64,000 bases of DNA, from the sequence record DRR723986_4151; one strand, given 5' to 3'. A program made the position numbers and the translations under genes. Each line of letters opens with the position of its first letter. Position 1 is the stretch's first letter. The notes beneath the pieces are model-generated. The model saw nothing but the letters and a program-made list of their open reading frames with translations, searched no databases and was not told the origin of the DNA. Shown piece after piece: positions 1 to 64,000 of this stretch.

Positions 1-702
1 AGCATCATTTGTTGGTGCAAATACTGTAAATGGTCCAGCAGTTGCATCAGATACTGTTTCGATATATGGTACTGTTGGGCTTCCACCATCTGCAAATACT
101 AACGCATCTACTAATATTGATAATGCTGGGTTAGTTGTTGCAAAAGTTGCGATTGTTGGTAAATCGATTATTGTATCTACAATGTGTACAGTTCCGTTAG
201 TTGCAGTTAAATCTGCATTTGTAACTGAAGACTGCCCGTTAAGCATAACACCATTAGAAGCATCAAAATAGATACTTAAGTTAGCGCCGTTTGGTCCAGT
301 TGCCATTGTGTTTCTGTATCCAGATCCTAAGCCTACTAAAGCAGTAGCACTAATATTTTCTCCTACTATTACGTGGTTTAATAAAATGTTTCTTACTAAA
401 TCTTCTTCAGCAGCAGATAAATTGTTTAAATCTAATCCTGTTGCTGTTAGTAAATCTGCAAAGGCATTATTTGTTGGTGCGAATACTGTGAATGGTCCAG
501 CTCCTTGTAAATCGTCTACTAAGCCTGTCACTGTAAGTGCAGTTGCTAACGACGTTAAGTTGTTTTCTAAAGCAACGTCTACTACTGTAGTTGCATCAGC
601 AGAATTTCCACCATTGTTGTCGTCGTCATCACTACATCCAGTTAATCCTACAACCAATAGAAATACTGAAAGTAATTTGAAAGTTTTTGAAATAATTTTC
701 AT
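1..702 (-). CDS. Fasciclin (FAS1) domain lipoprotein, 3' end runs off the window
   Basis: Not in ORF track; my translation of the minus strand from ATG 702: MKIISKTFKLLSVFLLVVGLTGC-SDDDDNNG (lipobox + acidic export signal); FAS1 motifs GPFTVFAPTN (twice) and ATNGTVHIVD. Confidence 0.9.
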   Translation of the reverse strand, partial: MKIISKTFKLLSVFLLVVGLTGCSDDDDNNGGNSADATTVVDVALENNLTSLATALTVTGLVDDLQGAGPFTVFAPTNNAFADLLTATGLDLNNLSAAEEDLVRNILLNHVIVGENISATALVGLGSGYRNTMATGPNGANLSIYFDASNGVMLNGQSSVTNADLTATNGTVHIVDTIIDLPTIATFATTNPALSILVDALVFADGGSPTVPYIETVSDATAGPFTVFAPTNDA

Positions 703-744
703 TTTTTTGAGTTTTTAAAATTGTTCAACATTGTCAAACTGTGA

Positions 745-765
745 TAAGTTTGTTTAACAAAATTA
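745..765. promoter_or_regulatory. Face-to-face Bacteroidota -7 boxes: TAAGTTTG (+, 745-752) and TAATTTTG (-, 765-758)
   Basis: Both match TAnnTTTG and lie between the divergent fasciclin and MORN-repeat genes. Confidence 0.6.
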
Positions 766-769
766 CGAA

Positions 770-1480
770 ATGATTAAACAAAAAGTATTCCTTGGTACTA
801 TATTTACAATAATTTTAACAATCTGCTATGCGCAAGAACCAGTAAATCAATTCGATAAAAACGGCGAACGCCACGGCCTGTGGACAAAAAACTACCATAA
901 GACCAATCAAAAACGTTACGAAGGAGTTTTTAACCATGGGAAGGAAATTGACACCTTTAAGTATTATAAACTAAATAGAGGTAAAAGTGTTTTAAGTGCG
1001 GTTAAGGTATTTTATGAAAAAGATAGTCTGGCGGATGTTACGTTTTATGCCTCAAGTAAAAAAGTAATAAGCGAAGGCATCATGAAAGGCAAACGCTTTG
1101 TTGGTCAATGGGTGTATTATCATAAAAATTCTACTTCAAAAATGATTGTAGAAAATTATAATGATGATGGCGAATTAGATGGTGAGCGTATTGTTTACTA
1201 CAAAAATGGTTTGGTCGCTGAGAAAGCCTATCATAAGAATGGTCAGCTTAATGGCAAAGCCATTTGGTATACTGAACAGAATAAACTATTAAAGTCTTCT
1301 ATATATAAAGACAATGTTTTAAATGGTCTTACCATTAATTATGATAGCAATGGCAATGTTTCTTCAGAAGGTAATTATAAGGACGATAAAAAATCAGGTA
1401 TTTGGAAATATTATAAAGATGGTAAGCTTACCAAAGAAATAGATCATACTAATCAAAAGGTGATAAAAACAAAACAATAG
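770..1480 (+). CDS. Exported MORN-variant repeat protein (YwqK-like)
   Basis: N-terminal signal-like segment; repeated G.W.YY.NG / EG.Y....K.G.W motifs. Confidence 0.8.
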   Translation: MIKQKVFLGTIFTIILTICYAQEPVNQFDKNGERHGLWTKNYHKTNQKRYEGVFNHGKEIDTFKYYKLNRGKSVLSAVKVFYEKDSLADVTFYASSKKVISEGIMKGKRFVGQWVYYHKNSTSKMIVENYNDDGELDGERIVYYKNGLVAEKAYHKNGQLNGKAIWYTEQNKLLKSSIYKDNVLNGLTINYDSNGNVSSEGNYKDDKKSGIWKYYKDGKLTKEIDHTNQKVIKTKQ

Positions 1481-1513
1481 AAAACGGCTATATATTGTAT
1501 AGTATTTCAGAAT

Positions 1514-1540
1514 GGCAATCTTCATAGGATTGCCTTTTTT
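1514..1540 (+). terminator. Intrinsic terminator
   Basis: GGCAATC-ttcatag-GATTGCC followed by T6. Confidence 0.75.
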
Positions 1541-1594
1541 ATTTTGTAATTTTGCCCAAGTTTTTATACAAATACCAAATAAATAATCATATAA

Positions 1595-2782
1595 GTGAAA
1601 CGCGTTATTGTAGGACTTTCTGGTGGAGTAGACTCTAGTGTTGCAGCCTATCTTTTAAAAGAGCAGGGCTACGAGGTTATTGGCTTGTTTATGAAAAACT
1701 GGCATGATGACTCTGTAACGATTTCAGATGAATGCCCATGGCTAGAAGATAGTAACGATGCTATGCTGGTAGCAGATAAATTAGGTATTCCTTTTCAAAC
1801 TGTAGATTTAAGTGTACAATACAAGGAGCGTATTGTAGATTATATGTTCAATGAATATGAAAAAGGGCGTACACCAAATCCTGATGTGTTATGTAATCGA
1901 GAAATAAAATTCGATGTCTTTATGGATATCGCCATGCAGCTTGGAGCAGATTACGTCGCAACGGGTCACTATTGTAGAAAAGCTACTATTGAAAAAGACG
2001 GTGAGCAAATTCACCAGCTTCTTGCAGGTGTAGATACGAATAAAGATCAATCCTATTTTTTATGTCAATTGTCGCAGGTACAATTAGCAAAGGCATTATT
2101 CCCTATAGGTGAATTAACAAAACCCGAAGTAAGAGACATAGCGAAAGCTCAAGATTTAATTACTGCAGAAAAGAAGGATTCACAAGGCTTATGTTTTATT
2201 GGTAAGGTACGTTTGCCAGAATTTTTGCAACAGCAACTCAAACCAAAGGAAGGTGTAATTGTAGAGGTAGAAGCGTCCTTAGATATATATAATGCTGAAA
2301 CTCCAGATTTTAGTACTAAAGAAAATGAATTAGAATTTTTATCTAAAAAGCCAGTCTATCAACAAGCTGATGGAAAAGTAGTCGGTAAGCATCAAGGAGC
2401 ACATTACTTTACCAAAGGGCAGCGTAAAGGATTGGCTGTCGGTGGTACAAAAGAGCCATTATTTGTTATTGATACAGATGTTAAGGACAATATTATATAC
2501 ACAGGCCAGGGAAAAAATCATCCTGGTTTATTGCGCAATGTTCTCTTTGTTACCAATGATGAATTACATTGGGTTCGCGAAGATCTATCATTAAATGAAG
2601 GCGAAACCATGGAGGTTAAAGCTCGTATTCGTTATAGACAACCACTAGAAGAAGCTACACTTCACAAAGTTTCTTCGGGTTTATATGTAGAATTTAAAAA
2701 TAAACAATCAGCTATTACTGAAGGGCAGTTTGTAGCCTGGTACTTAGAAGATGAATTGGTAGGTTCTGGAGTAATTTCTTAA
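1595..2782 (+). CDS. mnmA: tRNA 2-thiouridine(34) synthase
   Basis: SGGVDS PP-loop, [40 protein letters not shown] start; -7 box TAATTTTG at 1547-1554. Confidence 0.97.
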
Positions 2783-2803
2783 ATTGCGGAAAAGAATTAA
2801 GTT

Positions 2804-4420
2804 ATGCTCAAGAAAATAACTTTGCTTTTATTGCTCCAAATCACAATAAACAGCTACGCTCAAGAAGACGCTTGGGTCTATCTCACAGATAAACCTAACG
2901 TTGCTACTTCATTAGCAAACCCCATTTCAATTTTAACGCAAAAGGCCATTGACCGAAAACAAAACCACAATGTCGCAATTGACGAACGAGATGTGCCTGT
3001 AAATGAAGCCTACATTGCCGATTTAAAAATTCAAACCGGAATCACAGTAATGGCAAAATCTAAATGGTTTAATGCAGTACACGTCAGAGGTTCTGAAGTA
3101 GATATAAATGCACTTAGCGCATTGACTTATGTTGCTAGTATCGATTTTGCAAATAATACGCTCGATGCAAGAGTAACAGCTACGGAAACAAAAGATAAAT
3201 TTAGCATTGAAACCCAACGTGTCAACTTTAATTATGGTGATACGCAGAATCAGGTAGAAATGATTAATGCCGACAATCTGCATGTAGCAGACTATACAGG
3301 TGAAGGCATAACCATTGCCATTATGGATTCAGGATTCCCAAATGTAGATACAATGGGAGCCTTTCAGCGTTTACGTGATAATGGCGATCTATTAGATGGT
3401 TATGATTTTGTAAACAAAACGTCGGATGTTTATGCAAGTGGAGCTAGTTCTCATGGTACAGTAGTACTTAGTGATATGGCTGCTTTTATTCAAGATCAAT
3501 TTGTTGGTACAGCACCAGACGCGTCGTATTATTTATTTTTAACCGAAGATGTGTCGAGTGAAAACCCAGTAGAGGAAAGCTATTGGGTAGAAGCTGCAGA
3601 ACGTGCAGATAGTTTGGGAGTAGATATGATCAATACCTCATTGGGTTACCGTGTGTTTGATAATTCTAATTACGATTATACGCCTGCAGATATGAACGGA
3701 CAAGTCGCCTTTATTTCCAAAGGAGCGTCAATTGCTGTAGAAAAAGGCATTCTCGTAGTCGTAAGTGCAGGTAATGCAGGCGCGACGACATGGCAAACTG
3801 TTGGTGCACCAGCAGATTCACCAGATGTTCTGTCTGTAGGAGCTGTAGATGCCAATGGCAATTATGTGTCTTTTAGTTCTCAGGGTGGTGCCGCACAAGT
3901 CGGTTACCAAAAACCAGACGTGGTGGCAAGAGGTGGTAGTGCTTATGTGGTAAGTCAGAATAACAGTATTGCACAACTTAATGGTACCTCATTTAGTGCA
4001 CCTATTTTATGTGGAGGAATTGCTTCGCTTTGGCAAGCCATACCAAATGCTACAGCACAAGAGGTTATGGATTACGTCAGGCAATCGGCATCACAATTTA
4101 GTTCACCAGATGATTTATTAGGCTATGGAATACCAGATTTAGATGCAGCAAGGAATATGGCCTTAAATGTTGAAGAAGACATGTTTCAGTCACTCAGCGT
4201 ATATCCAAATCCAGTGGCAAATGAACTAACCATAACACATACTGATACGTTATTAGATGCTCAGATTATTATATATAATCAATTGGGTCAGCAAGTATTA
4301 CAAACCCAAGGTAATGCAAATATGTTGCGTATTGACGTATCGCATTTAGCAACCGGATTATACCATTTACAAGTGTCAGACACTAACCGTACAATGCGTT
4401 TTAAAATCATAAATCAATAA
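2804..4420 (+). CDS. S8 (subtilisin) serine peptidase with T9SS C-terminal sorting domain
   Basis: Signal peptide; triad motifs IMDSG, HGT, GTSFSAP; CTD VYPNPV...LATGLYHL..F. Confidence 0.93.
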   Translation: MLKKITLLLLLQITINSYAQEDAWVYLTDKPNVATSLANPISILTQKAIDRKQNHNVAIDERDVPVNEAYIADLKIQTGITVMAKSKWFNAVHVRGSEVDINALSALTYVASIDFANNTLDARVTATETKDKFSIETQRVNFNYGDTQNQVEMINADNLHVADYTGEGITIAIMDSGFPNVDTMGAFQRLRDNGDLLDGYDFVNKTSDVYASGASSHGTVVLSDMAAFIQDQFVGTAPDASYYLFLTEDVSSENPVEESYWVEAAERADSLGVDMINTSLGYRVFDNSNYDYTPADMNGQVAFISKGASIAVEKGILVVVSAGNAGATTWQTVGAPADSPDVLSVGAVDANGNYVSFSSQGGAAQVGYQKPDVVARGGSAYVVSQNNSIAQLNGTSFSAPILCGGIASLWQAIPNATAQEVMDYVRQSASQFSSPDDLLGYGIPDLDAARNMALNVEEDMFQSLSVYPNPVANELTITHTDTLLDAQIIIYNQLGQQVLQTQGNANMLRIDVSHLATGLYHLQVSDTNRTMRFKIINQ

Positions 4421-5362
4421 ATGACCAACAGAATCACAGAACTCTTCAATATAAAATATCCAATCATTCAGGCAGGAATGATTTGGAACAGTGGCTGGAG
4501 ATTAGCTTCAGCGGCAAGTAACTCAGGGATTTTAGGTTTAATAGGAGCAGGCTCTATGTATCCAGATATACTTAGAGAACACATTAAAAAATGTAAAGCT
4601 GCAACAGATAAACCTTTTGGAGTTAATGTACCTATGTTATATCCCAATATTGAAGAAATTATGGATATCATCATAGAAGAAGGAGTACAAATTGTATTCA
4701 CATCTGCTGGTAACCCAAAAACCTGGACCAAATGGCTACAAGACCAAGGTGTTACTGTAGTGCATGTGGTTAGTTCTGTAAAGTTTGCATTAAAAGCACA
4801 AGCTGCTGGTGTAGATGCTGTAGTTGCTGAAGGCTTTGAAGCTGGTGGGCATAATGGTAGAGACGAAACCACGACATTGACTTTAATCCCAATGGTTAAT
4901 GAACAGTTAGAGATTCCCTTAATTGCTGCTGGCGGTATTGCTACAGGTAAAGCGATGTTGGCATGTATGGTCTTAGGAGCCGATGGAGTGCAGGTAGGTA
5001 GCCGTTTTGTAGCCAGTGAAGAATCCTCGGCACACCAAGCATTTAAGCAAGTTGTTGTTGATGCTAAGGAAGGAGATACACAACTCACCTTAAGAGAATT
5101 GGCACCAGTACGACTCATAAAAAACAAATTCTACAACGAATTACAAGAGCTCTATAAAACCGCGCCAACACCAGAGCAACTCAAAGAACTCTTAGGTAGA
5201 GCGCGCGCTAAGCGTGGCATGTTTGAAGGCGACTTAGATGATGGTGAATTGGAGATTGGCCAAATTGCTGGTTTAATACACGACGTAAAACCGGTTGCTG
5301 AAATTGTTAGCGATATGGTTACAGAGTTTGAAGCTGCTAAAGCCACTATAAATCGTTTATAA
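4421..5362 (+). CDS. NAD(P)H-dependent flavin oxidoreductase (nitronate monooxygenase/FabK family)
   Basis: YPIIQAGM, PFGVN, EGFEAGGH, IAAGGI, GVQVGSRF. Confidence 0.9.
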   Translation: MTNRITELFNIKYPIIQAGMIWNSGWRLASAASNSGILGLIGAGSMYPDILREHIKKCKAATDKPFGVNVPMLYPNIEEIMDIIIEEGVQIVFTSAGNPKTWTKWLQDQGVTVVHVVSSVKFALKAQAAGVDAVVAEGFEAGGHNGRDETTTLTLIPMVNEQLEIPLIAAGGIATGKAMLACMVLGADGVQVGSRFVASEESSAHQAFKQVVVDAKEGDTQLTLRELAPVRLIKNKFYNELQELYKTAPTPEQLKELLGRARAKRGMFEGDLDDGELEIGQIAGLIHDVKPVAEIVSDMVTEFEAAKATINRL

Positions 5363-5534
5363 CTTTTAATATTTACGTAGTTCTACGTATTGACTTTGTG
5401 CTTAAAACTGTGAACTTCGCTTAACAAACGATATAGTCAATAGCAACTGACATATCTAACCGTTAAGCGTAACTACCAAAAATTCCACTCTAAATTAATT
5501 CGCACAACAAAAACCGAAGCCTTATTTTTGCAGA

Positions 5535-6917
5535 ATGCTTTTGCACAACTACACCAAAGAATTTAGATATAACCTTAGGTTAGCCTCACCAGTTATTTTA
5601 GGTATGCTTGGGCACACCTTGGTAAGCTTTGTGGATAATGTAATGGTTGGGCAATTAGGTGCTGCAGAACTCGCTGCAGTGTCTTTAGGTAATAGCTTTA
5701 TTTTTATTGCCATGTCCTTAGGAATTGGATTTTCTACGGCCATTACGCCTTTAGTGGCTGAGGCAGACTCAGAGAAAAACTTTACAAAAGGCAAATCGGT
5801 ATTTAAACACGGTTTCTTTTTATGTACAGTTTTAGGCATCCTCTTATTTTTAATGACCTTGGCTGCCAAACCATTAATGTACATTATGGATCAGCCAGAA
5901 GAGGTGGTAGAATTGGCCATGCCATATTTAGATCTGGTGGCGTTTTCGCTGGTGCCGCTAATTATTTTTCAGGCATTTAAGCAGTTTAGTGATGGTTTAT
6001 CTTTAACCAAATACCCAATGTATGCCACTATCATTGCTAATGTCCTTAATGTGGTGATTAATTACGTGCTTATCTTTGGTAAGTTTGGTATGCCTCAAAT
6101 GGGTATTGTTGGCGCAGCTGTTGGTACTTTAGTGTCGCGCATAGTAATGTTGTTTTTCTTGTGGTTACTTTTAGTTAAGCGCGATAAACCTATGGCGTAT
6201 GTCACCAAAATAAAATTCTTTACACTCAGTAAACAACAACTTAAAAAATTGACCAATTTAGGCTTACCAAGTGCTATGCAAATGTTTTTTGAGGTGGCCA
6301 TTTTTACAGCTGCGATTTGGTTGAGTGGTACGCTGGGTAAAAATGCACAAGCTGCTAATCAAATAGCATTAAACCTCTCATCCATGACCTTTATGGTCGC
6401 TATGGGATTAAGTGTGACGGCAATGATACGCGTTGGTAATCAAAAAGGACTAAAAGACTTTAAGCCCTTAAAGCGTATTGCGGAATCTATCTTTTTAGTC
6501 GGTTTTGTATTTGCCGTAGTGTTTGCCCTTTTCTTTGTGGTGTTTCATAATTTACTCCCAGATTTGTACGTCGATTTAGACGATCCTACCAATGCTGCAG
6601 ATACCGTTGAAGTAGTTAAAATTGCAGCTACATTATTGCTGGCAGCTGCAGTCTTTCAGATAAGTGACAGTTTGCAAGTTATAGCCCTGGGTGCGCTTCG
6701 TGGCTTACAAGATGTAAAAATACCAACCATAATTACGTTCATTTCGTATTGGATGATAGGCTTTCCAATTAGCTATTTTCTGGGTAAAGAAGAGGCTTAT
6801 GGTAGTTTGGGTATTTGGATTGGCTTACTCGCTGGTTTGAGTGCAGCAGCAATTTTATTATATTTTAGATTTAATTATCTTACAAAGCGTTTAATTTTGC
6901 AACAAGACAAAAATTAA
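5535..6917 (+). CDS. MATE family efflux transporter
   Basis: About 12 TM segments; VDNVMVGQLG, PQMGIVGAAVGT, GALRGLQD. Confidence 0.93.
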   Translation: MLLHNYTKEFRYNLRLASPVILGMLGHTLVSFVDNVMVGQLGAAELAAVSLGNSFIFIAMSLGIGFSTAITPLVAEADSEKNFTKGKSVFKHGFFLCTVLGILLFLMTLAAKPLMYIMDQPEEVVELAMPYLDLVAFSLVPLIIFQAFKQFSDGLSLTKYPMYATIIANVLNVVINYVLIFGKFGMPQMGIVGAAVGTLVSRIVMLFFLWLLLVKRDKPMAYVTKIKFFTLSKQQLKKLTNLGLPSAMQMFFEVAIFTAAIWLSGTLGKNAQAANQIALNLSSMTFMVAMGLSVTAMIRVGNQKGLKDFKPLKRIAESIFLVGFVFAVVFALFFVVFHNLLPDLYVDLDDPTNAADTVEVVKIAATLLLAAAVFQISDSLQVIALGALRGLQDVKIPTIITFISYWMIGFPISYFLGKEEAYGSLGIWIGLLAGLSAAAILLYFRFNYLTKRLILQQDKN

Positions 6918-6920
6918 GAC

Positions 6921-7148
6921 ATGGAACTTCCTAAATTTATATTGGGCGATAATACGGATTATCCAGATGCGATATTCATAGTACATACAGAATTCCCTAG
7001 ATTCATTATTAATCTTGAGAATGATGAGGTAGAATGGTTTGAAGAATTCGATGATCACGATCAAAAAGAGCTAGAAACTGAAATGGAAAATTACATTCAG
7101 CAAGCCACTGATTTTTACGATAGGGAAGTAGCACGTTACGACGATTAA
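6921..7148 (+). CDS. Small acidic hypothetical protein
   Basis: 75 aa, tightly coupled between the MATE and PAP2 genes (TAATG overlap with the next gene). Confidence 0.75.
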   Translation: MELPKFILGDNTDYPDAIFIVHTEFPRFIINLENDEVEWFEEFDDHDQKELETEMENYIQQATDFYDREVARYDD

Positions 7149-7720
7149 TGTTAGATAAACTCTTAGAATTAGATAAAGACTTCTTTTTATTCCTCAATAA
7201 TTTGGGTAATGAAACGTGGGATGGTTTGTGGTTAGTTATAACCAACAAACTCACCTTTGTGCCATTTTATGCTATTCTATTGTTTTTAATCTATAAAAAG
7301 TATGGCGCAAAACCGTTATTACTAATGGTTTTTGTCATTGCTGCCATGATTACCTTTACCGACCAAATCACCAATGTGTTTAAAGATGGATTTATGCGAC
7401 CACGACCTTGTAGAGCAGAAGGTGTGGTAGAATTTACCCGTTACATTGCTGAACGTTGTGGTAAATATGGTTTCTTTTCTGGGCATTCGTCTAACTCAAT
7501 GGCAGCCGCTGTCTTTGGTGGCTTAGTGCTACGACCATATTATAAAAATCTCATTTTTGTCCTACTCTTCTGGAGTTTTATTGTGGCTTATAGTCGTATT
7601 TATGTAGGTGTACATTATCCATTGGATATTATTTGTGGAATGACCTTTGGAGCCTTATCTGGCTTTGGCTTTTATAAGTTGAACAAATACCTGCTAAAAC
7701 GTTTTATTTCTTCCGAGTAA
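7148..7720 (+). CDS. PAP2-family membrane phosphatase (LpxE/undecaprenyl-PP phosphatase-like)
   Basis: K.....RPRP, FFSGHS, SRIYVGVHYPLD. Confidence 0.92.
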   Translation: MLDKLLELDKDFFLFLNNLGNETWDGLWLVITNKLTFVPFYAILLFLIYKKYGAKPLLLMVFVIAAMITFTDQITNVFKDGFMRPRPCRAEGVVEFTRYIAERCGKYGFFSGHSSNSMAAAVFGGLVLRPYYKNLIFVLLFWSFIVAYSRIYVGVHYPLDIICGMTFGALSGFGFYKLNKYLLKRFISSE

Positions 7721-9326
7721 GTTTATAGAGCTGATTTACTAATCGGCTTTTGTGCGCTTTAGTTCCCTTTTCTGAGAAATTAGTATCGTAAGTCTCTACA
7801 AATTCTATAGTAAAGAGTTGGTTTAACTCCGCTATGGTATTTGGATCTGTTTTTACAGTTAATAAATGAAACTCAGATTCTCTGGGAATTACAATACCAT
7901 CTTTAGTCTTTAGATTCGGAATTTTATCGCCATAACTGTAAATCACCTCTGGAGCAATATTATTTAAGCTATACACCGGAATGGAGTCTTGGCTTAAGTC
8001 TGCAACAGATTTATAATTGGCCTGTGCTTGTAATTCTACTAATGGCAAGGCAAAAAGTCCAATACTCATCATAAAGAGAATAACCAGATAAAAAGCACTT
8101 TTAATATCTTTTTGCAATAACTGCCTAAACATAAGAACACCAATACCAGTTAGGACAACTGCCGCAAGAATAAATTTTAAAGTAACCCAACCACTTAAAA
8201 ATGGCCCAAGAAAAAACCCTGTAAAATTAAATGCCATGGCAATTAACCCAATCAATCCAAACTGAAAATAGACAGGAATGATTTCAGATGTAGTCTTCAT
8301 GTTTTTAAACTCACGGATCAGATAATCGATGTAAAATCCAATATTAATTGCGAGTGGGATGAGTACTGGCATGAGATAGCGTGATTTTTTTTCCGGAATA
8401 ATGGATAATAGAATTACTGCAATGATGGTCCAGAAAAAGCTAAATCTATAGGCTTTTAGATTAGAGACTCTCGTTTTTAAATACGGATATAACAAACTAA
8501 TAAAAGCAGGAATGGCCCATAGACCACTTTGAACAAAGAAACTCCAGTAATAGTAAAACGGCCTCACGTTGTAACTACTCCAGTTAGAGGTTTCGCGTGT
8601 GGCAATGGCAGTAAAGGTTTCAGGATCGGCGACACGTACATGAAAGTACCACCAGCCACCTAAGACAACACCAAAAACCAAAAGGCTAACCAATTTTAAA
8701 AAGTGTAGTGTGCCACCTTTTAGATTAAACGCTATACCATAAGCTATAACAAAAGATAAGAATAAGACGTAAAGGGACACAGGTCCTTTAGACAAAATAG
8801 AACAGGCAAAAAACAACACAAATAAGCTACTATTTAAAAGTGTGGTTTTTTGTTTCTGAAAAAGTTTAATAAATTGATATAATGCCAAAAGCATAAAGCC
8901 GTGAGCATAAATATCCCAAGGCCCTTCTATAGTGATGCCAATAACGTAAAATGAGGTAAGGACAATAAACCCATTTCTAAGGCTTTGTGCTTTGTTTAAT
9001 TCTAATTTTTTAGATAATAAATATGTAGAAATCCCAACACTCGCTAACAATAGTAGTGCAGGCCAACGCAAGGCTAAAACGGATTTAATACCAAACACTA
9101 AACCGAAAACTGCTGTAATCCAGGTCGGCAATGGAGGTTTTTCATAGCGTGCTTCTCCATTCATAGTGGTTAATATCCAATGGTTATCTGCAAGCATTTC
9201 TCTGGCCGAAATAAAATTTCGAGCCTCCATTATACTTACAGGAACAGCGTCTATGGTAAAACCCAACATGAGTATTACAAAGACTAATAAACTTAGAACC
9301 GGATATTTTTCTATTAATTTAATCAT
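7704..9326 (-). CDS. ArnT/PMT-family (GT-C) polyprenyl-phosphate-sugar glycosyltransferase
   Basis: EARN..SAREM, RYEKPPL, LSKGP, RPFYYY, EKKSRYLMP; multi-TM. Confidence 0.9.
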   Translation of the reverse strand: MIKLIEKYPVLSLLVFVILMLGFTIDAVPVSIMEARNFISAREMLADNHWILTTMNGEARYEKPPLPTWITAVFGLVFGIKSVLALRWPALLLLASVGISTYLLSKKLELNKAQSLRNGFIVLTSFYVIGITIEGPWDIYAHGFMLLALYQFIKLFQKQKTTLLNSSLFVLFFACSILSKGPVSLYVLFLSFVIAYGIAFNLKGGTLHFLKLVSLLVFGVVLGGWWYFHVRVADPETFTAIATRETSNWSSYNVRPFYYYWSFFVQSGLWAIPAFISLLYPYLKTRVSNLKAYRFSFFWTIIAVILLSIIPEKKSRYLMPVLIPLAINIGFYIDYLIREFKNMKTTSEIIPVYFQFGLIGLIAMAFNFTGFFLGPFLSGWVTLKFILAAVVLTGIGVLMFRQLLQKDIKSAFYLVILFMMSIGLFALPLVELQAQANYKSVADLSQDSIPVYSLNNIAPEVIYSYGDKIPNLKTKDGIVIPRESEFHLLTVKTDPNTIAELNQLFTIEFVETYDTNFSEKGTKAHKSRLVNQLYKLTRKK

Positions 9327-9942
9327 CTGTTTGACGGATTAAATAAGCATTGCGCGCATAAATTATTAAACCAAATAAGTGACCGACAAAGAGTACAGGA
9401 TCTTCTCGAAGGATTGCATAGGTTAAGATTAAGCCAGCACCAATTAAACTCAATACCCAAAATCCCATGGGTAAGGTCGATTCTTTGTGACGCTCAGCAT
9501 GTATCCATTGATATACAAATCGCAAGGTAAAGATAACTTGAGCCACAATACCTAGGATTAGTAGCCAAAGCGGAATGGCTTCGTTTTTCAAGAGCAATTC
9601 AATATCTATCTTATTGTTGTTATAGTAGAAAATTACAATAAGTACAGGGATGATTAAGAGTAAATAACGTCCTATTTTAGGAAACTTTTGCCATTGTCCT
9701 TGTAGTTGTAAATTACGTATGTAGATAAAATAAGTTAAACTCTGACCAAGCATAATAGCGAAGTCTAAGCGTAAATAACCGTAAATAAAGAGTAAAAATG
9801 AGGCGATAAGACTAAGTGTCCAGAAGGTCGTGGGAGTAATGACTTTACGCTGCTTTTCTGAGGTAATCCACTGAATAATTAGTCGCGATGAGAATAAAAT
9901 CTGCGCTAAAAATCCGATACTGTAAATAATCCAGTCTTTCAA
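9319..9942 (-). CDS. Lipid A biosynthesis N-terminal (LAB_N) domain membrane protein, two repeats
   Basis: Duplicated G..AQ..F..R...QW..(S/A)E.......P..FW.LSL motif; TTG start. Confidence 0.88.
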   Translation of the reverse strand: MKDWIIYSIGFLAQILFSSRLIIQWITSEKQRKVITPTTFWTLSLIASFLLFIYGYLRLDFAIMLGQSLTYFIYIRNLQLQGQWQKFPKIGRYLLLIIPVLIVIFYYNNNKIDIELLLKNEAIPLWLLILGIVAQVIFTLRFVYQWIHAERHKESTLPMGFWVLSLIGAGLILTYAILREDPVLFVGHLFGLIIYARNAYLIRQTDD

Positions 9943-9952
9943 AGTGTTGCTT

Positions 9953-10669
9953 TTACTTACTCGATTTTTCTATCTCGTAGTTAATATATTTTTTCTTCAT
10001 CCATAAATAGGCAAAACAATCCATCAAAGGACCAAGAAGGCGATTCCACAATCCAAATTTAGCAGTACCAGCAATACGCGGAAAGTGTTGCACTGCAACT
10101 TGGGTTACTCTACCATTTTGTAACATAATCATAGCTGGTAAAAAACGATGTAAGCCTCTAAACATTGGGATGCGTTTGGCATAGTCTGCTTTTATAACTT
10201 TAAGCGGACAACCAGTATCATCTATACCATCATGCGTAAAAGCACGTCTGATACCATTGGCGATTTTAGACGACATGTTTTTTACAAACGAATCCTTTCG
10301 GTTAGATCGTACTCCTGTCACCAATTCGTGAGAATCAATATGCTCTAATAAGATATTGAAATCTTCAGGTGCTGTCTGTAAATCAGAATCTATATAGCCT
10401 ACCAGTTCGCTATCCACATAATCAAAACCTGCTTTTATAGCCGCACTTAAGCCTCTGTTTTCTTTAAATGAAATATAATCGAATGCTTCATTACGTTTAC
10501 AAATAGATTCAATTAACTCTTGGCTTTTATCAACAGAACCATCATTAACAAATAGTACAGATGTCGACACTGAGGCGATATTAAGATACTTCGAAAGCTC
10601 AGTTTCTACACGTTCTAAATTATCCTCTTCATTATAAACCGGAACGATAATAGTGAATTTGTATGTCAT
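9953..10669 (-). CDS. GT2 polyprenyl-phosphate glycosyltransferase (ArnC/DPM1/RgtE-like)
   Basis: VPVYNEEDN, FVNDGS, IDSDLQ, DTGCPLK, HRFLP; -7 box TATTTTTG at 10699-10692. Confidence 0.92.
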   Translation of the reverse strand: MTYKFTIIVPVYNEEDNLERVETELSKYLNIASVSTSVLFVNDGSVDKSQELIESICKRNEAFDYISFKENRGLSAAIKAGFDYVDSELVGYIDSDLQTAPEDFNILLEHIDSHELVTGVRSNRKDSFVKNMSSKIANGIRRAFTHDGIDDTGCPLKVIKADYAKRIPMFRGLHRFLPAMIMLQNGRVTQVAVQHFPRIAGTAKFGLWNRLLGPLMDCFAYLWMKKKYINYEIEKSSK

Positions 10670-10779
10670 GCATTTAATTACTTAGTCTGCGCAAAAATAT
10701 TGTTTTTTTGCATTACACCGAAAGCCTATTGGTTTAAACACAAAAAAGGTGTTAATTTGTGCTTAAGAGACGAAACATT

Positions 10780-11721
10780 ATGAAGATTTTAGTTACTGGA
10801 GTTGCAGGGTTTATTGGTTCTCACACCTCTGAGCGTTTACTAAGTTTAGGACACGATGTGGTTGGTGTAGATAACTTTTGTGATTACTACAGTTTAGAGT
10901 TAAAGCAAATGAATGCAAAAGCTGTAGAAGGCAAAGGTGCTACTGTTATAAAGATGGATCTGCGACATCCTGAAGACTACAAGCTCTTGTCTAGTGACTT
11001 TAATTATATTTTTCATTTTGCGGCACAGCCAGGTATATCGCAAACTTCCACATTTGAAGATTACTTTACCAATAATATTATAGCTACCAAACATCTTGTA
11101 GACTTTGCTTTAAAATGCTCTGATTTAAAATTATTTGTGAATATTGGAACATCGTCTATCTATGGCTTAGAAGCAACATTTTCTGAGGATGTTATGGTTA
11201 AGCCAGCATCACATTATGGCGTTACTAAGCTTGCAGCCGAACAATTAGTGCTGCAAAAGAGTAGAGAGCAAAAAATGCAATCTTGCAGCCTACGATTATA
11301 TTCTGTGATTGGTCCTCGTGAACGTCCTGAAAAAATGTACACAAAGCTTATTGATTTAGGACTGAAAGGTGAAGCCTTTCCTTTATTTGAAGGCAGTGAT
11401 AAACACCTAAGAAGTTTTACTTATGTTGGTGATATCGTTGATGGCATAGTCAGTGTAATTGGCAATGAAACTAAAGTAGATGGAGAAATCTTTAATTTAG
11501 GAACTGAAGTAGAGCACACCACACAAGATGGAATCGATGCTGTTGCTAAAGTAATTGGAAAAGAGATTAAAATAGACATTAAACCAAAACGTGCAGGTGA
11601 TCAATGGCGTACAAAGGCCAATATTGATAAAGCCAGACGTATTTTAAATTATAATCCGCAAACCACACTTTTAGAGAGTGTATCCTCGCAGGTGAAATGG
11701 TTTAAGGAAAACTGCCTATAA
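10780..11721 (+). CDS. NAD-dependent nucleotide-sugar epimerase (UDP-glucuronate 4-epimerase-like)
   Basis: MKILVTGVAGFIG, HFAAQPG, SSIYG, YGVTK, RSFTYVGDIV; ATG 10780 preferred over the GTG at 10759. Confidence 0.85.
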   Translation: MKILVTGVAGFIGSHTSERLLSLGHDVVGVDNFCDYYSLELKQMNAKAVEGKGATVIKMDLRHPEDYKLLSSDFNYIFHFAAQPGISQTSTFEDYFTNNIIATKHLVDFALKCSDLKLFVNIGTSSIYGLEATFSEDVMVKPASHYGVTKLAAEQLVLQKSREQKMQSCSLRLYSVIGPRERPEKMYTKLIDLGLKGEAFPLFEGSDKHLRSFTYVGDIVDGIVSVIGNETKVDGEIFNLGTEVEHTTQDGIDAVAKVIGKEIKIDIKPKRAGDQWRTKANIDKARRILNYNPQTTLLESVSSQVKWFKENCL

Positions 11722-12795
11722 ATTTAATAAGTACTCAGCTGCGGCAAAGGGAGTGGTTTTGCCTTCTTCAACTAATTTAATCTGAGCTTTTAATTCATTT
11801 TTAATTTTAGGTGATTTATAGAAGTTGGCTTTTAGACGCTCTTCAATTGTTTGCAGTAACCAAAATGTATTCTGATTATTTCTATTGGTTTCGAAGTATC
11901 CGTTTGATGAGGTTGAAGAAATATAATCTTCAATCATTGCCCACACATCCGAAATTCCTTCTTGTTTTAAGGCACTACATAGTGACACTTTAGGAGACCA
12001 ACCTGAATCTTTTTCAGGATATAAGTGTAATGCTCTATTAAACTCTACTTTAGCTGACTTAGCCGCTTTTAGGTTGTCACCATCGGCTTTATTAATAACA
12101 ATAGCGTCTGCCATTTCAATGATGCCACGTTTTATTCCTTGAAGTTCGTCACCTGCACCTGCAAGTTTTAATAGTAAGAAGAAATCCACCATACTGTGTA
12201 CCGCTGTTTCACTTTGTCCAACTCCTACGGTTTCTATAACAATGGTATCAAATCCAGCAGCCTCACATAGTATGATAGTTTCTCTCGTTTTCCTTGCAAC
12301 ACCACCTAATGAATAGCCAGAAGGTGAAGGCCTTATAAAAGCATTCTGGTCTTTAACCAGATCTTCCATACGTGTTTTATCACCGAGAATACTACCCTTA
12401 CTTAAACTACTACTTGGGTCTACGGCTAATACAGCTACCTTCTTATCTTTGTTAGTTAAGTAGATACCAAAAGCTTCAATAAAGGTACTTTTCCCAACGC
12501 CAGGAACTCCTGTTATTCCTATCCTTATAGATTTATTGGCAAAGGGTAAGCATGCTGTGATAATTTCATTCGCTTTTTTGGTATGTAAAGGATTTGTGCT
12601 TTCTACAAGTGTAATAGCTCTACTCAATGATGTAATATCTCCTGATGTAATACCAGTTACCAAATCATCTACGGAGGGCTGTTTTTGTCGTTTAGCCTTT
12701 ATGTTTTTAGCAGAGTCTTGGCTTAATGATTCAGGTGGTTCTATACCATCTTGCTCATTTAATGCAGACTTATGTGACCCTTTTTTTTTAGACAA
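11716..12795 (-). CDS. meaB: Methylmalonyl-CoA mutase-associated GTPase
   Basis: GITGVPGVGKST, AVDPSS, GDKTRM, ETVGVGQSE, GDELQGIKRG, NKADG. Confidence 0.95.
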   Translation of the reverse strand: MSKKKGSHKSALNEQDGIEPPESLSQDSAKNIKAKRQKQPSVDDLVTGITSGDITSLSRAITLVESTNPLHTKKANEIITACLPFANKSIRIGITGVPGVGKSTFIEAFGIYLTNKDKKVAVLAVDPSSSLSKGSILGDKTRMEDLVKDQNAFIRPSPSGYSLGGVARKTRETIILCEAAGFDTIVIETVGVGQSETAVHSMVDFFLLLKLAGAGDELQGIKRGIIEMADAIVINKADGDNLKAAKSAKVEFNRALHLYPEKDSGWSPKVSLCSALKQEGISDVWAMIEDYISSTSSNGYFETNRNNQNTFWLLQTIEERLKANFYKSPKIKNELKAQIKLVEEGKTTPFAAAEYLLNL

Positions 12796-12797
12796 AC

Positions 12798-13367
12798 TTA
12801 TTTATTTTTATTTGCTTTATATACTTCAATTAGGACTTCAATTTTGGTGCTATCCCACGCCATTGATAGCTTTAAATCTCTAGTTGTATTATCAAATGCA
12901 ATGGTAAACTTTTCAACCGTTGTATCTAATTGTTTCGTAGGGACTTCTATTTCTAAAACATCGTAATTAGGATCCCACATAGGTTCCATTTTTTCATCGA
13001 TTCCCCATTCGTATTGATTAGAATTGAACATCACTTTCCATGAGTTTTCCATCGGAACTGTCCAAATGGTATATTTCCCTTTCTTTAATAATATACCATC
13101 AATCATTAGGTCTTTATTGGTAGTAAAGGTGGTTGCTTCATTCGCACCTGTACGCCATACTTTGTTAAAAGGAACCAAGGCACCAAATATATCACGGTCA
13201 CGTTTAGAAGGTCTATTATATTCAACTTTTAGGTCGAGATCGTTCAATGATATTTTAGCCTTATCCTTAGGGCTTAAGCGTGGTGAAAAAATATTTTCTA
13301 CAAATACAGAATATAACAATAATCCTAATGCTATGATGGATAATACAATAAGGAGGCGTTTTAGCAT
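12798..13367 (-). CDS. DUF2911 domain protein
   Basis: SP...YNRPSKR.R.IFG.LVP...VWRTGANEAT. Confidence 0.9.
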   Translation of the reverse strand: MLKRLLIVLSIIALGLLLYSVFVENIFSPRLSPKDKAKISLNDLDLKVEYNRPSKRDRDIFGALVPFNKVWRTGANEATTFTTNKDLMIDGILLKKGKYTIWTVPMENSWKVMFNSNQYEWGIDEKMEPMWDPNYDVLEIEVPTKQLDTTVEKFTIAFDNTTRDLKLSMAWDSTKIEVLIEVYKANKNK

Positions 13368-13491
13368 GGTCTTATCTTAAGCAGTTTTAGTTTAATTCAA
13401 AATTTAAAGATAATTCAAATCCCTAAATTTATAGAATACAAACGGCTATTTTTAAGTAAATCTTATAATTAGAATATTTTTTAATTTTTTT

Positions 13492-13518
13492 TGCAACACT
13501 TAAAATTATCTATCGTCT
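13492..13518 (+). promoter_or_regulatory. ECF-sigma-type promoter
   Basis: TGCAAC (13492-13497) - 16 nt - CGTCT (13514-13518) directly upstream of the ECF sigma gene. Confidence 0.6.
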
Positions 13519-13552
13519 TTAATGTGATACCAATCAAAAACCAAAAAATAAA

Positions 13553-14467
13553 ATCAGTACGTTACAAGTTCATATTGTTGAAAAATGTAAGCAAAACGAT
13601 AGGCAAGCGCAAATGCAATTATATAAGCAATATTGCGATGGTATGCTCATAGTTGCACTACGTTTTGTACAGGATACTATGGAAGCAGAAGATATTGTGC
13701 AAGAAGCATTCATTAAAGCTTTTACCAAAATAGATCAATATAATGCTGAGGTAAGTTTTGGAGCCTGGTTAAAACGAATTGTTATAAATAGATGTATTGA
13801 TGTTTTAAAATCTAAGCGTCAACGTTTATTAGAACTAGAAGAGCGAAGAGAGTCTATTTTGGTTAAGCGATTAGAAGCTGGAAATAATAGCAAGGTGAAG
13901 AAGGTGATTAAGATAAAAATCCCTAAGAAAGCCAAGTTAAAGACAAACATTAGACATGGTGAGTTAAAATTATCTTCTGTAATTTTTGATATGCAAGGAG
14001 ATATATCACATTCAACATTATTAGCTAACAGTATTGATGGAAGTAACACTTCCATCAATACATCTTATTCTCAAGTGTTGATTAATAGTTGGAAGAATGG
14101 AACTTTAGGTCTCAATTATGTCGATGAGGCCCTATTGAAAAATGTAGAAGGTTTAACATTAAACTCTAATTCTTCCGACATTAATATTGATTATCTGTCT
14201 GGAAATAATATTATACACGGAAGTTTTGGCGAATTAACCATACATAAAATTCTAGATTCGTTTAATAATCTCAATATAATTTTAGAAAACAGTGAAGCTA
14301 TGGTAAGGTTGCCAGAAGTTGATTACAACCTTATGTATAGAGGTGATCGTTCTAGATTTAACAATGAACCTACAAAACAAAAAACGATTAAAATTTATCC
14401 AGAAGGTGGTAGCTCTAATCGTACCATAATTATCAATGCTAAGTTTAGCCATATCGTTATGCAATAA
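13553..14467 (+). pseudogene. Chimeric ORF: ECF sigma region 2 fused in frame to an unrelated beta-rich C-terminal domain
   Basis: EAEDIVQEAFIKAF...SFGAWLKRIVINRCID (sigma-2) but no sigma-4 HTH; sequence character changes after LLELEE (~13843); sigma-like N-terminus extends upstream to ATC at 13553. Confidence 0.75.
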
Positions 14468-14498
14468 ACCCTTTAATTATAGAAATATTTAAAGGGTT
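14467..14498 (+). terminator. Hairpin after the chimeric ORF
   Basis: AACCCTTTAA...TTAAAGGGTT 10-bp inverted repeat. Confidence 0.55.
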
Positions 14499-14563
14499 AA
14501 TTCTATTCTTTTCTTCGTGTTTTCCATAAAATAGATTCTTATTTTTATGGAAATTTTTATTTT

Positions 14564-15250
14564 ATGTCCCTTTCTGATTTCGAAAAGTTTTTAAAATCAA
14601 TACAGCCTCATTCTTTACTCAATCCTGATATTAAAACGCAGGACTATATTCCATTAGATTTATCTGTTAATAACGCAGAATTAGAAGATGTAGATGTCAG
14701 TTCTTCAGATGATTTAGAGTTATTCATTTGGAATTATATGAAACTAAACCAAGCTAAAGTGGCCTATGGTGGATACTTAGAACATAGAGGTATTTATGAG
14801 CGAAGTGATTATTTTAATCAAGAAAATGCAGACACAGAACGAAGTATTCATTTGGGATTAGATTTATGGATTGAAGCCAAATCACCTATTTATGCACCTT
14901 TAAATGGAGTGGTGCATAGTTTTAATAATAATACTAACTATGGAGATTATGGACCTACAATAATTCTAAAGCATTCATTAGAAAATTTTGAGTTTTACAC
15001 ACTTTATGGACATTTAAGTTTAGAATCTTTAGAAGAGCTGAAAATCGGAGTAGAAATGAAGCAAGGTGATGAAATAGCTACATTAGGTGCCGCTGCAGTT
15101 AATGGAGATTATCCGCCACATTTACACTTTCAAATTATAAAAGACATTCAGGATTTTCAAGGAGATTATCCAGGAGTTAGTAATAAACTTCAATTAGAGT
15201 TTTTTAAACAAAATTGCCCTGATCCTAATTTATTACTAAAATTGATTTAA
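14564..15250 (+). CDS. M23 family metallopeptidase
   Basis: HLGLD (HxxxD), LYGHL, PPHLHFQI. Confidence 0.9.
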   Translation: MSLSDFEKFLKSIQPHSLLNPDIKTQDYIPLDLSVNNAELEDVDVSSSDDLELFIWNYMKLNQAKVAYGGYLEHRGIYERSDYFNQENADTERSIHLGLDLWIEAKSPIYAPLNGVVHSFNNNTNYGDYGPTIILKHSLENFEFYTLYGHLSLESLEELKIGVEMKQGDEIATLGAAAVNGDYPPHLHFQIIKDIQDFQGDYPGVSNKLQLEFFKQNCPDPNLLLKLI

Positions 15251-15600
15251 TTCCTCTTTTGATTTTTTGCATTAATAAAACTGAAAATTGAGCCTACTAA
15301 AAAGAGGACACCCATAATTGCAATAAATTCCAAGTTAGATTTAATAATGGTACCATAAATAACAAATACTAATCCCATTAATAAATAGAGATAACCATTT
15401 CTCATGTATGGTCCTACAGACTTATTTTTAGAATTAATATTACCTTCAATTAGTTGATTGATTTTAGTCGCTTTTTCTGTACAAGTTCCGATGCGTGCTA
15501 TACCATCATCAATTTCTGTTAAGCAGTCTTTACAAATACCCTTATTGCAATTTTTTCAGATACCAAGGGCATCTATAGTTTGGTGATTAAAACATTTCAT
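15247..15600 (-). pseudogene. Cys/His (B-box-like) finger plus two-TM protein interrupted by an in-frame TGA
   Basis: Own translation: MKCFNHQTIDALGI*KNCNKGICKDCLTE...YLYLLMGLVFVIYGTII...FIAIMGVLFLVGSIFSFINAKNQKRN; TGA is codon 15 (15558-15556). Confidence 0.75.
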
Positions 15601-15609
15601 AGGCAAATC

Positions 15610-16128
15610 TTAATTTAAGAACTTTTTAAAATCATCTATAGCATAGGCTTTGTTATAATCGGCTTCATCGATGGTATTACCTTCTGAACAGTCATAGTCC
15701 ATAGTGATTTTCCATTCACCATCAATTTTTTTGAAAAGTACATGAAATTGTCCGTAATAGGCTTGTTCTTTATCGGTGCCCTTATTTCTCACTAATTTAT
15801 ATATACCACGTTCGCTCGCTGTAGAGTCGTTGTTAATACGTTCCAAGAATCTAAGGGATATATGACTGGTTTGATTGGCCTCTTTATCGCGTTGAGAACT
15901 TGCTTTATAATTGGCAATATATGTGTCATAGTCTAAAATACGTCTACCACCTGAAACTCGCACTAAGTCTTCAGAATGAATTTCCGCCATTAGTGTGTGA
16001 TCTAGTGTTTCAAATGCTTTATAAAATTTAGCCCAAACAGTGTTTATTTCCACCAAATTTTCCTTTGTTTGGGCGTTTCCTGTTAATAGAAATAGTGAAA
16101 TTATTAATAACTGAACAATGCTTTTCAT
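15610..16128 (-). CDS. Exported NTF2/SnoaL-like (DUF4440-type) protein
   Basis: Signal peptide; ASERGIY...YYGQFHVLFKKIDGEWKITMDYD. Confidence 0.8.
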   Translation of the reverse strand: MKSIVQLLIISLFLLTGNAQTKENLVEINTVWAKFYKAFETLDHTLMAEIHSEDLVRVSGGRRILDYDTYIANYKASSQRDKEANQTSHISLRFLERINNDSTASERGIYKLVRNKGTDKEQAYYGQFHVLFKKIDGEWKITMDYDCSEGNTIDEADYNKAYAIDDFKKFLN

Positions 16129-16129
16129 C

Positions 16130-16543
16130 CTAATTGGAGTCTTGATTAATCTTTTTACTGCCTAGTTGTTTACCAATAAGAAAACCTACAATGGCAAAAA
16201 TTCCATCTGAAAGTGTAAACCATAATTCCTTTGGTAGCATTACAATATTAAAAAATGTTGCAGCTAGCATTAATCCTCCCACAATATAGCTTGGAATCAT
16301 ACTTGTTTTAGAAATTAGTGCAGCAACTAACATTCCTGCCACAATTCCTGCAAAGTGTGCGATAACAACAAAAACTTTAGCACCTATTGGTATTTTATCC
16401 ATGTTATTTTGCAGCCATTCCATATCCATTGGTTGCGCACCCTCAGGTAATGGAAATAAAACTGGGCCTAATATACTTTCAAATAGGTATACCGTTACAG
16501 ATGCTACAATAAAACCAACAATAGCGGCTAATACATTTCTCAT
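16130..16543 (-). CDS. Hypothetical four-TM membrane protein
   Basis: 137 aa, four hydrophobic stretches, 1-nt gap to the downstream gene. Confidence 0.8.
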   Translation of the reverse strand: MRNVLAAIVGFIVASVTVYLFESILGPVLFPLPEGAQPMDMEWLQNNMDKIPIGAKVFVVIAHFAGIVAGMLVAALISKTSMIPSYIVGGLMLAATFFNIVMLPKELWFTLSDGIFAIVGFLIGKQLGSKKINQDSN

Positions 16544-16767
16544 AATTTCTTGATTTAGTTAGTGAAATAAAGATACAGAAAATTGATTTATAGGTGCTAT
16601 CTACCTTATAATCAATGGATATTTGTGACTTATGTAGAATATTTGGGTCTTATTAGTAAAGGAACTAGTTTTCCTTGATTAATGAAACATAAAGTAAATC
16701 CTTAAATGCGGATCTCTAAAAAGAAACATTAATCTTCATAAAACATATTATAACACTTGGGTTATAC

Positions 16768-16802
16768 AAAAAAATCCTGATGACACTCATCAGGATTTTT
16801 TT
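16768..16802 (-). terminator. Intrinsic (bidirectional-type) terminator of secA
   Basis: Perfect inverted repeat AAAAAAATCCTGATGA-cac-TCATCAGGATTTTTTT. Confidence 0.9.
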
Positions 16803-16827
16803 GTAGTTATAAATGATTTTGATTTTA

Positions 16828-19800
16828 TCAGTCATTTACCAATACCCATTCACCTTTATCAATTAAAGGAATGGCTTGTTTATATTTTACCACTTTACTT
16901 TCTCCGCTCATTACGTGTTTTATAGTAACACGATCATTACGACCTATTTTAGGCTGCTCTCTTACAATAGTTTCTACTACTTGTTGTTGACGAGAAGCTC
17001 CTTGGCCTGCAGCTCTGCTTTGAGCTGCACGTTCGTCCATATTAGGAATTTCTTCTTTCTGTGTTTCTAGCTTTTCTTGCTTTCTACGCTTAGCTTCTTG
17101 AATAGTATCAGCAGTTTCTCTCGGTATTTCACCCTTAAACAAGAATGAGATTACATCTTTATTTACTTGGTCTATCATGCCTTTAAATAATTCAAAAGCT
17201 TCAAACTTATAGATAAGTAAAGGATCTTTTTGCTCATGTACTGCTAATTGCACCGATTGTTTTAACTCATCCATTTTACGCAAGTGCGTTTTCCATGCAT
17301 CATCTACAATGGCAAGAGTAATGTTCTTTTCAAAATCATTAATAAGTTGTTTACCCTTAGACTCGTAAGCTTTTTCTAAATCGGTAACCACTTGTAGATT
17401 TTTTACACCATCAGTAAATGGAACTACGATACGTTTAAATTTGTCACGTTGTGTGTTATATACATTTTCTATAACAGGAAATGCCAAATCTGCCGCACGT
17501 TGCATTTTTTCACGATAGTGTTTAAAGGCTTCTTTATAGATTGTGCCAGCAATTTCTTGTGCACTCATTTTGGCAAACTCATCTTGTGTAATAGTTGAGG
17601 CCATTGAGAAATAACGAATTAACTCAAACTCAAAGTTTTTAAAATCGTTAGCATCTTTATTTGTTTCTGAAATACCTTCAGAAGTATCAAAAATCATATT
17701 AGCTAAATCTACACGCAGACGTTCTCCATGTAAAGCATGGCGACGACGCTTGTAAACTACTTCACGCTGCGCGTTCATAACATCATCATATTCTAATAAT
17801 CGCTTACGTACACCAAAGTTATTTTCTTCTACTTTTTTCTGTGCACGCTCAATTGACTTGGAAATCATTGAATGCTGAATAACTTCGCCTTCTTTAAGGC
17901 CCATTCTATCCATCATCTTAGCAATTCGCTCAGAACCGAATAAACGCATTAAATTATCCTCTAATGATACATAGAATTGAGAACTTCCAGGATCACCTTG
18001 ACGACCAGCTCTACCACGCAACTGTCTGTCTACACGACGTGAATCATGACGTTCTGTTCCAACAATAGCTAAACCTCCAGCTGCCTTTACTTCATCACTT
18101 AATTTAATATCTGTACCACGTCCAGCCATATTGGTTGCTATGGTAACTTGACCAGCATTACCGGCTTCTGCTACAATTTCTGCTTCGCGCTTGTGTTGCT
18201 TTGCGTTAAGTACATTATGTGGAATTTTTCTTATGCTTAACATCTTACCTAACAACTCAGAAATCTCTACATTGGTTGTACCAATAAGTACTGGTCTACC
18301 AGCATTAGATAATTCTACTACTTCATCAATTACCGCATTGTATTTTTCACGCTTTGTTTTATAAACCAAATCATCTTTATCGTCTCTTGCAATTGGTCTG
18401 TTAGTTGGGATTTCTACAACATCTAATTTGTAGATTTCCCAGAATTCACCTGCTTCTGTAACCGCTGTACCTGTCATACCAGATAGTTTACGGTACATTC
18501 TAAAGTAATTTTGTAGTGTTACTGTTGCAAAGGTTTGAGTTGCAGCTTCGATCTTAACATTTTCCTTTGCTTCAATTGCCTGGTGTAAGCCATCAGAATA
18601 ACGACGACCATCCATTATACGACCCGTTTGCTCGTCTACAATCATTACTTTGTTGTCCATAACAACATACTGCACGTCTTTTTCAAAAAGTGCGTAAGCT
18701 TTTAGTAACTGATTGAGTGTATGGATACGTTCAGATTTCACACCGAAGTCTCTAAATAAGTCTTCTTTAAGATTTGCTTCTTCTTCAGATGATAAGCCTT
18801 GAGATTCTATTTTAGCAATTTCTGTACCCATTTCTGGCATTACAAAAAAGTTAGGATCATCTTCACCAGAAAGGAATTCAACACCTTTATCTGTTAATTC
18901 AACTTGATTGTTTTTTTCATCGATAACATAGTAGAGTTCAGCATCAACTTTAGGCATTTCTCTATTGTTATCTTGCATGTAGAAGTTTTCTGTTTTTTGA
19001 AGGAGTTGTTTTACACCTTCTTCAGATAAAAACTTAATTAAGGCTTTATTTTTAGGAATACCTCTATAAGCTCTTAATAATTGAAAACCACCTTCTTTAG
19101 TGTCTCCAGCCGCAATTAATTTCTTAGCTTCTGCTAAAACACCAACCAGATATTTACGTTGTACGTCCTCAATTTGTTGAACTTTTGGCTTTAAGGCATC
19201 AAATTCGTGCTCATCACCTTTTGGTACTGGTCCTGATATAATTAAAGGTGTACGTGCATCATCAACCAATACAGAATCGACCTCATCTACAATAGCAAAA
19301 TGATGTGGGCGCTGCACTAAATCTTCTGGAGAATGTGCCATGTTATCACGCAAATAGTCGAAACCAAACTCATTGTTAGTTCCGTATGTAATATCTGCAT
19401 TGTAGGCTTTGCGTCTTGCATCAGAATTTGGTGTATGATAGTCAATACAATCTACACTCAATCCATGAAATTGAAAAATAGGTGCCATCCATGCGCTATC
19501 TCGTTTAGCCAGATAATCATTTACAGTTACTAGGTGTACACCTTTACCTGCTAAGGCATTTAAATATACAGGTAAAGTGGCTACTAATGTTTTACCTTCA
19601 CCAGTTTGCATCTCTGCAATTTTCCCTTGATGCATTGCAATACCACCTATGAGCTGTACATCATAATGTATCATATCCCATGTAATTGATTTACCTGCTG
19701 CATCCCATGAATTTGCCCAAATAGCTTTTTCACCATCTAGAGTAACATAATCGTTCTCTCCAGAAATTTCTCTGTCAAAAGGATTTGCTGTAACTTCAAT

Positions 19801-20184
19801 CTGTGTATTGTTAACAAATCGCTTAGCAGTTTCCTTAACTACCGCAAAAGCTTCTGGTAAGATATCATTTAAAACAACTTCAGTTACTTCATAAATCTCA
19901 TCTTCTATTTTATCTACTTCAACATAGATATCTTCACGTTTGTCAATATCCTCAGTAGATTCAGCTTCTAAAAGAAGTTCTTCTTTTTTAGCGTTCAAAG
20001 GCTTTCTTGCTTCTGCGATTTTTGCCTTAAACTCATCTGTTTTTGCTCTAAGTTCATTATGAGACAATGCTTCTAGTGCCGACTCAAATGTTTTTATTTT
20101 TTCTACGATTGGTTTTATAGCACCTACATCTTGTTTGGATTTGTCTCCAACAAATACTTTAAGTACTTTATCTAATATACCCAT
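16828..20184 (-). CDS. secA: Preprotein translocase subunit SecA
   Basis: AEMQTGEGKT, VTVNDYLAKRD, DEVDS, ATNMAGRGTDI, RRVDRQLRGRAGRQGDPG. Confidence 0.98.
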   Translation of the reverse strand: MGILDKVLKVFVGDKSKQDVGAIKPIVEKIKTFESALEALSHNELRAKTDEFKAKIAEARKPLNAKKEELLLEAESTEDIDKREDIYVEVDKIEDEIYEVTEVVLNDILPEAFAVVKETAKRFVNNTQIEVTANPFDREISGENDYVTLDGEKAIWANSWDAAGKSITWDMIHYDVQLIGGIAMHQGKIAEMQTGEGKTLVATLPVYLNALAGKGVHLVTVNDYLAKRDSAWMAPIFQFHGLSVDCIDYHTPNSDARRKAYNADITYGTNNEFGFDYLRDNMAHSPEDLVQRPHHFAIVDEVDSVLVDDARTPLIISGPVPKGDEHEFDALKPKVQQIEDVQRKYLVGVLAEAKKLIAAGDTKEGGFQLLRAYRGIPKNKALIKFLSEEGVKQLLQKTENFYMQDNNREMPKVDAELYYVIDEKNNQVELTDKGVEFLSGEDDPNFFVMPEMGTEIAKIESQGLSSEEEANLKEDLFRDFGVKSERIHTLNQLLKAYALFEKDVQYVVMDNKVMIVDEQTGRIMDGRRYSDGLHQAIEAKENVKIEAATQTFATVTLQNYFRMYRKLSGMTGTAVTEAGEFWEIYKLDVVEIPTNRPIARDDKDDLVYKTKREKYNAVIDEVVELSNAGRPVLIGTTNVEISELLGKMLSIRKIPHNVLNAKQHKREAEIVAEAGNAGQVTIATNMAGRGTDIKLSDEVKAAGGLAIVGTERHDSRRVDRQLRGRAGRQGDPGSSQFYVSLEDNLMRLFGSERIAKMMDRMGLKEGEVIQHSMISKSIERAQKKVEENNFGVRKRLLEYDDVMNAQREVVYKRRRHALHGERLRVDLANMIFDTSEGISETNKDANDFKNFEFELIRYFSMASTITQDEFAKMSAQEIAGTIYKEAFKHYREKMQRAADLAFPVIENVYNTQRDKFKRIVVPFTDGVKNLQVVTDLEKAYESKGKQLINDFEKNITLAIVDDAWKTHLRKMDELKQSVQLAVHEQKDPLLIYKFEAFELFKGMIDQVNKDVISFLFKGEIPRETADTIQEAKRRKQEKLETQKEEIPNMDERAAQSRAAGQGASRQQQVVETIVREQPKIGRNDRVTIKHVMSGESKVVKYKQAIPLIDKGEWVLVND

Positions 20185-20293
20185 GTTCTATATATTGTAT
20201 CAGATTAAAAAAGGTTAATCTGTGTATTAATCTCAGTAAAATTGTAGCTTTTAACAAAGCTATTATGTGCTCCAAATACGAGCATTCGAAAAT

Positions 20294-20335
20294 AAAAAAA
20301 GTCTCTCAGTTAAGATAACGCAAGAGACTTTTTTT
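20294..20335 (-). terminator. Intrinsic terminator after the DUF2795 gene
   Basis: AAAAAAAGTCTCT...AGAGACTTTTTTT inverted repeat. Confidence 0.75.
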
Positions 20336-20351
20336 GTGATAATATTATATG

Positions 20352-20573
20352 TTAATATTCATCCTCATTCCAGAGGTAATCTTCATCGGTTGGATAGTCT
20401 GGCCAAATTTCTTCAATAGAGTCATAAGAATCACCTTCATCTTCTATTGCTTGTAAATTTTCAACAACCTCTAAAGGTGCGCCTGTTCTAATTGCATAAT
20501 CAATAAGCTCATCTTTTGTTGCTGGCCAAGGTGCATCACTTAAATACGATGCTAATTCTAATGTCCAATACAT
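20352..20573 (-). CDS. DUF2795 domain protein
   Basis: MYWTLELASYLSDAPWPATKDELIDYAIRTGAP, characteristic small Bacteroidota protein. Confidence 0.92.
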   Translation of the reverse strand: MYWTLELASYLSDAPWPATKDELIDYAIRTGAPLEVVENLQAIEDEGDSYDSIEEIWPDYPTDEDYLWNEDEY

Positions 20574-20728
20574 TTGCGTTGTAATTTTAATTTTTGCAAA
20601 AATAATTTTTTAGTTGAATAATTCAAGAAAAAATCAAATTAATTATTCAATAATAAAAAGAACGTATAATCTTCAACTTTTTAGACTAAAGTATTGCATT
20701 ACAATAATCTAATAGCATCTGAGGCTAT

Positions 20729-21304
20729 TTACGATTCTTTTTGAGGAATCCATTTAATCTCTTCTGCCTGTAACTCTTGTGACAACTTCCGTGCCAATAC
20801 AAAAAGATAGTCAGATAGTCTATTAATGTACATTAAAGTTTCAGGTTGAAATGGTTCTAAATCATTGAGATGCGAGGCCAAACGCTCAGCTCTTCGGCAC
20901 ACTGTACGGGCTATGTGACAGAATGACACGGTTTGATGACCACCTGGTAGAACAAAATGAGTCATTGGAGGTAAACTTTCCTCCATATTATCCATTTCTT
21001 TTTCTAATCGCTCTATATCTTGATTTGAAATTTTAGGAATATTTAATCTGGCTTTACCGCTTTTTAAAGTTGCTTTTTCAGGATCAGTAGCTAAAATTGC
21101 TCCTACTGTAAATAAACGATCTTGAATGTGCATCAAAGTGTTTTTGTGTAATTGATCTATATCCTGATCTCTAATAAGGCCAATATGAGAATTTAACTCA
21201 TCTATAGTACCATAACTTTCTATTCTTATATGATGCTTAGGAACACGCGTTCCACCAAATAGTGCTGTAGTGCCTTTATCACCTGTTTTTGTGTATACTT
21301 TCAT
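20729..21304 (-). CDS. ATP:cob(I)alamin adenosyltransferase (PduO type)
   Basis: KVYTKTGDKGTT, YGTIDELNS, RTVCRRAER, NRLSDYLF. Confidence 0.95.
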   Translation of the reverse strand: MKVYTKTGDKGTTALFGGTRVPKHHIRIESYGTIDELNSHIGLIRDQDIDQLHKNTLMHIQDRLFTVGAILATDPEKATLKSGKARLNIPKISNQDIERLEKEMDNMEESLPPMTHFVLPGGHQTVSFCHIARTVCRRAERLASHLNDLEPFQPETLMYINRLSDYLFVLARKLSQELQAEEIKWIPQKES

Positions 21305-21358
21305 AAGCGCAAAGATACGTCTTATGCGTCAAAATCTAAAAGAGAGATTCTTGGTAAA

Positions 21359-22048
21359 TTAGTTTTGGTAAGTGTCTGTTTCGATCATACCATCTAGCAA
21401 TCGAATTACACGCTTGGCATGTGCAGCAACATCCTCCTCATGAGTTACCATAATCACTGTATTTCCTTTTGCATGAATTTCATCGAATAACTGCATAATC
21501 TCTAAAGATGTTTTAGAATCTAAATTACCCGTTGGCTCATCTGCCAAAATAATAGAAGGCTTATTTACAAGGGCCCTGCCTACAGCAACACGTTGTCTTT
21601 GACCACCAGAAAGCTGATTAGGCTTATGATCCATACGATCTGCCAGACCAACATCTGTAAGCACCTCTGAGGCTCGTGTTTGTCTTTCTTTGTTAGATGC
21701 TCCAGCATAGATCATAGGTAAAGCAACGTTTTCAAGAGCTGTTGTTCTAGGAAGTAAGTTAAAGGTTTGAAAGACAAATCCGATTTCAGTATTGCGTATA
21801 TCGGCCAACTCATCATCAGTCATTTGGCTAACATCTTTACCATTTAATACATAATTACCAGCGGTTGGAGTATCCAAACAACCTAGTATATTCATTAAGG
21901 TGGATTTACCAGATCCAGAAGGACCCATTATAGCAACATATTCTCCACGTTTAATATCTAAATCTATACCTTTTAAAACATGTACAGTTTCTGTTCCTAA
22001 TTTAAAATCTCTAATGATTTGTCTAATCTTTATGACGTTTTCACTCAT
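21359..22048 (-). CDS. ABC transporter ATP-binding protein (LolD/MacB-like)
   Basis: [32 protein letters not shown] 22048 preferred as start. Confidence 0.92.
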
Positions 22049-22129
22049 AATAAACTTTGCTGTTGGTTGAAAAACTTCCTGCAAGATACAGGATTTTACA
22101 GTTAATAAGACGTTAAAGTTGGTTGGTTG

Positions 22130-22900
22130 TTACACTCTAATCTTAAAATGTTCTTTTACTTGTTCTTTTCTAAAAAACACGAATCCTAAATAGTAACAAT
22201 CTACTGTAATAGTTACAGCATTATGAGCTTTTATGTATTCCCATGCTTCAGTCATTCCTCTAGACCAATATATGTCATCAAGAATAAATACACTTTCATT
22301 ATGAGCTTTTGATAATAAGATTTCAAAATATTGAATTGTAGCCGCTTTGTTATGATGACCATCAAAGAATATTAGGTCGAAATTATTATTCTGTAATGAA
22401 GGTATAATTGAAGTGAAATCGCCTTTAATAAAAATGGTGTTTTTTACTTTAAGTGCGTTAAATCTTTCGTTTGCATAGTCTGATGTATTAGGACATCCTT
22501 CAATGGTTGTAATATTTATATCATCACTGGCAATGGCTAATGCGTATGTTCCCATGCCTAAAGATGTTCCTAGTTCTAATGTTGATTGTATTTTAAAATA
22601 ATTTACCAATCTGTAAAGCAATCTAGATTCTTTTTTTGAACTGCTTGAAGTTTGTATCATTTTACGCACACTTCTTTTTTTAGAACCTAAAATTTTAGAT
22701 CCTTCACCTAGATCTGTGATCTGAATAATTGTATCGGAAGTTTTTAAATAAGTGCGATAACTATCAAGTTTATTATAGGCGGCGTATTTCTTTTTATCAT
22801 ATAAGCACTTTGTTACAAAATCATAGATAAATGGCGAATGCACTCCGTGCTGGTTTTTTGAGTGTATTAAAAATTTTATGTATGCTAGTATTTGATACAT
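22130..22900 (-). CDS. Class I SAM-dependent methyltransferase
   Basis: HGVHSPF, LELGTSLG, FFDGHH, DDIYWS. Confidence 0.88.
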   Translation of the reverse strand: MYQILAYIKFLIHSKNQHGVHSPFIYDFVTKCLYDKKKYAAYNKLDSYRTYLKTSDTIIQITDLGEGSKILGSKKRSVRKMIQTSSSSKKESRLLYRLVNYFKIQSTLELGTSLGMGTYALAIASDDINITTIEGCPNTSDYANERFNALKVKNTIFIKGDFTSIIPSLQNNNFDLIFFDGHHNKAATIQYFEILLSKAHNESVFILDDIYWSRGMTEAWEYIKAHNAVTITVDCYYLGFVFFRKEQVKEHFKIRV

Positions 22901-22901
22901 A

Positions 22902-24764
22902 CTAGCCTTCTAATTTTTCAGATAATTCAAACCATCGTAATTCTTTTTCTTCAATCGAATCAATTATTACTTGAAGTTTTTTAGAAAGTTTATTAATATC
23001 ATCCTGCGACAATTCTGGATTATTAAATTGGGTTTCTAAAGCTGTTTTATCGAGTTCTAAAGCGCGAATTTTTAACTCTAAATTCTTATATTCCTTTTGC
23101 TCGTTATAAGATAATTTGTTGGCTTCGTTTTGCTTAATCGCTTTACTGTTATCTGTTTTATCATTTTGCTGAAGTTTTTTAGGTTGACTACTATCATAAG
23201 CTCTAAAATCTGAATAGTTGCCAGGAAAGTCATCAATAATACCATCGCCTCTAAATACAAATAAATGGTCTACTATTTTATCCATAAAATAGCGGTCGTG
23301 TGAAACCACAAGTAGAACACCAGGAAAATCCATTAAGAAACTCTCTAATACATTTAGTGTTACAATATCCAAATCGTTTGTAGGCTCATCTAAAATAAGG
23401 ACATTTGGGTTTTGAATTAAAACTGTACACAAATACAATCGTTTTTGTTCACCACCACTTAATTTCTCAACAAAATCGTATTGTTTTTTTCTATCAAAAA
23501 GAAAACGTTCTAATAGTTGTTGTGCACTAATTTGGCGTCCTTTAGCTAAGGGAATAAAATCCCCATAAGCACGGATTACATCAATAACCTTTTGTTCTGG
23601 TTTTACTGCAATGCCACCTTGTGTATAATACCCGATTTTTACGGTTTCTCCTGTAACAATTTTACCGACATCTGGTTGCAAACTGCCTGTTAACAGATTT
23701 AAAAATGTGGATTTACCAGTTCCATTTTTACCAATTATGCCAATTCGTTCACCTTTCTTAAACGTGTAATCAAAACCATCAAGGATTGTCTTATCCTTAA
23801 AAGCCTTGGTGACATTATGAAACTCTATAATCTTGCTACCAAGGCGTTCCATATTAATTTCTAGCTGTATTTGATGATCTTTACGTCTTTGATGTGCTTT
23901 TTTCTTTATTTCAAAAAAGTCATCTATTCGACTTTTAGATTTTGTAGTACGAGCTTTTGGCTGACGACGCATCCAATCCAATTCTTTTTTAAAAAGTTGT
24001 TTGGCTTTGCCAACTTCAATAGCTTGGTTTTCAATACGAGCTTCTTTCTTTTCTAAATAATACGAATAGTTACCCTTGTAAGTGTATAATTGGCCGTGGT
24101 CTAGTTCTATTATTTCATTACAAACACGTTCTAAAAAATAACGGTCGTGCGTTACCATGAAGAGTGTTTGCTGGGTTTTGGCAAAGTAATCTTCTAACCA
24201 TTCAATCATTTCTAAGTCTAAATGGTTAGTTGGCTCATCTAATATGAGAATATCTGGTTTACTTAGCAAGGCTTGAGCTAAAGCCAATCTCTTTTTTTGA
24301 CCTCCAGAAAGTGTACTAACTTTAGTGCTGAGATTCTCTAATTTCAACTGGGATAGTGTTTGTTGGTATTGGGTTTCAAATTCCCAGGCATTATTTCTAT
24401 CCATAGCCTCAAATGCCACTTGGTATCCTTCGGTGTCTTCTGGATTATTGAGAGCAATTTCGTAGGCTTCAATCGTTTTAAGAATAGGAATGTCTGAGGC
24501 GAAAATGGTTTCTTCGATAGTTAGATTTGAATCTAAATCTGGTTCTTGATCTAGGAATGCTAAACGTAATCCTTTTCTAATTACTATTTGACCTTCGTCT
24601 GGCGAATCTTTTCCTGATAAAATATTTAAAATAGAAGTCTTACCACTACCATTTTTAGCAACAAACGCAATCTTTTGATCTTTATGAATACTAAAGGATA
24701 AATCTTGGAAAAGCACCAGCTCACCAAATGACTTAGAAATATTTTCTACATTGAGATAATTCAA
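22902..24764 (-). CDS. ABC-F family ATPase (Uup-like)
   Basis: Two ABC domains without TM segments; LDEPTNHLD, PKARTTKSKSR linker, C-terminal coiled coil. Confidence 0.93.
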   Translation of the reverse strand: MNYLNVENISKSFGELVLFQDLSFSIHKDQKIAFVAKNGSGKTSILNILSGKDSPDEGQIVIRKGLRLAFLDQEPDLDSNLTIEETIFASDIPILKTIEAYEIALNNPEDTEGYQVAFEAMDRNNAWEFETQYQQTLSQLKLENLSTKVSTLSGGQKKRLALAQALLSKPDILILDEPTNHLDLEMIEWLEDYFAKTQQTLFMVTHDRYFLERVCNEIIELDHGQLYTYKGNYSYYLEKKEARIENQAIEVGKAKQLFKKELDWMRRQPKARTTKSKSRIDDFFEIKKKAHQRRKDHQIQLEINMERLGSKIIEFHNVTKAFKDKTILDGFDYTFKKGERIGIIGKNGTGKSTFLNLLTGSLQPDVGKIVTGETVKIGYYTQGGIAVKPEQKVIDVIRAYGDFIPLAKGRQISAQQLLERFLFDRKKQYDFVEKLSGGEQKRLYLCTVLIQNPNVLILDEPTNDLDIVTLNVLESFLMDFPGVLLVVSHDRYFMDKIVDHLFVFRGDGIIDDFPGNYSDFRAYDSSQPKKLQQNDKTDNSKAIKQNEANKLSYNEQKEYKNLELKIRALELDKTALETQFNNPELSQDDINKLSKKLQVIIDSIEEKELRWFELSEKLEG

Positions 24765-24814
24765 ACTAAATTTTTTACAAAGAACGTAAATAAACCAAAA
24801 ACAATAGTAATAGT

Positions 24815-24844
24815 TTTGTTATTACTGTTGATACATTATATTTG
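24815..24844 (+). promoter_or_regulatory. Primary-sigma promoter of the polysaccharide locus
   Basis: TTTG (24815-24818) - 18 nt - TATATTTG (24837-24844). Confidence 0.65.
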
Positions 24845-24868
24845 TCTGTAAACATCATTATTAGGTCT

Positions 24869-25675
24869 ATGAAGCTCTTAAAGCCTTTAATTATTATTGT
24901 TTGTGTCATTAATTTATCTTCTTGTATTCCACATAAAGACACCATTTATTTACAGAATAAGGAAAATTCGATGTATGATACTATACCCAATAACATATCT
25001 GAATTACAGAAGCCATATCGCGTACAAATAAATGATATTTTAAATATTAAAGTAAAAGCAGCTCGTCAGGAAACAGTACAAATTTTGAATCCATCAGGAG
25101 ATGCAAATTTGAATGCAGATAGTGCTGAACGTGCTTATTTTGATGGTTTTACTGTAGATATACATGGTAATATAAGAGTTCCTACCTTAGGTAAGATTAA
25201 TGTGCTTGGTTATACTACAGAAGAAATAGAGAAAGAAATAGAGCGTAAATTGTTAGAGACCCAGTTTAAAGAAAGTGCTAATATTTTTGTAACCGTCAAA
25301 TTAGCTGGACTAAGATATACTGCAAATGGCGAAGTAGGAAGGCCAGGAAGTAATGTTCTATTTACAGATAGGGTTAATATTTTTGAAGCCATTGCTAATG
25401 TTGGTGAAATACCTGTTACAGGAAATAAAAAGGATTTGCTAATTATAAGACAATATCCACAGGGTCAAAAAATTCATCATTTAGATTTAACAGATATCAA
25501 CGTAATGAAGTCTCCCTATTATTATATACAACCAAATGATATCATATACGTTAAACCTCTTAAACAAAAATCTATTGGAACAGGTGAAACAGCAGTATCT
25601 AGTTTAACAACGATTGCCACTATTTTGTCATTAATAACATCAACTGTTCTTATTTACACAAGAGTTAATCAATAA
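24869..25675 (+). CDS. wza: Polysaccharide export lipoprotein
   Basis: Lipobox LSSC, YRVQINDIL, GNIRVPTLG, GEVGRPG, YYIQPND; ATG 24869 preferred. Confidence 0.9.
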   Translation: MKLLKPLIIIVCVINLSSCIPHKDTIYLQNKENSMYDTIPNNISELQKPYRVQINDILNIKVKAARQETVQILNPSGDANLNADSAERAYFDGFTVDIHGNIRVPTLGKINVLGYTTEEIEKEIERKLLETQFKESANIFVTVKLAGLRYTANGEVGRPGSNVLFTDRVNIFEAIANVGEIPVTGNKKDLLIIRQYPQGQKIHHLDLTDINVMKSPYYYIQPNDIIYVKPLKQKSIGTGETAVSSLTTIATILSLITSTVLIYTRVNQ

Positions 25676-28149
25676 TGGATCAAAATTTCGTAGACATAGA
25701 TAATAAAGAAGTTCAATCGATTGGATTTGATTTCAAAGGCTTTTTATTCAAAGCATTAAATCTATGGAAATCTATTCTATTGTGCATTATTGTTGCTCTA
25801 GTAATAGCGTATTTAATAAATATTCGTAAACAAAATATATATAGATTAGATTCATTAATCACAGTAGAAAGTGATCAGAATCCTTTTTTTACTGCCAATA
25901 CAAGCATATCTTTTAATTGGGGAGGGGTTTCAGGTAAGGTAGGCAAAGTAATGACATCTATAAAAACTCGTTCTCACAATGAGTTGGTAATTGATAGTCT
26001 ACAGTATTTTATACAATATCTTGAAGAAGGTAAGTATAGGAAAATAGATATATATAGAGAATCTCCATTTAAATTTCAATTAAATACTAATAAACCACAA
26101 GTATTAAATTACCCGGTTAGAGTTATTTATAAAAACGATCAAGAATTTGAAATATTTACCAATTTTGAATCAACATCTAAAAATGCACAAAAATATGACG
26201 ATAAATCTTATGTAAATGTTTCAGTACCACAAGGAGAATTTCGTAAAACTATAAAGTTTGGTGAACCTTTTGAACTATCGTTTATGTCGGGTGTCATCCA
26301 CCTCAAGCCTAATAGAGCTTTTATTTCAGATGATCAATATTTTATAAAGTTTTTACGGTTTGATAATGTGGTTAGTGCTTATCAAAACAATATTAAAATT
26401 GAGACCTTTAATGCCTCTGCCTCGTCAGTATTAAAACTGTCATTATTAGGTAATAATAAAAATAAAATAGCCGACTTTCTTAACGCGACGACGTCTATAT
26501 TAAGTAGAACAGAACTTGAACGTAAAAATCTTTACGCAACGAATACTATAAAATTTATTGATAGTAGCTTAGGTGCTGTAGATAAGGACTTAAAGGCTGT
26601 TACAGATCGTATGAATACGTTTAGAAAGCAGAATAAAGTTTTTGATTTAGATGATGAAATGATTCAGTTGTCTGAAAAGTTAAAAGTTTTTGAAAAACAA
26701 AAGGAAGAGGCAAAATCAAAGCTTACTTATTTAAATACACTCGAAAACTATTTATTAACAAAAACAGATTATACCAAAATCGCAGCTCCTACATCAGTTG
26801 GGATTAATGAGATGAATATTCTTTCTAGTGTATCTAAAATAACAAACCTTTCTATTGAGCGTCAAAACTTAGAAAATTCTACGAAAGAAGGGTCAGTATT
26901 ACTTACCGAAATAGATAGTAGAATAGATGCTGAGAAAAATGTATTACTAGAAACGGCTAGAGCAACTAAGGAGACTATTAATTATCAATTAAATGCCATA
27001 AATAAAAATGCGGCTGTAATAGAGGCCAAGCTAAATGAACTGCCTGAAGATCAGCAAGAATATTTAAAAATACAGCGAGAGTTTGATATTAGCCAAGAAG
27101 CATATAATATTTACATGACAAAGAGAGGTGAAGCAGCCATCGTTAAGGCCGCAAATGTGTCTGATATTACAGTAATTGATGAAGCTAAAGATATTGGTAA
27201 TGCACCTGTAGGACCAAGGAAATCTCTCAATTATATGTTGGCATTAATTGCAGGGTTTTTTACACCGATGTTTTTAATTTTTATCATTTTTTTACTTGAT
27301 AATACAATTCATGGGTCTGACGAAGTTTTAAAACTGTCTAATATTCCTATCCTTGGCTTAATTGGTAAGTATAAATACAAGAATAATCTAGTGGTTTATG
27401 AAAAACCTAAATCTGCCGTAGCTGAATCTTTTAGAGCGATACGATCGAGTTTACAATTTTTGTTTAAACAGAATCCATCAACAACAAGAGCTAATACCTT
27501 AATGATCACTTCGTCGGTCAGTGGAGAAGGTAAAACATTTACATCCATAAATATTGCAACTGTATATGCACTATCAGATAAGAAAACCATTTTGGTTGGT
27601 TTAGATCTTAGAAAGCCTAAAATATTTGATGATTTTAATATAACAAATGAAAAAGGTGCTGTTAATTATTTAATAGGCGATAGTACTTTAGAAGAAATAA
27701 CTACTAATACTCATATTGAGAATTTAGATTTAATTACTTCAGGTCCAATACCACCAAATCCATCAGAACTATTGATGAGTAATAAACTTAAAGAGCTAAT
27801 TAGTACTCTAAAGGATAATTATGATATGATTATTTTAGACACTCCGCCTTTAGGATTAGTAACTGATGCGTTAGAACTAGTTCAATATGCAGATACGTCT
27901 ATATTTATGGTTAGACTTGATTACACTAAGAAAGGAATGTTACAGTTGGTCAATGCTAAGTATAGAACTGGAGAATTAAAAAATTTAAGCTTTGTACTTA
28001 ATTTTTATAGACATAAGAGCAATCACAATTATGGTTATGGCTACGGTTACGGTTATGGTTACGGCTATGGTGTATATGGTAATGCATACCACGAAAAGGA
28101 TGCCCAGTCGTTTTTAGGTCGTATAAAAAGCTTTTTTCGTAGATCTTAA
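25675..28149 (+). CDS. wzc: Polysaccharide co-polymerase / BY tyrosine kinase
   Basis: Two TMs; SSVSGEGKT, DLRKP, ILDTPP; C-terminal YGYGYGYGYGYGYG tyrosine cluster. Confidence 0.95.
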   Translation: MDQNFVDIDNKEVQSIGFDFKGFLFKALNLWKSILLCIIVALVIAYLINIRKQNIYRLDSLITVESDQNPFFTANTSISFNWGGVSGKVGKVMTSIKTRSHNELVIDSLQYFIQYLEEGKYRKIDIYRESPFKFQLNTNKPQVLNYPVRVIYKNDQEFEIFTNFESTSKNAQKYDDKSYVNVSVPQGEFRKTIKFGEPFELSFMSGVIHLKPNRAFISDDQYFIKFLRFDNVVSAYQNNIKIETFNASASSVLKLSLLGNNKNKIADFLNATTSILSRTELERKNLYATNTIKFIDSSLGAVDKDLKAVTDRMNTFRKQNKVFDLDDEMIQLSEKLKVFEKQKEEAKSKLTYLNTLENYLLTKTDYTKIAAPTSVGINEMNILSSVSKITNLSIERQNLENSTKEGSVLLTEIDSRIDAEKNVLLETARATKETINYQLNAINKNAAVIEAKLNELPEDQQEYLKIQREFDISQEAYNIYMTKRGEAAIVKAANVSDITVIDEAKDIGNAPVGPRKSLNYMLALIAGFFTPMFLIFIIFLLDNTIHGSDEVLKLSNIPILGLIGKYKYKNNLVVYEKPKSAVAESFRAIRSSLQFLFKQNPSTTRANTLMITSSVSGEGKTFTSINIATVYALSDKKTILVGLDLRKPKIFDDFNITNEKGAVNYLIGDSTLEEITTNTHIENLDLITSGPIPPNPSELLMSNKLKELISTLKDNYDMIILDTPPLGLVTDALELVQYADTSIFMVRLDYTKKGMLQLVNAKYRTGELKNLSFVLNFYRHKSNHNYGYGYGYGYGYGYGVYGNAYHEKDAQSFLGRIKSFFRRS
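28030..28080 (+). repeat. TAYGGY hexamer repeat encoding the Wzc Tyr-Gly cluster
   Basis: tatggttatggctacggttacggttatggttacggctatggt. Confidence 0.85.
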
Positions 28150-28164
28150 CTAAAATAAATACTA

Positions 28165-28755
28165 TTGATTTCTAAGGCACAATTAAGAACCAAACGAATA
28201 TTCGATTTTACTTTTGCCTTGTTTTTATTACCTTTTTTAATAATTCCCATTGTATTATTTATAATTGTTGCAACAATTGATACTCGTAAATTTGGGGTGT
28301 TTTCTCAGTTGCGTGTTGGTCAGCAAGCTGAGCTTTTTAAAATATATAAAATTCGTACACTGAGAGAAGAAGAGCATATCCTTGGTCATTTAGATAAGAG
28401 TGCAACTACAATTGGTAAGTTTTTTAGACGATCGAAGTTAGATGAATTGCCTCAATTATTCAATGTCCTTATTGGAGATATGAGTTTTGTAGGCCCACGA
28501 CCAGATGTTCAAGGTTTTGCAGATGAGTTAAAAGGGGATGATAGAAAAATATTAATTGTAAAACCAGGTATAACAGGACCTGCAACTTTAAAATATAAGG
28601 ATGAAGAACGTGTTTTAGAACGTCAAAAAGATCCAGACTACTACAATAGAACGATTATTTGGGTAGATAAAGTGAAAATCAATAAAAAGTATGTTGAGAA
28701 TTACAGTTTTTACTTAGATTTGAGCTTCATTTTAAAATCTACTTTAAACAAATGA
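28165..28755 (+). CDS. Small monotopic phosphoglycosyl transferase (PglC-like)
   Basis: KRIFD, KLDELPQLFNV, GDMSFVGPRP, KPGITG. Confidence 0.92.
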   Translation: MISKAQLRTKRIFDFTFALFLLPFLIIPIVLFIIVATIDTRKFGVFSQLRVGQQAELFKIYKIRTLREEEHILGHLDKSATTIGKFFRRSKLDELPQLFNVLIGDMSFVGPRPDVQGFADELKGDDRKILIVKPGITGPATLKYKDEERVLERQKDPDYYNRTIIWVDKVKINKKYVENYSFYLDLSFILKSTLNK

Positions 28756-30047
28756 CACATTCAGAAGACAAAATTGCGATCATAGGATTAGGTTATGTCG
28801 GATTGCCCCTTGCTGTAGAATTTGCAAAACAATTTTTTGTAGTTGGTTTTGACATTAATAAGCAGCGAATCAACGAGTTAAATTCCGGATTAGATAAAAC
28901 TTTAGAGGTTGATAATGATAATTTGAAATCTGTTTTAACGACAGATTTAAATTCGGAAAAAGGATTATTTATAACAGATGACCTAGACGCACTTCGAGTT
29001 GCAAATGTTTACATCATAACTGTGCCGACACCAACAGATGCTTTAAATAAGCCAGTGTTTACACCATTAATAAAGGCTAGTGAAACAGTTGGTAAGGCAA
29101 TGAGCAAAGGTGACATTGTTGTTTATGAATCAACAGTTTATCCTGGTGCTACAGAAGATATTTGTATTCCTGTTGTAGAAAATACGTCTGGTTTAAAATA
29201 CAATGTAGATTTTTATGCTGGTTATTCACCAGAACGAATAAATCCAGGTGACAAGAAACATACCGTTACTAAAATATTAAAAGTAACATCAGGTTCTACA
29301 CCTGAAGTTGCAGAAAAGGTTGATCAACTTTATAAAAAAGTTATTACAGCGGGTACTCATTTAGCACCTTCAATAAAAGTCGCTGAAGCCGCCAAAGTAA
29401 TTGAAAACTCTCAGAGAGATATAAATATTGCCTTTGTTAATGAGTTATCTAAAATTTTTAGATTGCTAGATATAGATACCAAGGCAGTCTTGGAAGCTGC
29501 GGGAACTAAATGGAATTTCTTAAAATTCACTCCAGGATTGGTTGGTGGTCATTGTATAGGTGTAGACCCTTATTATTTAGCACAGAAAGCCATTGAATCT
29601 GGTTATAATCCTGAAATCATCTTAGCTGGTCGAAAAATGAATGACAGTATGGGTAGTTATGTAGCTACGGAAACTGTGAAGATGATGATTAATAAAGGTG
29701 CTACAATTAAAGGATCTAAAGCATTGGTTTTAGGGATTACTTTTAAAGAAAATTGTCCAGATATTAGAAATTCAAGAGTTATAGATATTATCGAAGAATT
29801 AGAGTCGTATCATGTAAATGTAGATGTATATGATCCGTGGGCTTCAAAAGAGGAAGTTAAACATGAATATGGTTTTGACTTAATAACTGAATTTAATGAT
29901 TTGGCATCAGATTATGATTCTATAATTTTAGCAGTATCACACAAAGAATTCTTAAATCTCGAATTAAATAATTTAAAATCACAAACAGGTGTTATTTTTG
30001 ATGTAAAATCTTTACTTCCAAGTGATACCGTAGACGCACGATTATAA
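28752..30047 (+). CDS. UDP-N-acetylhexosamine 6-dehydrogenase (TviB/WbpO-like)
   Basis: GLGYVGLP, ESTVYPG, YSPERINPGD, GGHCIGVDP, FKENCPD. Confidence 0.92.
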   Translation: MTHSEDKIAIIGLGYVGLPLAVEFAKQFFVVGFDINKQRINELNSGLDKTLEVDNDNLKSVLTTDLNSEKGLFITDDLDALRVANVYIITVPTPTDALNKPVFTPLIKASETVGKAMSKGDIVVYESTVYPGATEDICIPVVENTSGLKYNVDFYAGYSPERINPGDKKHTVTKILKVTSGSTPEVAEKVDQLYKKVITAGTHLAPSIKVAEAAKVIENSQRDINIAFVNELSKIFRLLDIDTKAVLEAAGTKWNFLKFTPGLVGGHCIGVDPYYLAQKAIESGYNPEIILAGRKMNDSMGSYVATETVKMMINKGATIKGSKALVLGITFKENCPDIRNSRVIDIIEELESYHVNVDVYDPWASKEEVKHEYGFDLITEFNDLASDYDSIILAVSHKEFLNLELNNLKSQTGVIFDVKSLLPSDTVDARL

Positions 30048-31024
30048 TGTACTCAAATCAATACCATTCAAAAGATCTTTCAAAATTAAGTTTTTTAGTT
30101 ACTGGAGGAGGAGGCTTCATAGGCTCAAATATTGTTGAATATTTATTAAAATATAACGCAAAGAAAGTAAGAGTACTAGATAATTTCTCAAACGGTTATA
30201 GAGAAAATTTATCTGAGCTTGAAGATAATCCAGCTTTTGAATTGTTAGAGGGAGACATAAGAGATCTCGAAACTTGCAAAAAAGCTATGGAAGATATCGA
30301 TTATGTATCTCACCAAGCGGCATTAGGCTCAGTGCCTAGATCAATTAACGATCCGACTACAACTAATGATGTTAATATTTCTGGGTTTTTAAATATGATG
30401 ATTGCATTAAAGGATAGTCCAACTGTTAAACGTATGGTTTATGCAGCATCAAGTTCTACTTATGGTGATAGCAAGAACTTACCAAAAGTTGAAAATACTA
30501 TTGGTAAACCATTATCTCCTTATGCTGTGACAAAGTACGTGAATGAGTTGTACGCTGATGTATTTGGTACCACCTATGATACAGATGTTATTGGATTACG
30601 TTACTTCAATGTTTTTGGGCCAAAACAAAGTCCAAATGGAGCATATGCAGCTGTAATTCCTTTATTTATGCAAGCCTTAAAGGATAATGAGCCATCTAAA
30701 ATTAATGGAGATGGTGAGCAGACCAGAGATTTTACTTTTGTAGATAATGCCGTACAAGCTAATGTAAGAGGATTTTTCGCATCGAAAGAAGCAAAAAACG
30801 AAGTCTTTAATGTGGCTTGTGGTGAACGAATTTCTGTAAATTATCTATGGGAATCTCTAAGACTAGCTGCAAATTCTGAATTGAAAGCAATTTATGGTCC
30901 ACCAAGACAAGGTGATGTTAGAGATTCTTTAGCAGACATTTCTAAAGCAGAAAGGCTTTTAGGCTATAAACCTCAGTACACAGTGAGAGAAGGTCTTAAA
31001 ATAACATGGGATTACTTTAACTAA
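30047..31024 (+). CDS. UDP-GlcNAc(A) C4 epimerase (TviC/WbpP-like)
   Basis: TGGGGFIG, HQAALGSVPRSI, PLSPYAVTKYVNE, YAAVIP. Confidence 0.92.
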   Translation: MYSNQYHSKDLSKLSFLVTGGGGFIGSNIVEYLLKYNAKKVRVLDNFSNGYRENLSELEDNPAFELLEGDIRDLETCKKAMEDIDYVSHQAALGSVPRSINDPTTTNDVNISGFLNMMIALKDSPTVKRMVYAASSSTYGDSKNLPKVENTIGKPLSPYAVTKYVNELYADVFGTTYDTDVIGLRYFNVFGPKQSPNGAYAAVIPLFMQALKDNEPSKINGDGEQTRDFTFVDNAVQANVRGFFASKEAKNEVFNVACGERISVNYLWESLRLAANSELKAIYGPPRQGDVRDSLADISKAERLLGYKPQYTVREGLKITWDYFN

Positions 31025-31095
31025 CAATACTGTTAGATTTTTTTCATTTGAATACCTAATATTTGGTATATTGCATTTGACTAAATCTAACTAAA

Positions 31096-31962
31096 TTGAA
31101 TACCAATAATGAAGATAATTGGCTATATGTTATCTCTAGTAAGAGAAAACTTATAGACCTTAACTTCAAAGAAATATGGCAGTATAGAGACTTATTGTTT
31201 TTGTTTGTTAAACGAGATATTGTAACCTTATACAAACAAACTATACTTGGGCCTTTATGGTATTTAATTCAACCACTTTTTACTTCCGTAGTATTTACAT
31301 TAGTATTTAATAACTTAGGTGATATTAAAACAGGTGGTATTCCTCCTTTTTTATTCAACTTGGTCGGTATCACTGCATGGAATTACTTCAAGGACTGTTT
31401 AAACAATACATCAAATACTTTTACTAAAAATCAGAATATTTTTGGGAAAGTTTATTTTCCAAGAGTGATTCTACCAATGTCTGTGACAATTTCGAATCTC
31501 TTAAAATTTGGAATACAATTATTGATTTTTGTTGGGTTTTATATCTATTATAATGCATCGGGTTTTGATTTTGGTATCAATAACAACCTATTGCTGTTTC
31601 CGGTTTATGTAATTATGATGGGATTACTTGGCTTAGGGTTTGGTATGATCTTTTCATCGCTTACCACCAAGTATAGGGATTTATCTGTACTACTCACTTT
31701 TGCTGTGCAATTATTAATGTATTTATCAGCTGTCCCTTATCCGTTATCAGAAGCGAATGCTAAATTTCCAACTTTGGTTGCAAAGATTGTAGAGTATAAT
31801 CCTTTAACACAGATAATTGAAGGCTTTAGATATATGTTATTAAATACAGGATCTTTTGACTTAAATAAATTTGTTTATACTTTAATCTTGAGTATAGTTA
31901 TCTTTTTATTTGGGTTAATTATATTTAATAGAACCGAAAAACAGTTTGTAGATACCGTATAA
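31096..31962 (+). CDS. wzm: Polysaccharide ABC transporter permease
   Basis: YKQTILGPLW, KVYFPR, KYRD, NPLTQIIEGFR. Confidence 0.93.
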   Translation: MNTNNEDNWLYVISSKRKLIDLNFKEIWQYRDLLFLFVKRDIVTLYKQTILGPLWYLIQPLFTSVVFTLVFNNLGDIKTGGIPPFLFNLVGITAWNYFKDCLNNTSNTFTKNQNIFGKVYFPRVILPMSVTISNLLKFGIQLLIFVGFYIYYNASGFDFGINNNLLLFPVYVIMMGLLGLGFGMIFSSLTTKYRDLSVLLTFAVQLLMYLSAVPYPLSEANAKFPTLVAKIVEYNPLTQIIEGFRYMLLNTGSFDLNKFVYTLILSIVIFLFGLIIFNRTEKQFVDTV

Positions 31963-31963
31963 T

Positions 31964-33253
31964 ATGTCAGATATCATACTTAAGGCAGAAAATATTAGTA
32001 AACAATATCGACTTGGATTGGTAGGTACTGGTACTTTGAGTCATGACTTAAAACGGTGGTTTTATAAAGTAAGAGGTAAGGAAGATCCATATCTAAAAAT
32101 TGGAGATACCAACGATAGAAGTCAAAAAGCAGATAGCGATTATGTTTGGGCTATCAAAGACGTCAATTTTGAAGTAAAGCGTGGAGAGGTACTCGGAATA
32201 ATTGGTAAAAATGGTGCGGGTAAATCTACATTACTAAAAATTCTATCGCGTGTTACAAGCCCGACAACTGGTGAAATTAAAACAAAGGGTAGAATAGCAT
32301 CTTTATTAGAGATTGGTACTGGTTTTCATCCAGAATTAACAGGAAAAGAGAACATTTATCTGAATGGTGCTATTTTAGGTATGACCAAGGCAGAAATAAA
32401 AGCCAAAGAACAAGAGATTATTGAATTTTCAGGTTGTATGCGCTATATAGACACTCCGGTAAAACGATATAGTTCTGGTATGCGAGTTCGACTTGCTTTT
32501 GCGGTAGCTGCATTTTTAGAACCAGATATTTTGGTAGTGGATGAGGTGTTGGCTGTTGGTGATGCAGAGTTTCAGAAAAAAGCTATTGGCAAAATGCAAG
32601 ATATCTCAAAAGGAGATGGACGAACCGTGTTGTTTGTAAGTCATAATATGGCTGCTGTTCAAGATTTATGTACAAGGGTGATAGTGCTAGAACGTGGAAA
32701 AACTGTTTTTGAAGGTGAAACACAAAAAGGGATAGATTATTACTTAAACAATAGTGAAGTTTCTAAAGGATTTATAGATTTTGATATAAAGCATAATGTA
32801 TTTAAGTCTAAGTTTAAGCGCTTCGAAATTTTAAATACTTCACATGGTATTACATCAAATTTCAACTCAGGGGAAAAGATGGTGTTTAGAACACATATAA
32901 AGGTAACACAAGAGTTAAGGAACCCAATTTTTAGTCTAAGAATAAGTGATGCTAACAATATTAGTATTATTGCCTGGCGCAGTAATGATTATGTAAATGA
33001 GCCATTGAATAAAAACATAAATGATAACTTTATTATAGAGATTGAAACCAAAAATCTATTTCTTTTAGATAGTGTTTATAAATTATCTATAAGTTTGTTA
33101 GATGGTAAAGAGCTATTGGATTATGCAGATAAGTTCATTTCTTTTGAAATATTGCCAGATAAACCGAATAATAAATTCAAGTCAATCACAAAGAAAAAAG
33201 GTTATAATGGTTTGATATTTAATGAGGGTATATGGAATATTAGCTATTCTTAA
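31964..33253 (+). CDS. wzt: Polysaccharide ABC transporter ATPase with C-terminal Wzt_C-like domain
   Basis: GKNGAGKST, YSSGMRVRLAF, DEVLAVGD; ~165 aa beta-rich C-terminal extension. Confidence 0.93.
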   Translation: MSDIILKAENISKQYRLGLVGTGTLSHDLKRWFYKVRGKEDPYLKIGDTNDRSQKADSDYVWAIKDVNFEVKRGEVLGIIGKNGAGKSTLLKILSRVTSPTTGEIKTKGRIASLLEIGTGFHPELTGKENIYLNGAILGMTKAEIKAKEQEIIEFSGCMRYIDTPVKRYSSGMRVRLAFAVAAFLEPDILVVDEVLAVGDAEFQKKAIGKMQDISKGDGRTVLFVSHNMAAVQDLCTRVIVLERGKTVFEGETQKGIDYYLNNSEVSKGFIDFDIKHNVFKSKFKRFEILNTSHGITSNFNSGEKMVFRTHIKVTQELRNPIFSLRISDANNISIIAWRSNDYVNEPLNKNINDNFIIEIETKNLFLLDSVYKLSISLLDGKELLDYADKFISFEILPDKPNNKFKSITKKKGYNGLIFNEGIWNISYS

Positions 33254-33303
33254 TTACAAATTCTTTTGAGATGAAAATTAATCAAATTTAATCATTATAA
33301 TAA

Positions 33304-34074
33304 ATGAATGTTTGTATAGTATCAGGACGTTATCCAGAGACACATTTTAAATCTTATATAAATCATAAGATTTATGCAGATCAACATGGTTATACTTATA
33401 TTCATTGCAATTGGCCAACAACTAACTCTAACACTTATTATAATAAAGTAACCTATATTTTAAGTTACTTAGACCATTACGATTATATTGTTTGGATAGA
33501 TGATGATGCTTTTTTTTATGATTTAAAAAAAGACATTATGGAGTATGCTCCAAAAGTCGACAATTTTATATCTTTTTGTAAAAGTCCTACGTTTAAAGAC
33601 ATAAAAACAGTTTTAAGTTCAGGTCAATTTGTGGTTAAAAGCAGTGAGCTTTCCAAACAATTCTTTAAAGATGTATTAAATACTAATCTCAATAAGGTAA
33701 GGGCATGGTGGAAAGATGAACTTGGTTTTTTTTCCAATGGTGACCAAGATGCCATGATTTATTTGCTTCTAGAGAATGAGGAGTATAAGAATAAAATGGA
33801 TTTATACGATTATCAACATTTTAACAGCAGATATGAGAATCTCTTTACAGAAGATTTACATAAACCATTTGTGCTCCACTTTACTGGTAGAGGGCCTACA
33901 AAGCAGGCTAATTTAAAAGCAGTACAATCTCACTTTAATCTTCATCCTTCACTAGTTGAAAATTCAATTTTAAAGAATTATAATATAAAAATTCAAGATG
34001 ATTATCAGGTAGCTAAACAGAAGAGAAGTCTAAAAACTAAATTATTGAAGGTAAAAGATAGACTGAAAAAATGA
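33304..34074 (+). CDS. GT-A glycosyltransferase, GT34 (Mnn10/GMA12)-like
   Basis: YADQHGY, YNK, YDYIVWIDDDA (DxD), SGQFVVK, DQDAM, FNS, LHFTG. Confidence 0.7.
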   Translation: MNVCIVSGRYPETHFKSYINHKIYADQHGYTYIHCNWPTTNSNTYYNKVTYILSYLDHYDYIVWIDDDAFFYDLKKDIMEYAPKVDNFISFCKSPTFKDIKTVLSSGQFVVKSSELSKQFFKDVLNTNLNKVRAWWKDELGFFSNGDQDAMIYLLLENEEYKNKMDLYDYQHFNSRYENLFTEDLHKPFVLHFTGRGPTKQANLKAVQSHFNLHPSLVENSILKNYNIKIQDDYQVAKQKRSLKTKLLKVKDRLKK

Positions 34075-34961
34075 TAAATGCATTAAAAAAATACAAGGCA
34101 TATCATTTGTCACCTAAGGTTTTAGCATTCTTAAGTAAATATAAATATACCTTTAACCCTAGTTTAGTAATACATGATGAAGTAAACTATTTAGCGATAA
34201 GAGTTTATGATGATTTATCAGAATCAATTTTAGCGTTACTACTCATATGGCAAGATGATAAGGAGGGGACTACCACTATTAATTTAACCGAATTTTTTAG
34301 AGAAAAATTAAACTTTTCTAAAGTAGCAGATCCCAAATTATTCTTAATGGAAGGTCAAGTGCATGGCTCTTTTAATACGAGTCATGCAACAGATAAACCA
34401 AACGAATTAGCATTATTTAAGCTTAATGGATTTAAAATAGAAAACTATTATTTGTGTTATTATAGTGAGAGATTGCGTACAGAAAAAAATTGGTCATTTT
34501 TTTATAAAAACCAAACCCTGTTTGCGCTCTACAGTTTAGAACCATTAACTATTTTAAAGGCAGAAGCTATTAATAAACACCAAATAGTATTTAAAAAATA
34601 CTTTGAGGACAAAACACAGAATTATAAAGACCATTCTATAGCTACACCATTAATAGAATTAGAAAATGGTTTTGGGTTTATGGCTCATAAGAAATACTAT
34701 CGAAAAAGAAAACGTCTTTATCTAGGAAAACCTTGTTTTCTTTATGTTGAGAATGGGTTTAAACTAAAGGTAAGACGTCAGTTTTATTTTCATTCATATA
34801 AATCTTTGCTTGGTGAAAAGTTTAAGTTTAATAAGAATTTAATTTCTTGTACATATTTTTCAGGTATATGCAGAAGGAAAGATAACCTAATTTTAGGTTA
34901 TGGTATCAACGATATTGATTGGAATATTGTTGTATTAAATAAAAACAAATTATGGCATTAA
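34071..34961 (+). CDS. Putative five-bladed beta-propeller glycoside phosphorylase/transferase (GH130/GT91/GT108-like)
   Basis: FNPSL, DPKL, EKNW, TPLI, YFSG...LGYGIND in GH130-like order. Confidence 0.55.
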   Translation: MINALKKYKAYHLSPKVLAFLSKYKYTFNPSLVIHDEVNYLAIRVYDDLSESILALLLIWQDDKEGTTTINLTEFFREKLNFSKVADPKLFLMEGQVHGSFNTSHATDKPNELALFKLNGFKIENYYLCYYSERLRTEKNWSFFYKNQTLFALYSLEPLTILKAEAINKHQIVFKKYFEDKTQNYKDHSIATPLIELENGFGFMAHKKYYRKRKRLYLGKPCFLYVENGFKLKVRRQFYFHSYKSLLGEKFKFNKNLISCTYFSGICRRKDNLILGYGINDIDWNIVVLNKNKLWH

Positions 34962-35788
34962 GAACATATTATTGGGAGCGCAGAAATGCTAACCTTTTAA
35001 AATATTACAAGAACAAATTTAAGCATCCTGAAAGATTTTATTTTAGGTATGGTAATGCTGGTGATATGTTTAACGCAGACTTAATTAAATACTTATACAA
35101 AACCGAGCCTGTAAATATTTTAGAAGAAGGCAATAGGTTACTTTTAATAGGCTCTATAATTAATCACCTAAAAGAGGGTGATATAGTTAATGGTATTGGG
35201 TGGAAGGGTAATGATGTTTCTCATTTATCCTCAGAAATAGCTTCTTCTAAAGTTTATGGTGTTAGAGGTCCCTTAACAAAATCGTTATTCGAAAAATATA
35301 ATGCAGACTTATCAGAATTAAAATTTGAATATGATCCAGGGCTTTTAATCAAGGAAGTTTACGATATTGATTTGAAAAAAAGTGAAGATAAATATGTGAG
35401 TTTTATACCTCATTTTAGAGATGAATTGGTTTATAAAGGAAAGTATCCAAAGAACATAAAAGTTATAAAAATTGACGATAAGCCTTATAACATTGCAAAG
35501 AAGATTTTAAAGTCTAAAATTGTCTACGCATCATCTCTCCATGGTATTATTTTTAGCCATGCATTAAATAAACCATGCGTATTTGTGAAGCCACAATCAC
35601 ATGAACCTATTTTCAAGTATAGGGATTATTTTTTGTCTGTTGGTATTCCAATGCCTGAACCAATAAAAGATATTTATTCAATTAATTACAGGCTTGATAA
35701 ACAATCAATATTAAGCAATGATATTGGTATTGAGGATTTTTATTTTCCTAATTTAGACACACTAAAAGAAAAAGGATTGGTAGGCTAG
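34952..35788 (+). CDS. Polysaccharide pyruvyl transferase family protein
   Basis: GNAGD, IGSI, GVRGPLT, DPGLL, IPH, SSLHGIIFSHA, FKYRDY. Confidence 0.85.
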   Translation: MALRTYYWERRNANLLKYYKNKFKHPERFYFRYGNAGDMFNADLIKYLYKTEPVNILEEGNRLLLIGSIINHLKEGDIVNGIGWKGNDVSHLSSEIASSKVYGVRGPLTKSLFEKYNADLSELKFEYDPGLLIKEVYDIDLKKSEDKYVSFIPHFRDELVYKGKYPKNIKVIKIDDKPYNIAKKILKSKIVYASSLHGIIFSHALNKPCVFVKPQSHEPIFKYRDYFLSVGIPMPEPIKDIYSINYRLDKQSILSNDIGIEDFYFPNLDTLKEKGLVG

Positions 35789-35798
35789 TAATTTAAAA

Positions 35799-36818
35799 AT
35801 GGGCCAAAAAATATACTATATTAATAGATACAGCTCTTCAAAGAGAAAACAAATAAGAGAAAATTCTGGCTATGAGCAAATTATCAAATACTCAAATAAG
35901 TTTGTATCAGTAAAATCGAATAAATTTATTAGTAGATTGATAATTAAGCTTTTTGGTAAAAACAAACCTGCTGATTACATTACAATTACAGCATGGCAAG
36001 AAATAGTTATTTTTTTTAAAAGCTTGTTTACAGGTTACCCAATATTTTACCTTTATGCAGATAAAGATGCGTTTATACTACCATTATTAAAGCGAAAATT
36101 TAATGTTAAAAGAATTAAGGTTTATGGGACATTACACTGGCCAAAAGAAATTAGTAGTAACTATGCATTTTACAAGTTTAATTTAGAATCTGAATTTAAT
36201 GGTGTAATAACACTATCTTCATCATTATCAAAGAGTTTATCAACGCGTTCTCAAATTATTCCACATGGAATAAATAGTGGTTTTTGGAGAAATGATACTA
36301 TTGAATCTTATGATAACTATTATTTAATTATTGGTATAAGTAATAGAAACCACCAAAAACAAATAGATATCATCAAAGAGGTTATAGTTATTGATTCAAA
36401 CGCTCATTTTAAAGTCTTAATTAGTCATAAGGAAACCAGAGAATTATATTCTGGTATTAAAAACGTTAAAATTATTGATCAAAGGATAGATGATCAGGAT
36501 TTAAAAAAATTATATTTAAGCGCAAAAGCAATTATTTTATTTCAAAATTATTGTTTAGCATCAAATGTAGTTTTAGAAGCAATGGCCATGGGAATTCCTT
36601 TAATAACTAATAATGTAGGTGATGTAAGCGAATATTTAGGAAGTGGATATGATCTTTATATAAATTCTAACAATGACTTTAATAAATTAGAGCAAATTAT
36701 AAAATCAGATAAATATAGGTATCAAATTTCGGAGTATTTGCTTAAGAGAATAGATCAATATAATTGGCCTGAGATTGCTACACAGACTACAAACTTTATT
36801 AATAATTGTAATGACTAA
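35799..36818 (+). CDS. GT4 (GT-B) glycosyltransferase
   Basis: IPHGI, SNVVLEAMAMGIPLITNNVG. Confidence 0.85.
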   Translation: MGQKIYYINRYSSSKRKQIRENSGYEQIIKYSNKFVSVKSNKFISRLIIKLFGKNKPADYITITAWQEIVIFFKSLFTGYPIFYLYADKDAFILPLLKRKFNVKRIKVYGTLHWPKEISSNYAFYKFNLESEFNGVITLSSSLSKSLSTRSQIIPHGINSGFWRNDTIESYDNYYLIIGISNRNHQKQIDIIKEVIVIDSNAHFKVLISHKETRELYSGIKNVKIIDQRIDDQDLKKLYLSAKAIILFQNYCLASNVVLEAMAMGIPLITNNVGDVSEYLGSGYDLYINSNNDFNKLEQIIKSDKYRYQISEYLLKRIDQYNWPEIATQTTNFINNCND

Positions 36819-36833
36819 AACTCCCTATTAAAT

Positions 36834-37586
36834 TTGAATAATAAATTAACAGAACAGAAATATTGGGAAAATTATTATAAAAAGGGCTATGCTAAAAAAA
36901 AGCATATCATTGATGTCTGCTCTTATTATGACAAATTCTGGGATATTTTAATAGATAATAAAAGTGATAATAAAAAAACCTTAATCGAAATAGGAGGATA
37001 TCCAGGTCGTTATTTAGCATACCTATCAAATAAATATAAAGTAAAACCTACATGTCTCGATTATAATTCTGATGAGTCTGAAATTAAAAAAGTCTTCGAT
37101 GTAATGGAAATAGAGGAATACTTTATATTAAATGAAGATTTTACCGTATTTGAACCACTTGAAAAGTATGATTTTGTAATTTCAAATGGGTTCATTGAGC
37201 ATTTTACTGACTTTGATACAATATTGGATAAACATGTTCATTATTTAAAAGAAGATGGTAAGATGTTAATTATGATTCCTAATATGCGAGGATACATTAA
37301 GTTTTATAAATACTTGGTAGATTGGAAAAATCTAAAATTACACAACCTTGAATGCATGAAGTTAAAGGTTTTTAGAGATTTTGCTAAAAGGAATAATTTA
37401 AATATAGAGTTTCTTGGCTACTATGGTGAATTTCCATTTAATGTACATCAGAAACTAAATTTTGTTCAAAAAATCATTTTTAAAACGCATCGTATTCTAT
37501 TCAAAAAAATTATCAACTCATTCCTTTTAAAGTCCCCATCACATTATTTTTCATCTTCAATAGTTGCAATATTTGAAAAATCGTAA
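36834..37586 (+). CDS. Class I SAM-dependent methyltransferase
   Basis: IEIGGYPG, YDFVISNGFIEHF, LKEDGKMLIMIPN. Confidence 0.85.
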   Translation: MNNKLTEQKYWENYYKKGYAKKKHIIDVCSYYDKFWDILIDNKSDNKKTLIEIGGYPGRYLAYLSNKYKVKPTCLDYNSDESEIKKVFDVMEIEEYFILNEDFTVFEPLEKYDFVISNGFIEHFTDFDTILDKHVHYLKEDGKMLIMIPNMRGYIKFYKYLVDWKNLKLHNLECMKLKVFRDFAKRNNLNIEFLGYYGEFPFNVHQKLNFVQKIIFKTHRILFKKIINSFLLKSPSHYFSSSIVAIFEKS

Positions 37587-37588
37587 TT

Positions 37589-39418
37589 ATGTGCGGACTC
37601 TTAGGCGAATATAAGTTTTCAGGTACTCTGTCAAAATCTCAAGTTTTCGAAGATTTATTGAGCCTTTCAAAGCATAGAGGTCCAGATTCTACAAAGACTT
37701 ATACAGAAACTAAATTTCAGCTAGGTTTTAATCGATTAGCACTTTTAGATTTAACTGCTGCAGGAGAACAGCCCAAAATTAGTCCTTCAAAAAGATATCA
37801 TTTGGTCTTTAATGGTGAGATTTATAATTATAAATTAATACAAGAAAAGTACGGGATAAAAAACCTAAACTCAACCTCAGATACAGAAGTTTTACTGCAC
37901 TTAATTGATAAGCTAGGAGTATTTGACGCTTTAAAAGAGTTGAATGGTATGTTTGCGATTGCTATTATAGATACTAAAGACAGTATAACATATTTAGCAA
38001 GAGATTTTGCTGGAATAAAACCTTTATTTTATGGACTAAACGAAAAAGGATTAGTCTTTGCCTCACAGTTTAATCAGATTTTTAAACATTCTTGGTTTAG
38101 AAATGATTTGTCTTTAAGATCGGATATGATAAAAGAGTATTTTGCTTTCGGTTATATGCAATCTCCAAATACTATATATAGCTCAATTTTTCAAGTCAAT
38201 CCAGGAGAATGCATTTCTTTAGATTCAAAAGGCAACCTAATAGTTAATGTTATAAAGACTTTGGAAAAAAATCCAGACTTATCTAAGAATAAATACAACC
38301 TCAATTCAATTAAGGGTAAGTTACAAATGGCCGTAGAATTACAATCCAACAGCGACAGGTCCTTGGCATCTTTTTTAAGTGGTGGAATAGACAGTTCATT
38401 GATTGTAAGTTATGCGAAAAAGATAAAAAATGATATTGAAGCGTTTACCCTAAAAGTAGATGGTAAAAAATTTAATGAGAGTGATTTTGCAAAGACTTAT
38501 GCAAAACACTTAGAGGTGAGGCATAAATTAGTAGAGGCAAAACAAGAAGAAATATTAAATATAGTTGATGAGCATTTTAGCGCATTTTCAGAACCTTTCG
38601 GAGACTATTCAAGTATACCTACTTATTTGGTGACAAAACGCACCAAAAAGTATCATACAGCAATGCTTTCTGGAGATGGAGGCGATGAGTTATTTTGGGG
38701 TTATCCAAGAATGTACGATGCTATGGTCAAGTCTTTTTGGTTTAGATTACCCTTGGGTTTAAGAAAATTAATAGTGCGGATAACCAACAAAATTGGGATT
38801 ACAAACACCTATGTGCCGTTTTATAAAAGTTTACAGGAATTTTGGATGTGGAAACACATTAAGCTTCCTAAAGAAGTTTTAAACTCAATATTTAAACAAG
38901 ATTTCTCCACAGATATCAAAGATTTATATCAATTAGAAAATAAAAACAAACGCTCTAAACTTCAGAACTTTTTGAGATGGAATGAGTTCTATGGTCATAT
39001 GCAACGAATTTTGATTAAGGTCGATAGAACCAGCATGAAGAATAGTTTAGAAGTTAGAGTACCCTTTTTAGATAAGCATGTTATTGATGAAGCTTGGCAA
39101 TCAAATTTTTCAATTGACAAAATGAGTAAACTTAAGTTACCATTAAAAGAATTGTTGAAACAGGAAATTCCTGAGGATTTACTTATGCAGGAGAAAAAGG
39201 GGTTTTCGGTTCCGATTGAAGATTGGTTTAGATCAAGTCTCAAACAAGATTTAGTAGAAAAAACGATTAAAATGAGCATTTATGGGAGTGCTTATTTTAA
39301 TGAAAAACAATTAAAGCAATATGTTAAAGATTTTCTTGATTTAAAACATAATAATGGCTGGGGAATTTGGCATATTTACGCATGGCAAAATTGGGCTATT
39401 AAGTCTAATCTAATCTAA
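37589..39418 (+). CDS. asnB: Asparagine synthetase B-like glutamine amidotransferase
   Basis: N-terminal MCG (Ntn Cys), HRGPD, FNGEIYN, LSGGIDS, SGDGGDELF, DRTSM..SLEVRVPFLD. Confidence 0.93.
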   Translation: MCGLLGEYKFSGTLSKSQVFEDLLSLSKHRGPDSTKTYTETKFQLGFNRLALLDLTAAGEQPKISPSKRYHLVFNGEIYNYKLIQEKYGIKNLNSTSDTEVLLHLIDKLGVFDALKELNGMFAIAIIDTKDSITYLARDFAGIKPLFYGLNEKGLVFASQFNQIFKHSWFRNDLSLRSDMIKEYFAFGYMQSPNTIYSSIFQVNPGECISLDSKGNLIVNVIKTLEKNPDLSKNKYNLNSIKGKLQMAVELQSNSDRSLASFLSGGIDSSLIVSYAKKIKNDIEAFTLKVDGKKFNESDFAKTYAKHLEVRHKLVEAKQEEILNIVDEHFSAFSEPFGDYSSIPTYLVTKRTKKYHTAMLSGDGGDELFWGYPRMYDAMVKSFWFRLPLGLRKLIVRITNKIGITNTYVPFYKSLQEFWMWKHIKLPKEVLNSIFKQDFSTDIKDLYQLENKNKRSKLQNFLRWNEFYGHMQRILIKVDRTSMKNSLEVRVPFLDKHVIDEAWQSNFSIDKMSKLKLPLKELLKQEIPEDLLMQEKKGFSVPIEDWFRSSLKQDLVEKTIKMSIYGSAYFNEKQLKQYVKDFLDLKHNNGWGIWHIYAWQNWAIKSNLI

Positions 39419-39420
39419 TT

Positions 39421-40608
39421 ATGAAAAAGCTAAACATCATAATGTTTGATGGTAGTTTTAAAACAACTGCTTTTATAAATAGGCTAATTTCTGGCCTGCA
39501 GAATAATCATCATAATCTTCATGTAATTGGTTTCAATACAAAATGTAAAAACAGAATTAAGGGTGTTAACTATGTAGATCTTGGTAATGAAGATAATAAG
39601 ATAAATTTTATATATGTTAGTTTAAAATTGGCACTTGCTTCTTTATTCAAACCCAATGGTTTTTCAAGAATATTAAAAGTTTTAATCGCTATTATTAAAT
39701 CAGATGGTAGTACTTTAAAGCGAATTAATGTTTTAAATAGTATTCATGGTATAGATGCAGATATACTTCACATTCAATGGCCATCATTATTATCATTTTG
39801 TGAGATGATATTAGACAAGACTAGTTGTAAAATAATTTTAAGCCAACGTGGTTATCACATTAATGTGAGACCATTTGTTGAAAAGGACAATATCAATTTC
39901 TTAAAAGAATGGTATCCTCATATTGATGCCTTTCATTCAGTAAGTAAAGCTACAAGGGAAAAGAGCAATCTTATTTTTCACTCTACTAATAAACTTGATA
40001 AAGTTATTTATTCCGGAATTGACTATAACACAATTCCATTTTTTGAAAATTATTCTAAAGGAGGAATTCTAAAAATAATTTCAGTAGGTAGACCTCATTG
40101 GATAAAAGGGTATTCATTTATGATTACAGTCTGTGAAGAATTGAAAAACCGAAAAATTAATTTTCAATACACAATTATAGGTGCAAAAGCTAATGAAGAA
40201 TTAACATATTTAGTTGAGGAATTTGGGTTAAGTAGTCATGTTAAATTGACTTCAAAATTACCGCAACAAGACGTTTTTACAATGATTAGAGAATCGTCTT
40301 TATTTGTATTACCAAGTATAGAAGAAGGTCTTGCGAATGTGGTAATTGAAGCAATGACGATTGGTATACCTGTGATTACTACAAATGTAGGTGGTATGCC
40401 TGAAATTGTAAATCATAATACCACAGGGTGGTTGGTGCCTTATAATGATGTGCAATCCTCAGTAAAACAAATTGAAGATTTCATTAAATTGGATAATAAA
40501 ACCGTTGAAAACATAAGAGTTAATGCAAGAAAAAAAATAGAAGAGCAACACAATATAAATAATATGATTTTAGAATTTGAATCATTTTATTATCAATGTT
40601 TAGACTAA
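39421..40608 (+). CDS. GT4 glycosyltransferase
   Basis: VGR....KG, PSIEEGLANVVIEAM. Confidence 0.9.
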   Translation: MKKLNIIMFDGSFKTTAFINRLISGLQNNHHNLHVIGFNTKCKNRIKGVNYVDLGNEDNKINFIYVSLKLALASLFKPNGFSRILKVLIAIIKSDGSTLKRINVLNSIHGIDADILHIQWPSLLSFCEMILDKTSCKIILSQRGYHINVRPFVEKDNINFLKEWYPHIDAFHSVSKATREKSNLIFHSTNKLDKVIYSGIDYNTIPFFENYSKGGILKIISVGRPHWIKGYSFMITVCEELKNRKINFQYTIIGAKANEELTYLVEEFGLSSHVKLTSKLPQQDVFTMIRESSLFVLPSIEEGLANVVIEAMTIGIPVITTNVGGMPEIVNHNTTGWLVPYNDVQSSVKQIEDFIKLDNKTVENIRVNARKKIEEQHNINNMILEFESFYYQCLD

Positions 40609-40623
40609 TTTGATGGACTGTTA

Positions 40624-42012
40624 ATGAACACAATAAAGACTGATATTATACCATATAAGCCTAGCTATGCCAAGATAAATGCACCTGAGGTACTTAATTA
40701 TGAAGCTATATGTGTTTTTGTGGCTATTGGTTTTTTTATAGATCAGGATTGTTATTATAAAAATGAAGTTTGTTTAAGACCTGCAACGATAAATACCATA
40801 GATGAAAAAGGCTTTTTAATAAAGAGTGAACCTTGGTTTAAATGGCATTATACTCCAAGAGATATAAATCCTGAAAATGCATTAAAAGAATTTACAGAGC
40901 TATTTGAATTAATTATCGATGAACAAACTAATTCAAAAAAAGTAATTCTTCCATTGTCTGGTGGTTTAGATAGTAGGTCGCAAGCAGTGGCATTAAAACA
41001 TTTAGGGAAAGAAGTTAGTTCGTATAGTTATAGTTTTAAAAATGGATATAACGAGAGTAAAATCTCAGAAGATATAGCTGAGCAATGCAATTTTGAATTC
41101 GAGAAATTCGAAATCTCAAAAGGCTATTTGTGGAAATCGATTAAATCTTTGGCAAAGATAAATAAGTGTTATTCAGAATTCACACATCCAAGGCAAATGG
41201 GTGTTGTAGATCAACTTAAATTAAAAGGTGAATTGTTCTCTTTAGGTCATTGGGGAGATGTACTTTTTGATAGTACAACTGATAGGCAATTATCTGAAGA
41301 GGAAGAATTGAATTTAATTTTAAAGAAAATCATTAAAAAAGGTGGTCTTTCTTTAGCTTCTAAACTTTGGGATACATGGTCGCTTAAGGGTAATTTTGAA
41401 GATTATCTAAGGCAAAGAGTAAAAGTACTTTTGGGCGAAATCAAAATAGATAATTCTAGCGCCAAAATAAGAGCTTTTAAGTCTTTGTATTGGGCGCCAA
41501 GATGGACATCTATTAATTTATCAATTTTTGAAACGGTAGCACCAATAAGCCTTCCTTATTATGATAATAGAATGTGTGAATTTATTTGTACCATTCCAGA
41601 ATCTATTTTAGCTAATAGGCAATTGCAAATAGACTATATAAAGAATAGAAATAAAGCAGTCTCTAAAATTATGTGGCAAGAACACAAACCATTTAATTTG
41701 TCAAATTATAAGTATAATAAAACGCCATATAATTTACCAAGTAGAGCTTTAAATAAGCTTAAGAGGATTTTTAAGTCAAGTATTGGTAAACAATATGTTC
41801 AGCGCAATTGGGAGCTTCAATTTATTGGAAATCGAAATGATTCAGAATTAAAAAACTATTTATTTAATAATGGTTTAGATAGCCTGATTCCAAACTCTAT
41901 AATAAAAGAAACATATTCAAAATTTAAGGATGAAGATCAATTAGAATTTTCGCATCCTTTAAGTATGCTTTTAACCTTATCTTTATGGCAATCTAGTTTC
42001 AATGAAGAATAG
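40624..42012 (+). CDS. Asparagine-synthetase-like ATP pyrophosphatase lacking the glutaminase domain
   Basis: PLSGGLDSR at ~aa 110, GHWGD, LPYYD; no N-terminal Cys or Ntn domain. Confidence 0.8.
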   Translation: MNTIKTDIIPYKPSYAKINAPEVLNYEAICVFVAIGFFIDQDCYYKNEVCLRPATINTIDEKGFLIKSEPWFKWHYTPRDINPENALKEFTELFELIIDEQTNSKKVILPLSGGLDSRSQAVALKHLGKEVSSYSYSFKNGYNESKISEDIAEQCNFEFEKFEISKGYLWKSIKSLAKINKCYSEFTHPRQMGVVDQLKLKGELFSLGHWGDVLFDSTTDRQLSEEEELNLILKKIIKKGGLSLASKLWDTWSLKGNFEDYLRQRVKVLLGEIKIDNSSAKIRAFKSLYWAPRWTSINLSIFETVAPISLPYYDNRMCEFICTIPESILANRQLQIDYIKNRNKAVSKIMWQEHKPFNLSNYKYNKTPYNLPSRALNKLKRIFKSSIGKQYVQRNWELQFIGNRNDSELKNYLFNNGLDSLIPNSIIKETYSKFKDEDQLEFSHPLSMLLTLSLWQSSFNEE

Positions 42013-43066
42013 GCTTATTAATATATTATATACCATTCCAAATTTTAAAACAGCAGGAAGCCAAGACGTACTGATATCAATATTAAAGGGTTTGGATGCG
42101 GCAAAATTTAATATTTTTATCGCAGTTGAAAGTCATCCAGAATTAATACCATCTATAGTACTCCAAGATAATAGGCTTCATCTTAATTATTCTGGTAAAA
42201 TATTGAAAGATGCTACCTGTTTATCCAAGATATTAAGACGACATAAAATTGATATTTTACATTCTTGGGATTATAAGTCAGATATTGCAGAAGCACTAGC
42301 ATGTCGTTTAAGTAACGTTAAATATCTATTTACAAAAAAAAATAATTCTTGGTCTAGAAAATGGCATCTAAAAAGTGTATTGGCAAATTATATTGCTTAC
42401 GATAATCCAGATATGGTTGAGCGATTTTTTAAACCTAATTATTTAAATAATAAAGCCATATTTATTCCTCATGGTGTTGATATAACTAAGTTTAAACCTG
42501 GAATTAAATTAACAAAACAGATATTTAATCTTTGTTGCATTGGTAACATTGTAGAAAATAAAAATCAAGAAGATATACTAAAAGCATTAATCGAATTACC
42601 GGAACATATTCATCTCAACTTATATGGAAGAGAGGATAAAGCTTATAGGAATAAACTTAATTTAATAATTAAAACTAACAGCTTACAAGATCGTGTTCAT
42701 TTTAATAGATTTGTAAAGAATGAGGATATTCCAACTGTTTTAAATCAACAAGATATATTTGTCTTAGCATCCAAACAAGAGGGATTACCAGTGTCAATAT
42801 TAGAAGCACTATCTTGTGGAATCCCTGTTTTAAGTTCTGATTCGGGCGGAGGAGCCTCCTTTATCTTAAAGAATGAAAATGGTGGTTTAATCTTCAACTC
42901 ATTACAAGAGTTAATTAAACAGGTGAAATTATTAGAAAATAATCCAGAATTATATGAAGCATTCTCAAAAAAAGCAATTTTTAATGTTAGAGAGCGATTT
43001 TCAATTCAAAAAGAAATAAATGCTTACAAAGATTTATATTTGATGATGTGTAATCAATTATCATAA
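42002..43066 (+). CDS. GT4 glycosyltransferase
   Basis: IPHGVD, KNQ, SKQEGLPVSILEAL. Confidence 0.9.
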   Translation: MKNRLINILYTIPNFKTAGSQDVLISILKGLDAAKFNIFIAVESHPELIPSIVLQDNRLHLNYSGKILKDATCLSKILRRHKIDILHSWDYKSDIAEALACRLSNVKYLFTKKNNSWSRKWHLKSVLANYIAYDNPDMVERFFKPNYLNNKAIFIPHGVDITKFKPGIKLTKQIFNLCCIGNIVENKNQEDILKALIELPEHIHLNLYGREDKAYRNKLNLIIKTNSLQDRVHFNRFVKNEDIPTVLNQQDIFVLASKQEGLPVSILEALSCGIPVLSSDSGGGASFILKNENGGLIFNSLQELIKQVKLLENNPELYEAFSKKAIFNVRERFSIQKEINAYKDLYLMMCNQLS

Positions 43067-43081
43067 ATAAATTTAATTTTT

Positions 43082-43930
43082 CTGGGGCAATTCAATAAAC
43101 ATATTGTTGTTGCTGGTTCTGCAAGAAGTGGTACTAGTTGGTTGGCTGAGATTATTGCTCAACAATTTAGATATCGTCTATTATTTGAACCTGAGCATGA
43201 GTATCAGACTAAAAATGGCTATTTAATTTGTGATAAATTAATAACTAGTTCAAATGTCTCAATAAAACAGAAAAATTACTTCGTTCAGATATTTAAAAAT
43301 AAAGTAGACTGTAATTGGATTGCACAAATTAGTAATAGAAAATTTAAAATGCATCTTTGGCCATTTTTGCCAAAAAAATATATAATTAAATTTGTTCGTG
43401 GTAATTTATCTATACCATTTATAAATGGGTTTTTTAAAATCCCTGTACTTTTTATTATCAGAAATCCTTATGATGTTATTGCCTCACAAGACCGTGTTAA
43501 GTTTCCTTGGCTCTATGATCTCAATCATTTTAAAAAGCAAGAATTATTAAGTGGTTTTTTATTGAAGGAGTATGATTTTTCTTGGAATGATTTAGAAAAA
43601 TATACCGAAATTCAAGTATTAACTATACGGTGGTGTATAGAGAATAGAGTAATTTTTGACTTACATGATTTCGCAGATTCTAGTTTTAGAATTTTAAAAT
43701 ATGAAGATTTAAAAAACGATATCGATTTATTTCTTACTATATGCCAAGAATTTGATTTAAAGCCTTTAGATAATATTTCTAGTGTTTATAGTAAACCATC
43801 ATCAAAGACCCACCCTAAAAGTAATATTAGAGGTAATATTAAAAATAATAGTTTATCGCCTTCAAAAATCAAAGAGATAAATGTTATACTTAAAAAGTTT
43901 AAAATATCCAGGTATCCTTTGCAAAAGTGA
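43082..43930 (+). CDS. PAPS-dependent sulfotransferase (family 1/3-like)
   Basis: 5'-PSB loop VAGSARSGTSWL lies upstream of the ORF-track start (43142); FEP, IIRNPYDVIAS (3'-PB), LKYEDL; start uncertain (CTG 43082?). Confidence 0.85.
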   Translation: MGQFNKHIVVAGSARSGTSWLAEIIAQQFRYRLLFEPEHEYQTKNGYLICDKLITSSNVSIKQKNYFVQIFKNKVDCNWIAQISNRKFKMHLWPFLPKKYIIKFVRGNLSIPFINGFFKIPVLFIIRNPYDVIASQDRVKFPWLYDLNHFKKQELLSGFLLKEYDFSWNDLEKYTEIQVLTIRWCIENRVIFDLHDFADSSFRILKYEDLKNDIDLFLTICQEFDLKPLDNISSVYSKPSSKTHPKSNIRGNIKNNSLSPSKIKEINVILKKFKISRYPLQK

Positions 43931-44715
43931 GAACGAAATTAAAAAGAACATATAAGTTTATTAAACGAAAATATGCCGCTATTATTTTCAAAAAAAACAA
44001 GCCATATCTTAATGGGTACGACAGAATTTATCATGTTCATATTAGAAAAAGTGCTGGTACCAGTATAAACTCAGCTTTTTGGGATCTGGGAGGCTTTAAT
44101 TTAAAGCGAGTTAAACGCAAAGCTCTATTGATAAAGGGTAAGTTTATATTTGTAAGAAATAATGAGCATTTAATTAAAGATGGTAATTATTTTTATGCAA
44201 ATTCTCATATACCTTATTGGAATTTAGAATTACCCACAAATACTTTTATGTTTTGTATGCTGAGAGATCCTTATAAGAGATTACTGTCTTTATATAGATA
44301 TCTTAATTGGGTTAAGGAATTGAATCCAAAAAATGCTCAAAAGGAAGAACCTTATTACAATTCTGTTTTTAAACAGACCAAATGGTTAGGAGGTAGTTTT
44401 AGTGAATTTTTAGAAAACTTACCAATAAACCATTTGCAAAATCAGTTATATATTTTTTCGGAAAATGGTGATGTTAGTGAGGCAATTTCAAATATTGTGA
44501 AATTAGATGCTATATATAATCAGGAAAATTTTGATAATGCCATTAAAGACTTGAGTCTGGTTATTGGTGAAAATTTAACCGTTAAAAGAGAGCGTGTTTT
44601 TTCAAGAAAGTATGAATTTGTTCCATCTGAAGAAGAGGAGGAAAGAGCACGAAAATTGCTATTAGAAGAATATAAGTTTTATAATGGTGTAACTTCTAAA
44701 TTTGCAGCTTTATGA
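43927..44715 (+). CDS. Sulfotransferase family 2-like protein
   Basis: HVHIRKSAGTS (5'-PSB), LRDPYKRLLSLY (3'-PB), NQ motif. Confidence 0.85.
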   Translation: MRTKLKRTYKFIKRKYAAIIFKKNKPYLNGYDRIYHVHIRKSAGTSINSAFWDLGGFNLKRVKRKALLIKGKFIFVRNNEHLIKDGNYFYANSHIPYWNLELPTNTFMFCMLRDPYKRLLSLYRYLNWVKELNPKNAQKEEPYYNSVFKQTKWLGGSFSEFLENLPINHLQNQLYIFSENGDVSEAISNIVKLDAIYNQENFDNAIKDLSLVIGENLTVKRERVFSRKYEFVPSEEEEERARKLLLEEYKFYNGVTSKFAAL

Positions 44716-45890
44716 CAATAGGATTAGTACTTCCTTCTACACCTAATTATTCTGAAACTTTTTTTATAAATAAAATAAAAGGTCTTCAGAGTAATGGTTT
44801 TAAAGTTGTTTTATTCGTTAGAGAAACACGAAATAATTTTAATTTATGTAGAGTTGTTAAAATGCCCAAAGTCATTAATAATAGAGCGTTATTTTTATTA
44901 AAATCACTGTTAATATTTTTTTCTTTAATTCCGCATATTAGTAATACTATTAAATTTTACCATTTAGAGAAAAAGGCTAAAACTTCTACGTTTGATGCAC
45001 TTAAAAGAATTTATCTAAATAGTCATATTCTTAAAACAAAAGTAAATGTCTTGCATTTTGGTTTTGCAACTCAAGCTATTGGTAGTGAGTTTGTTGCTAA
45101 AGCTCTTGGTGCTAAGATGACAGTGAGTTTAAGAGGATTTGATATTAATGTATTTCCACTTAAACACCCAAATTGTTATCTTAAATTATGGAGAAATGTA
45201 GATAAAGTTCATAGTATTTCAAAGTTTCTGCTTGATGAAGCGTATAAATTAGGGTTAGATAAAAACAAATCGTACCAAATAATTGCACCAGCTGTTGATT
45301 TTCAACAATTAAATGATTCTGCTGGGAAATCAACTAAAAATAATGATTGCATAACTATTTGTACAGTAGCAAGACTTAATTGGATTAAAAATTTATCCAC
45401 TGCAATTGAAACTATTAGCAGTTTGGTTAAACTTTATCCAGATTTGAAATATGAAATTATAGGAGGTGGAAATCAAAAAGAAAAAGAGCGTTATCTCTAT
45501 TTGGTGAATCAATTAGATTTAAGTGATCATATTATTTTTTATGACAAACTTTCACACTCAGATACATTATTAAAAATTAGACACTCAGATATATATCTAC
45601 AGACAAGTTATAATGAAGGTTTTTGTAATGCAGTTTTAGAAGCGCAGGCATTAGGTTGTTTAACTGTGGCCTCAGATGTAGGTGGTTTAAGAGAAAATAT
45701 TGAAGAGAATAAAACAGGGTGGCTAGTTAGCCCAATTAATAAGAAAGCATTCGAAGCTAAAATTATAGAGGTATTACGACTGCCAGATTTAGAAAAAAGC
45801 AAAATAAAAATTGCCGCTCAAAATCGTGTTAAGGAAAAATTCAACTTAGATAAACAACGCAATCAATTTATTGATTTTTATAACTTCTAA
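44712..45890 (+). CDS. GT4 glycosyltransferase
   Basis: YSETF, SLRGFDI, VARL...K, EGFCNAVLEAQA. Confidence 0.9.
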   Translation: MTIGLVLPSTPNYSETFFINKIKGLQSNGFKVVLFVRETRNNFNLCRVVKMPKVINNRALFLLKSLLIFFSLIPHISNTIKFYHLEKKAKTSTFDALKRIYLNSHILKTKVNVLHFGFATQAIGSEFVAKALGAKMTVSLRGFDINVFPLKHPNCYLKLWRNVDKVHSISKFLLDEAYKLGLDKNKSYQIIAPAVDFQQLNDSAGKSTKNNDCITICTVARLNWIKNLSTAIETISSLVKLYPDLKYEIIGGGNQKEKERYLYLVNQLDLSDHIIFYDKLSHSDTLLKIRHSDIYLQTSYNEGFCNAVLEAQALGCLTVASDVGGLRENIEENKTGWLVSPINKKAFEAKIIEVLRLPDLEKSKIKIAAQNRVKEKFNLDKQRNQFIDFYNF

Positions 45891-45928
45891 GCAAGCTTTA
45901 GGTTTATCAAGTTTTGTATTTTTAACAC

Positions 45929-46993
45929 ATGAAGCTTTTTTATCCAAACAACCATTACGATTTTAAACAAAGAATGCATCTGTTTCCCTTATTAAAGCCG
46001 TTTATTAAGCCTGAAGGGTTTACTGATAAAGAGCGAAAAACTATTTATGGCGTATCCGATAAAGACTTTGATTTTGTAGATAGTATAGGAGAATCTAATA
46101 TTACTATTCTTACAATGTCTTGGTTGTATTATAAGATAACAAACCAAGAAGAAAAAGCAATTGACTTTATAAAGAAAGCTAACAATCTAAATAAACCTGT
46201 TCTTATATTAATTCCAGGAGATAATGGTATAGATATTCCTGAGGGATTAAGTGTAATTGTTATAAGAGCTCAGGGTTATAAAGCCAAGCTAAATGGTAAG
46301 CATCATTGTATGCCAGTTTTTATAAATGATCCTTTAAAGCTTCATTATAGTTCAACAGATGTAATTTCTCGTATATATGACAAAAGACCAGTCGTAGGTT
46401 TCTGTGGCCAAGCTAACAAGAGTAAAATTGAAGCATTAAAAGACTATTTTAAAACTGCAGTTAAAAATGTTTTGTATTATGTAAAGATGAGATGGCAGAC
46501 ACCTCACGCTTTAATGGCTCCTAAATATTTAAGAGCCAAACTGGTATATAAAATATTGAATGATGGCAGAGTAACTTCTAATTTCATTATCAAAAAGAAA
46601 TATAGAGCAGGTGTTAATTCTAATGAACAAAAGGATAAACATAAAACCACTCTGGAATTTTTTGATAATATAATACAATCAGATTATGTGTTGTGTGTTA
46701 GAGGAGCTGGTAATTTTTCTGTAAGATTATATGAAACCTTAGCTATGGGTAGGATTCCCGTCTATGTAAATACAGATTGTATATTACCATTAAGTGATAC
46801 CATAAATTGGAAAGACCATGTAGTTTGGGTTGAATATAAAGACAGAAATAAAATTGTAGAAAAGATTGAAGCGTATCACAATAAAATGACCGAGAAAGAA
46901 TTAAATAATCAGTTTGCGAAAAACAGAAATCTTTGGGAAACTAAATTGCAATTAAAGCCCTATTTTGAAGAACTTTTAAATTCTATTAACTAA
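45929..46993 (+). CDS. Exostosin-family (GT47-like) glycosyltransferase
   Basis: VGFCG, LR, SDYVLCVRGAGNFSVRLYETLAMGRIPV, LPL...INW. Confidence 0.82.
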   Translation: MKLFYPNNHYDFKQRMHLFPLLKPFIKPEGFTDKERKTIYGVSDKDFDFVDSIGESNITILTMSWLYYKITNQEEKAIDFIKKANNLNKPVLILIPGDNGIDIPEGLSVIVIRAQGYKAKLNGKHHCMPVFINDPLKLHYSSTDVISRIYDKRPVVGFCGQANKSKIEALKDYFKTAVKNVLYYVKMRWQTPHALMAPKYLRAKLVYKILNDGRVTSNFIIKKKYRAGVNSNEQKDKHKTTLEFFDNIIQSDYVLCVRGAGNFSVRLYETLAMGRIPVYVNTDCILPLSDTINWKDHVVWVEYKDRNKIVEKIEAYHNKMTEKELNNQFAKNRNLWETKLQLKPYFEELLNSIN

Positions 46994-46996
46994 GTA

Positions 46997-48328
46997 TTGC
47001 TTTTTAAATTTTTAAAATATATACAACCAACTAATTACTTTACACATAGTACTGTTAATTATGTATCTATATTTCCAATAGTTGAATTTCTAGAACCAGA
47101 AATTAAAGCCCAACTTCAAGAAAATCAAGATTATCAAAGTGAAACTGCAATAGCTTACGATTTATCCTGGCAGGCTGTACAGTTAGGTTATGTAGGAAAT
47201 GCCAAAACGTATAGTTCGTTTAAAGAGCTTCCACTTGAGGATGAATATTGCTTTATTAGAAAATACTTCAATTCAATTTGGGCGTTTTATATTTTAATTC
47301 TTAGGCTCTTTTCGTTTAAAAATCCGTTTAAGAATTTTTTAGCCTTTTTTAAAACACGTAATGTTAAACGGTTAAAAATTTATAAAAACCCAATTGAGTA
47401 TAGTAATTGGGAAACTTTTAATTCCACTTTAATAGAACAACAGCCACTAGTGAGTATTATTATACCAACTTTAAATAGGTATACTTATTTAAAAACTGGT
47501 TTAAAGGATTTAGAACACCAAGACTATAAAAACTTTGAGGTCATTGTAATTGATCAATCAAAACCATTTAATGAGCCATTTTACGATGATTTTAATTTAA
47601 ATATTACTATTAAATACCAACAAGAGCTCGCGCTTTGGTTAGCTAGAAATAGTGCTATAAAACTAGCTAAAGGTAATTTTATTCTTCTATATGATGATGA
47701 CAGTAGAGTAGAACCCGATTGGATATCTAATCACTTAAAATGTCTGGATTTTTTTAAAGCTGATATTTCATCTGGAATATCTATAAGTGTGGTAGGTGAT
47801 AGAGTGCCGGAAAATTATAATTTTTTTAGACGTTCAGATCAATTGGATACTGGTAACGTAATGCTAAAGAAATCGATTTTTAAAGCAATTGGGTTGTTTG
47901 ACAGACAATTTGAAAAACAACGTATGGGTGATGGAGAGTTTGGGTTACGTGCACATGTTAATGGATATTTAAATATATCTAACCCATATGCAAAACGATT
48001 ACACCTCAAAGTGGGTAGTGGTGGTTTGAGAGAAATGGGAAGTTGGGACGGTTTTAGACCTAGAAAATGGTTAGATCCAAGACCAATTCCAAGTGTATTG
48101 TATTTATACAGATTATATTTCGGAGATAAAAAAGCCAAGTTAGAATTATTAAAAACAGTACCAAAATCAATAATGCCTTACCGCTTTAAAGGAAATAAAC
48201 TGCTGATGCTTCTTGGTGCGGTAATCACTATTTTTATATTACCAATTATTATTTTTCAAGTGAATAAATCTTGGAAATTAGCTACTGACAAAATTGAAGA
48301 AGGACCATTAATTGAAGCTTTACATTAA
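46997..48328 (+). CDS. GT2 glycosyltransferase with N-terminal extension and C-terminal TM
   Basis: VSIIIPTLNR, IDQS, ARN, YDDD, GLFD, DGEFGLR. Confidence 0.9.
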   Translation: MLFKFLKYIQPTNYFTHSTVNYVSIFPIVEFLEPEIKAQLQENQDYQSETAIAYDLSWQAVQLGYVGNAKTYSSFKELPLEDEYCFIRKYFNSIWAFYILILRLFSFKNPFKNFLAFFKTRNVKRLKIYKNPIEYSNWETFNSTLIEQQPLVSIIIPTLNRYTYLKTGLKDLEHQDYKNFEVIVIDQSKPFNEPFYDDFNLNITIKYQQELALWLARNSAIKLAKGNFILLYDDDSRVEPDWISNHLKCLDFFKADISSGISISVVGDRVPENYNFFRRSDQLDTGNVMLKKSIFKAIGLFDRQFEKQRMGDGEFGLRAHVNGYLNISNPYAKRLHLKVGSGGLREMGSWDGFRPRKWLDPRPIPSVLYLYRLYFGDKKAKLELLKTVPKSIMPYRFKGNKLLMLLGAVITIFILPIIIFQVNKSWKLATDKIEEGPLIEALH

Positions 48329-49401
48329 TGAAAATAGTACAAGTCATAGATCAGTTAAATGTTGGTGGAGCAGAACGCGTCTTAATTGACTTGTCTAATT
48401 TATTATATGAAAACCGTAATAATGTAACTGTACTTTGTTTGTTAGATGAAACAGTTTTAGATGGGCATTTAAATGATGATATTCCAGTTATTTACCTTAA
48501 AAGGTTAAATAAATACAACCCATTATATTTAATAAGACTTTACAGAATACTTAAACAATTTGATATTGTTCATATTCATTTACGTCAGGTTTTAAGATAT
48601 GTTTCGTTATTATTTTATATCACCAAAATTGATAGAAAAAAGGTTTTTATTTTTCATGATCACTACGGTAGAATAAATGAAGATAGGAGAGTTTCAACTA
48701 CTTTAAAAAAGGCTATTAAGCATTGTAAATGCTACGTTGGCGTGAGCGAACAGTTAAAAGTCTGGGCAGATTCAAAGAAATTGAATCAAAAAACCTTTAA
48801 ATTAAGTAACATAGTAAGAGTGAGCTCAGTAAAAATAAAAACTGACTTATCTTCTAGCAATGTAAAATTGGTATCTGTTGGGAATTTTAGACCACAGAAG
48901 AATTATGAATTTTTAATTGAACTCATAAAATTTTTACCAGAGAACTATAGGTTTACTATTTACGGTCAAATTATTGATAAGGAGTATTACCAAAAAATTC
49001 TTGCACTAATAGAAAAGTATAATTGTACAGATAAGGTTTCAATAAATACAAATTGTAATTCTATTCAGTCTAAATTGTCTCAATATCATTTAGGAGTTCA
49101 TTGTGCAGCTTCAGAAACAGGTCCGCTTGTTGCTATTGAGTATATGAGTCATCATTTACCATTCATTGCATATAATACAGGTGAAGTAGCTTTACAGGTA
49201 AAAGAGTCATTCCCTATATTTATTCAAGAGAATTTTAATGTTACTACTTGGGTTAATAGTATTGAAAATATACTTTTAAATAGAGATAAGTATGTAAATC
49301 AATTAAATGATTTTTATACCAAAAATTATTCTGAAGAGACTTATTTAAACCATTGTTTATCAATTTATAATACCTTATTAAATACGAAAAACGATCATTA
49401 G
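48328..49401 (+). CDS. GT4 glycosyltransferase
   Basis: GGAERV, VGNFRPQKN, SETGPLVAIEYM. Confidence 0.9.
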   Translation: MKIVQVIDQLNVGGAERVLIDLSNLLYENRNNVTVLCLLDETVLDGHLNDDIPVIYLKRLNKYNPLYLIRLYRILKQFDIVHIHLRQVLRYVSLLFYITKIDRKKVFIFHDHYGRINEDRRVSTTLKKAIKHCKCYVGVSEQLKVWADSKKLNQKTFKLSNIVRVSSVKIKTDLSSSNVKLVSVGNFRPQKNYEFLIELIKFLPENYRFTIYGQIIDKEYYQKILALIEKYNCTDKVSINTNCNSIQSKLSQYHLGVHCAASETGPLVAIEYMSHHLPFIAYNTGEVALQVKESFPIFIQENFNVTTWVNSIENILLNRDKYVNQLNDFYTKNYSEETYLNHCLSIYNTLLNTKNDH

Positions 49402-50532
49402 GTGAAATTAACCATAATATCACATACAGAACATTATAAAAAATCTGATAGCACTATTGTAGGTTGGGGACCAACAATCACTGAAATTAGCCATCTCGCA
49501 GAGATTTTTGACGAAATCTATCATATAGCTATGTTTTATAATGAGCAAGCACCAGATAGCTCATTGCCTTATACTAAAGATAATATAACATTGGTACCAA
49601 TAAAGCCAACAGGTGGTCATAGTATTAAGGCTAAATTGAATGTGTTGTTCTCCGCTCCAAGAGTTATAAGAACAGTTAATAAAACGCTAACAAAAACAGA
49701 CTGTTTTCAATTACGAGCTCCTACAGGGATTGGTGTGTTTTTAATTCCTTATCTCATATTATTTTCAAAAAAGAAAGGGTGGTTTAAGTATGCAGGCAAC
49801 TGGAAAGAAAATCCAGCACCATTAGGTTATGCAATTCAAAGGTTCTTTTTAAAACGTCAAAAAAGAAAGGTAACAATTAATGGTAAATGGGAAAATCAAA
49901 AAGGACATTGCCTTAGTTTTGAAAATCCCTGCCTGACTGAAAAGGATATAATAGAAGGAAAAGAATTTGTTGCAACAAAAACAAATAAGGATGTTTTAAA
50001 CTTCTGTTATGTTGGTAGGTTAGAGAAGCAAAAAGGTGTGGAAAGGATTATTAATGCTTTTAATCAACTACCACATGATATGTTAGCTAAGGTTGGTGAA
50101 ATTCATTTAGTTGGTGATGGTGCTGATGTAGATTTTTTCAAACAAATAAGCAAAAAGAAAGGTGTAAACTTTAAATTTCATGGTTTTCTGCCAACACATA
50201 AAGTGTTCGAAATCTATAAGGAATCTCATTTTTTTCTGATGCCATCAACGGCTTCAGAAGGTTTTCCAAAGGTTATTGCTGAAGCAATGAATTATGGATG
50301 TGTCCCAATAGTATCATCGATATCTTCAATTGGGCAATATGTAAAAAATGGTGAAAATGGATTTTTAATAGATCCGGTTACTGAAGATAATGTAATCAAC
50401 GTCATTTCTGAAGCAATTGATTTACCTCAAAATAAATTTGAAGAGTTTCAAATCAAGAATCAAAATATTGTTGTGAAATTTACGTACGAATATTACCTCG
50501 AGAGAATAAAGAAACTTATTTCTGAAGAATAA
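49402..50532 (+). CDS. GT4 glycosyltransferase
   Basis: VGRLEKQKG, SEGFPKVIAEAM. Confidence 0.9.
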   Translation: MKLTIISHTEHYKKSDSTIVGWGPTITEISHLAEIFDEIYHIAMFYNEQAPDSSLPYTKDNITLVPIKPTGGHSIKAKLNVLFSAPRVIRTVNKTLTKTDCFQLRAPTGIGVFLIPYLILFSKKKGWFKYAGNWKENPAPLGYAIQRFFLKRQKRKVTINGKWENQKGHCLSFENPCLTEKDIIEGKEFVATKTNKDVLNFCYVGRLEKQKGVERIINAFNQLPHDMLAKVGEIHLVGDGADVDFFKQISKKKGVNFKFHGFLPTHKVFEIYKESHFFLMPSTASEGFPKVIAEAMNYGCVPIVSSISSIGQYVKNGENGFLIDPVTEDNVINVISEAIDLPQNKFEEFQIKNQNIVVKFTYEYYLERIKKLISEE

Positions 50533-50679
50533 GATTTAGAATAAAAGCTTAATTTTTAAATTCATAAATATGAGATGGTGCTATTCACTTAATTAAAAAG
50601 CACGTTAGTCTATGAAATTAGGCTAAGTTTCCTAATTTTATTTATATTTAGCTCGCTATTAAACAATTACATTTACTCA

Positions 50680-51498
50680 TTGAATAGGAGAAAACTTTCC
50701 TGGATTTTAAGAAGACACTCTTTTTTGTATTATGCAAGATTCAGGTTACTTTCCTATAACTCTACAAAAGATGAGGTAGATAAAGAAACGTATAATTTTT
50801 ATAATCCAAAATCTGAAATTCCGAAGATTTATTATGAGGTTAATGAAAGGATTTTTGAAGGTGTTGGTCCTCAAACTGATTTAGAAAAAGCAAAGCATAT
50901 TTCTAGTTGGTTGAGAAAGCACATTAAAGGCGGCTCTGGCTTAAGTTTGCCATCTGACACCGCTTTAGCGGCAATGTTAGATGGTAAAGGTGGCGTATGT
51001 AGCGATATGTCGCAGGTATATAATAATTTTTGCGTTATAAATGATTTATTAGTAAAGGAATGGGGAATTACTGTAATTCCGTTTGATAAAAACTATGGCG
51101 GACATGCTGCCAATGAAGTATTCTCAAAAGAATTAAATAAATGGATACTAATTGATGTATCAAGGTGTATTACCTTTTATACCTATAGTATTGATAGGCC
51201 ACTTTCTGCACTTGAAGTTTTCTATATGGATGAAGGGTTAAAGTATGATGATTTTTATGAGAATATTGATGATGATACACAAATTCAGAATTATTATTTT
51301 AACAAAAATGCTACACTTTTTTTAATATCAAGGTATAAGAATAAGACTTACGACAAATACTTAAAGTTTTTTCCTTCTAAAATACCTATCTTTTTAGTTC
51401 ATTTTTACATTTTTCTTACAGGAAAAAGTTACAAATATAAATTTCCACTACATGATTATAGAAAGATGTTTAAATCAAGAAAATCTGCATTATCTTAG
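50680..51498 (+). CDS. Transglutaminase-like (Cys-His-Asp) domain protein
   Basis: GGVCSD, GHAANEV, KWILID; TTG start; -7-like TATATTTAG upstream. Confidence 0.8.
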   Translation: MNRRKLSWILRRHSFLYYARFRLLSYNSTKDEVDKETYNFYNPKSEIPKIYYEVNERIFEGVGPQTDLEKAKHISSWLRKHIKGGSGLSLPSDTALAAMLDGKGGVCSDMSQVYNNFCVINDLLVKEWGITVIPFDKNYGGHAANEVFSKELNKWILIDVSRCITFYTYSIDRPLSALEVFYMDEGLKYDDFYENIDDDTQIQNYYFNKNATLFLISRYKNKTYDKYLKFFPSKIPIFLVHFYIFLTGKSYKYKFPLHDYRKMFKSRKSALS

Positions 51499-51527
51499 AA
51501 CCAGAAAAGAATAAATATCATTTCTAA

Positions 51528-52877
51528 TTGAATTTTGATAGCAAATATATTTTTTGGGTAATAATCCATATTATCATTGGATTTTTAATCTTCACATTTA
51601 AACCTATGGCTAAGGTTTATTTTAATGCGGCTGTGATATATTTTATTGCCTATGTCATTGTTGCTCCAAAATCTATGAAAACATTGGCCATAATGAACGC
51701 ATGTGCTTATTTTGTCGGGGCAGAAGTTCTATTTAGAATGACAAAAGGTGGTATTGCTTATGAAGCCTCTAAATATTTGGTAATTCTTTTCGTACTCATG
51801 GGTATGTTTTTCAAAGGTGTCAAAGGACAAGGATATCCATATTTTTTATATTTGATTTTACTGGTTCCTGCAATTTTTACAGCATCGATTAATTTAAGAT
51901 TTGATGCCAACTTTAGGACTAATTTAGCCTTTGTATTAAGTGGACCCGTTTGCTTGGGTTTAGCTTCATTGTTTTTTTATGACCGGTCAGTTAAGAATAA
52001 AGACCTTATACAGATGCTTAATTACTTGTCATTACCAATTATAACTATGACATTTTACTTGTTTTTTTACAATCCAAGTGTAAGAGATACCATAAAAGAT
52101 ACAGCATCTAACTTCAGTACTTCAGGTGGTTTTGGACCTAACCAAGTAGCAACAATTTTAGGTTTAGGTATGTTTGCATTTACGGTTAGATTACTTTTAA
52201 AATCCCCAAGTATCGGATTGAAAATATTTAATATCATCATATTAATTCTTATATCATATCGCGCGGTTGTAACATTTAGTCGTGGTGGTGTTTTGGCCGC
52301 AATAATAACCATATTGGCTTTTGTAGTTATCGTTTATGCAAGAGCTAGACCAGCTTTAAAAAACAAACTTATTGGTTCATCAGCGTTATTTATAACGGCA
52401 TTAATTATTACATGGGTAATAAGTTCTACTACAACAATGGGACTCATAGATAAGCGTTATGCAAATCAAGATTCATTAGGAAGGGAAAAAGCTGATTTAA
52501 CCACGGGTAGAGTTGAACTGCTTATGAATGAGCTGGATGGTTTTATAGAAAATCCTTTTCTAGGCATAGGTGCGAGTAATACTAAATATAGACGAGATAA
52601 TGGGGAAATGATTGTATCTCACAATGAAATTAGTAGAACACTTTCAGAACATGGTTTTTTAGGTATAATTGTTTTATTGATACTTATTTTTACACCATTG
52701 TCATTTAGGTCTAGAAACAAAAAGAATATATATTTTTACGCATTTATGGCGTTTTGGTTTCTAACAATTAATCACTCAGCAATGCGTTTAGCAGGACCTG
52801 CATTTTTCTACGCCTTAGCGCTAATTAATATTAAAAATGAAAAACGTCCTTTACATAGGAAACGCCTTATCAAATAG
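51528..52877 (+). CDS. O-antigen ligase/Wzy-family membrane protein
   Basis: Multi-TM; GPNQ, TFSRGG, TGR, NPFLGIG, SHNE..R.LSEHG. Confidence 0.88.
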   Translation: MNFDSKYIFWVIIHIIIGFLIFTFKPMAKVYFNAAVIYFIAYVIVAPKSMKTLAIMNACAYFVGAEVLFRMTKGGIAYEASKYLVILFVLMGMFFKGVKGQGYPYFLYLILLVPAIFTASINLRFDANFRTNLAFVLSGPVCLGLASLFFYDRSVKNKDLIQMLNYLSLPIITMTFYLFFYNPSVRDTIKDTASNFSTSGGFGPNQVATILGLGMFAFTVRLLLKSPSIGLKIFNIIILILISYRAVVTFSRGGVLAAIITILAFVVIVYARARPALKNKLIGSSALFITALIITWVISSTTTMGLIDKRYANQDSLGREKADLTTGRVELLMNELDGFIENPFLGIGASNTKYRRDNGEMIVSHNEISRTLSEHGFLGIIVLLILIFTPLSFRSRNKKNIYFYAFMAFWFLTINHSAMRLAGPAFFYALALINIKNEKRPLHRKRLIK

Positions 52878-53844
52878 TGGTAAAACAGTTACGACTATTG
52901 AGACATTAAGTGCACACTTAAAGGAATTCTGTGCTATTAAAATAGCCTCAAATAAAACTAATAAAATTCTCAGGCTTTATGACATGATTAAATTGGTTTT
53001 AACCAATAAATCAACAACAGATTTTGTATTAATTGATACCTATAGTACAACAAACTTTTATTTTACATTAATTATAAGTCAATTGTGTAGGTTTCTTAAA
53101 CTAAGATATATACCTATTTTACATGGTGGGAATCTTGAGAATAGACTCATAAACTTTCCAAAATTAAGTCAATTAATTTTTAAGAATGCCTACCAACTTG
53201 TGGCACCATCAAGGTTCTTAGAATCAATTTTCACTTCTTATGGTTATACAAATAGTACTCATATTCCTAATTCAATTGATATAGATCATTATGAGTTTTT
53301 GAGTCGAAAGGTTGATATCGTAAAATTATTATGGGTAAGATCATTTTCATCAATTTATAATCCTGAATTAGCTATTAAAGTACTTAATAAATTAAATAAA
53401 GAGGGTGTAAAAGCAGAGCTTACTATGATTGGTCCAGAAGTAGATGGATCATTAGTTAGAACAAAAGAACGAGCTAAGCAATATAACTTAGATGTTAATT
53501 TCACAGGTAAAATGCCAAAAACCCGGTGGATTGAGATTTCAAGAGACTGCAATATATTCATTAACACTACTAATTTTGATAACACTCCTGTAAGTGTTAT
53601 TGAAGCCATGGCATTAGGACTGCCTGTGGTGTCTACAAATGCAGGTGGATTACCTTATTTAATTACGGACAATATTGATGGTCTATTAGTTCCTGTAGAC
53701 AATACCAATGCAATGGTAAATGCGATAAAAATTTTGTCTAAAAGCGATGAGTTAAGACAAAAACTAATAGATAATGGAAGACAAAAAGCAGAATCTTTTG
53801 ATTGGAATACAGTTAAATCTCAATGGAAGTCGCTTTTATCCTAA
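52837..53844 (+). CDS. GT4 glycosyltransferase
   Basis: LHGG, IPNSID, DNTPVSVIEAMALGLPVVSTNAGG. Confidence 0.9.
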   Translation: MKNVLYIGNALSNSGKTVTTIETLSAHLKEFCAIKIASNKTNKILRLYDMIKLVLTNKSTTDFVLIDTYSTTNFYFTLIISQLCRFLKLRYIPILHGGNLENRLINFPKLSQLIFKNAYQLVAPSRFLESIFTSYGYTNSTHIPNSIDIDHYEFLSRKVDIVKLLWVRSFSSIYNPELAIKVLNKLNKEGVKAELTMIGPEVDGSLVRTKERAKQYNLDVNFTGKMPKTRWIEISRDCNIFINTTNFDNTPVSVIEAMALGLPVVSTNAGGLPYLITDNIDGLLVPVDNTNAMVNAIKILSKSDELRQKLIDNGRQKAESFDWNTVKSQWKSLLS

Positions 53845-53900
53845 ATTAAATTTTATAATCATTTAGACTTTTTATCTTTACCATAAAGCTTATCTCAATA

Positions 53901-55295
53901 ATGAAGCACAAAAAAGGGATACATTTTGAAGTTTCTGAACGTAAGATTCTTCTAAGAATCATGGATTTGGTCATGGTTCTACTAGGAATTTATCTCTTAG
54001 GATTATTTTTTGACTTCGATTATGTCGTTATTAATTCTGAAAACATTGTACCAGTTGTATTACTCGCTGCTTATATCACCATATTTGGAACTATTTTTGA
54101 GCTTTACGATTTACAAAGAGCCAGTAAAGTTGATACTACATTTAGTAATATTGTAATTACTACATCTACAGTTGTATTATTTTATCTTTTCACACCAGTT
54201 CTATCGCCATATTTACCAGAAGAACGTATGCAAATTGTGTATTTGTATCTCGTTATAATTGTTTCAATATTAATTTGGAGATTGTTTTATATAAACCTTA
54301 TTGAATCACCTAGATTCTATAAACGTGTTTTGCTGGTTGGTGAAATTTCAAATATTGAAGGACTAGTTAAAGCTCTAGACGCTTCAGATCCTAATTATAA
54401 AATCGTAGGATTTATTAATAGTGAGGCGACAACTACAGAATCAATAAAATTCAAAGGGCTTAAAGAATTTGCTGCGAAAGACTTTCTAGAAATCATTCAA
54501 AGAGAAAAAATTTCAGAGGTCTTGATGGCGAGTTTTAATACAGAAGCTATAATAGCAGAAGTCTATCATGATTTAATATTATTATTAGAACGAGGATTCA
54601 AAATTAGGGAGTATACTCAAGTTTATGAGGAATTGCTCCACAAGGTGCCTATTCAATTTGTTGGTAAAGATTTTTATAAATATTTTCCATTTAGTAGAAG
54701 TAACGAAACCAAATTATACATATTCTTTCATCGCGCTTTTGATATTGTTTTTTCTACATTTGGATTGCTTAGTGGACTTTTACTAGTCCCATTTATTCTT
54801 ATAGGAAATTTAATTGGTAATAAAGGCCCGTTATTTTATACCCAAGAACGTGTTGGTAGAAATAGTAAACCATTTAGAATAATAAAGCTGAGAACAATGG
54901 TAGTAAATGCGGAAGAGCATGGCGTAAAATGGGCTGAGAAAGGGGATAAAAGAATTACGGCATTTGGCATGTTTTTAAGACGAAGTCGATTAGACGAAAT
55001 ACCACAATTCCTTAATGTACTTAAGGGCGAAATGAGTATTATAGGGCCAAGGCCAGAGCGTCCATTTTTTGTCAATGAACTATCACGAATAATTCCGTTT
55101 TACGAAACACGACATATTATAAAACCAGGACTAACAGGTTGGGCTCAAGTCAATACAAGGTATGGTTCTTCTATAGATGATAGTCTTACTAAGCTGCAAT
55201 ACGATTTATACTATATAAAACACAGAAGTATATTTTTAGATTTTAGCATTACCATAAAGACCTTAAGCACCATATTATACTACAGAGGTCAGTAA
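53901..55295 (+). CDS. Large polyprenyl-phosphate glycosylphosphotransferase (WcaJ/WbaP-like)
   Basis: Four N-terminal TMs; RLDEIPQ, MSIIGPRPERP, KPGLTGWAQV, KLQYDLYYI. Confidence 0.93.
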   Translation: MKHKKGIHFEVSERKILLRIMDLVMVLLGIYLLGLFFDFDYVVINSENIVPVVLLAAYITIFGTIFELYDLQRASKVDTTFSNIVITTSTVVLFYLFTPVLSPYLPEERMQIVYLYLVIIVSILIWRLFYINLIESPRFYKRVLLVGEISNIEGLVKALDASDPNYKIVGFINSEATTTESIKFKGLKEFAAKDFLEIIQREKISEVLMASFNTEAIIAEVYHDLILLLERGFKIREYTQVYEELLHKVPIQFVGKDFYKYFPFSRSNETKLYIFFHRAFDIVFSTFGLLSGLLLVPFILIGNLIGNKGPLFYTQERVGRNSKPFRIIKLRTMVVNAEEHGVKWAEKGDKRITAFGMFLRRSRLDEIPQFLNVLKGEMSIIGPRPERPFFVNELSRIIPFYETRHIIKPGLTGWAQVNTRYGSSIDDSLTKLQYDLYYIKHRSIFLDFSITIKTLSTILYYRGQ

Positions 55296-55302
55296 TTTCT
55301 GT

Positions 55303-56478
55303 TTATGCTTTCTGGAAATGTTGCAATAGAAAAAAGTACCTCATAATTATTGCAAAAAGGATTGGTATTAAAGCAACTGAAAACACCTGTACACCAATTA
55401 ACCAATGAAGGGTCATTAGTATTAGCATAAGTAATAAGAACTTTAAATACCCTTTAAACCAATTCTTAATATCTTTTTTATAGAGTTGCCCTATCATAAA
55501 TAGGTTTAGAGGAAAAGCCCAGAGCATATTATAATTATAACCTGTTGCTGTGTGATCTGTAGCAAACCATAATAAGAAGACAATAATACCCACAAGACCT
55601 GTTATAACAAAGAGTAAAGTATCTAACCATTTACTTCTGGTTTTGTTCTTAAAATCTCTATAAGTTATATATAAAATTAAAGTGGCAAACAATCCCAATA
55701 TCAATAAGGGACTTAGGAAGAAATTTGTTTTTGATCTTTCATTTTTTTGCTTATAAATCGTTGTAGATTTATTTACAAGATTTTTGGTGTCACTTAATGT
55801 TGCATTTTCAAAAAAAGTATGAATATATTTAGGTAAAAACATATGTTCATATGGTGTGGCTTCTCTATCTATAATAGAGCCAAGAGCTATATCAATACCA
55901 AAACTTCCCCAAGTGTTCTTTCCGACGTGATCATGGATAAGTGTTCTAAATGTTTTTGGTTCAAAATTTTTCGGTGCTAGAAAGGAAATATTATCATTGG
56001 TCGCAACTTTTGCGACGTCTCTAATTCGAGTTGCGCAATTGTCGTAGAAAAAATCATAAAGATACTTTCTGTTTTCTGGTTTGTAATTGTTTAGTAGGTA
56101 GTCATAAAGACGCTGTCTTTCTTCGTATGAGAGATTAAGGCGTTGTTCCTCAATTGTTCTATCATAACGAATATAAAATCTGTAAAAATCAGAAAAGTTA
56201 TTTTTACTTATGAGGTAGTTTAATTTACCCTGAGCAAACTTTAGATAAAAATTTGGAGCATCAAAGTCGTATTCACCATACCCAAAAACTACATCAAGGC
56301 CACGTTGACTATCTTTTATTCTAAAGGCATTATGCCCAAAAGCATCATTTAGTGATTCACCAGGACCAACTGTTAGTACAGATACTTCAGCATTTGGTGA
56401 TAATGGAAATTGCTGTGAATAACCAAGAAGTCCTACGAATAAAAAGTGTAAAGAATATAGTTTTAATTTCATTAGCAA
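55303..56478 (-). CDS. DUF4105 protein (probable Lnb-type lipoprotein N-acyltransferase)
   Basis: Signal peptide; AFGH, YLYDFFYDNCATRIRD, FLP; C-terminal TM bundle with N.LWAFP. Confidence 0.8.
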   Translation of the reverse strand: MLMKLKLYSLHFLFVGLLGYSQQFPLSPNAEVSVLTVGPGESLNDAFGHNAFRIKDSQRGLDVVFGYGEYDFDAPNFYLKFAQGKLNYLISKNNFSDFYRFYIRYDRTIEEQRLNLSYEERQRLYDYLLNNYKPENRKYLYDFFYDNCATRIRDVAKVATNDNISFLAPKNFEPKTFRTLIHDHVGKNTWGSFGIDIALGSIIDREATPYEHMFLPKYIHTFFENATLSDTKNLVNKSTTIYKQKNERSKTNFFLSPLLILGLFATLILYITYRDFKNKTRSKWLDTLLFVITGLVGIIVFLLWFATDHTATGYNYNMLWAFPLNLFMIGQLYKKDIKNWFKGYLKFLLLMLILMTLHWLIGVQVFSVALIPILFAIIMRYFFLLQHFQKA

Positions 56479-56481
56479 AAT

Positions 56482-57558
56482 CTATCTAAAGACGCTAAAG
56501 TCTATCTTTAAAGAAAAAACATTTGAATATAGCGCAGCACTTTGGTCGCCAATGTCTGTAAATGCATAATCTATCTGAATGCCTTTATATTTAAAACCAA
56601 CACCAAAGTTGGGTTGAAATGTTAAGTCTTCAGAATTATCAAGTTGTCTTTCCGTCTGAAAATTACCAACACCACCTCTTAAAAAAACTAAATCTGTATA
56701 ACCAAATTCAAATCCTAAAGCCGGATTAATACTGGCAAAAGACGTTGAGAATACATCATTGTTTTCTTCAAACCTTACATTTAAGTTTGCCGCTGCTAAT
56801 AATGAATAATCGTAATTAAATATCCATTTTTTTGATGCACCCAATTGTAATTTCGGTATGGTAATTTCAGTTGTTTCTGGTAATTCTTGATTTTGTCCTT
56901 CAACAGCTCCACTTATTTTTTCAAACTTTTCTTCATTTATAGACCAGGCATTATAAGTGGTAGAGATGTCTCTAGCCATTAATCCAAATTTCCAATTTGT
57001 TTTAGATTCAAACTGAATACCAGCGTCTAGTCCAAAACCCCAAGACGATGCAAAATCTCCAATAATACGTCTAATAACTTTCGCATTTACACCAATATTT
57101 AAACCATCTAGAGGTAGTTTTCTGGCATATGAAAATGTTAAACCATAATCGGCAGTAGAAAAAGTGCTTATTCTATCATAATTAATATTGCCTTGGTCAT
57201 CAATAAGCTGCGTCGTGTCTAAAATATCATCAACACCAAATCTAATAAGTGAAATACCCACTGCACTTCTATCATCTAAAGGCATAGCAAATGCAATGTA
57301 GTTGTAGTTGGCAATATTAGCAAAATAACTAGAGTGCATTAGTGCTAATTGGCTATCTTCAAGATGCACTAATCCTGCCGGATTCCAATATCCGGAATTA
57401 ACATCAGAAGTTTGAGATACAACAGCATTGCTCATACCTAGAGCAGCAGCGTCAACACCAATATTCATGAATTCATTAGAATACTTTCTGGTGGTTTGAG
57501 CTGAAGCAAAAAGCGTAGCTAGTGTTAAGAGAATTACATAGTAATTTTTCAACAGCAA
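56482..57558 (-). CDS. PorV/PorQ-family outer-membrane beta-barrel (T9SS-associated)
   Basis: KYSNEFMNIGV.A.ALGM, SGYWNPAGL, GFGLDAG, IQIDYA. Confidence 0.85.
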   Translation of the reverse strand: MLLKNYYVILLTLATLFASAQTTRKYSNEFMNIGVDAAALGMSNAVVSQTSDVNSGYWNPAGLVHLEDSQLALMHSSYFANIANYNYIAFAMPLDDRSAVGISLIRFGVDDILDTTQLIDDQGNINYDRISTFSTADYGLTFSYARKLPLDGLNIGVNAKVIRRIIGDFASSWGFGLDAGIQFESKTNWKFGLMARDISTTYNAWSINEEKFEKISGAVEGQNQELPETTEITIPKLQLGASKKWIFNYDYSLLAAANLNVRFEENNDVFSTSFASINPALGFEFGYTDLVFLRGGVGNFQTERQLDNSEDLTFQPNFGVGFKYKGIQIDYAFTDIGDQSAALYSNVFSLKIDFSVFR

Positions 57559-57664
57559 AATTTTTTACAAAGATGCACAATATTTTTCTATCTATTTAAC
57601 TTGAAAAGTAGGTTCTTATTGTTTTAGACTCAAATACTTTTATATTTTTACGTAAATTAAGTTT

Positions 57665-58423
57665 ATGGGTATAAAACGTCACATTCCAAACCTGGTAACA
57701 TTACTCAATTTGTTTTCTGGATGTATCGCGGTGATATTCGCAGTCTATGGCAATTTTGTTGCTGCGGCCATTTTTGTTTTTATTGGGATTTTCTTCGATT
57801 TTTTTGATGGACTTTTAGCTCGGAAATTAAATGTTCAAAGCCCATTGGGCATACAGTTAGATTCTTTGGCAGATTTGGTTACTAGTGGAGTAGTACCTGG
57901 TATAATTATGTTTAAATTAATATCCTTAACTGTAGATGCTCCAGATTTTGCATCGTATTCAGAAAGCTGGAATTCTGTTATGCATTGGAAAGGATTTAAG
58001 CTTTCTGTTTTACCATTAATTGGGTTGTTAGTTCCTTTAGCTTCAGCATACAGATTGGCTCGTTTTAATTTAGATGAAGATCAACAAACCTATTTTAAAG
58101 GCCTACCAGTACCTGCCAATACCTTATTAATTTTAGCGTTACCTCTTATTTTAGAATATCAGAATAATGATATTATGAATTCTATTATCGTAAACAAATG
58201 GTTTTTAATAAGCTTAACCTTATTAAGTTGTTATTTGTTGAATTCTAATATCAAGCTTTTTGCTTTAAAGTTTAAAAACTGGAGTTTTAAAAGCAATGCC
58301 ACTCGTTATATATTCTTAATATTAAGTTTGGTGGCACTTATTGTATTGCAATTTGCAGCAATACCATTGGTTGTATTGCTCTATATTTTACTTTCGCTAT
58401 TAGATCAGAAAAACATTCACTAA
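57665..58423 (+). CDS. pssA: CDP-alcohol phosphatidyltransferase (phosphatidylserine synthase-like)
   Basis: IPN.VT..N, DFFDGLLAR...G.QLDSLAD, RLARFN, FKGLPVP. Confidence 0.88.
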   Translation: MGIKRHIPNLVTLLNLFSGCIAVIFAVYGNFVAAAIFVFIGIFFDFFDGLLARKLNVQSPLGIQLDSLADLVTSGVVPGIIMFKLISLTVDAPDFASYSESWNSVMHWKGFKLSVLPLIGLLVPLASAYRLARFNLDEDQQTYFKGLPVPANTLLILALPLILEYQNNDIMNSIIVNKWFLISLTLLSCYLLNSNIKLFALKFKNWSFKSNATRYIFLILSLVALIVLQFAAIPLVVLLYILLSLLDQKNIH

Positions 58424-58443
58424 ATCACTAATTATTACATACT

Positions 58444-59265
58444 ATGGCTGAAATTATTTTCACGTTATTAATGCTTGTTATGCTTCAAGCTGTTCTAGGA
58501 TTTGATAATCTTTTATACATTTCATTAGAGTCTAAAAAGGCACCACAATCAGAGCAAAAACGTGTTAGAAAGGTGGGTATTTTAATAGCCATTGTTTTAA
58601 GAATTGTATTACTGTTTGTATTAGTATCTGTGATAGACTATTTTCAAGAACCATTTTCATTTATGACTGGTCATATTGAAGATGTATTAGATTTTGCTTT
58701 TAATGGTCATAGTATTATTGTGTTAGCTGGTGGTGGTTTTATTATTTACACAGCTATAAAAGAAATTTGGCATATGATTTCTACAAGTAATCTTGAGCAC
58801 GATATAAATGGAGATACAAAACGCAATAAATCTGCTAATGCAGCAATTACAAGTATTGTAATTATGAACTTAGTCTTCTCTTTCGATTCAATTTTAGCAG
58901 CAATTGGTCTAACTAATGAAATTGAAAATTCTACAACAGCATTTATTGTTATGGCAATTGCAATCGTTGCCAGTGGACTTTTAATGTTAGTAATGGCCGA
59001 TAGAATATCTGTATTCTTGGCTAAAAACAGAATGTATGAAGTTTTAGGACTTTTTATTCTTTTTGTTGTTGGTATTATGCTTGTAACCGAAGGTGGTCAT
59101 TTAGCGCATTTAAAAATATTTGGTAATGAGATTGTACCTATGAGTAAAACAACATTTTACTTTGTTATTGCTGTACTAATTGTGGTGGATATTGTACAAG
59201 GACGATATCAAAAGAAATTGATAAGACAAGAGATTGTGGATAATAATGACTCAAGTCAGTTATAA
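58444..59265 (+). CDS. TerC family membrane protein
   Basis: VLGFDNL, LRI.LL, NLVFSFDSILAA. Confidence 0.88.
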   Translation: MAEIIFTLLMLVMLQAVLGFDNLLYISLESKKAPQSEQKRVRKVGILIAIVLRIVLLFVLVSVIDYFQEPFSFMTGHIEDVLDFAFNGHSIIVLAGGGFIIYTAIKEIWHMISTSNLEHDINGDTKRNKSANAAITSIVIMNLVFSFDSILAAIGLTNEIENSTTAFIVMAIAIVASGLLMLVMADRISVFLAKNRMYEVLGLFILFVVGIMLVTEGGHLAHLKIFGNEIVPMSKTTFYFVIAVLIVVDIVQGRYQKKLIRQEIVDNNDSSQL

Positions 59266-59268
59266 AAA

Positions 59269-59454
59269 TTGGCAACTTGGTCTAAATATCTAATTGGATT
59301 ACTTTTAATAAGTTCAGCTATTTATTTACTGAGTTTTTCTGCAAAAATAATAAATAGACAAGATAGAAAGCTAAAACTTTATTTGGGCGCAATTATTCTT
59401 ATTCTATTAGGAATAGGCCTCTTAATCGATGGGTTAGATTTATTCGAATTCTAA
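59269..59454 (+). CDS. Possible small two-TM protein
   Basis: TTG start 3 nt after the terC-like stop; two hydrophobic helices; overlaps the lptB 3' end. Confidence 0.4.
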
Positions 59455-60183
59455 CTTCTTCTTACGAAGCTCGAAGTTTTGACCTAAGTAAACTTTACGT
59501 ACCATTTCATCACTAGCAAGTTCTTCTGGTATACCTGCTTTTAAAATACCACCTTCAAACATAAGGTAAGTACGGTCTGTTATGGCTAATGTTTCTTGTA
59601 CATTATGGTCAGTAATAAGAATACCGATATTTTTTTTGGTCAGTTTTGCGATAATTCGCTGAATATCTTCTACAGCTACAGGGTCTACACCTGCAAAAGG
59701 CTCATCGAGAAGAATAAAACTCGGATCGGTAGCGAGAGCACGTGCAATTTCTGTTCGTCTACGCTCACCACCAGACAATAAATCACCACGATTGGTTCTA
59801 ATATGACCTAAACCAAATTCTTCAATAAGCGATTCCATTTTATCATGCTGTTCTTTTTTACTCAACTTAGTGAGTTGCAATACACTTAAAATATTATCTT
59901 CTATACTTAATTTTCTAAAAACTGAAGCTTCTTGGGCGAGATAACCAATACCGTTTTGTGCACGTTTGTACATAGGGTATTTGGTAATATTAGTATCATC
60001 TAAATAAATATTACCACCATTGGGTTTAATAATACCTACGATCATATAAAAGGAAGTTGTTTTACCAGCTCCGTTAGGGCCAAGTAAACCAACAATCTCT
60101 CCCTGATTAACCTCTAAAGAGACATCTTTTACCACCTTACGTCCACCGTAGGACTTCATTAATTGTTCTGCTCGTAGTTTCAT
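59440..60183 (-). CDS. lptB: LPS export ABC transporter ATPase
   Basis: [51 protein letters not shown]. Confidence 0.96.
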
Positions 60184-60256
60184 ATCTTTTCTAACAACGC
60201 TAAAAATAACAAAATCATATAGATTTGATTGGTCTTAGCTATCATTTATTAAAAGT

Positions 60257-60604
60257 TTAACCTTGTTGTTCTAATGCTTCCCAATATTCATGAGCACGTC
60301 TTAAATGTGGAATAACAATAGTACCACCAACAAGAGTTGCTATGCCTAATGCTTCGCTAACTTCTTCTTTAGATAAGCCTTCCTTGTAAGAGGCTTCTAA
60401 ATGATATTTTACACAATCATCACATCGTAAAACTGCTGAAGCTACTAGTCCTAGTAGTTCTTTTGTTTTTTTGTCCAGAGCTCCATCCTGATATGCATTT
60501 GTATCAAGATTAAAAATTCGTTTAATGATTTTATTGTTATCCGCTAAAATTTTATCATTCATTTTAGCTCGATAATTATTGAATTCTTTGACGATATCAG
60601 ACAT
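60257..60604 (-). CDS. Carboxymuconolactone decarboxylase/AhpD family protein
   Basis: GALDKKTKELLGL, RCDDCVKYH. Confidence 0.9.
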   Translation of the reverse strand: MSDIVKEFNNYRAKMNDKILADNNKIIKRIFNLDTNAYQDGALDKKTKELLGLVASAVLRCDDCVKYHLEASYKEGLSKEEVSEALGIATLVGGTIVIPHLRRAHEYWEALEQQG

Positions 60605-60607
60605 AAT

Positions 60608-61441
60608 TTAGGAGGATTTTAATTTAGAATTTTTTCTTTTTTCTCTTCTCACTACAACAGCAGAAATATAAATACTCACCTGATATAATAGTAATATTGG
60701 AATGGCTACAATAACTTGGCTGGCAATATCTGGTGGAGTAATAATGGCTGCTAGGATTAAAACAATTACCAAAGCAAATTTTCTATATTTTCTAAGGAAT
60801 TGTGGCGTAACTAAGCCCGCTTTAGTTAAAAAGAAAATTACAATCGGGAGCTCAAATACAAAACCAGAAGCAATAGCAGACGATCTAATGATAGCTATGA
60901 CAGAACTTAAATCAAATTCATTTGAAATTTTATCACTGACATTATAGTTCGCTAAAAAGTTTATGGATAATGGTGTTACAATGTAGTATCCAAATAATAC
61001 ACCAATAAAAAATAATATTGATGCAATGATGATAAAACCTCTTGAGTTTTTACGCTCTTTTGCTTTTAAGCCTGGACTGATAAAACTCCATAATTGGTAA
61101 AGCACATAAGGGAATCCAATTACAAATCCGGCATAGATAGATGTCCAAATGTGAGCAGAAAACTGTCCTGCTACGGTTCTATTCTGAATTCTAAAAGGAA
61201 ACTCATCTGCGCAAAAGGTAGTATCATTTATGCCAATGAGTTGAGACATTTTACAAAGACCCTCATAAGTTGGAAAACTCATATTAGTTGGTCCGAAAAT
61301 AATTACATCAAAAATAAATTTCTTGAAAATAAAAGCAATTACAGCAGCAAACAAAACACCTAAAGTTGCTCTTATTAAATGCCATCTTAAATCTTCGAGA
61401 TGATCTAAAAAAGACATCTCATCAATTTTCTTTTTTGCCAT
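60608..61441 (-). CDS. tatC: Twin-arginine translocase subunit TatC
   Basis: MSFLDHLEDLR, QLWSFISPGL, FELP, AAIITPPD. Confidence 0.96.
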   Translation of the reverse strand: MAKKKIDEMSFLDHLEDLRWHLIRATLGVLFAAVIAFIFKKFIFDVIIFGPTNMSFPTYEGLCKMSQLIGINDTTFCADEFPFRIQNRTVAGQFSAHIWTSIYAGFVIGFPYVLYQLWSFISPGLKAKERKNSRGFIIIASILFFIGVLFGYYIVTPLSINFLANYNVSDKISNEFDLSSVIAIIRSSAIASGFVFELPIVIFFLTKAGLVTPQFLRKYRKFALVIVLILAAIITPPDIASQVIVAIPILLLYQVSIYISAVVVRREKRKNSKLKSS

Positions 61442-62406
61442 TATATGATGCCTTCTTTTATTAAATCATGAAGATGAACCACACCTGCATACTCTCCGTT
61501 TTGCTCAACTAGTAACTGAGAAATGCCAAATTCTTCCATCATTTCTTTAGCATCAACTGCCATAGCATCTTCTTGTATGCGTCTTGGGTTGGTACTCATT
61601 ATATCTTTAGCCATTAAACCTTCAATGTCATCACTTTTGCTTAGCATTCGTCTAAGGTCTCCGTCGGTAATAATGCCAACGATTTTGTTTTTATCTAAGA
61701 CTGCAGTAACACCAAGCATTTTCTCAGTAATTTCTACAATAACTTCTTTTAAAGTGGCCTCTAAACCTACTTTTGGTTTTAAGTTTTGAGATGATAGATC
61801 ATTAACTCTCAAATAAAGTCGTTTTCCTAAGGCTCCACCAGGATGATACTTAGCAAAGTCTTTACTAGAAAATCCTCTGAGTTCTAATAAGCAAACGGCT
61901 AATGCATCACCCATTACTAATTGTGCTGTTGTGCTTGTAGTTGGAGCTAAATTATTAGGACAAGCCTCTTGTTCTACATAAGCGTTTAAAACGTAATTGG
62001 CTTGCTTACCAAGAAAGGAATCCTTATTACCTGTAATGGCAATCATTTTATTTTTTGCGTTTTTAATAAGCGGCACCAAAACTTTTATTTCTGGAGTGTT
62101 GCCACTTTTAGAAATACAGATTACAACGTCATCTTTTAAAATTAATCCTAAATCACCATGTATAGCATCTGCAGCATGCATAAAAATGGCAGGTGTACCA
62201 GTAGAATTTAATGTAGCTACAATTTTATTGGCAATAATGGCACTTTTGCCAATACCTGTTATAATAACACGCCCTTTAGAATTATAAATCAATTCTACGG
62301 CTTCTGCAAAATCATTTGTAAGTAATTCCGACAAATTAGCAATGGCTTTGCTCTCTAATTTAATCGTGCTTTTTGCAGTGGTTAAAATGGATGACGTAGT
62401 ATTCAA
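61441..62406 (-). CDS. kdsD: Arabinose-5-phosphate isomerase (KpsF/GutQ family, SIS + CBS)
   Basis: TGIGKS, AIHGDLG, APTTSTT, HPGGALG, ITDGDLRR. Confidence 0.93.
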   Translation of the reverse strand: MNTTSSILTTAKSTIKLESKAIANLSELLTNDFAEAVELIYNSKGRVIITGIGKSAIIANKIVATLNSTGTPAIFMHAADAIHGDLGLILKDDVVICISKSGNTPEIKVLVPLIKNAKNKMIAITGNKDSFLGKQANYVLNAYVEQEACPNNLAPTTSTTAQLVMGDALAVCLLELRGFSSKDFAKYHPGGALGKRLYLRVNDLSSQNLKPKVGLEATLKEVIVEITEKMLGVTAVLDKNKIVGIITDGDLRRMLSKSDDIEGLMAKDIMSTNPRRIQEDAMAVDAKEMMEEFGISQLLVEQNGEYAGVVHLHDLIKEGII

Positions 62407-62493
62407 AATTAATTTTTTTTGGGTTTTCTAGGTTTACAGAAATTGTTATCTTTAAACTTATTGCAAATGTATATAAAATACTAATAGGGATTA

Positions 62494-64000
62494 ATGAGTA
62501 TTGCAGAAATTGACTTACACGCTTCACTTAAAAAATACTTTGGTTTTTCAGAATTTAAAGGCTTACAAGAAGAGGTTATAAAAAATGTAGTTGCAGGTAA
62601 TAATACCTTTGTTATTATGCCAACAGGTGGTGGTAAATCACTCTGTTATCAACTTCCAGCATTAATAAAGGAAGGAACCGCAATCGTGGTGTCTCCTTTA
62701 ATTGCATTAATGAAAAATCAGGTAGATGCTATCAGAGCAGTGTCTGAAAATGAAGGAGTAGCGCATGTATTAAATTCTTCATTAAATAAAACTGAAGTTA
62801 AGCGCGTAAAGGATGATATTGTTAGTGGTGTAACTAAATTGCTTTACGTAGCACCAGAATCACTGACCAAAGAGGAATATGTAGATTTTTTAAGAACGGT
62901 AAAAATATCGTTCATGGCTGTTGATGAAGCCCATTGTATTAGTGAATGGGGACACGACTTTAGACCAGAATACAGAAACTTAAGACATATTATAAAACGT
63001 ATAGAAGATAATATTCCTATTGTCGGTTTAACAGCGACAGCGACTCCTAAAGTACAGGAAGATATATTAAAAAGTCTCGGTATATCTGATGCTGTAACGT
63101 TTAAAGCCTCATTTAACAGGCCAAATTTGTACTATGAAGTACGCCCAAAAACAAAAAATGTAGACGCTGATATCATTCGATTTGTAAAACAAAACGAAGG
63201 TAAATCTGGTATTGTTTATTGTTTGAGTAGAAAACGCGTTGAAGAATTAGCACAGGTACTACAAGTCAATGGTTTAAAAGCAGTACCATATCACGCTGGT
63301 TTAGATGCTAAAACACGTGTTAAGCATCAAGACATGTTCCTAATGGAAGATACAGATGTGGTAGTAGCAACTATTGCTTTTGGTATGGGAATAGATAAAC
63401 CAGATGTGCGTTTTGTGATTCATCATGATATCCCAAAAAGTATTGAAAGTTATTATCAGGAAACTGGAAGAGCAGGTAGAGATGGAGGAGAAGGTCATTG
63501 TTTGGCATATTATGCTTATAAAGACATTGAGAAGCTTGAGAAGTTTATGTCTGGCAAACCTGTTGCAGAACAAGAAATCGGTCACGCATTATTACAAGAA
63601 GTGGTCGCCTTTGCAGAGACTTCAATTTCCAGACGAAAATTTATTCTCCATTATTTTGGTGAAGAGTTTGATAATGAAACTGGTGAAGGTGGTGACATGG
63701 ACGATAACGTTCGAAATCCTAAAAAACAGGTCGAAGCTCAAGACGACGTCAAAGTTTTATTAGAAACGGTACAAAAGACCAACGAAAAGTATAAGTCTAA
63801 AGACTTGGTGCAAGTTATTGTTGGTAATTCTAATGCTTTAATCTCATCACATAAAACAGATACACAGCCATTTTTTGGCATAGGGAAAGACAAAGAGGCA
63901 AGACATTGGATGGCCTTAATACGTCAGGTCCTAGTAGCTGATTATTTAAAGAAAGATATAGAGACTTATGGTGTTTTGCGTTTAAGTGAAGCTGGCAAAG
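62494..64000 (+). CDS. recQ: ATP-dependent DNA helicase RecQ, runs off the window
   Basis: Not in ORF track; own translation from ATG 62494: MPTGGGKSLCYQLP, VDEAHCISEWGHDFRP, TATAT, YHAG, ATIAFGMGIDKPDVR, YYQETGRAGRDG. Confidence 0.96.
   Translation, partial: MSIAEIDLHASLKKYFGFSEFKGLQEEVIKNVVAGNNTFVIMPTGGGKSLCYQLPALIKEGTAIVVSPLIALMKNQVDAIRAVSENEGVAHVLNSSLNKTEVKRVKDDIVSGVTKLLYVAPESLTKEEYVDFLRTVKISFMAVDEAHCISEWGHDFRPEYRNLRHIIKRIEDNIPIVGLTATATPKVQEDILKSLGISDAVTFKASFNRPNLYYEVRPKTKNVDADIIRFVKQNEGKSGIVYCLSRKRVEELAQVLQVNGLKAVPYHAGLDAKTRVKHQDMFLMEDTDVVVATIAFGMGIDKPDVRFVIHHDIPKSIESYYQETGRAGRDGGEGHCLAYYAYKDIEKLEKFMSGKPVAEQEIGHALLQEVVAFAETSISRRKFILHYFGEEFDNETGEGGDMDDNVRNPKKQVEAQDDVKVLLETVQKTNEKYKSKDLVQVIVGNSNALISSHKTDTQPFFGIGKDKEARHWMALIRQVLVADYLKKDIETYGVLRLSEAGK

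Follow-up and report, generated by a model that had tools for sequence, protein, structure and literature searches.

Organization of the locus

The window, the whole 64,000-nucleotide stretch of DNA that we analyzed, derives from a Winogradskyella-like marine flavobacterium and carries a chromosomal cluster of ~30 kb. Its 27 ORFs (196–824 residues) are all on the + strand and span positions 24842–55295. The original prediction described 25 co-oriented genes at 24869–55295; the orientation and end coordinate stand, whereas the gene count and the start had to be corrected. The GC content is 29.9% within the locus and 34.4% in its flanks, and type IX secretion genes lie in its vicinity. The cluster comprises three parts: a conserved 5′ block (g1 to the ATPase domain of g7) encoding Wza, Wzc, a small initiating transferase, a UDP-HexNAc dehydrogenase and 4-epimerase, Wzm and the Wzt ATPase domain; a variable block, which starts within wzt at the carbohydrate-binding domain and extends across g8–g13; and a conserved 3′ block (g14–g27). 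The features are as follows:

22902–24764, − strand: ABC-F gene, locus border on the 5′ side
24842–25675, + strand: g1, Wza (OPX); Poly_export PF02563, E = 6.7e-15
25675–28149, + strand: g2, Wzc-type polysaccharide co-polymerase with tyrosine autokinase; GNVR and AAA_31, TIGR01007
28165–28755, + strand: g3, small (196 residues) polyprenyl-phosphate sugar-phosphate transferase; Bac_transf, E = 3.7e-44
28752–30047, + strand: g4, UDP-HexNAc 6-dehydrogenase (TviB/WbpO-like); TIGR03026, 397 bits, above cut-off
30047–31024, + strand: g5, UDP-HexNAc(A) 4-epimerase (WbpP/TviC/WbgU-like); WbpP 1sb8, E = 4.4e-102
31096–31962, + strand: g6, Wzm ABC-2 permease; ABC2_membrane, E = 8.8e-17
31964–33253, + strand: g7, Wzt ATPase with C-terminal carbohydrate-binding domain; ABC_tran, E = 3.4e-23, and Wzt_C, E = 4.1e-13
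33304–34074, + strand: g8, GT34/Nucleotid_trans-like glycosyltransferase; PF05637, 35.6 bits, and PF03407, 29.3 bits
34071–34961, + strand: g9, GH130-fold β-propeller protein (variable block); AlphaFold and Foldseek
34952–35788, + strand: g10, polysaccharide pyruvyltransferase; PS_pyruv_trans, E = 8.1e-11
35799–36818, + strand: g11, GT4 glycosyltransferase; Glyco_trans_1_4, E = 1e-9
36834–37586, + strand: g12, SAM-dependent methyltransferase; Methyltransf_23, E = 2.9e-11
37589–39418, + strand: g13, full-length AsnB-type glutamine amidotransferase; GATase_7 and Asn_synthase, TIGR01536
39421–40608, + strand: g14, GT4 glycosyltransferase; Glycos_transf_1, E = 7e-36
40624–42012, + strand: g15, AsnB-like PP-loop enzyme without glutaminase domain; Asn_synthase, E = 6.9e-7
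42002–43066, + strand: g16, GT4 glycosyltransferase; Glycos_transf_1, E = 3.7e-29
43076–43930, + strand: g17, Sulfotransfer_1-family sulfotransferase (conserved block); PF00685
43927–44715, + strand: g18, Sulfotransfer_2-family sulfotransferase (accessory insertion); PF03567, 29.8 bits, cut-off 22
44712–45890, + strand: g19, GT4 glycosyltransferase; Glycos_transf_1, E = 4.5e-33
45929–46993, + strand: g20, single-domain GT47 (exostosin)-like glycosyltransferase, 354 residues (conserved block); Exostosin_GT47
46997–48328, + strand: g21, GT2 glycosyltransferase with a ~150-residue N-terminal extension; Glycos_transf_2, residues 153–273
48328–49401, + strand: g22, GT4 glycosyltransferase; family profile
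49402–50532, + strand: g23, GT4 glycosyltransferase (conserved block); family profile
50680–51498, + strand: g24, cytoplasmic transglutaminase-core (Cys-His-Asp) protein; Transglut_core, 25.8 bits
51528–52877, + strand: g25, polytopic Wzy_C/WaaL-type ligase (or polymerase); Wzy_C, E = 3.7e-18
52837–53844, + strand: g26, GT4 glycosyltransferase; family profile
53901–55295, + strand: g27, full-length WbaP/WcaJ-type polyprenyl-phosphate hexose-1-phosphate transferase; Bac_transf, E = 2.2e-60
55303–56478, − strand: Lnb-like gene, locus border on the 3′ side

Pfam/NCBIfam profiles, profile-versus-PDB searches and AlphaFold models of two proteins (g9 and g20) compared using Foldseek assigned a family to every one of the 27 ORFs, with recourse to the fold for g9 and to an extended ORF for g17. 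These searches recovered all of the families named in the original prediction, and the gene content bears out its general reading of the locus as a surface-glycan biosynthesis system. Its gene list lacked Wzc, Wzm, Wzt with the Wzt_C domain, the two Bac_transf enzymes and the Wzy_C/WaaL protein, wza being named outside that list. The locus encodes ~11 single-domain glycosyltransferases, including seven of family GT4 (g11, g14, g16, g19, g22, g23 and g26) and a single GT2 enzyme (g21). Hydrophobic-segment prediction identified g25 as the sole polytopic protein besides the ABC exporter, and membrane segments are absent from all decorating enzymes. No characterized counterpart of this cluster was found.

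Export genes and the strain-variable block

Wza (g1) is 73–91% identical in four of four Winogradskyella loci. The Wzc-type protein g2 scores 162 bits against TIGR01007 (cut-off 108) and has an orthologue at 69–93% identity in each of five relatives, which each encode three more paralogues at ~29%. Identities among relatives amount to 70–88% for the small initiating transferase g3, predicted to hold one hydrophobic segment, to 79–94% for the permease g6 and, in all five relatives, to 78–91% for the second initiating enzyme g27 (TIGR03025, 333 bits, cut-off 296). The closest solved structure to g4 is Cap5O (E = 4.7e-55), and the best solved match of g5 is WbpP (1sb8, over residues 16–321), followed by WbgU. 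The TviB/TviC-like pair that had been proposed for these two genes stands at the family level (TIGR03026; WbpP), but both proteins score under the equivalog cut-offs (g4, 549 bits against 592 for TviB NF011729; g5, 330 bits against 760 for TviC), which weighs against the reading favored below. g25 is predicted to contain 10 hydrophobic segments, and its sole solved relative detected by profile is WaaL (7tpg), a weak match (E = 6e-4).

The Wzt C-terminal domain (residues 283–403) matches Wzt_C with 50 bits (cut-off 30.4). The Wzt ATPase domain is 86–95% identical between the window and the related genomes G002–G005 (86–98% across all comparisons). The identity of the C-terminal domain is 75% between the window and G002, which has g8–g10-like genes too, 20–24% between the window and G003–G005, whose variable blocks differ, and 95% between G004 and G005, which have one common variable block. 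At the level of sequence, the binding domain changes together with the variable block. The portion of the literature considered here describes the Wzt C-terminal domain of this pathway class as binding a chain-end cap and thereby licensing export (PMC9445017).

Within the variable block, g8 has homologues only in locus L002 (94% identity) and in L006/G002 (67%). g9 yielded no Pfam match at E ≤ 10, PF04041 included, and its profile retrieved from the PDB only matches with E values of 0.4–0.5, all five to GH130-type entries. Its AlphaFold model (pLDDT 95.8) is a five-bladed β-propeller closest to GH130: the best 40 Foldseek matches are GH130 enzymes along with two GH130-fold mannosyltransferases/synthases, Leishmania MPT-2 and Uhgb_MS (E = 2.8e-10 to 1.6e-6 and TM-score 0.55–0.67 for the phosphorylases, MPT-2 and Uhgb_MS). 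The prediction of a GH130-like protein is upheld at the level of the fold. A search for relatives of g9 recovered 272 representative clusters, and in other proteins the g9-type domain is fused with GT34-like, GT4 or methyltransferase domains, as well as with PqqD and a GT2 domain (the latter a weak match, E = 0.006, below cut-off). g9 is probably a glycosyl (mannosyl-type) transferase or a phosphorylase.

The methyltransferase g12 is a candidate chain-end capping enzyme, a role suggested by its position after wzt; methyl-, sulfo- and pyruvyltransferase genes, which lie in or close to the variable block, are candidates for the chain-end terminator. g13, which scores 351 bits against TIGR01536 (cut-off 267), is by analogy a candidate WbpS-like enzyme for uronate amidation. 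Since it resides within the strain-variable block, amidation would be an allele-specific trait.

All four contiguous Winogradskyella genomes retain the entire frame along with its Lnb-like neighbor downstream. Of 56 species-level loci from Flavobacteriaceae, most contain homologues of g15, g16, g17, g19, g21 and g23 at 30–70% identity; homologues of g20, g25 and g26, in the same identity range, occur in fewer of them. In four of five genomes from other genera, Wzt lies 12–20 kb upstream of the g15 homologue on the same strand; the exception is Aequorivita sinensis, where 77 kb separate the core from the best Wzt match. Linkage between Wzt and the 3′ block thereby holds in eight of the nine genomes examined, and all loci examined read unbroken on one strand. 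These comparisons indicate that the locus represents a single allele within a cluster type spread across Flavobacteriaceae and not a one-off; it is thus less rare than the original prediction implied.

We favor, with a probability of roughly 60%, a reading in which the locus makes an ABC-transporter-dependent, lipid-linked acidic heteroglycan that would contain HexNAc–uronate or uronamide and be decorated with sulfate, methyl and pyruvate. ABC export is argued for by the Wzm/Wzt pair with its Wzt_C domain and by the swapping of that domain with the variable block while the ATPase domain stays constant. No Wzx-type flippase was detected by family profiles among the 27 ORFs, nor among the ORFs scanned from loci L007, L012, L014 and L042, the G004 block and two G002 genes. 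The frame kept within Winogradskyella, the linkage of Wzt in the other genera and the recurrence of 3′ block genes in most of the 56 loci point the same way, and the proximity of g5 to WbpP and the two AsnB domains of g13 agree with the proposed composition. Against this reading, a kinase-bearing Wzc and a Wzy_C protein usually partner Wzx/Wzy pathways, g25 resembles WaaL weakly and could be a polymerase, ~11 single-domain glycosyltransferases are many for an ABC-type polymer, Wzt is distant from the core in A. sinensis, and the two conserved initiating transferases are not explained by one pathway.

Two glycans could instead be made from one locus. In that case g3–g13 would produce the ABC-exported one, and the other would be started by g27, built by g14–g26 with g25 acting as Wzy, and exported through Wza/Wzc with the help of a flippase encoded elsewhere. 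Such an arrangement would account for conserved initiating transferases at both ends of the locus, for the presence of the usual Wzy-pathway set (a PCP-2a-type Wzc, an OPX protein and a Wzy_C protein) and for the 3′ block being apart from Wzt in A. sinensis. We nevertheless deem it unlikely in view of the linkage in eight of nine genomes, the unbroken one-strand loci and the lack of Wzx both in the locus and in those related loci and blocks that were scanned.

Another alternative is protein O-glycosylation. In some S-layer glycan systems, a WbaP-like initiator works alongside Wzm/Wzt and a Wzy_C transferase, a scheme matched here by g27, Wzm/Wzt with its binding domain, the methyltransferase and g25. 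The latter would then be a Wzy_C-type O-oligosaccharyltransferase moving an ABC-exported, capped glycan onto surface or S-layer proteins rather than onto lipid A–core; the proximity of type IX secretion genes and the conservation of the 3′ block across genera, unlike typical O-antigen loci, are compatible with this idea. We consider protein O-glycosylation quite improbable, as the window shows no obvious gene for an acceptor protein or an S-layer, Wza/Wzc would be unnecessary, and the one solved structure related to g25 is that of a lipid A–core ligase.

Sulfotransferases, the exostosin-like protein and the 3′ block

For the favored ABC-exported heteroglycan, sulfate would be added by g17 and g18, which belong to two different sulfotransferase families, as predicted, and whose PAPS-binding motifs are both kept throughout the aligned homologues. 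For g17, every homologue that reaches this region carries GSARSGTSW, and Arg132, Asn133, Pro134 and Ser140 are unchanged. In g18, RKxAGTS (Arg40, Lys41, Ala43, Gly44, Thr45, Ser46) and RxPxxRxxS (Arg113, Pro115, Arg118, Ser121) are unchanged in 10 of 10 sequences. We take these to be the 5′-phosphosulfate and 3′-phosphate binding motifs of PAPS-dependent sulfotransferases. g18 occurs in 12 of the 56 loci and is missing from G002–G005.

The g17 ORF called from TTG had no Pfam match, and the match to PF00685 (25.1 bits, cut-off 22) was obtained only with an upstream extension (43067–43930, that is 75 bases before the first ATG/GTG/TTG, at 43142). The PAPS loop is encoded at 43115–43141, 5′ of that codon, and the likely start is therefore CTG at 43082 or ATT at 43076. 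The coding sequence upstream of the first ATG/GTG/TTG is conserved, and position 43082 is occupied by CTG here and in G002, by TTG in G003–G005 and by ATG in distant homologues. Because no ATG/GTG/TTG precedes the loop, g17 is possibly poorly expressed or inactive, which counts against the favored reading.

As anticipated, the window lacks PAPS-synthesis genes, none of these families being detected among the 27 locus ORFs and 30 flanking ORFs scanned. APS kinase is present in all five related genomes, with a cysQ-x-cysC-cysD-cysN operon in W. algicola; it also matches 11 of 14 control genomes, so that its presence in relatives discriminates little. From the conserved motifs and the APS kinase of the relatives, we infer that the glycan would be sulfated. 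The part of the literature considered here also proposes sulfated, ABC-exported capsule clusters in marine bacteria (PMC11641403).

g20 matches Exostosin_GT47 with 35.8 bits (cut-off 33.4) over model positions 214–289 of 293, corresponding to the C-terminal third only; the same model gives 39.6 bits for the L007 homologue and 40.1 bits for that of L012. All seven profile matches in the PDB are to EXT2, EXT1 or EXTL3. With the AlphaFold model (pLDDT 89.5), the 12 Foldseek matches listed from ranks 1–14 are all EXTL3, EXT1 or EXT2 (E = 7e-9 to 7e-6, TM-score 0.47–0.58, 12–14% identity), followed by GT4 enzymes. The assignment to an exostosin-like glycosyltransferase thus holds at the fold level, as a GT-B protein closest to solved GT47 domains. 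g20 shares with animal EXT1, EXT2 and EXTL3 the GT-B fold and the C-terminal donor-binding motif but differs from them by lacking a membrane anchor, a stem and the GT64 half, Pfam detecting no second family in g20.

This resemblance, together with the HexNAc–uronate precursor pair and the two sulfotransferases, might suggest a glycosaminoglycan-like polymer in which HexNAc and uronate alternate, synthesized by an exostosin-type polymerase and sulfated afterwards, in line with the glycosaminoglycan-like product put forward originally. We regard such a polymer as very improbable: g20 is one 354-residue domain of low similarity to exostosins, no Pfam/NCBIfam match to a glycosaminoglycan synthase family (heparosan, chondroitin or hyaluronan type) was found in the 27 proteins, and matches to the TviE model are generic GT4 C-terminal ones, far under cut-off. 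Ten further glycosyltransferases accompany g20, and with ~11 single-domain enzymes an alternating disaccharide backbone is not indicated. GT47 members also act in plant cell-wall synthesis, so that a glycosaminoglycan product does not follow from the fold. The HexNAc–uronate part of the original glycan reading is supported, in that g4/g5 with the AsnB-type g13 fit a GalNAcA-amide scheme, and the glycosaminoglycan part is not.

Elsewhere in the 3′ block, g14 is 24–51% identical in related loci. The two predicted Asn-synthetase-like enzymes correspond to g13, with both domains, and g15, without the glutaminase domain. g15 aligns with g13 residues 176–336 and keeps the PP-loop SGGLDSR unchanged in 23 of 23 sequences; sequence searches found no solved relative and no characterized counterpart of it. 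In g24, which has no hydrophobic segment, Cys107, His142 and Asp159 are unchanged in 11 of 11 sequences.

Proposed pathway and comparison with known systems

In the pathway that we propose for the ABC-exported heteroglycan, the glycan would be assembled on the cytoplasmic side of the inner membrane while attached to a polyprenyl-phosphate carrier. UDP-GlcNAcA/UDP-GalNAcA would come from g4/g5, and g13, like WbpS in its proposed role, would turn uronate into uronamide. Cytoplasmic decoration would add sulfate from PAPS (g17 and g18), methyl (g12) and a pyruvate ketal (g10), and g15 (PP-loop) and g24 (Cys-His-Asp) would probably form or modify an amide or acyl group borne by the conserved part. 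The variable block would generate a strain-specific distal part or cap, recognized by the matching Wzt domain before export via Wzm/Wzt. g25 would join the exported glycan to lipid A–core or another acceptor, and Wza/Wzc may move the glycan through the outer membrane in capsular form.

A bolder joint reading, which we put forward tentatively and consider doubtful as a whole, is that of a family-wide, vertically kept sulfated-glycan pathway in marine Flavobacteriaceae with a new export cap and an undescribed amide-linked substituent. The Wzt domain would read a terminus formed by a pyruvate ketal, a sulfate or a sugar added by the GH130-fold protein, rather than one of the known caps (methyl, phosphate or Kdo), and the single-domain GT47, the glutaminase-less PP-loop amidoligase and the Cys-His-Asp transferase would build the conserved part and its amide-linked substituent.

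The comparisons that follow refer to the portions of the cited papers considered here. ABC-dependent O-polysaccharide systems with a cap-recognizing Wzt, namely E. coli O9a and Aquifex aeolicus WzmWzt (PMC9445017, PMC3482155), resemble the locus in having Wzm, a Wzt with a C-terminal binding domain, lipid-linked cytoplasmic assembly (predicted for our locus), a methyltransferase gene adjoining the transporter and a WaaL-type protein (putative in our locus), and in lacking Wzx. The locus differs by an OPX protein and a kinase-bearing Wzc beside the transporter, two Bac_transf initiators instead of WecA, many single-domain glycosyltransferases instead of few multi-domain polymerases, and sulfo-, pyruvyl- and amidotransferases. 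Pseudomonas aeruginosa WbpO/WbpP/WbpS are described as yielding UDP-GalNAcA and its amide (PMC6025236); g4 belongs to the same dehydrogenase family, g5 is closest to WbpP and g13 is likewise a two-domain AsnB-type enzyme, although it lies in a strain-variable block.

Sulfated capsule clusters have been proposed for Vibrio sp. KMM 8419 (PMC11641403) and Cobetia marina KMM 1449, marine bacteria that share with our locus ABC-type export and sulfotransferase genes within a polysaccharide locus. They belong to another phylum, with no common gene order known, and the Vibrio locus includes cysNDC, unlike the window. The Vibrio authors did not find similar loci in other genomes, according to the portion considered (PMC11641403), whereas the cluster described here is widespread in Flavobacteriaceae. 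The Synechocystis synechan cluster xss also encodes two sulfotransferases of distinct subfamilies, a co-polymerase, an OPX protein and about eight glycosyltransferases, but is Wzx/Wzy-dependent, (PMC8205485), whereas here an ABC exporter is encoded and Wzx is missing. The part of that paper considered here states that sulfotransferase genes were not found in other bacterial extracellular-polysaccharide clusters (PMC8205485).

Few routes to sulfated bacterial polysaccharides are genetically defined, and the present cluster type is widespread yet unstudied: its conserved sulfotransferase is encoded by the majority of the 56 retrieved species-level genomes of Flavobacteriaceae, and the extra sulfo-, methyl-, acyl- and pyruvyltransferases differ between strains. 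Flavobacteriaceae are prominent degraders of sulfated algal glycans, and a sulfated coat of their own would therefore bear on surface charge, on recognition by phages and grazers, and on marine sulfur and carbon cycling. The enzymes of the locus could serve microbial production of sulfated glycans, and the joint swap of the Wzt domain and the variable block offers a directly testable handle on cargo reading by ABC exporters.

Gene content and flanks of the locus

The locus spans positions 24842–55295 of the window and comprises 27 open reading frames (g1–g27, numbered 5′ to 3′) of 196–824 aa, all on the + strand and bordered on both sides by genes of opposite orientation. Families were assigned using Pfam and NCBIfam scans, and every family named in the original prediction is present. 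The co-oriented locus that it described also stands, with 27 genes rather than 25, and its description captured the biosynthetic families but left out the export and initiation genes. Its observation is thus confirmed and its interpretation partly supported.

Table. Pfam and NCBIfam assignments of the locus ORFs (+ strand) and flanking genes
22902–24764, upstream flank, divergent orientation: ABC-F ATPase
g1: Wza-like OPX
g2: Wzc tyrosine-kinase co-polymerase
g3: 196-aa Bac_transf initiating transferase
g4: TviB/WbpO-like dehydrogenase (TviB model, 549 bits, slightly below the cut-off of 592)
g5: WbpP/TviC-like epimerase (nearest solved structure, P. aeruginosa WbpP, E 4.4e-102)
g6: Wzm
g7: Wzt bearing a Wzt_C domain
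g8: GT34/Nucleotid_trans-like
g9: no Pfam match
g10: pyruvyltransferase
g11, g14, g16, g19, g22, g23, g26: GT4
g12: methyltransferase
g13: full two-domain AsnB
g15: AsnB-like, without glutaminase domain
g17: no Pfam match for the ORF as first called
g18: Sulfotransfer_2
g20: Exostosin_GT47
g21: GT2 with an N-terminal extension
g24: transglutaminase-core
g25: Wzy_C
g27: full-length WbaP/WcaJ-type Bac_transf
55303–56478, downstream flank, divergent orientation: Lnb-like membrane protein, followed by a PorV-like protein

The GC content of the locus is 29.9%, versus 34.4% in its flanks. We assigned the window to Bacteroidota because its GC content is low and it carries T9SS-type genes (for PorV and a Por_Secre_tail protease). 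The T9SS-type genes flank the region; one encodes an S8 protease whose C-terminal domain is a type IX secretion sorting domain (2804–4420) and the other a PorV-like outer-membrane protein (56482–57558). A separate gene group at 7148–11721 encodes a PAP2 phosphatase, a double-LAB_N (lipid A biosynthesis N-terminal) protein, a GT2 enzyme, an NAD-dependent epimerase/dehydratase and a 540-aa protein without a Pfam match (7704–9326, − strand), and resembles a sugar-modification module for lipid A or a lipid carrier.

Conserved frame, Wzt domain swap and predicted pathway

The entire frame, from wza to the gene of the large initiating transferase, is kept in all four contiguously assembled Winogradskyella genomes, as is the Lnb-like downstream neighbor. 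The common order is wza–wzc–g3–g4–g5–wzm–wzt, followed by a variable block of 5–12 genes, into which g8–g13 of the window fall, and then by g15–g16–g17–g19–g20–(acetyltransferase)–g21–g22–g23–g24–g25–g26–g27; g18 is an insertion missing from all four genomes. The W. marincola variable block encodes acetyl-, methyl-, sulfo- and acyl-transferases along with GT2 enzymes, and a family scan found no flippase in it.

The Wzt ATPase domain of the window is 86–95% identical to those of the four genomes. The C-terminal binding domain shares 75% identity with that of the closest genome, G002, which has g8–g10-like genes in common with the window, and 20–24% identity with those of the three genomes carrying different variable blocks. 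The Wzt C-terminal domains of two of the genomes (G004 and G005), which have a variable block in common, are 95% identical. The variable region therefore begins inside wzt, and the binding domain moves with the variable genes. A published account of ABC-transporter-dependent pathways describes the Wzt C-terminal domain as binding the chain-end cap, which halts elongation and licenses export (PMC9445017). The domain swap fits a strain-specific terminus that would be provided by the variable block, with one transporter probably serving the whole locus. Flank-versus-center identity was also considered as a sign of diversifying selection and discarded, as the Lnb-like neighbor is just 83% identical to its G002 counterpart and the identity of g1–g7 may merely mean that these genes are conserved.

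Judged from sequence, the locus is predicted to specify an ABC-transporter-dependent surface glycan. It combines a conserved core of sulfotransferase, GT47-like, PP-loop and transglutaminase-like proteins with what appears to be a swappable cap-plus-binding-domain module, and it belongs to a cluster type widespread in marine Flavobacteriaceae. No Wzx flippase was detected among the 27 ORFs in the Pfam and NCBIfam scans. Synthesis of a polyprenyl-phosphate-linked heteroglycan would be started by g3 and/or g27, and up to 11 glycosyltransferases would build the chain from precursors including UDP-GlcNAcA/GalNAcA supplied by g4 and g5. The glycan would be decorated in the cytoplasm with amide (g13, perhaps g15), sulfate (g17 and g18), methyl (g12) and pyruvate (g10) groups, capped and exported via Wzm/Wzt, after which g25 would ligate it and/or Wza/Wzc would convey it onward. 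Membrane segments are absent from all of the decorating enzymes, which should therefore act in the cytoplasm, the site of PAPS, SAM, PEP and ATP/glutamine.

Set against a single ABC pathway are (i) the kinase-bearing Wzc and the Wzy_C protein, which are typical of Wzy pathways, (ii) the two conserved initiators, for which it offers no explanation, (iii) the many single-domain glycosyltransferases, atypical of ABC-type polymers, and (iv) the lack of Wzt linkage in one of the nine genomes examined. Because of these features we retain two other readings: the production of two glycans by one locus, which we consider unlikely, and a protein glycosylation system, which we regard as more doubtful still.

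Glycosyltransferases, amidation and sulfation

A profile of 24 g20 homologues matched only EXT2, EXT1 or EXTL3 in the PDB (7/7 matches, E 4.7e-5 to 5e-4). In a Foldseek search with its AlphaFold model (pLDDT 89.5), the 12 rows listed within ranks 1–14 are all exostosins (E 7e-9 to 7e-6; TM-score 0.47–0.58, 12–14% identity over these rows), and GT4 enzymes come next. On these profile and model comparisons, g20 is a putative bacterial GT47-like enzyme whose 354 aa form a single domain, with no GT64 half. At E ≤ 1e-20, 41 of the 301 genomes sampled from the family encode a homologue. The GT47 fold of g20 is the sole feature pointing to the glycosaminoglycan-like product originally proposed, and we hold such a polymer to be very improbable.

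The proposed GH130/GT91-like nature of g9 holds by fold but not by sequence, which does not match PF04041. Its AlphaFold model is a β-propeller (pLDDT 95.8), for which Foldseek ranks 1–40 comprise GH130 mannoside phosphorylases/hydrolases, the Leishmania GDP-mannose mannosyltransferase MPT-2 and the mannoside synthase Uhgb_MS. The g9 family profile returned only non-significant matches in the PDB (E 0.4–0.5). An exhaustive phmmer search yielded 272 representative clusters. Fusion partners in some of these are GT34-like, GT4 or methyltransferase domains, and in one case a weakly matching GT2 domain (E 0.006, below cut-off). The fusion of GT34-like and g9-like domains parallels the g8–g9 adjacency in the window. 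In P0193, a 539-aa protein from another organism, a GT34-like domain is joined to a g9-like GH130-fold domain, suggesting that g8 and g9 act together.

The combination of g4, g5 and the two-domain AsnB g13 matches the WbpO/WbpP/WbpS scheme leading to GalNAcA and its amide (PMC6025236). The g15 protein aligns to the synthetase half of g13, and its PP-loop motif SGGLDSR is invariant (23/23 sequences); its family profile retrieved nothing from the PDB at E ≤ 0.01. Residues Cys107, His142 and Asp159 of g24 are kept in 11/11 homologues. The g25 protein has 10 hydrophobic segments, and the sole match of its family profile is the WaaL ligase 7tpg (E 6e-4).

The g17 frame is open for 75 bases 5′ of its first ATG/GTG/TTG codon (43142), and this stretch encodes NKHIVVAGSARSGTSW, the sulfotransferase phosphosulfate-binding loop; the extended protein passes the Sulfotransfer_1 model (25.1 bits, cut-off 22). 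A homologue search returned 437 proteins at E ≤ 0.001, the best of which are mostly 278–290 aa long and come from Winogradskyella, Aequorivita, Salinimicrobium, Oceanihabitans, Rasiella, Mesonia and others. They begin with M-x-x-[FY]-N-K-H, and a CTG codon of the window (43082) aligns exactly with their ATG. The start position is TTG in three Winogradskyella genomes and again CTG in G002, in which the loop is kept upstream and the protein is just 58% identical. Between 43064 and 43144, no ATG, GTG or TTG precedes the PAPS-binding loop, and an ATT (43076) lies two codons 5′ of the CTG. We read g17 as using a putative non-canonical start (CTG 43082 or ATT 43076) and not as a decaying gene; its expression may be lowered or absent. 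Read-through from g16, which shares its frame with g17 in the window with one TAA between them, was ruled out, since their frames differ in G002.

Both PAPS motifs of g18 are kept in 10/10 homologues. All five related genomes encode APS kinase, but so do 11 of the 14 control genomes. In W. algicola, cysQ, a gene for a 142-aa protein of no assigned family, cysC, cysD and cysN form an operon in this order (L060, G003:C10:362606–366055). In two Winogradskyella genomes, ~14 kb separate an APS kinase gene from one encoding a paralogue of the large initiating transferase (28–35% identity; G003:C10:350047–350856; G004:C17:355581–356831 and 369628–370077), and PAPS genes may therefore adjoin a second polysaccharide locus.

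Related loci and occurrence in nature

As g18 alone recovered no relative from the genome contigs, the g17 family alignment replaced it as the query against a set in which each species is represented by a single genome. The scan returned 56 related loci, nearly all from Flavobacteriaceae, including 10 from Winogradskyella, nine of which are the closest (58–61%). When the 27 window proteins were compared with these loci using tblastn (at least 60% query cover, E ≤ 1e-10), most full-length loci matched g15, g16, g17, g19, g21 and g23 and a smaller number matched g20, g25 or g26, each at ~30–70% identity; g18 was detected in 12 of the 56 loci, g24 in 13 and g8–g10 in only two. Pfam scans identified the same scaffold in W. 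algicola, Oceanihabitans sediminis, Mesonia phycicola and Salinimicrobium sediminis, with scattered Sulfotransfer_1/_3/_4, methyltransferase, MBOAT, hexapeptide acetyltransferase, pyruvyltransferase and GT2/GT92-like genes. Among five genomes of other genera, four have their best Wzt homologue 12–20 kb upstream of the g15 homologue on the same strand, and 77 kb separate the two in Aequorivita sinensis. Salinimicrobium sediminis harbors two Wzt copies upstream of the conserved block, with 5 kb between them (G309:C8:84452–85669 and 89926–91146; 56% and 54% identity to g7).

We found no publication on this cluster type in Flavobacteria; subscription journals fell outside our coverage, so an O-antigen structure from Winogradskyella or a relative could be published. 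Among the nearest published systems are the Wzx/Wzy-dependent synechan system with two sulfotransferases (PMC8205485), a proposed ABC-type sulfated capsule cluster containing cysNDC in Vibrio sp. KMM 8419 (PMC11641403), and those of Cobetia marina KMM 1449 and Pontiella.

Nearly identical copies of the segment 40624–48328 are present in 14 public runs that each contain 50% or more of its sampled words and come mostly from marine and estuary metagenomes. In all, 19 rows contain some part of the segment and cover 13 coded studies. One DNA run (X1) shows a depth drop and contig breaks at 42.9–44.0 kb (g17–g18), where the loose ends are adapter sequence and thus uninformative. Three estuary metatranscriptome runs contain scattered 151–275-nt pieces of the locus, nearly all at least 99% identical, in 13–15 of 30 bins, a weak hint of transcription, with DNA carry-over possible.

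Homologues of the conserved block were also present on contigs binned outside Bacteroidota, namely L052 and L053 (‘uncultured Alteromonas’) and L049 (‘Micrarchaeota’). L053 encodes homologues of g15–g21 and g23 (42–54% identity), and the GC content of L052 and L053 is 41%, versus 30–37% in flavobacterial loci. Either these contigs were binned wrongly or the cluster type has spread outside the family. Finally, each of five Winogradskyella genomes (G001–G005) encodes three extra Wzc paralogues (~29% identity) in addition to the orthologue of this locus, implying several polysaccharide export systems per genome.
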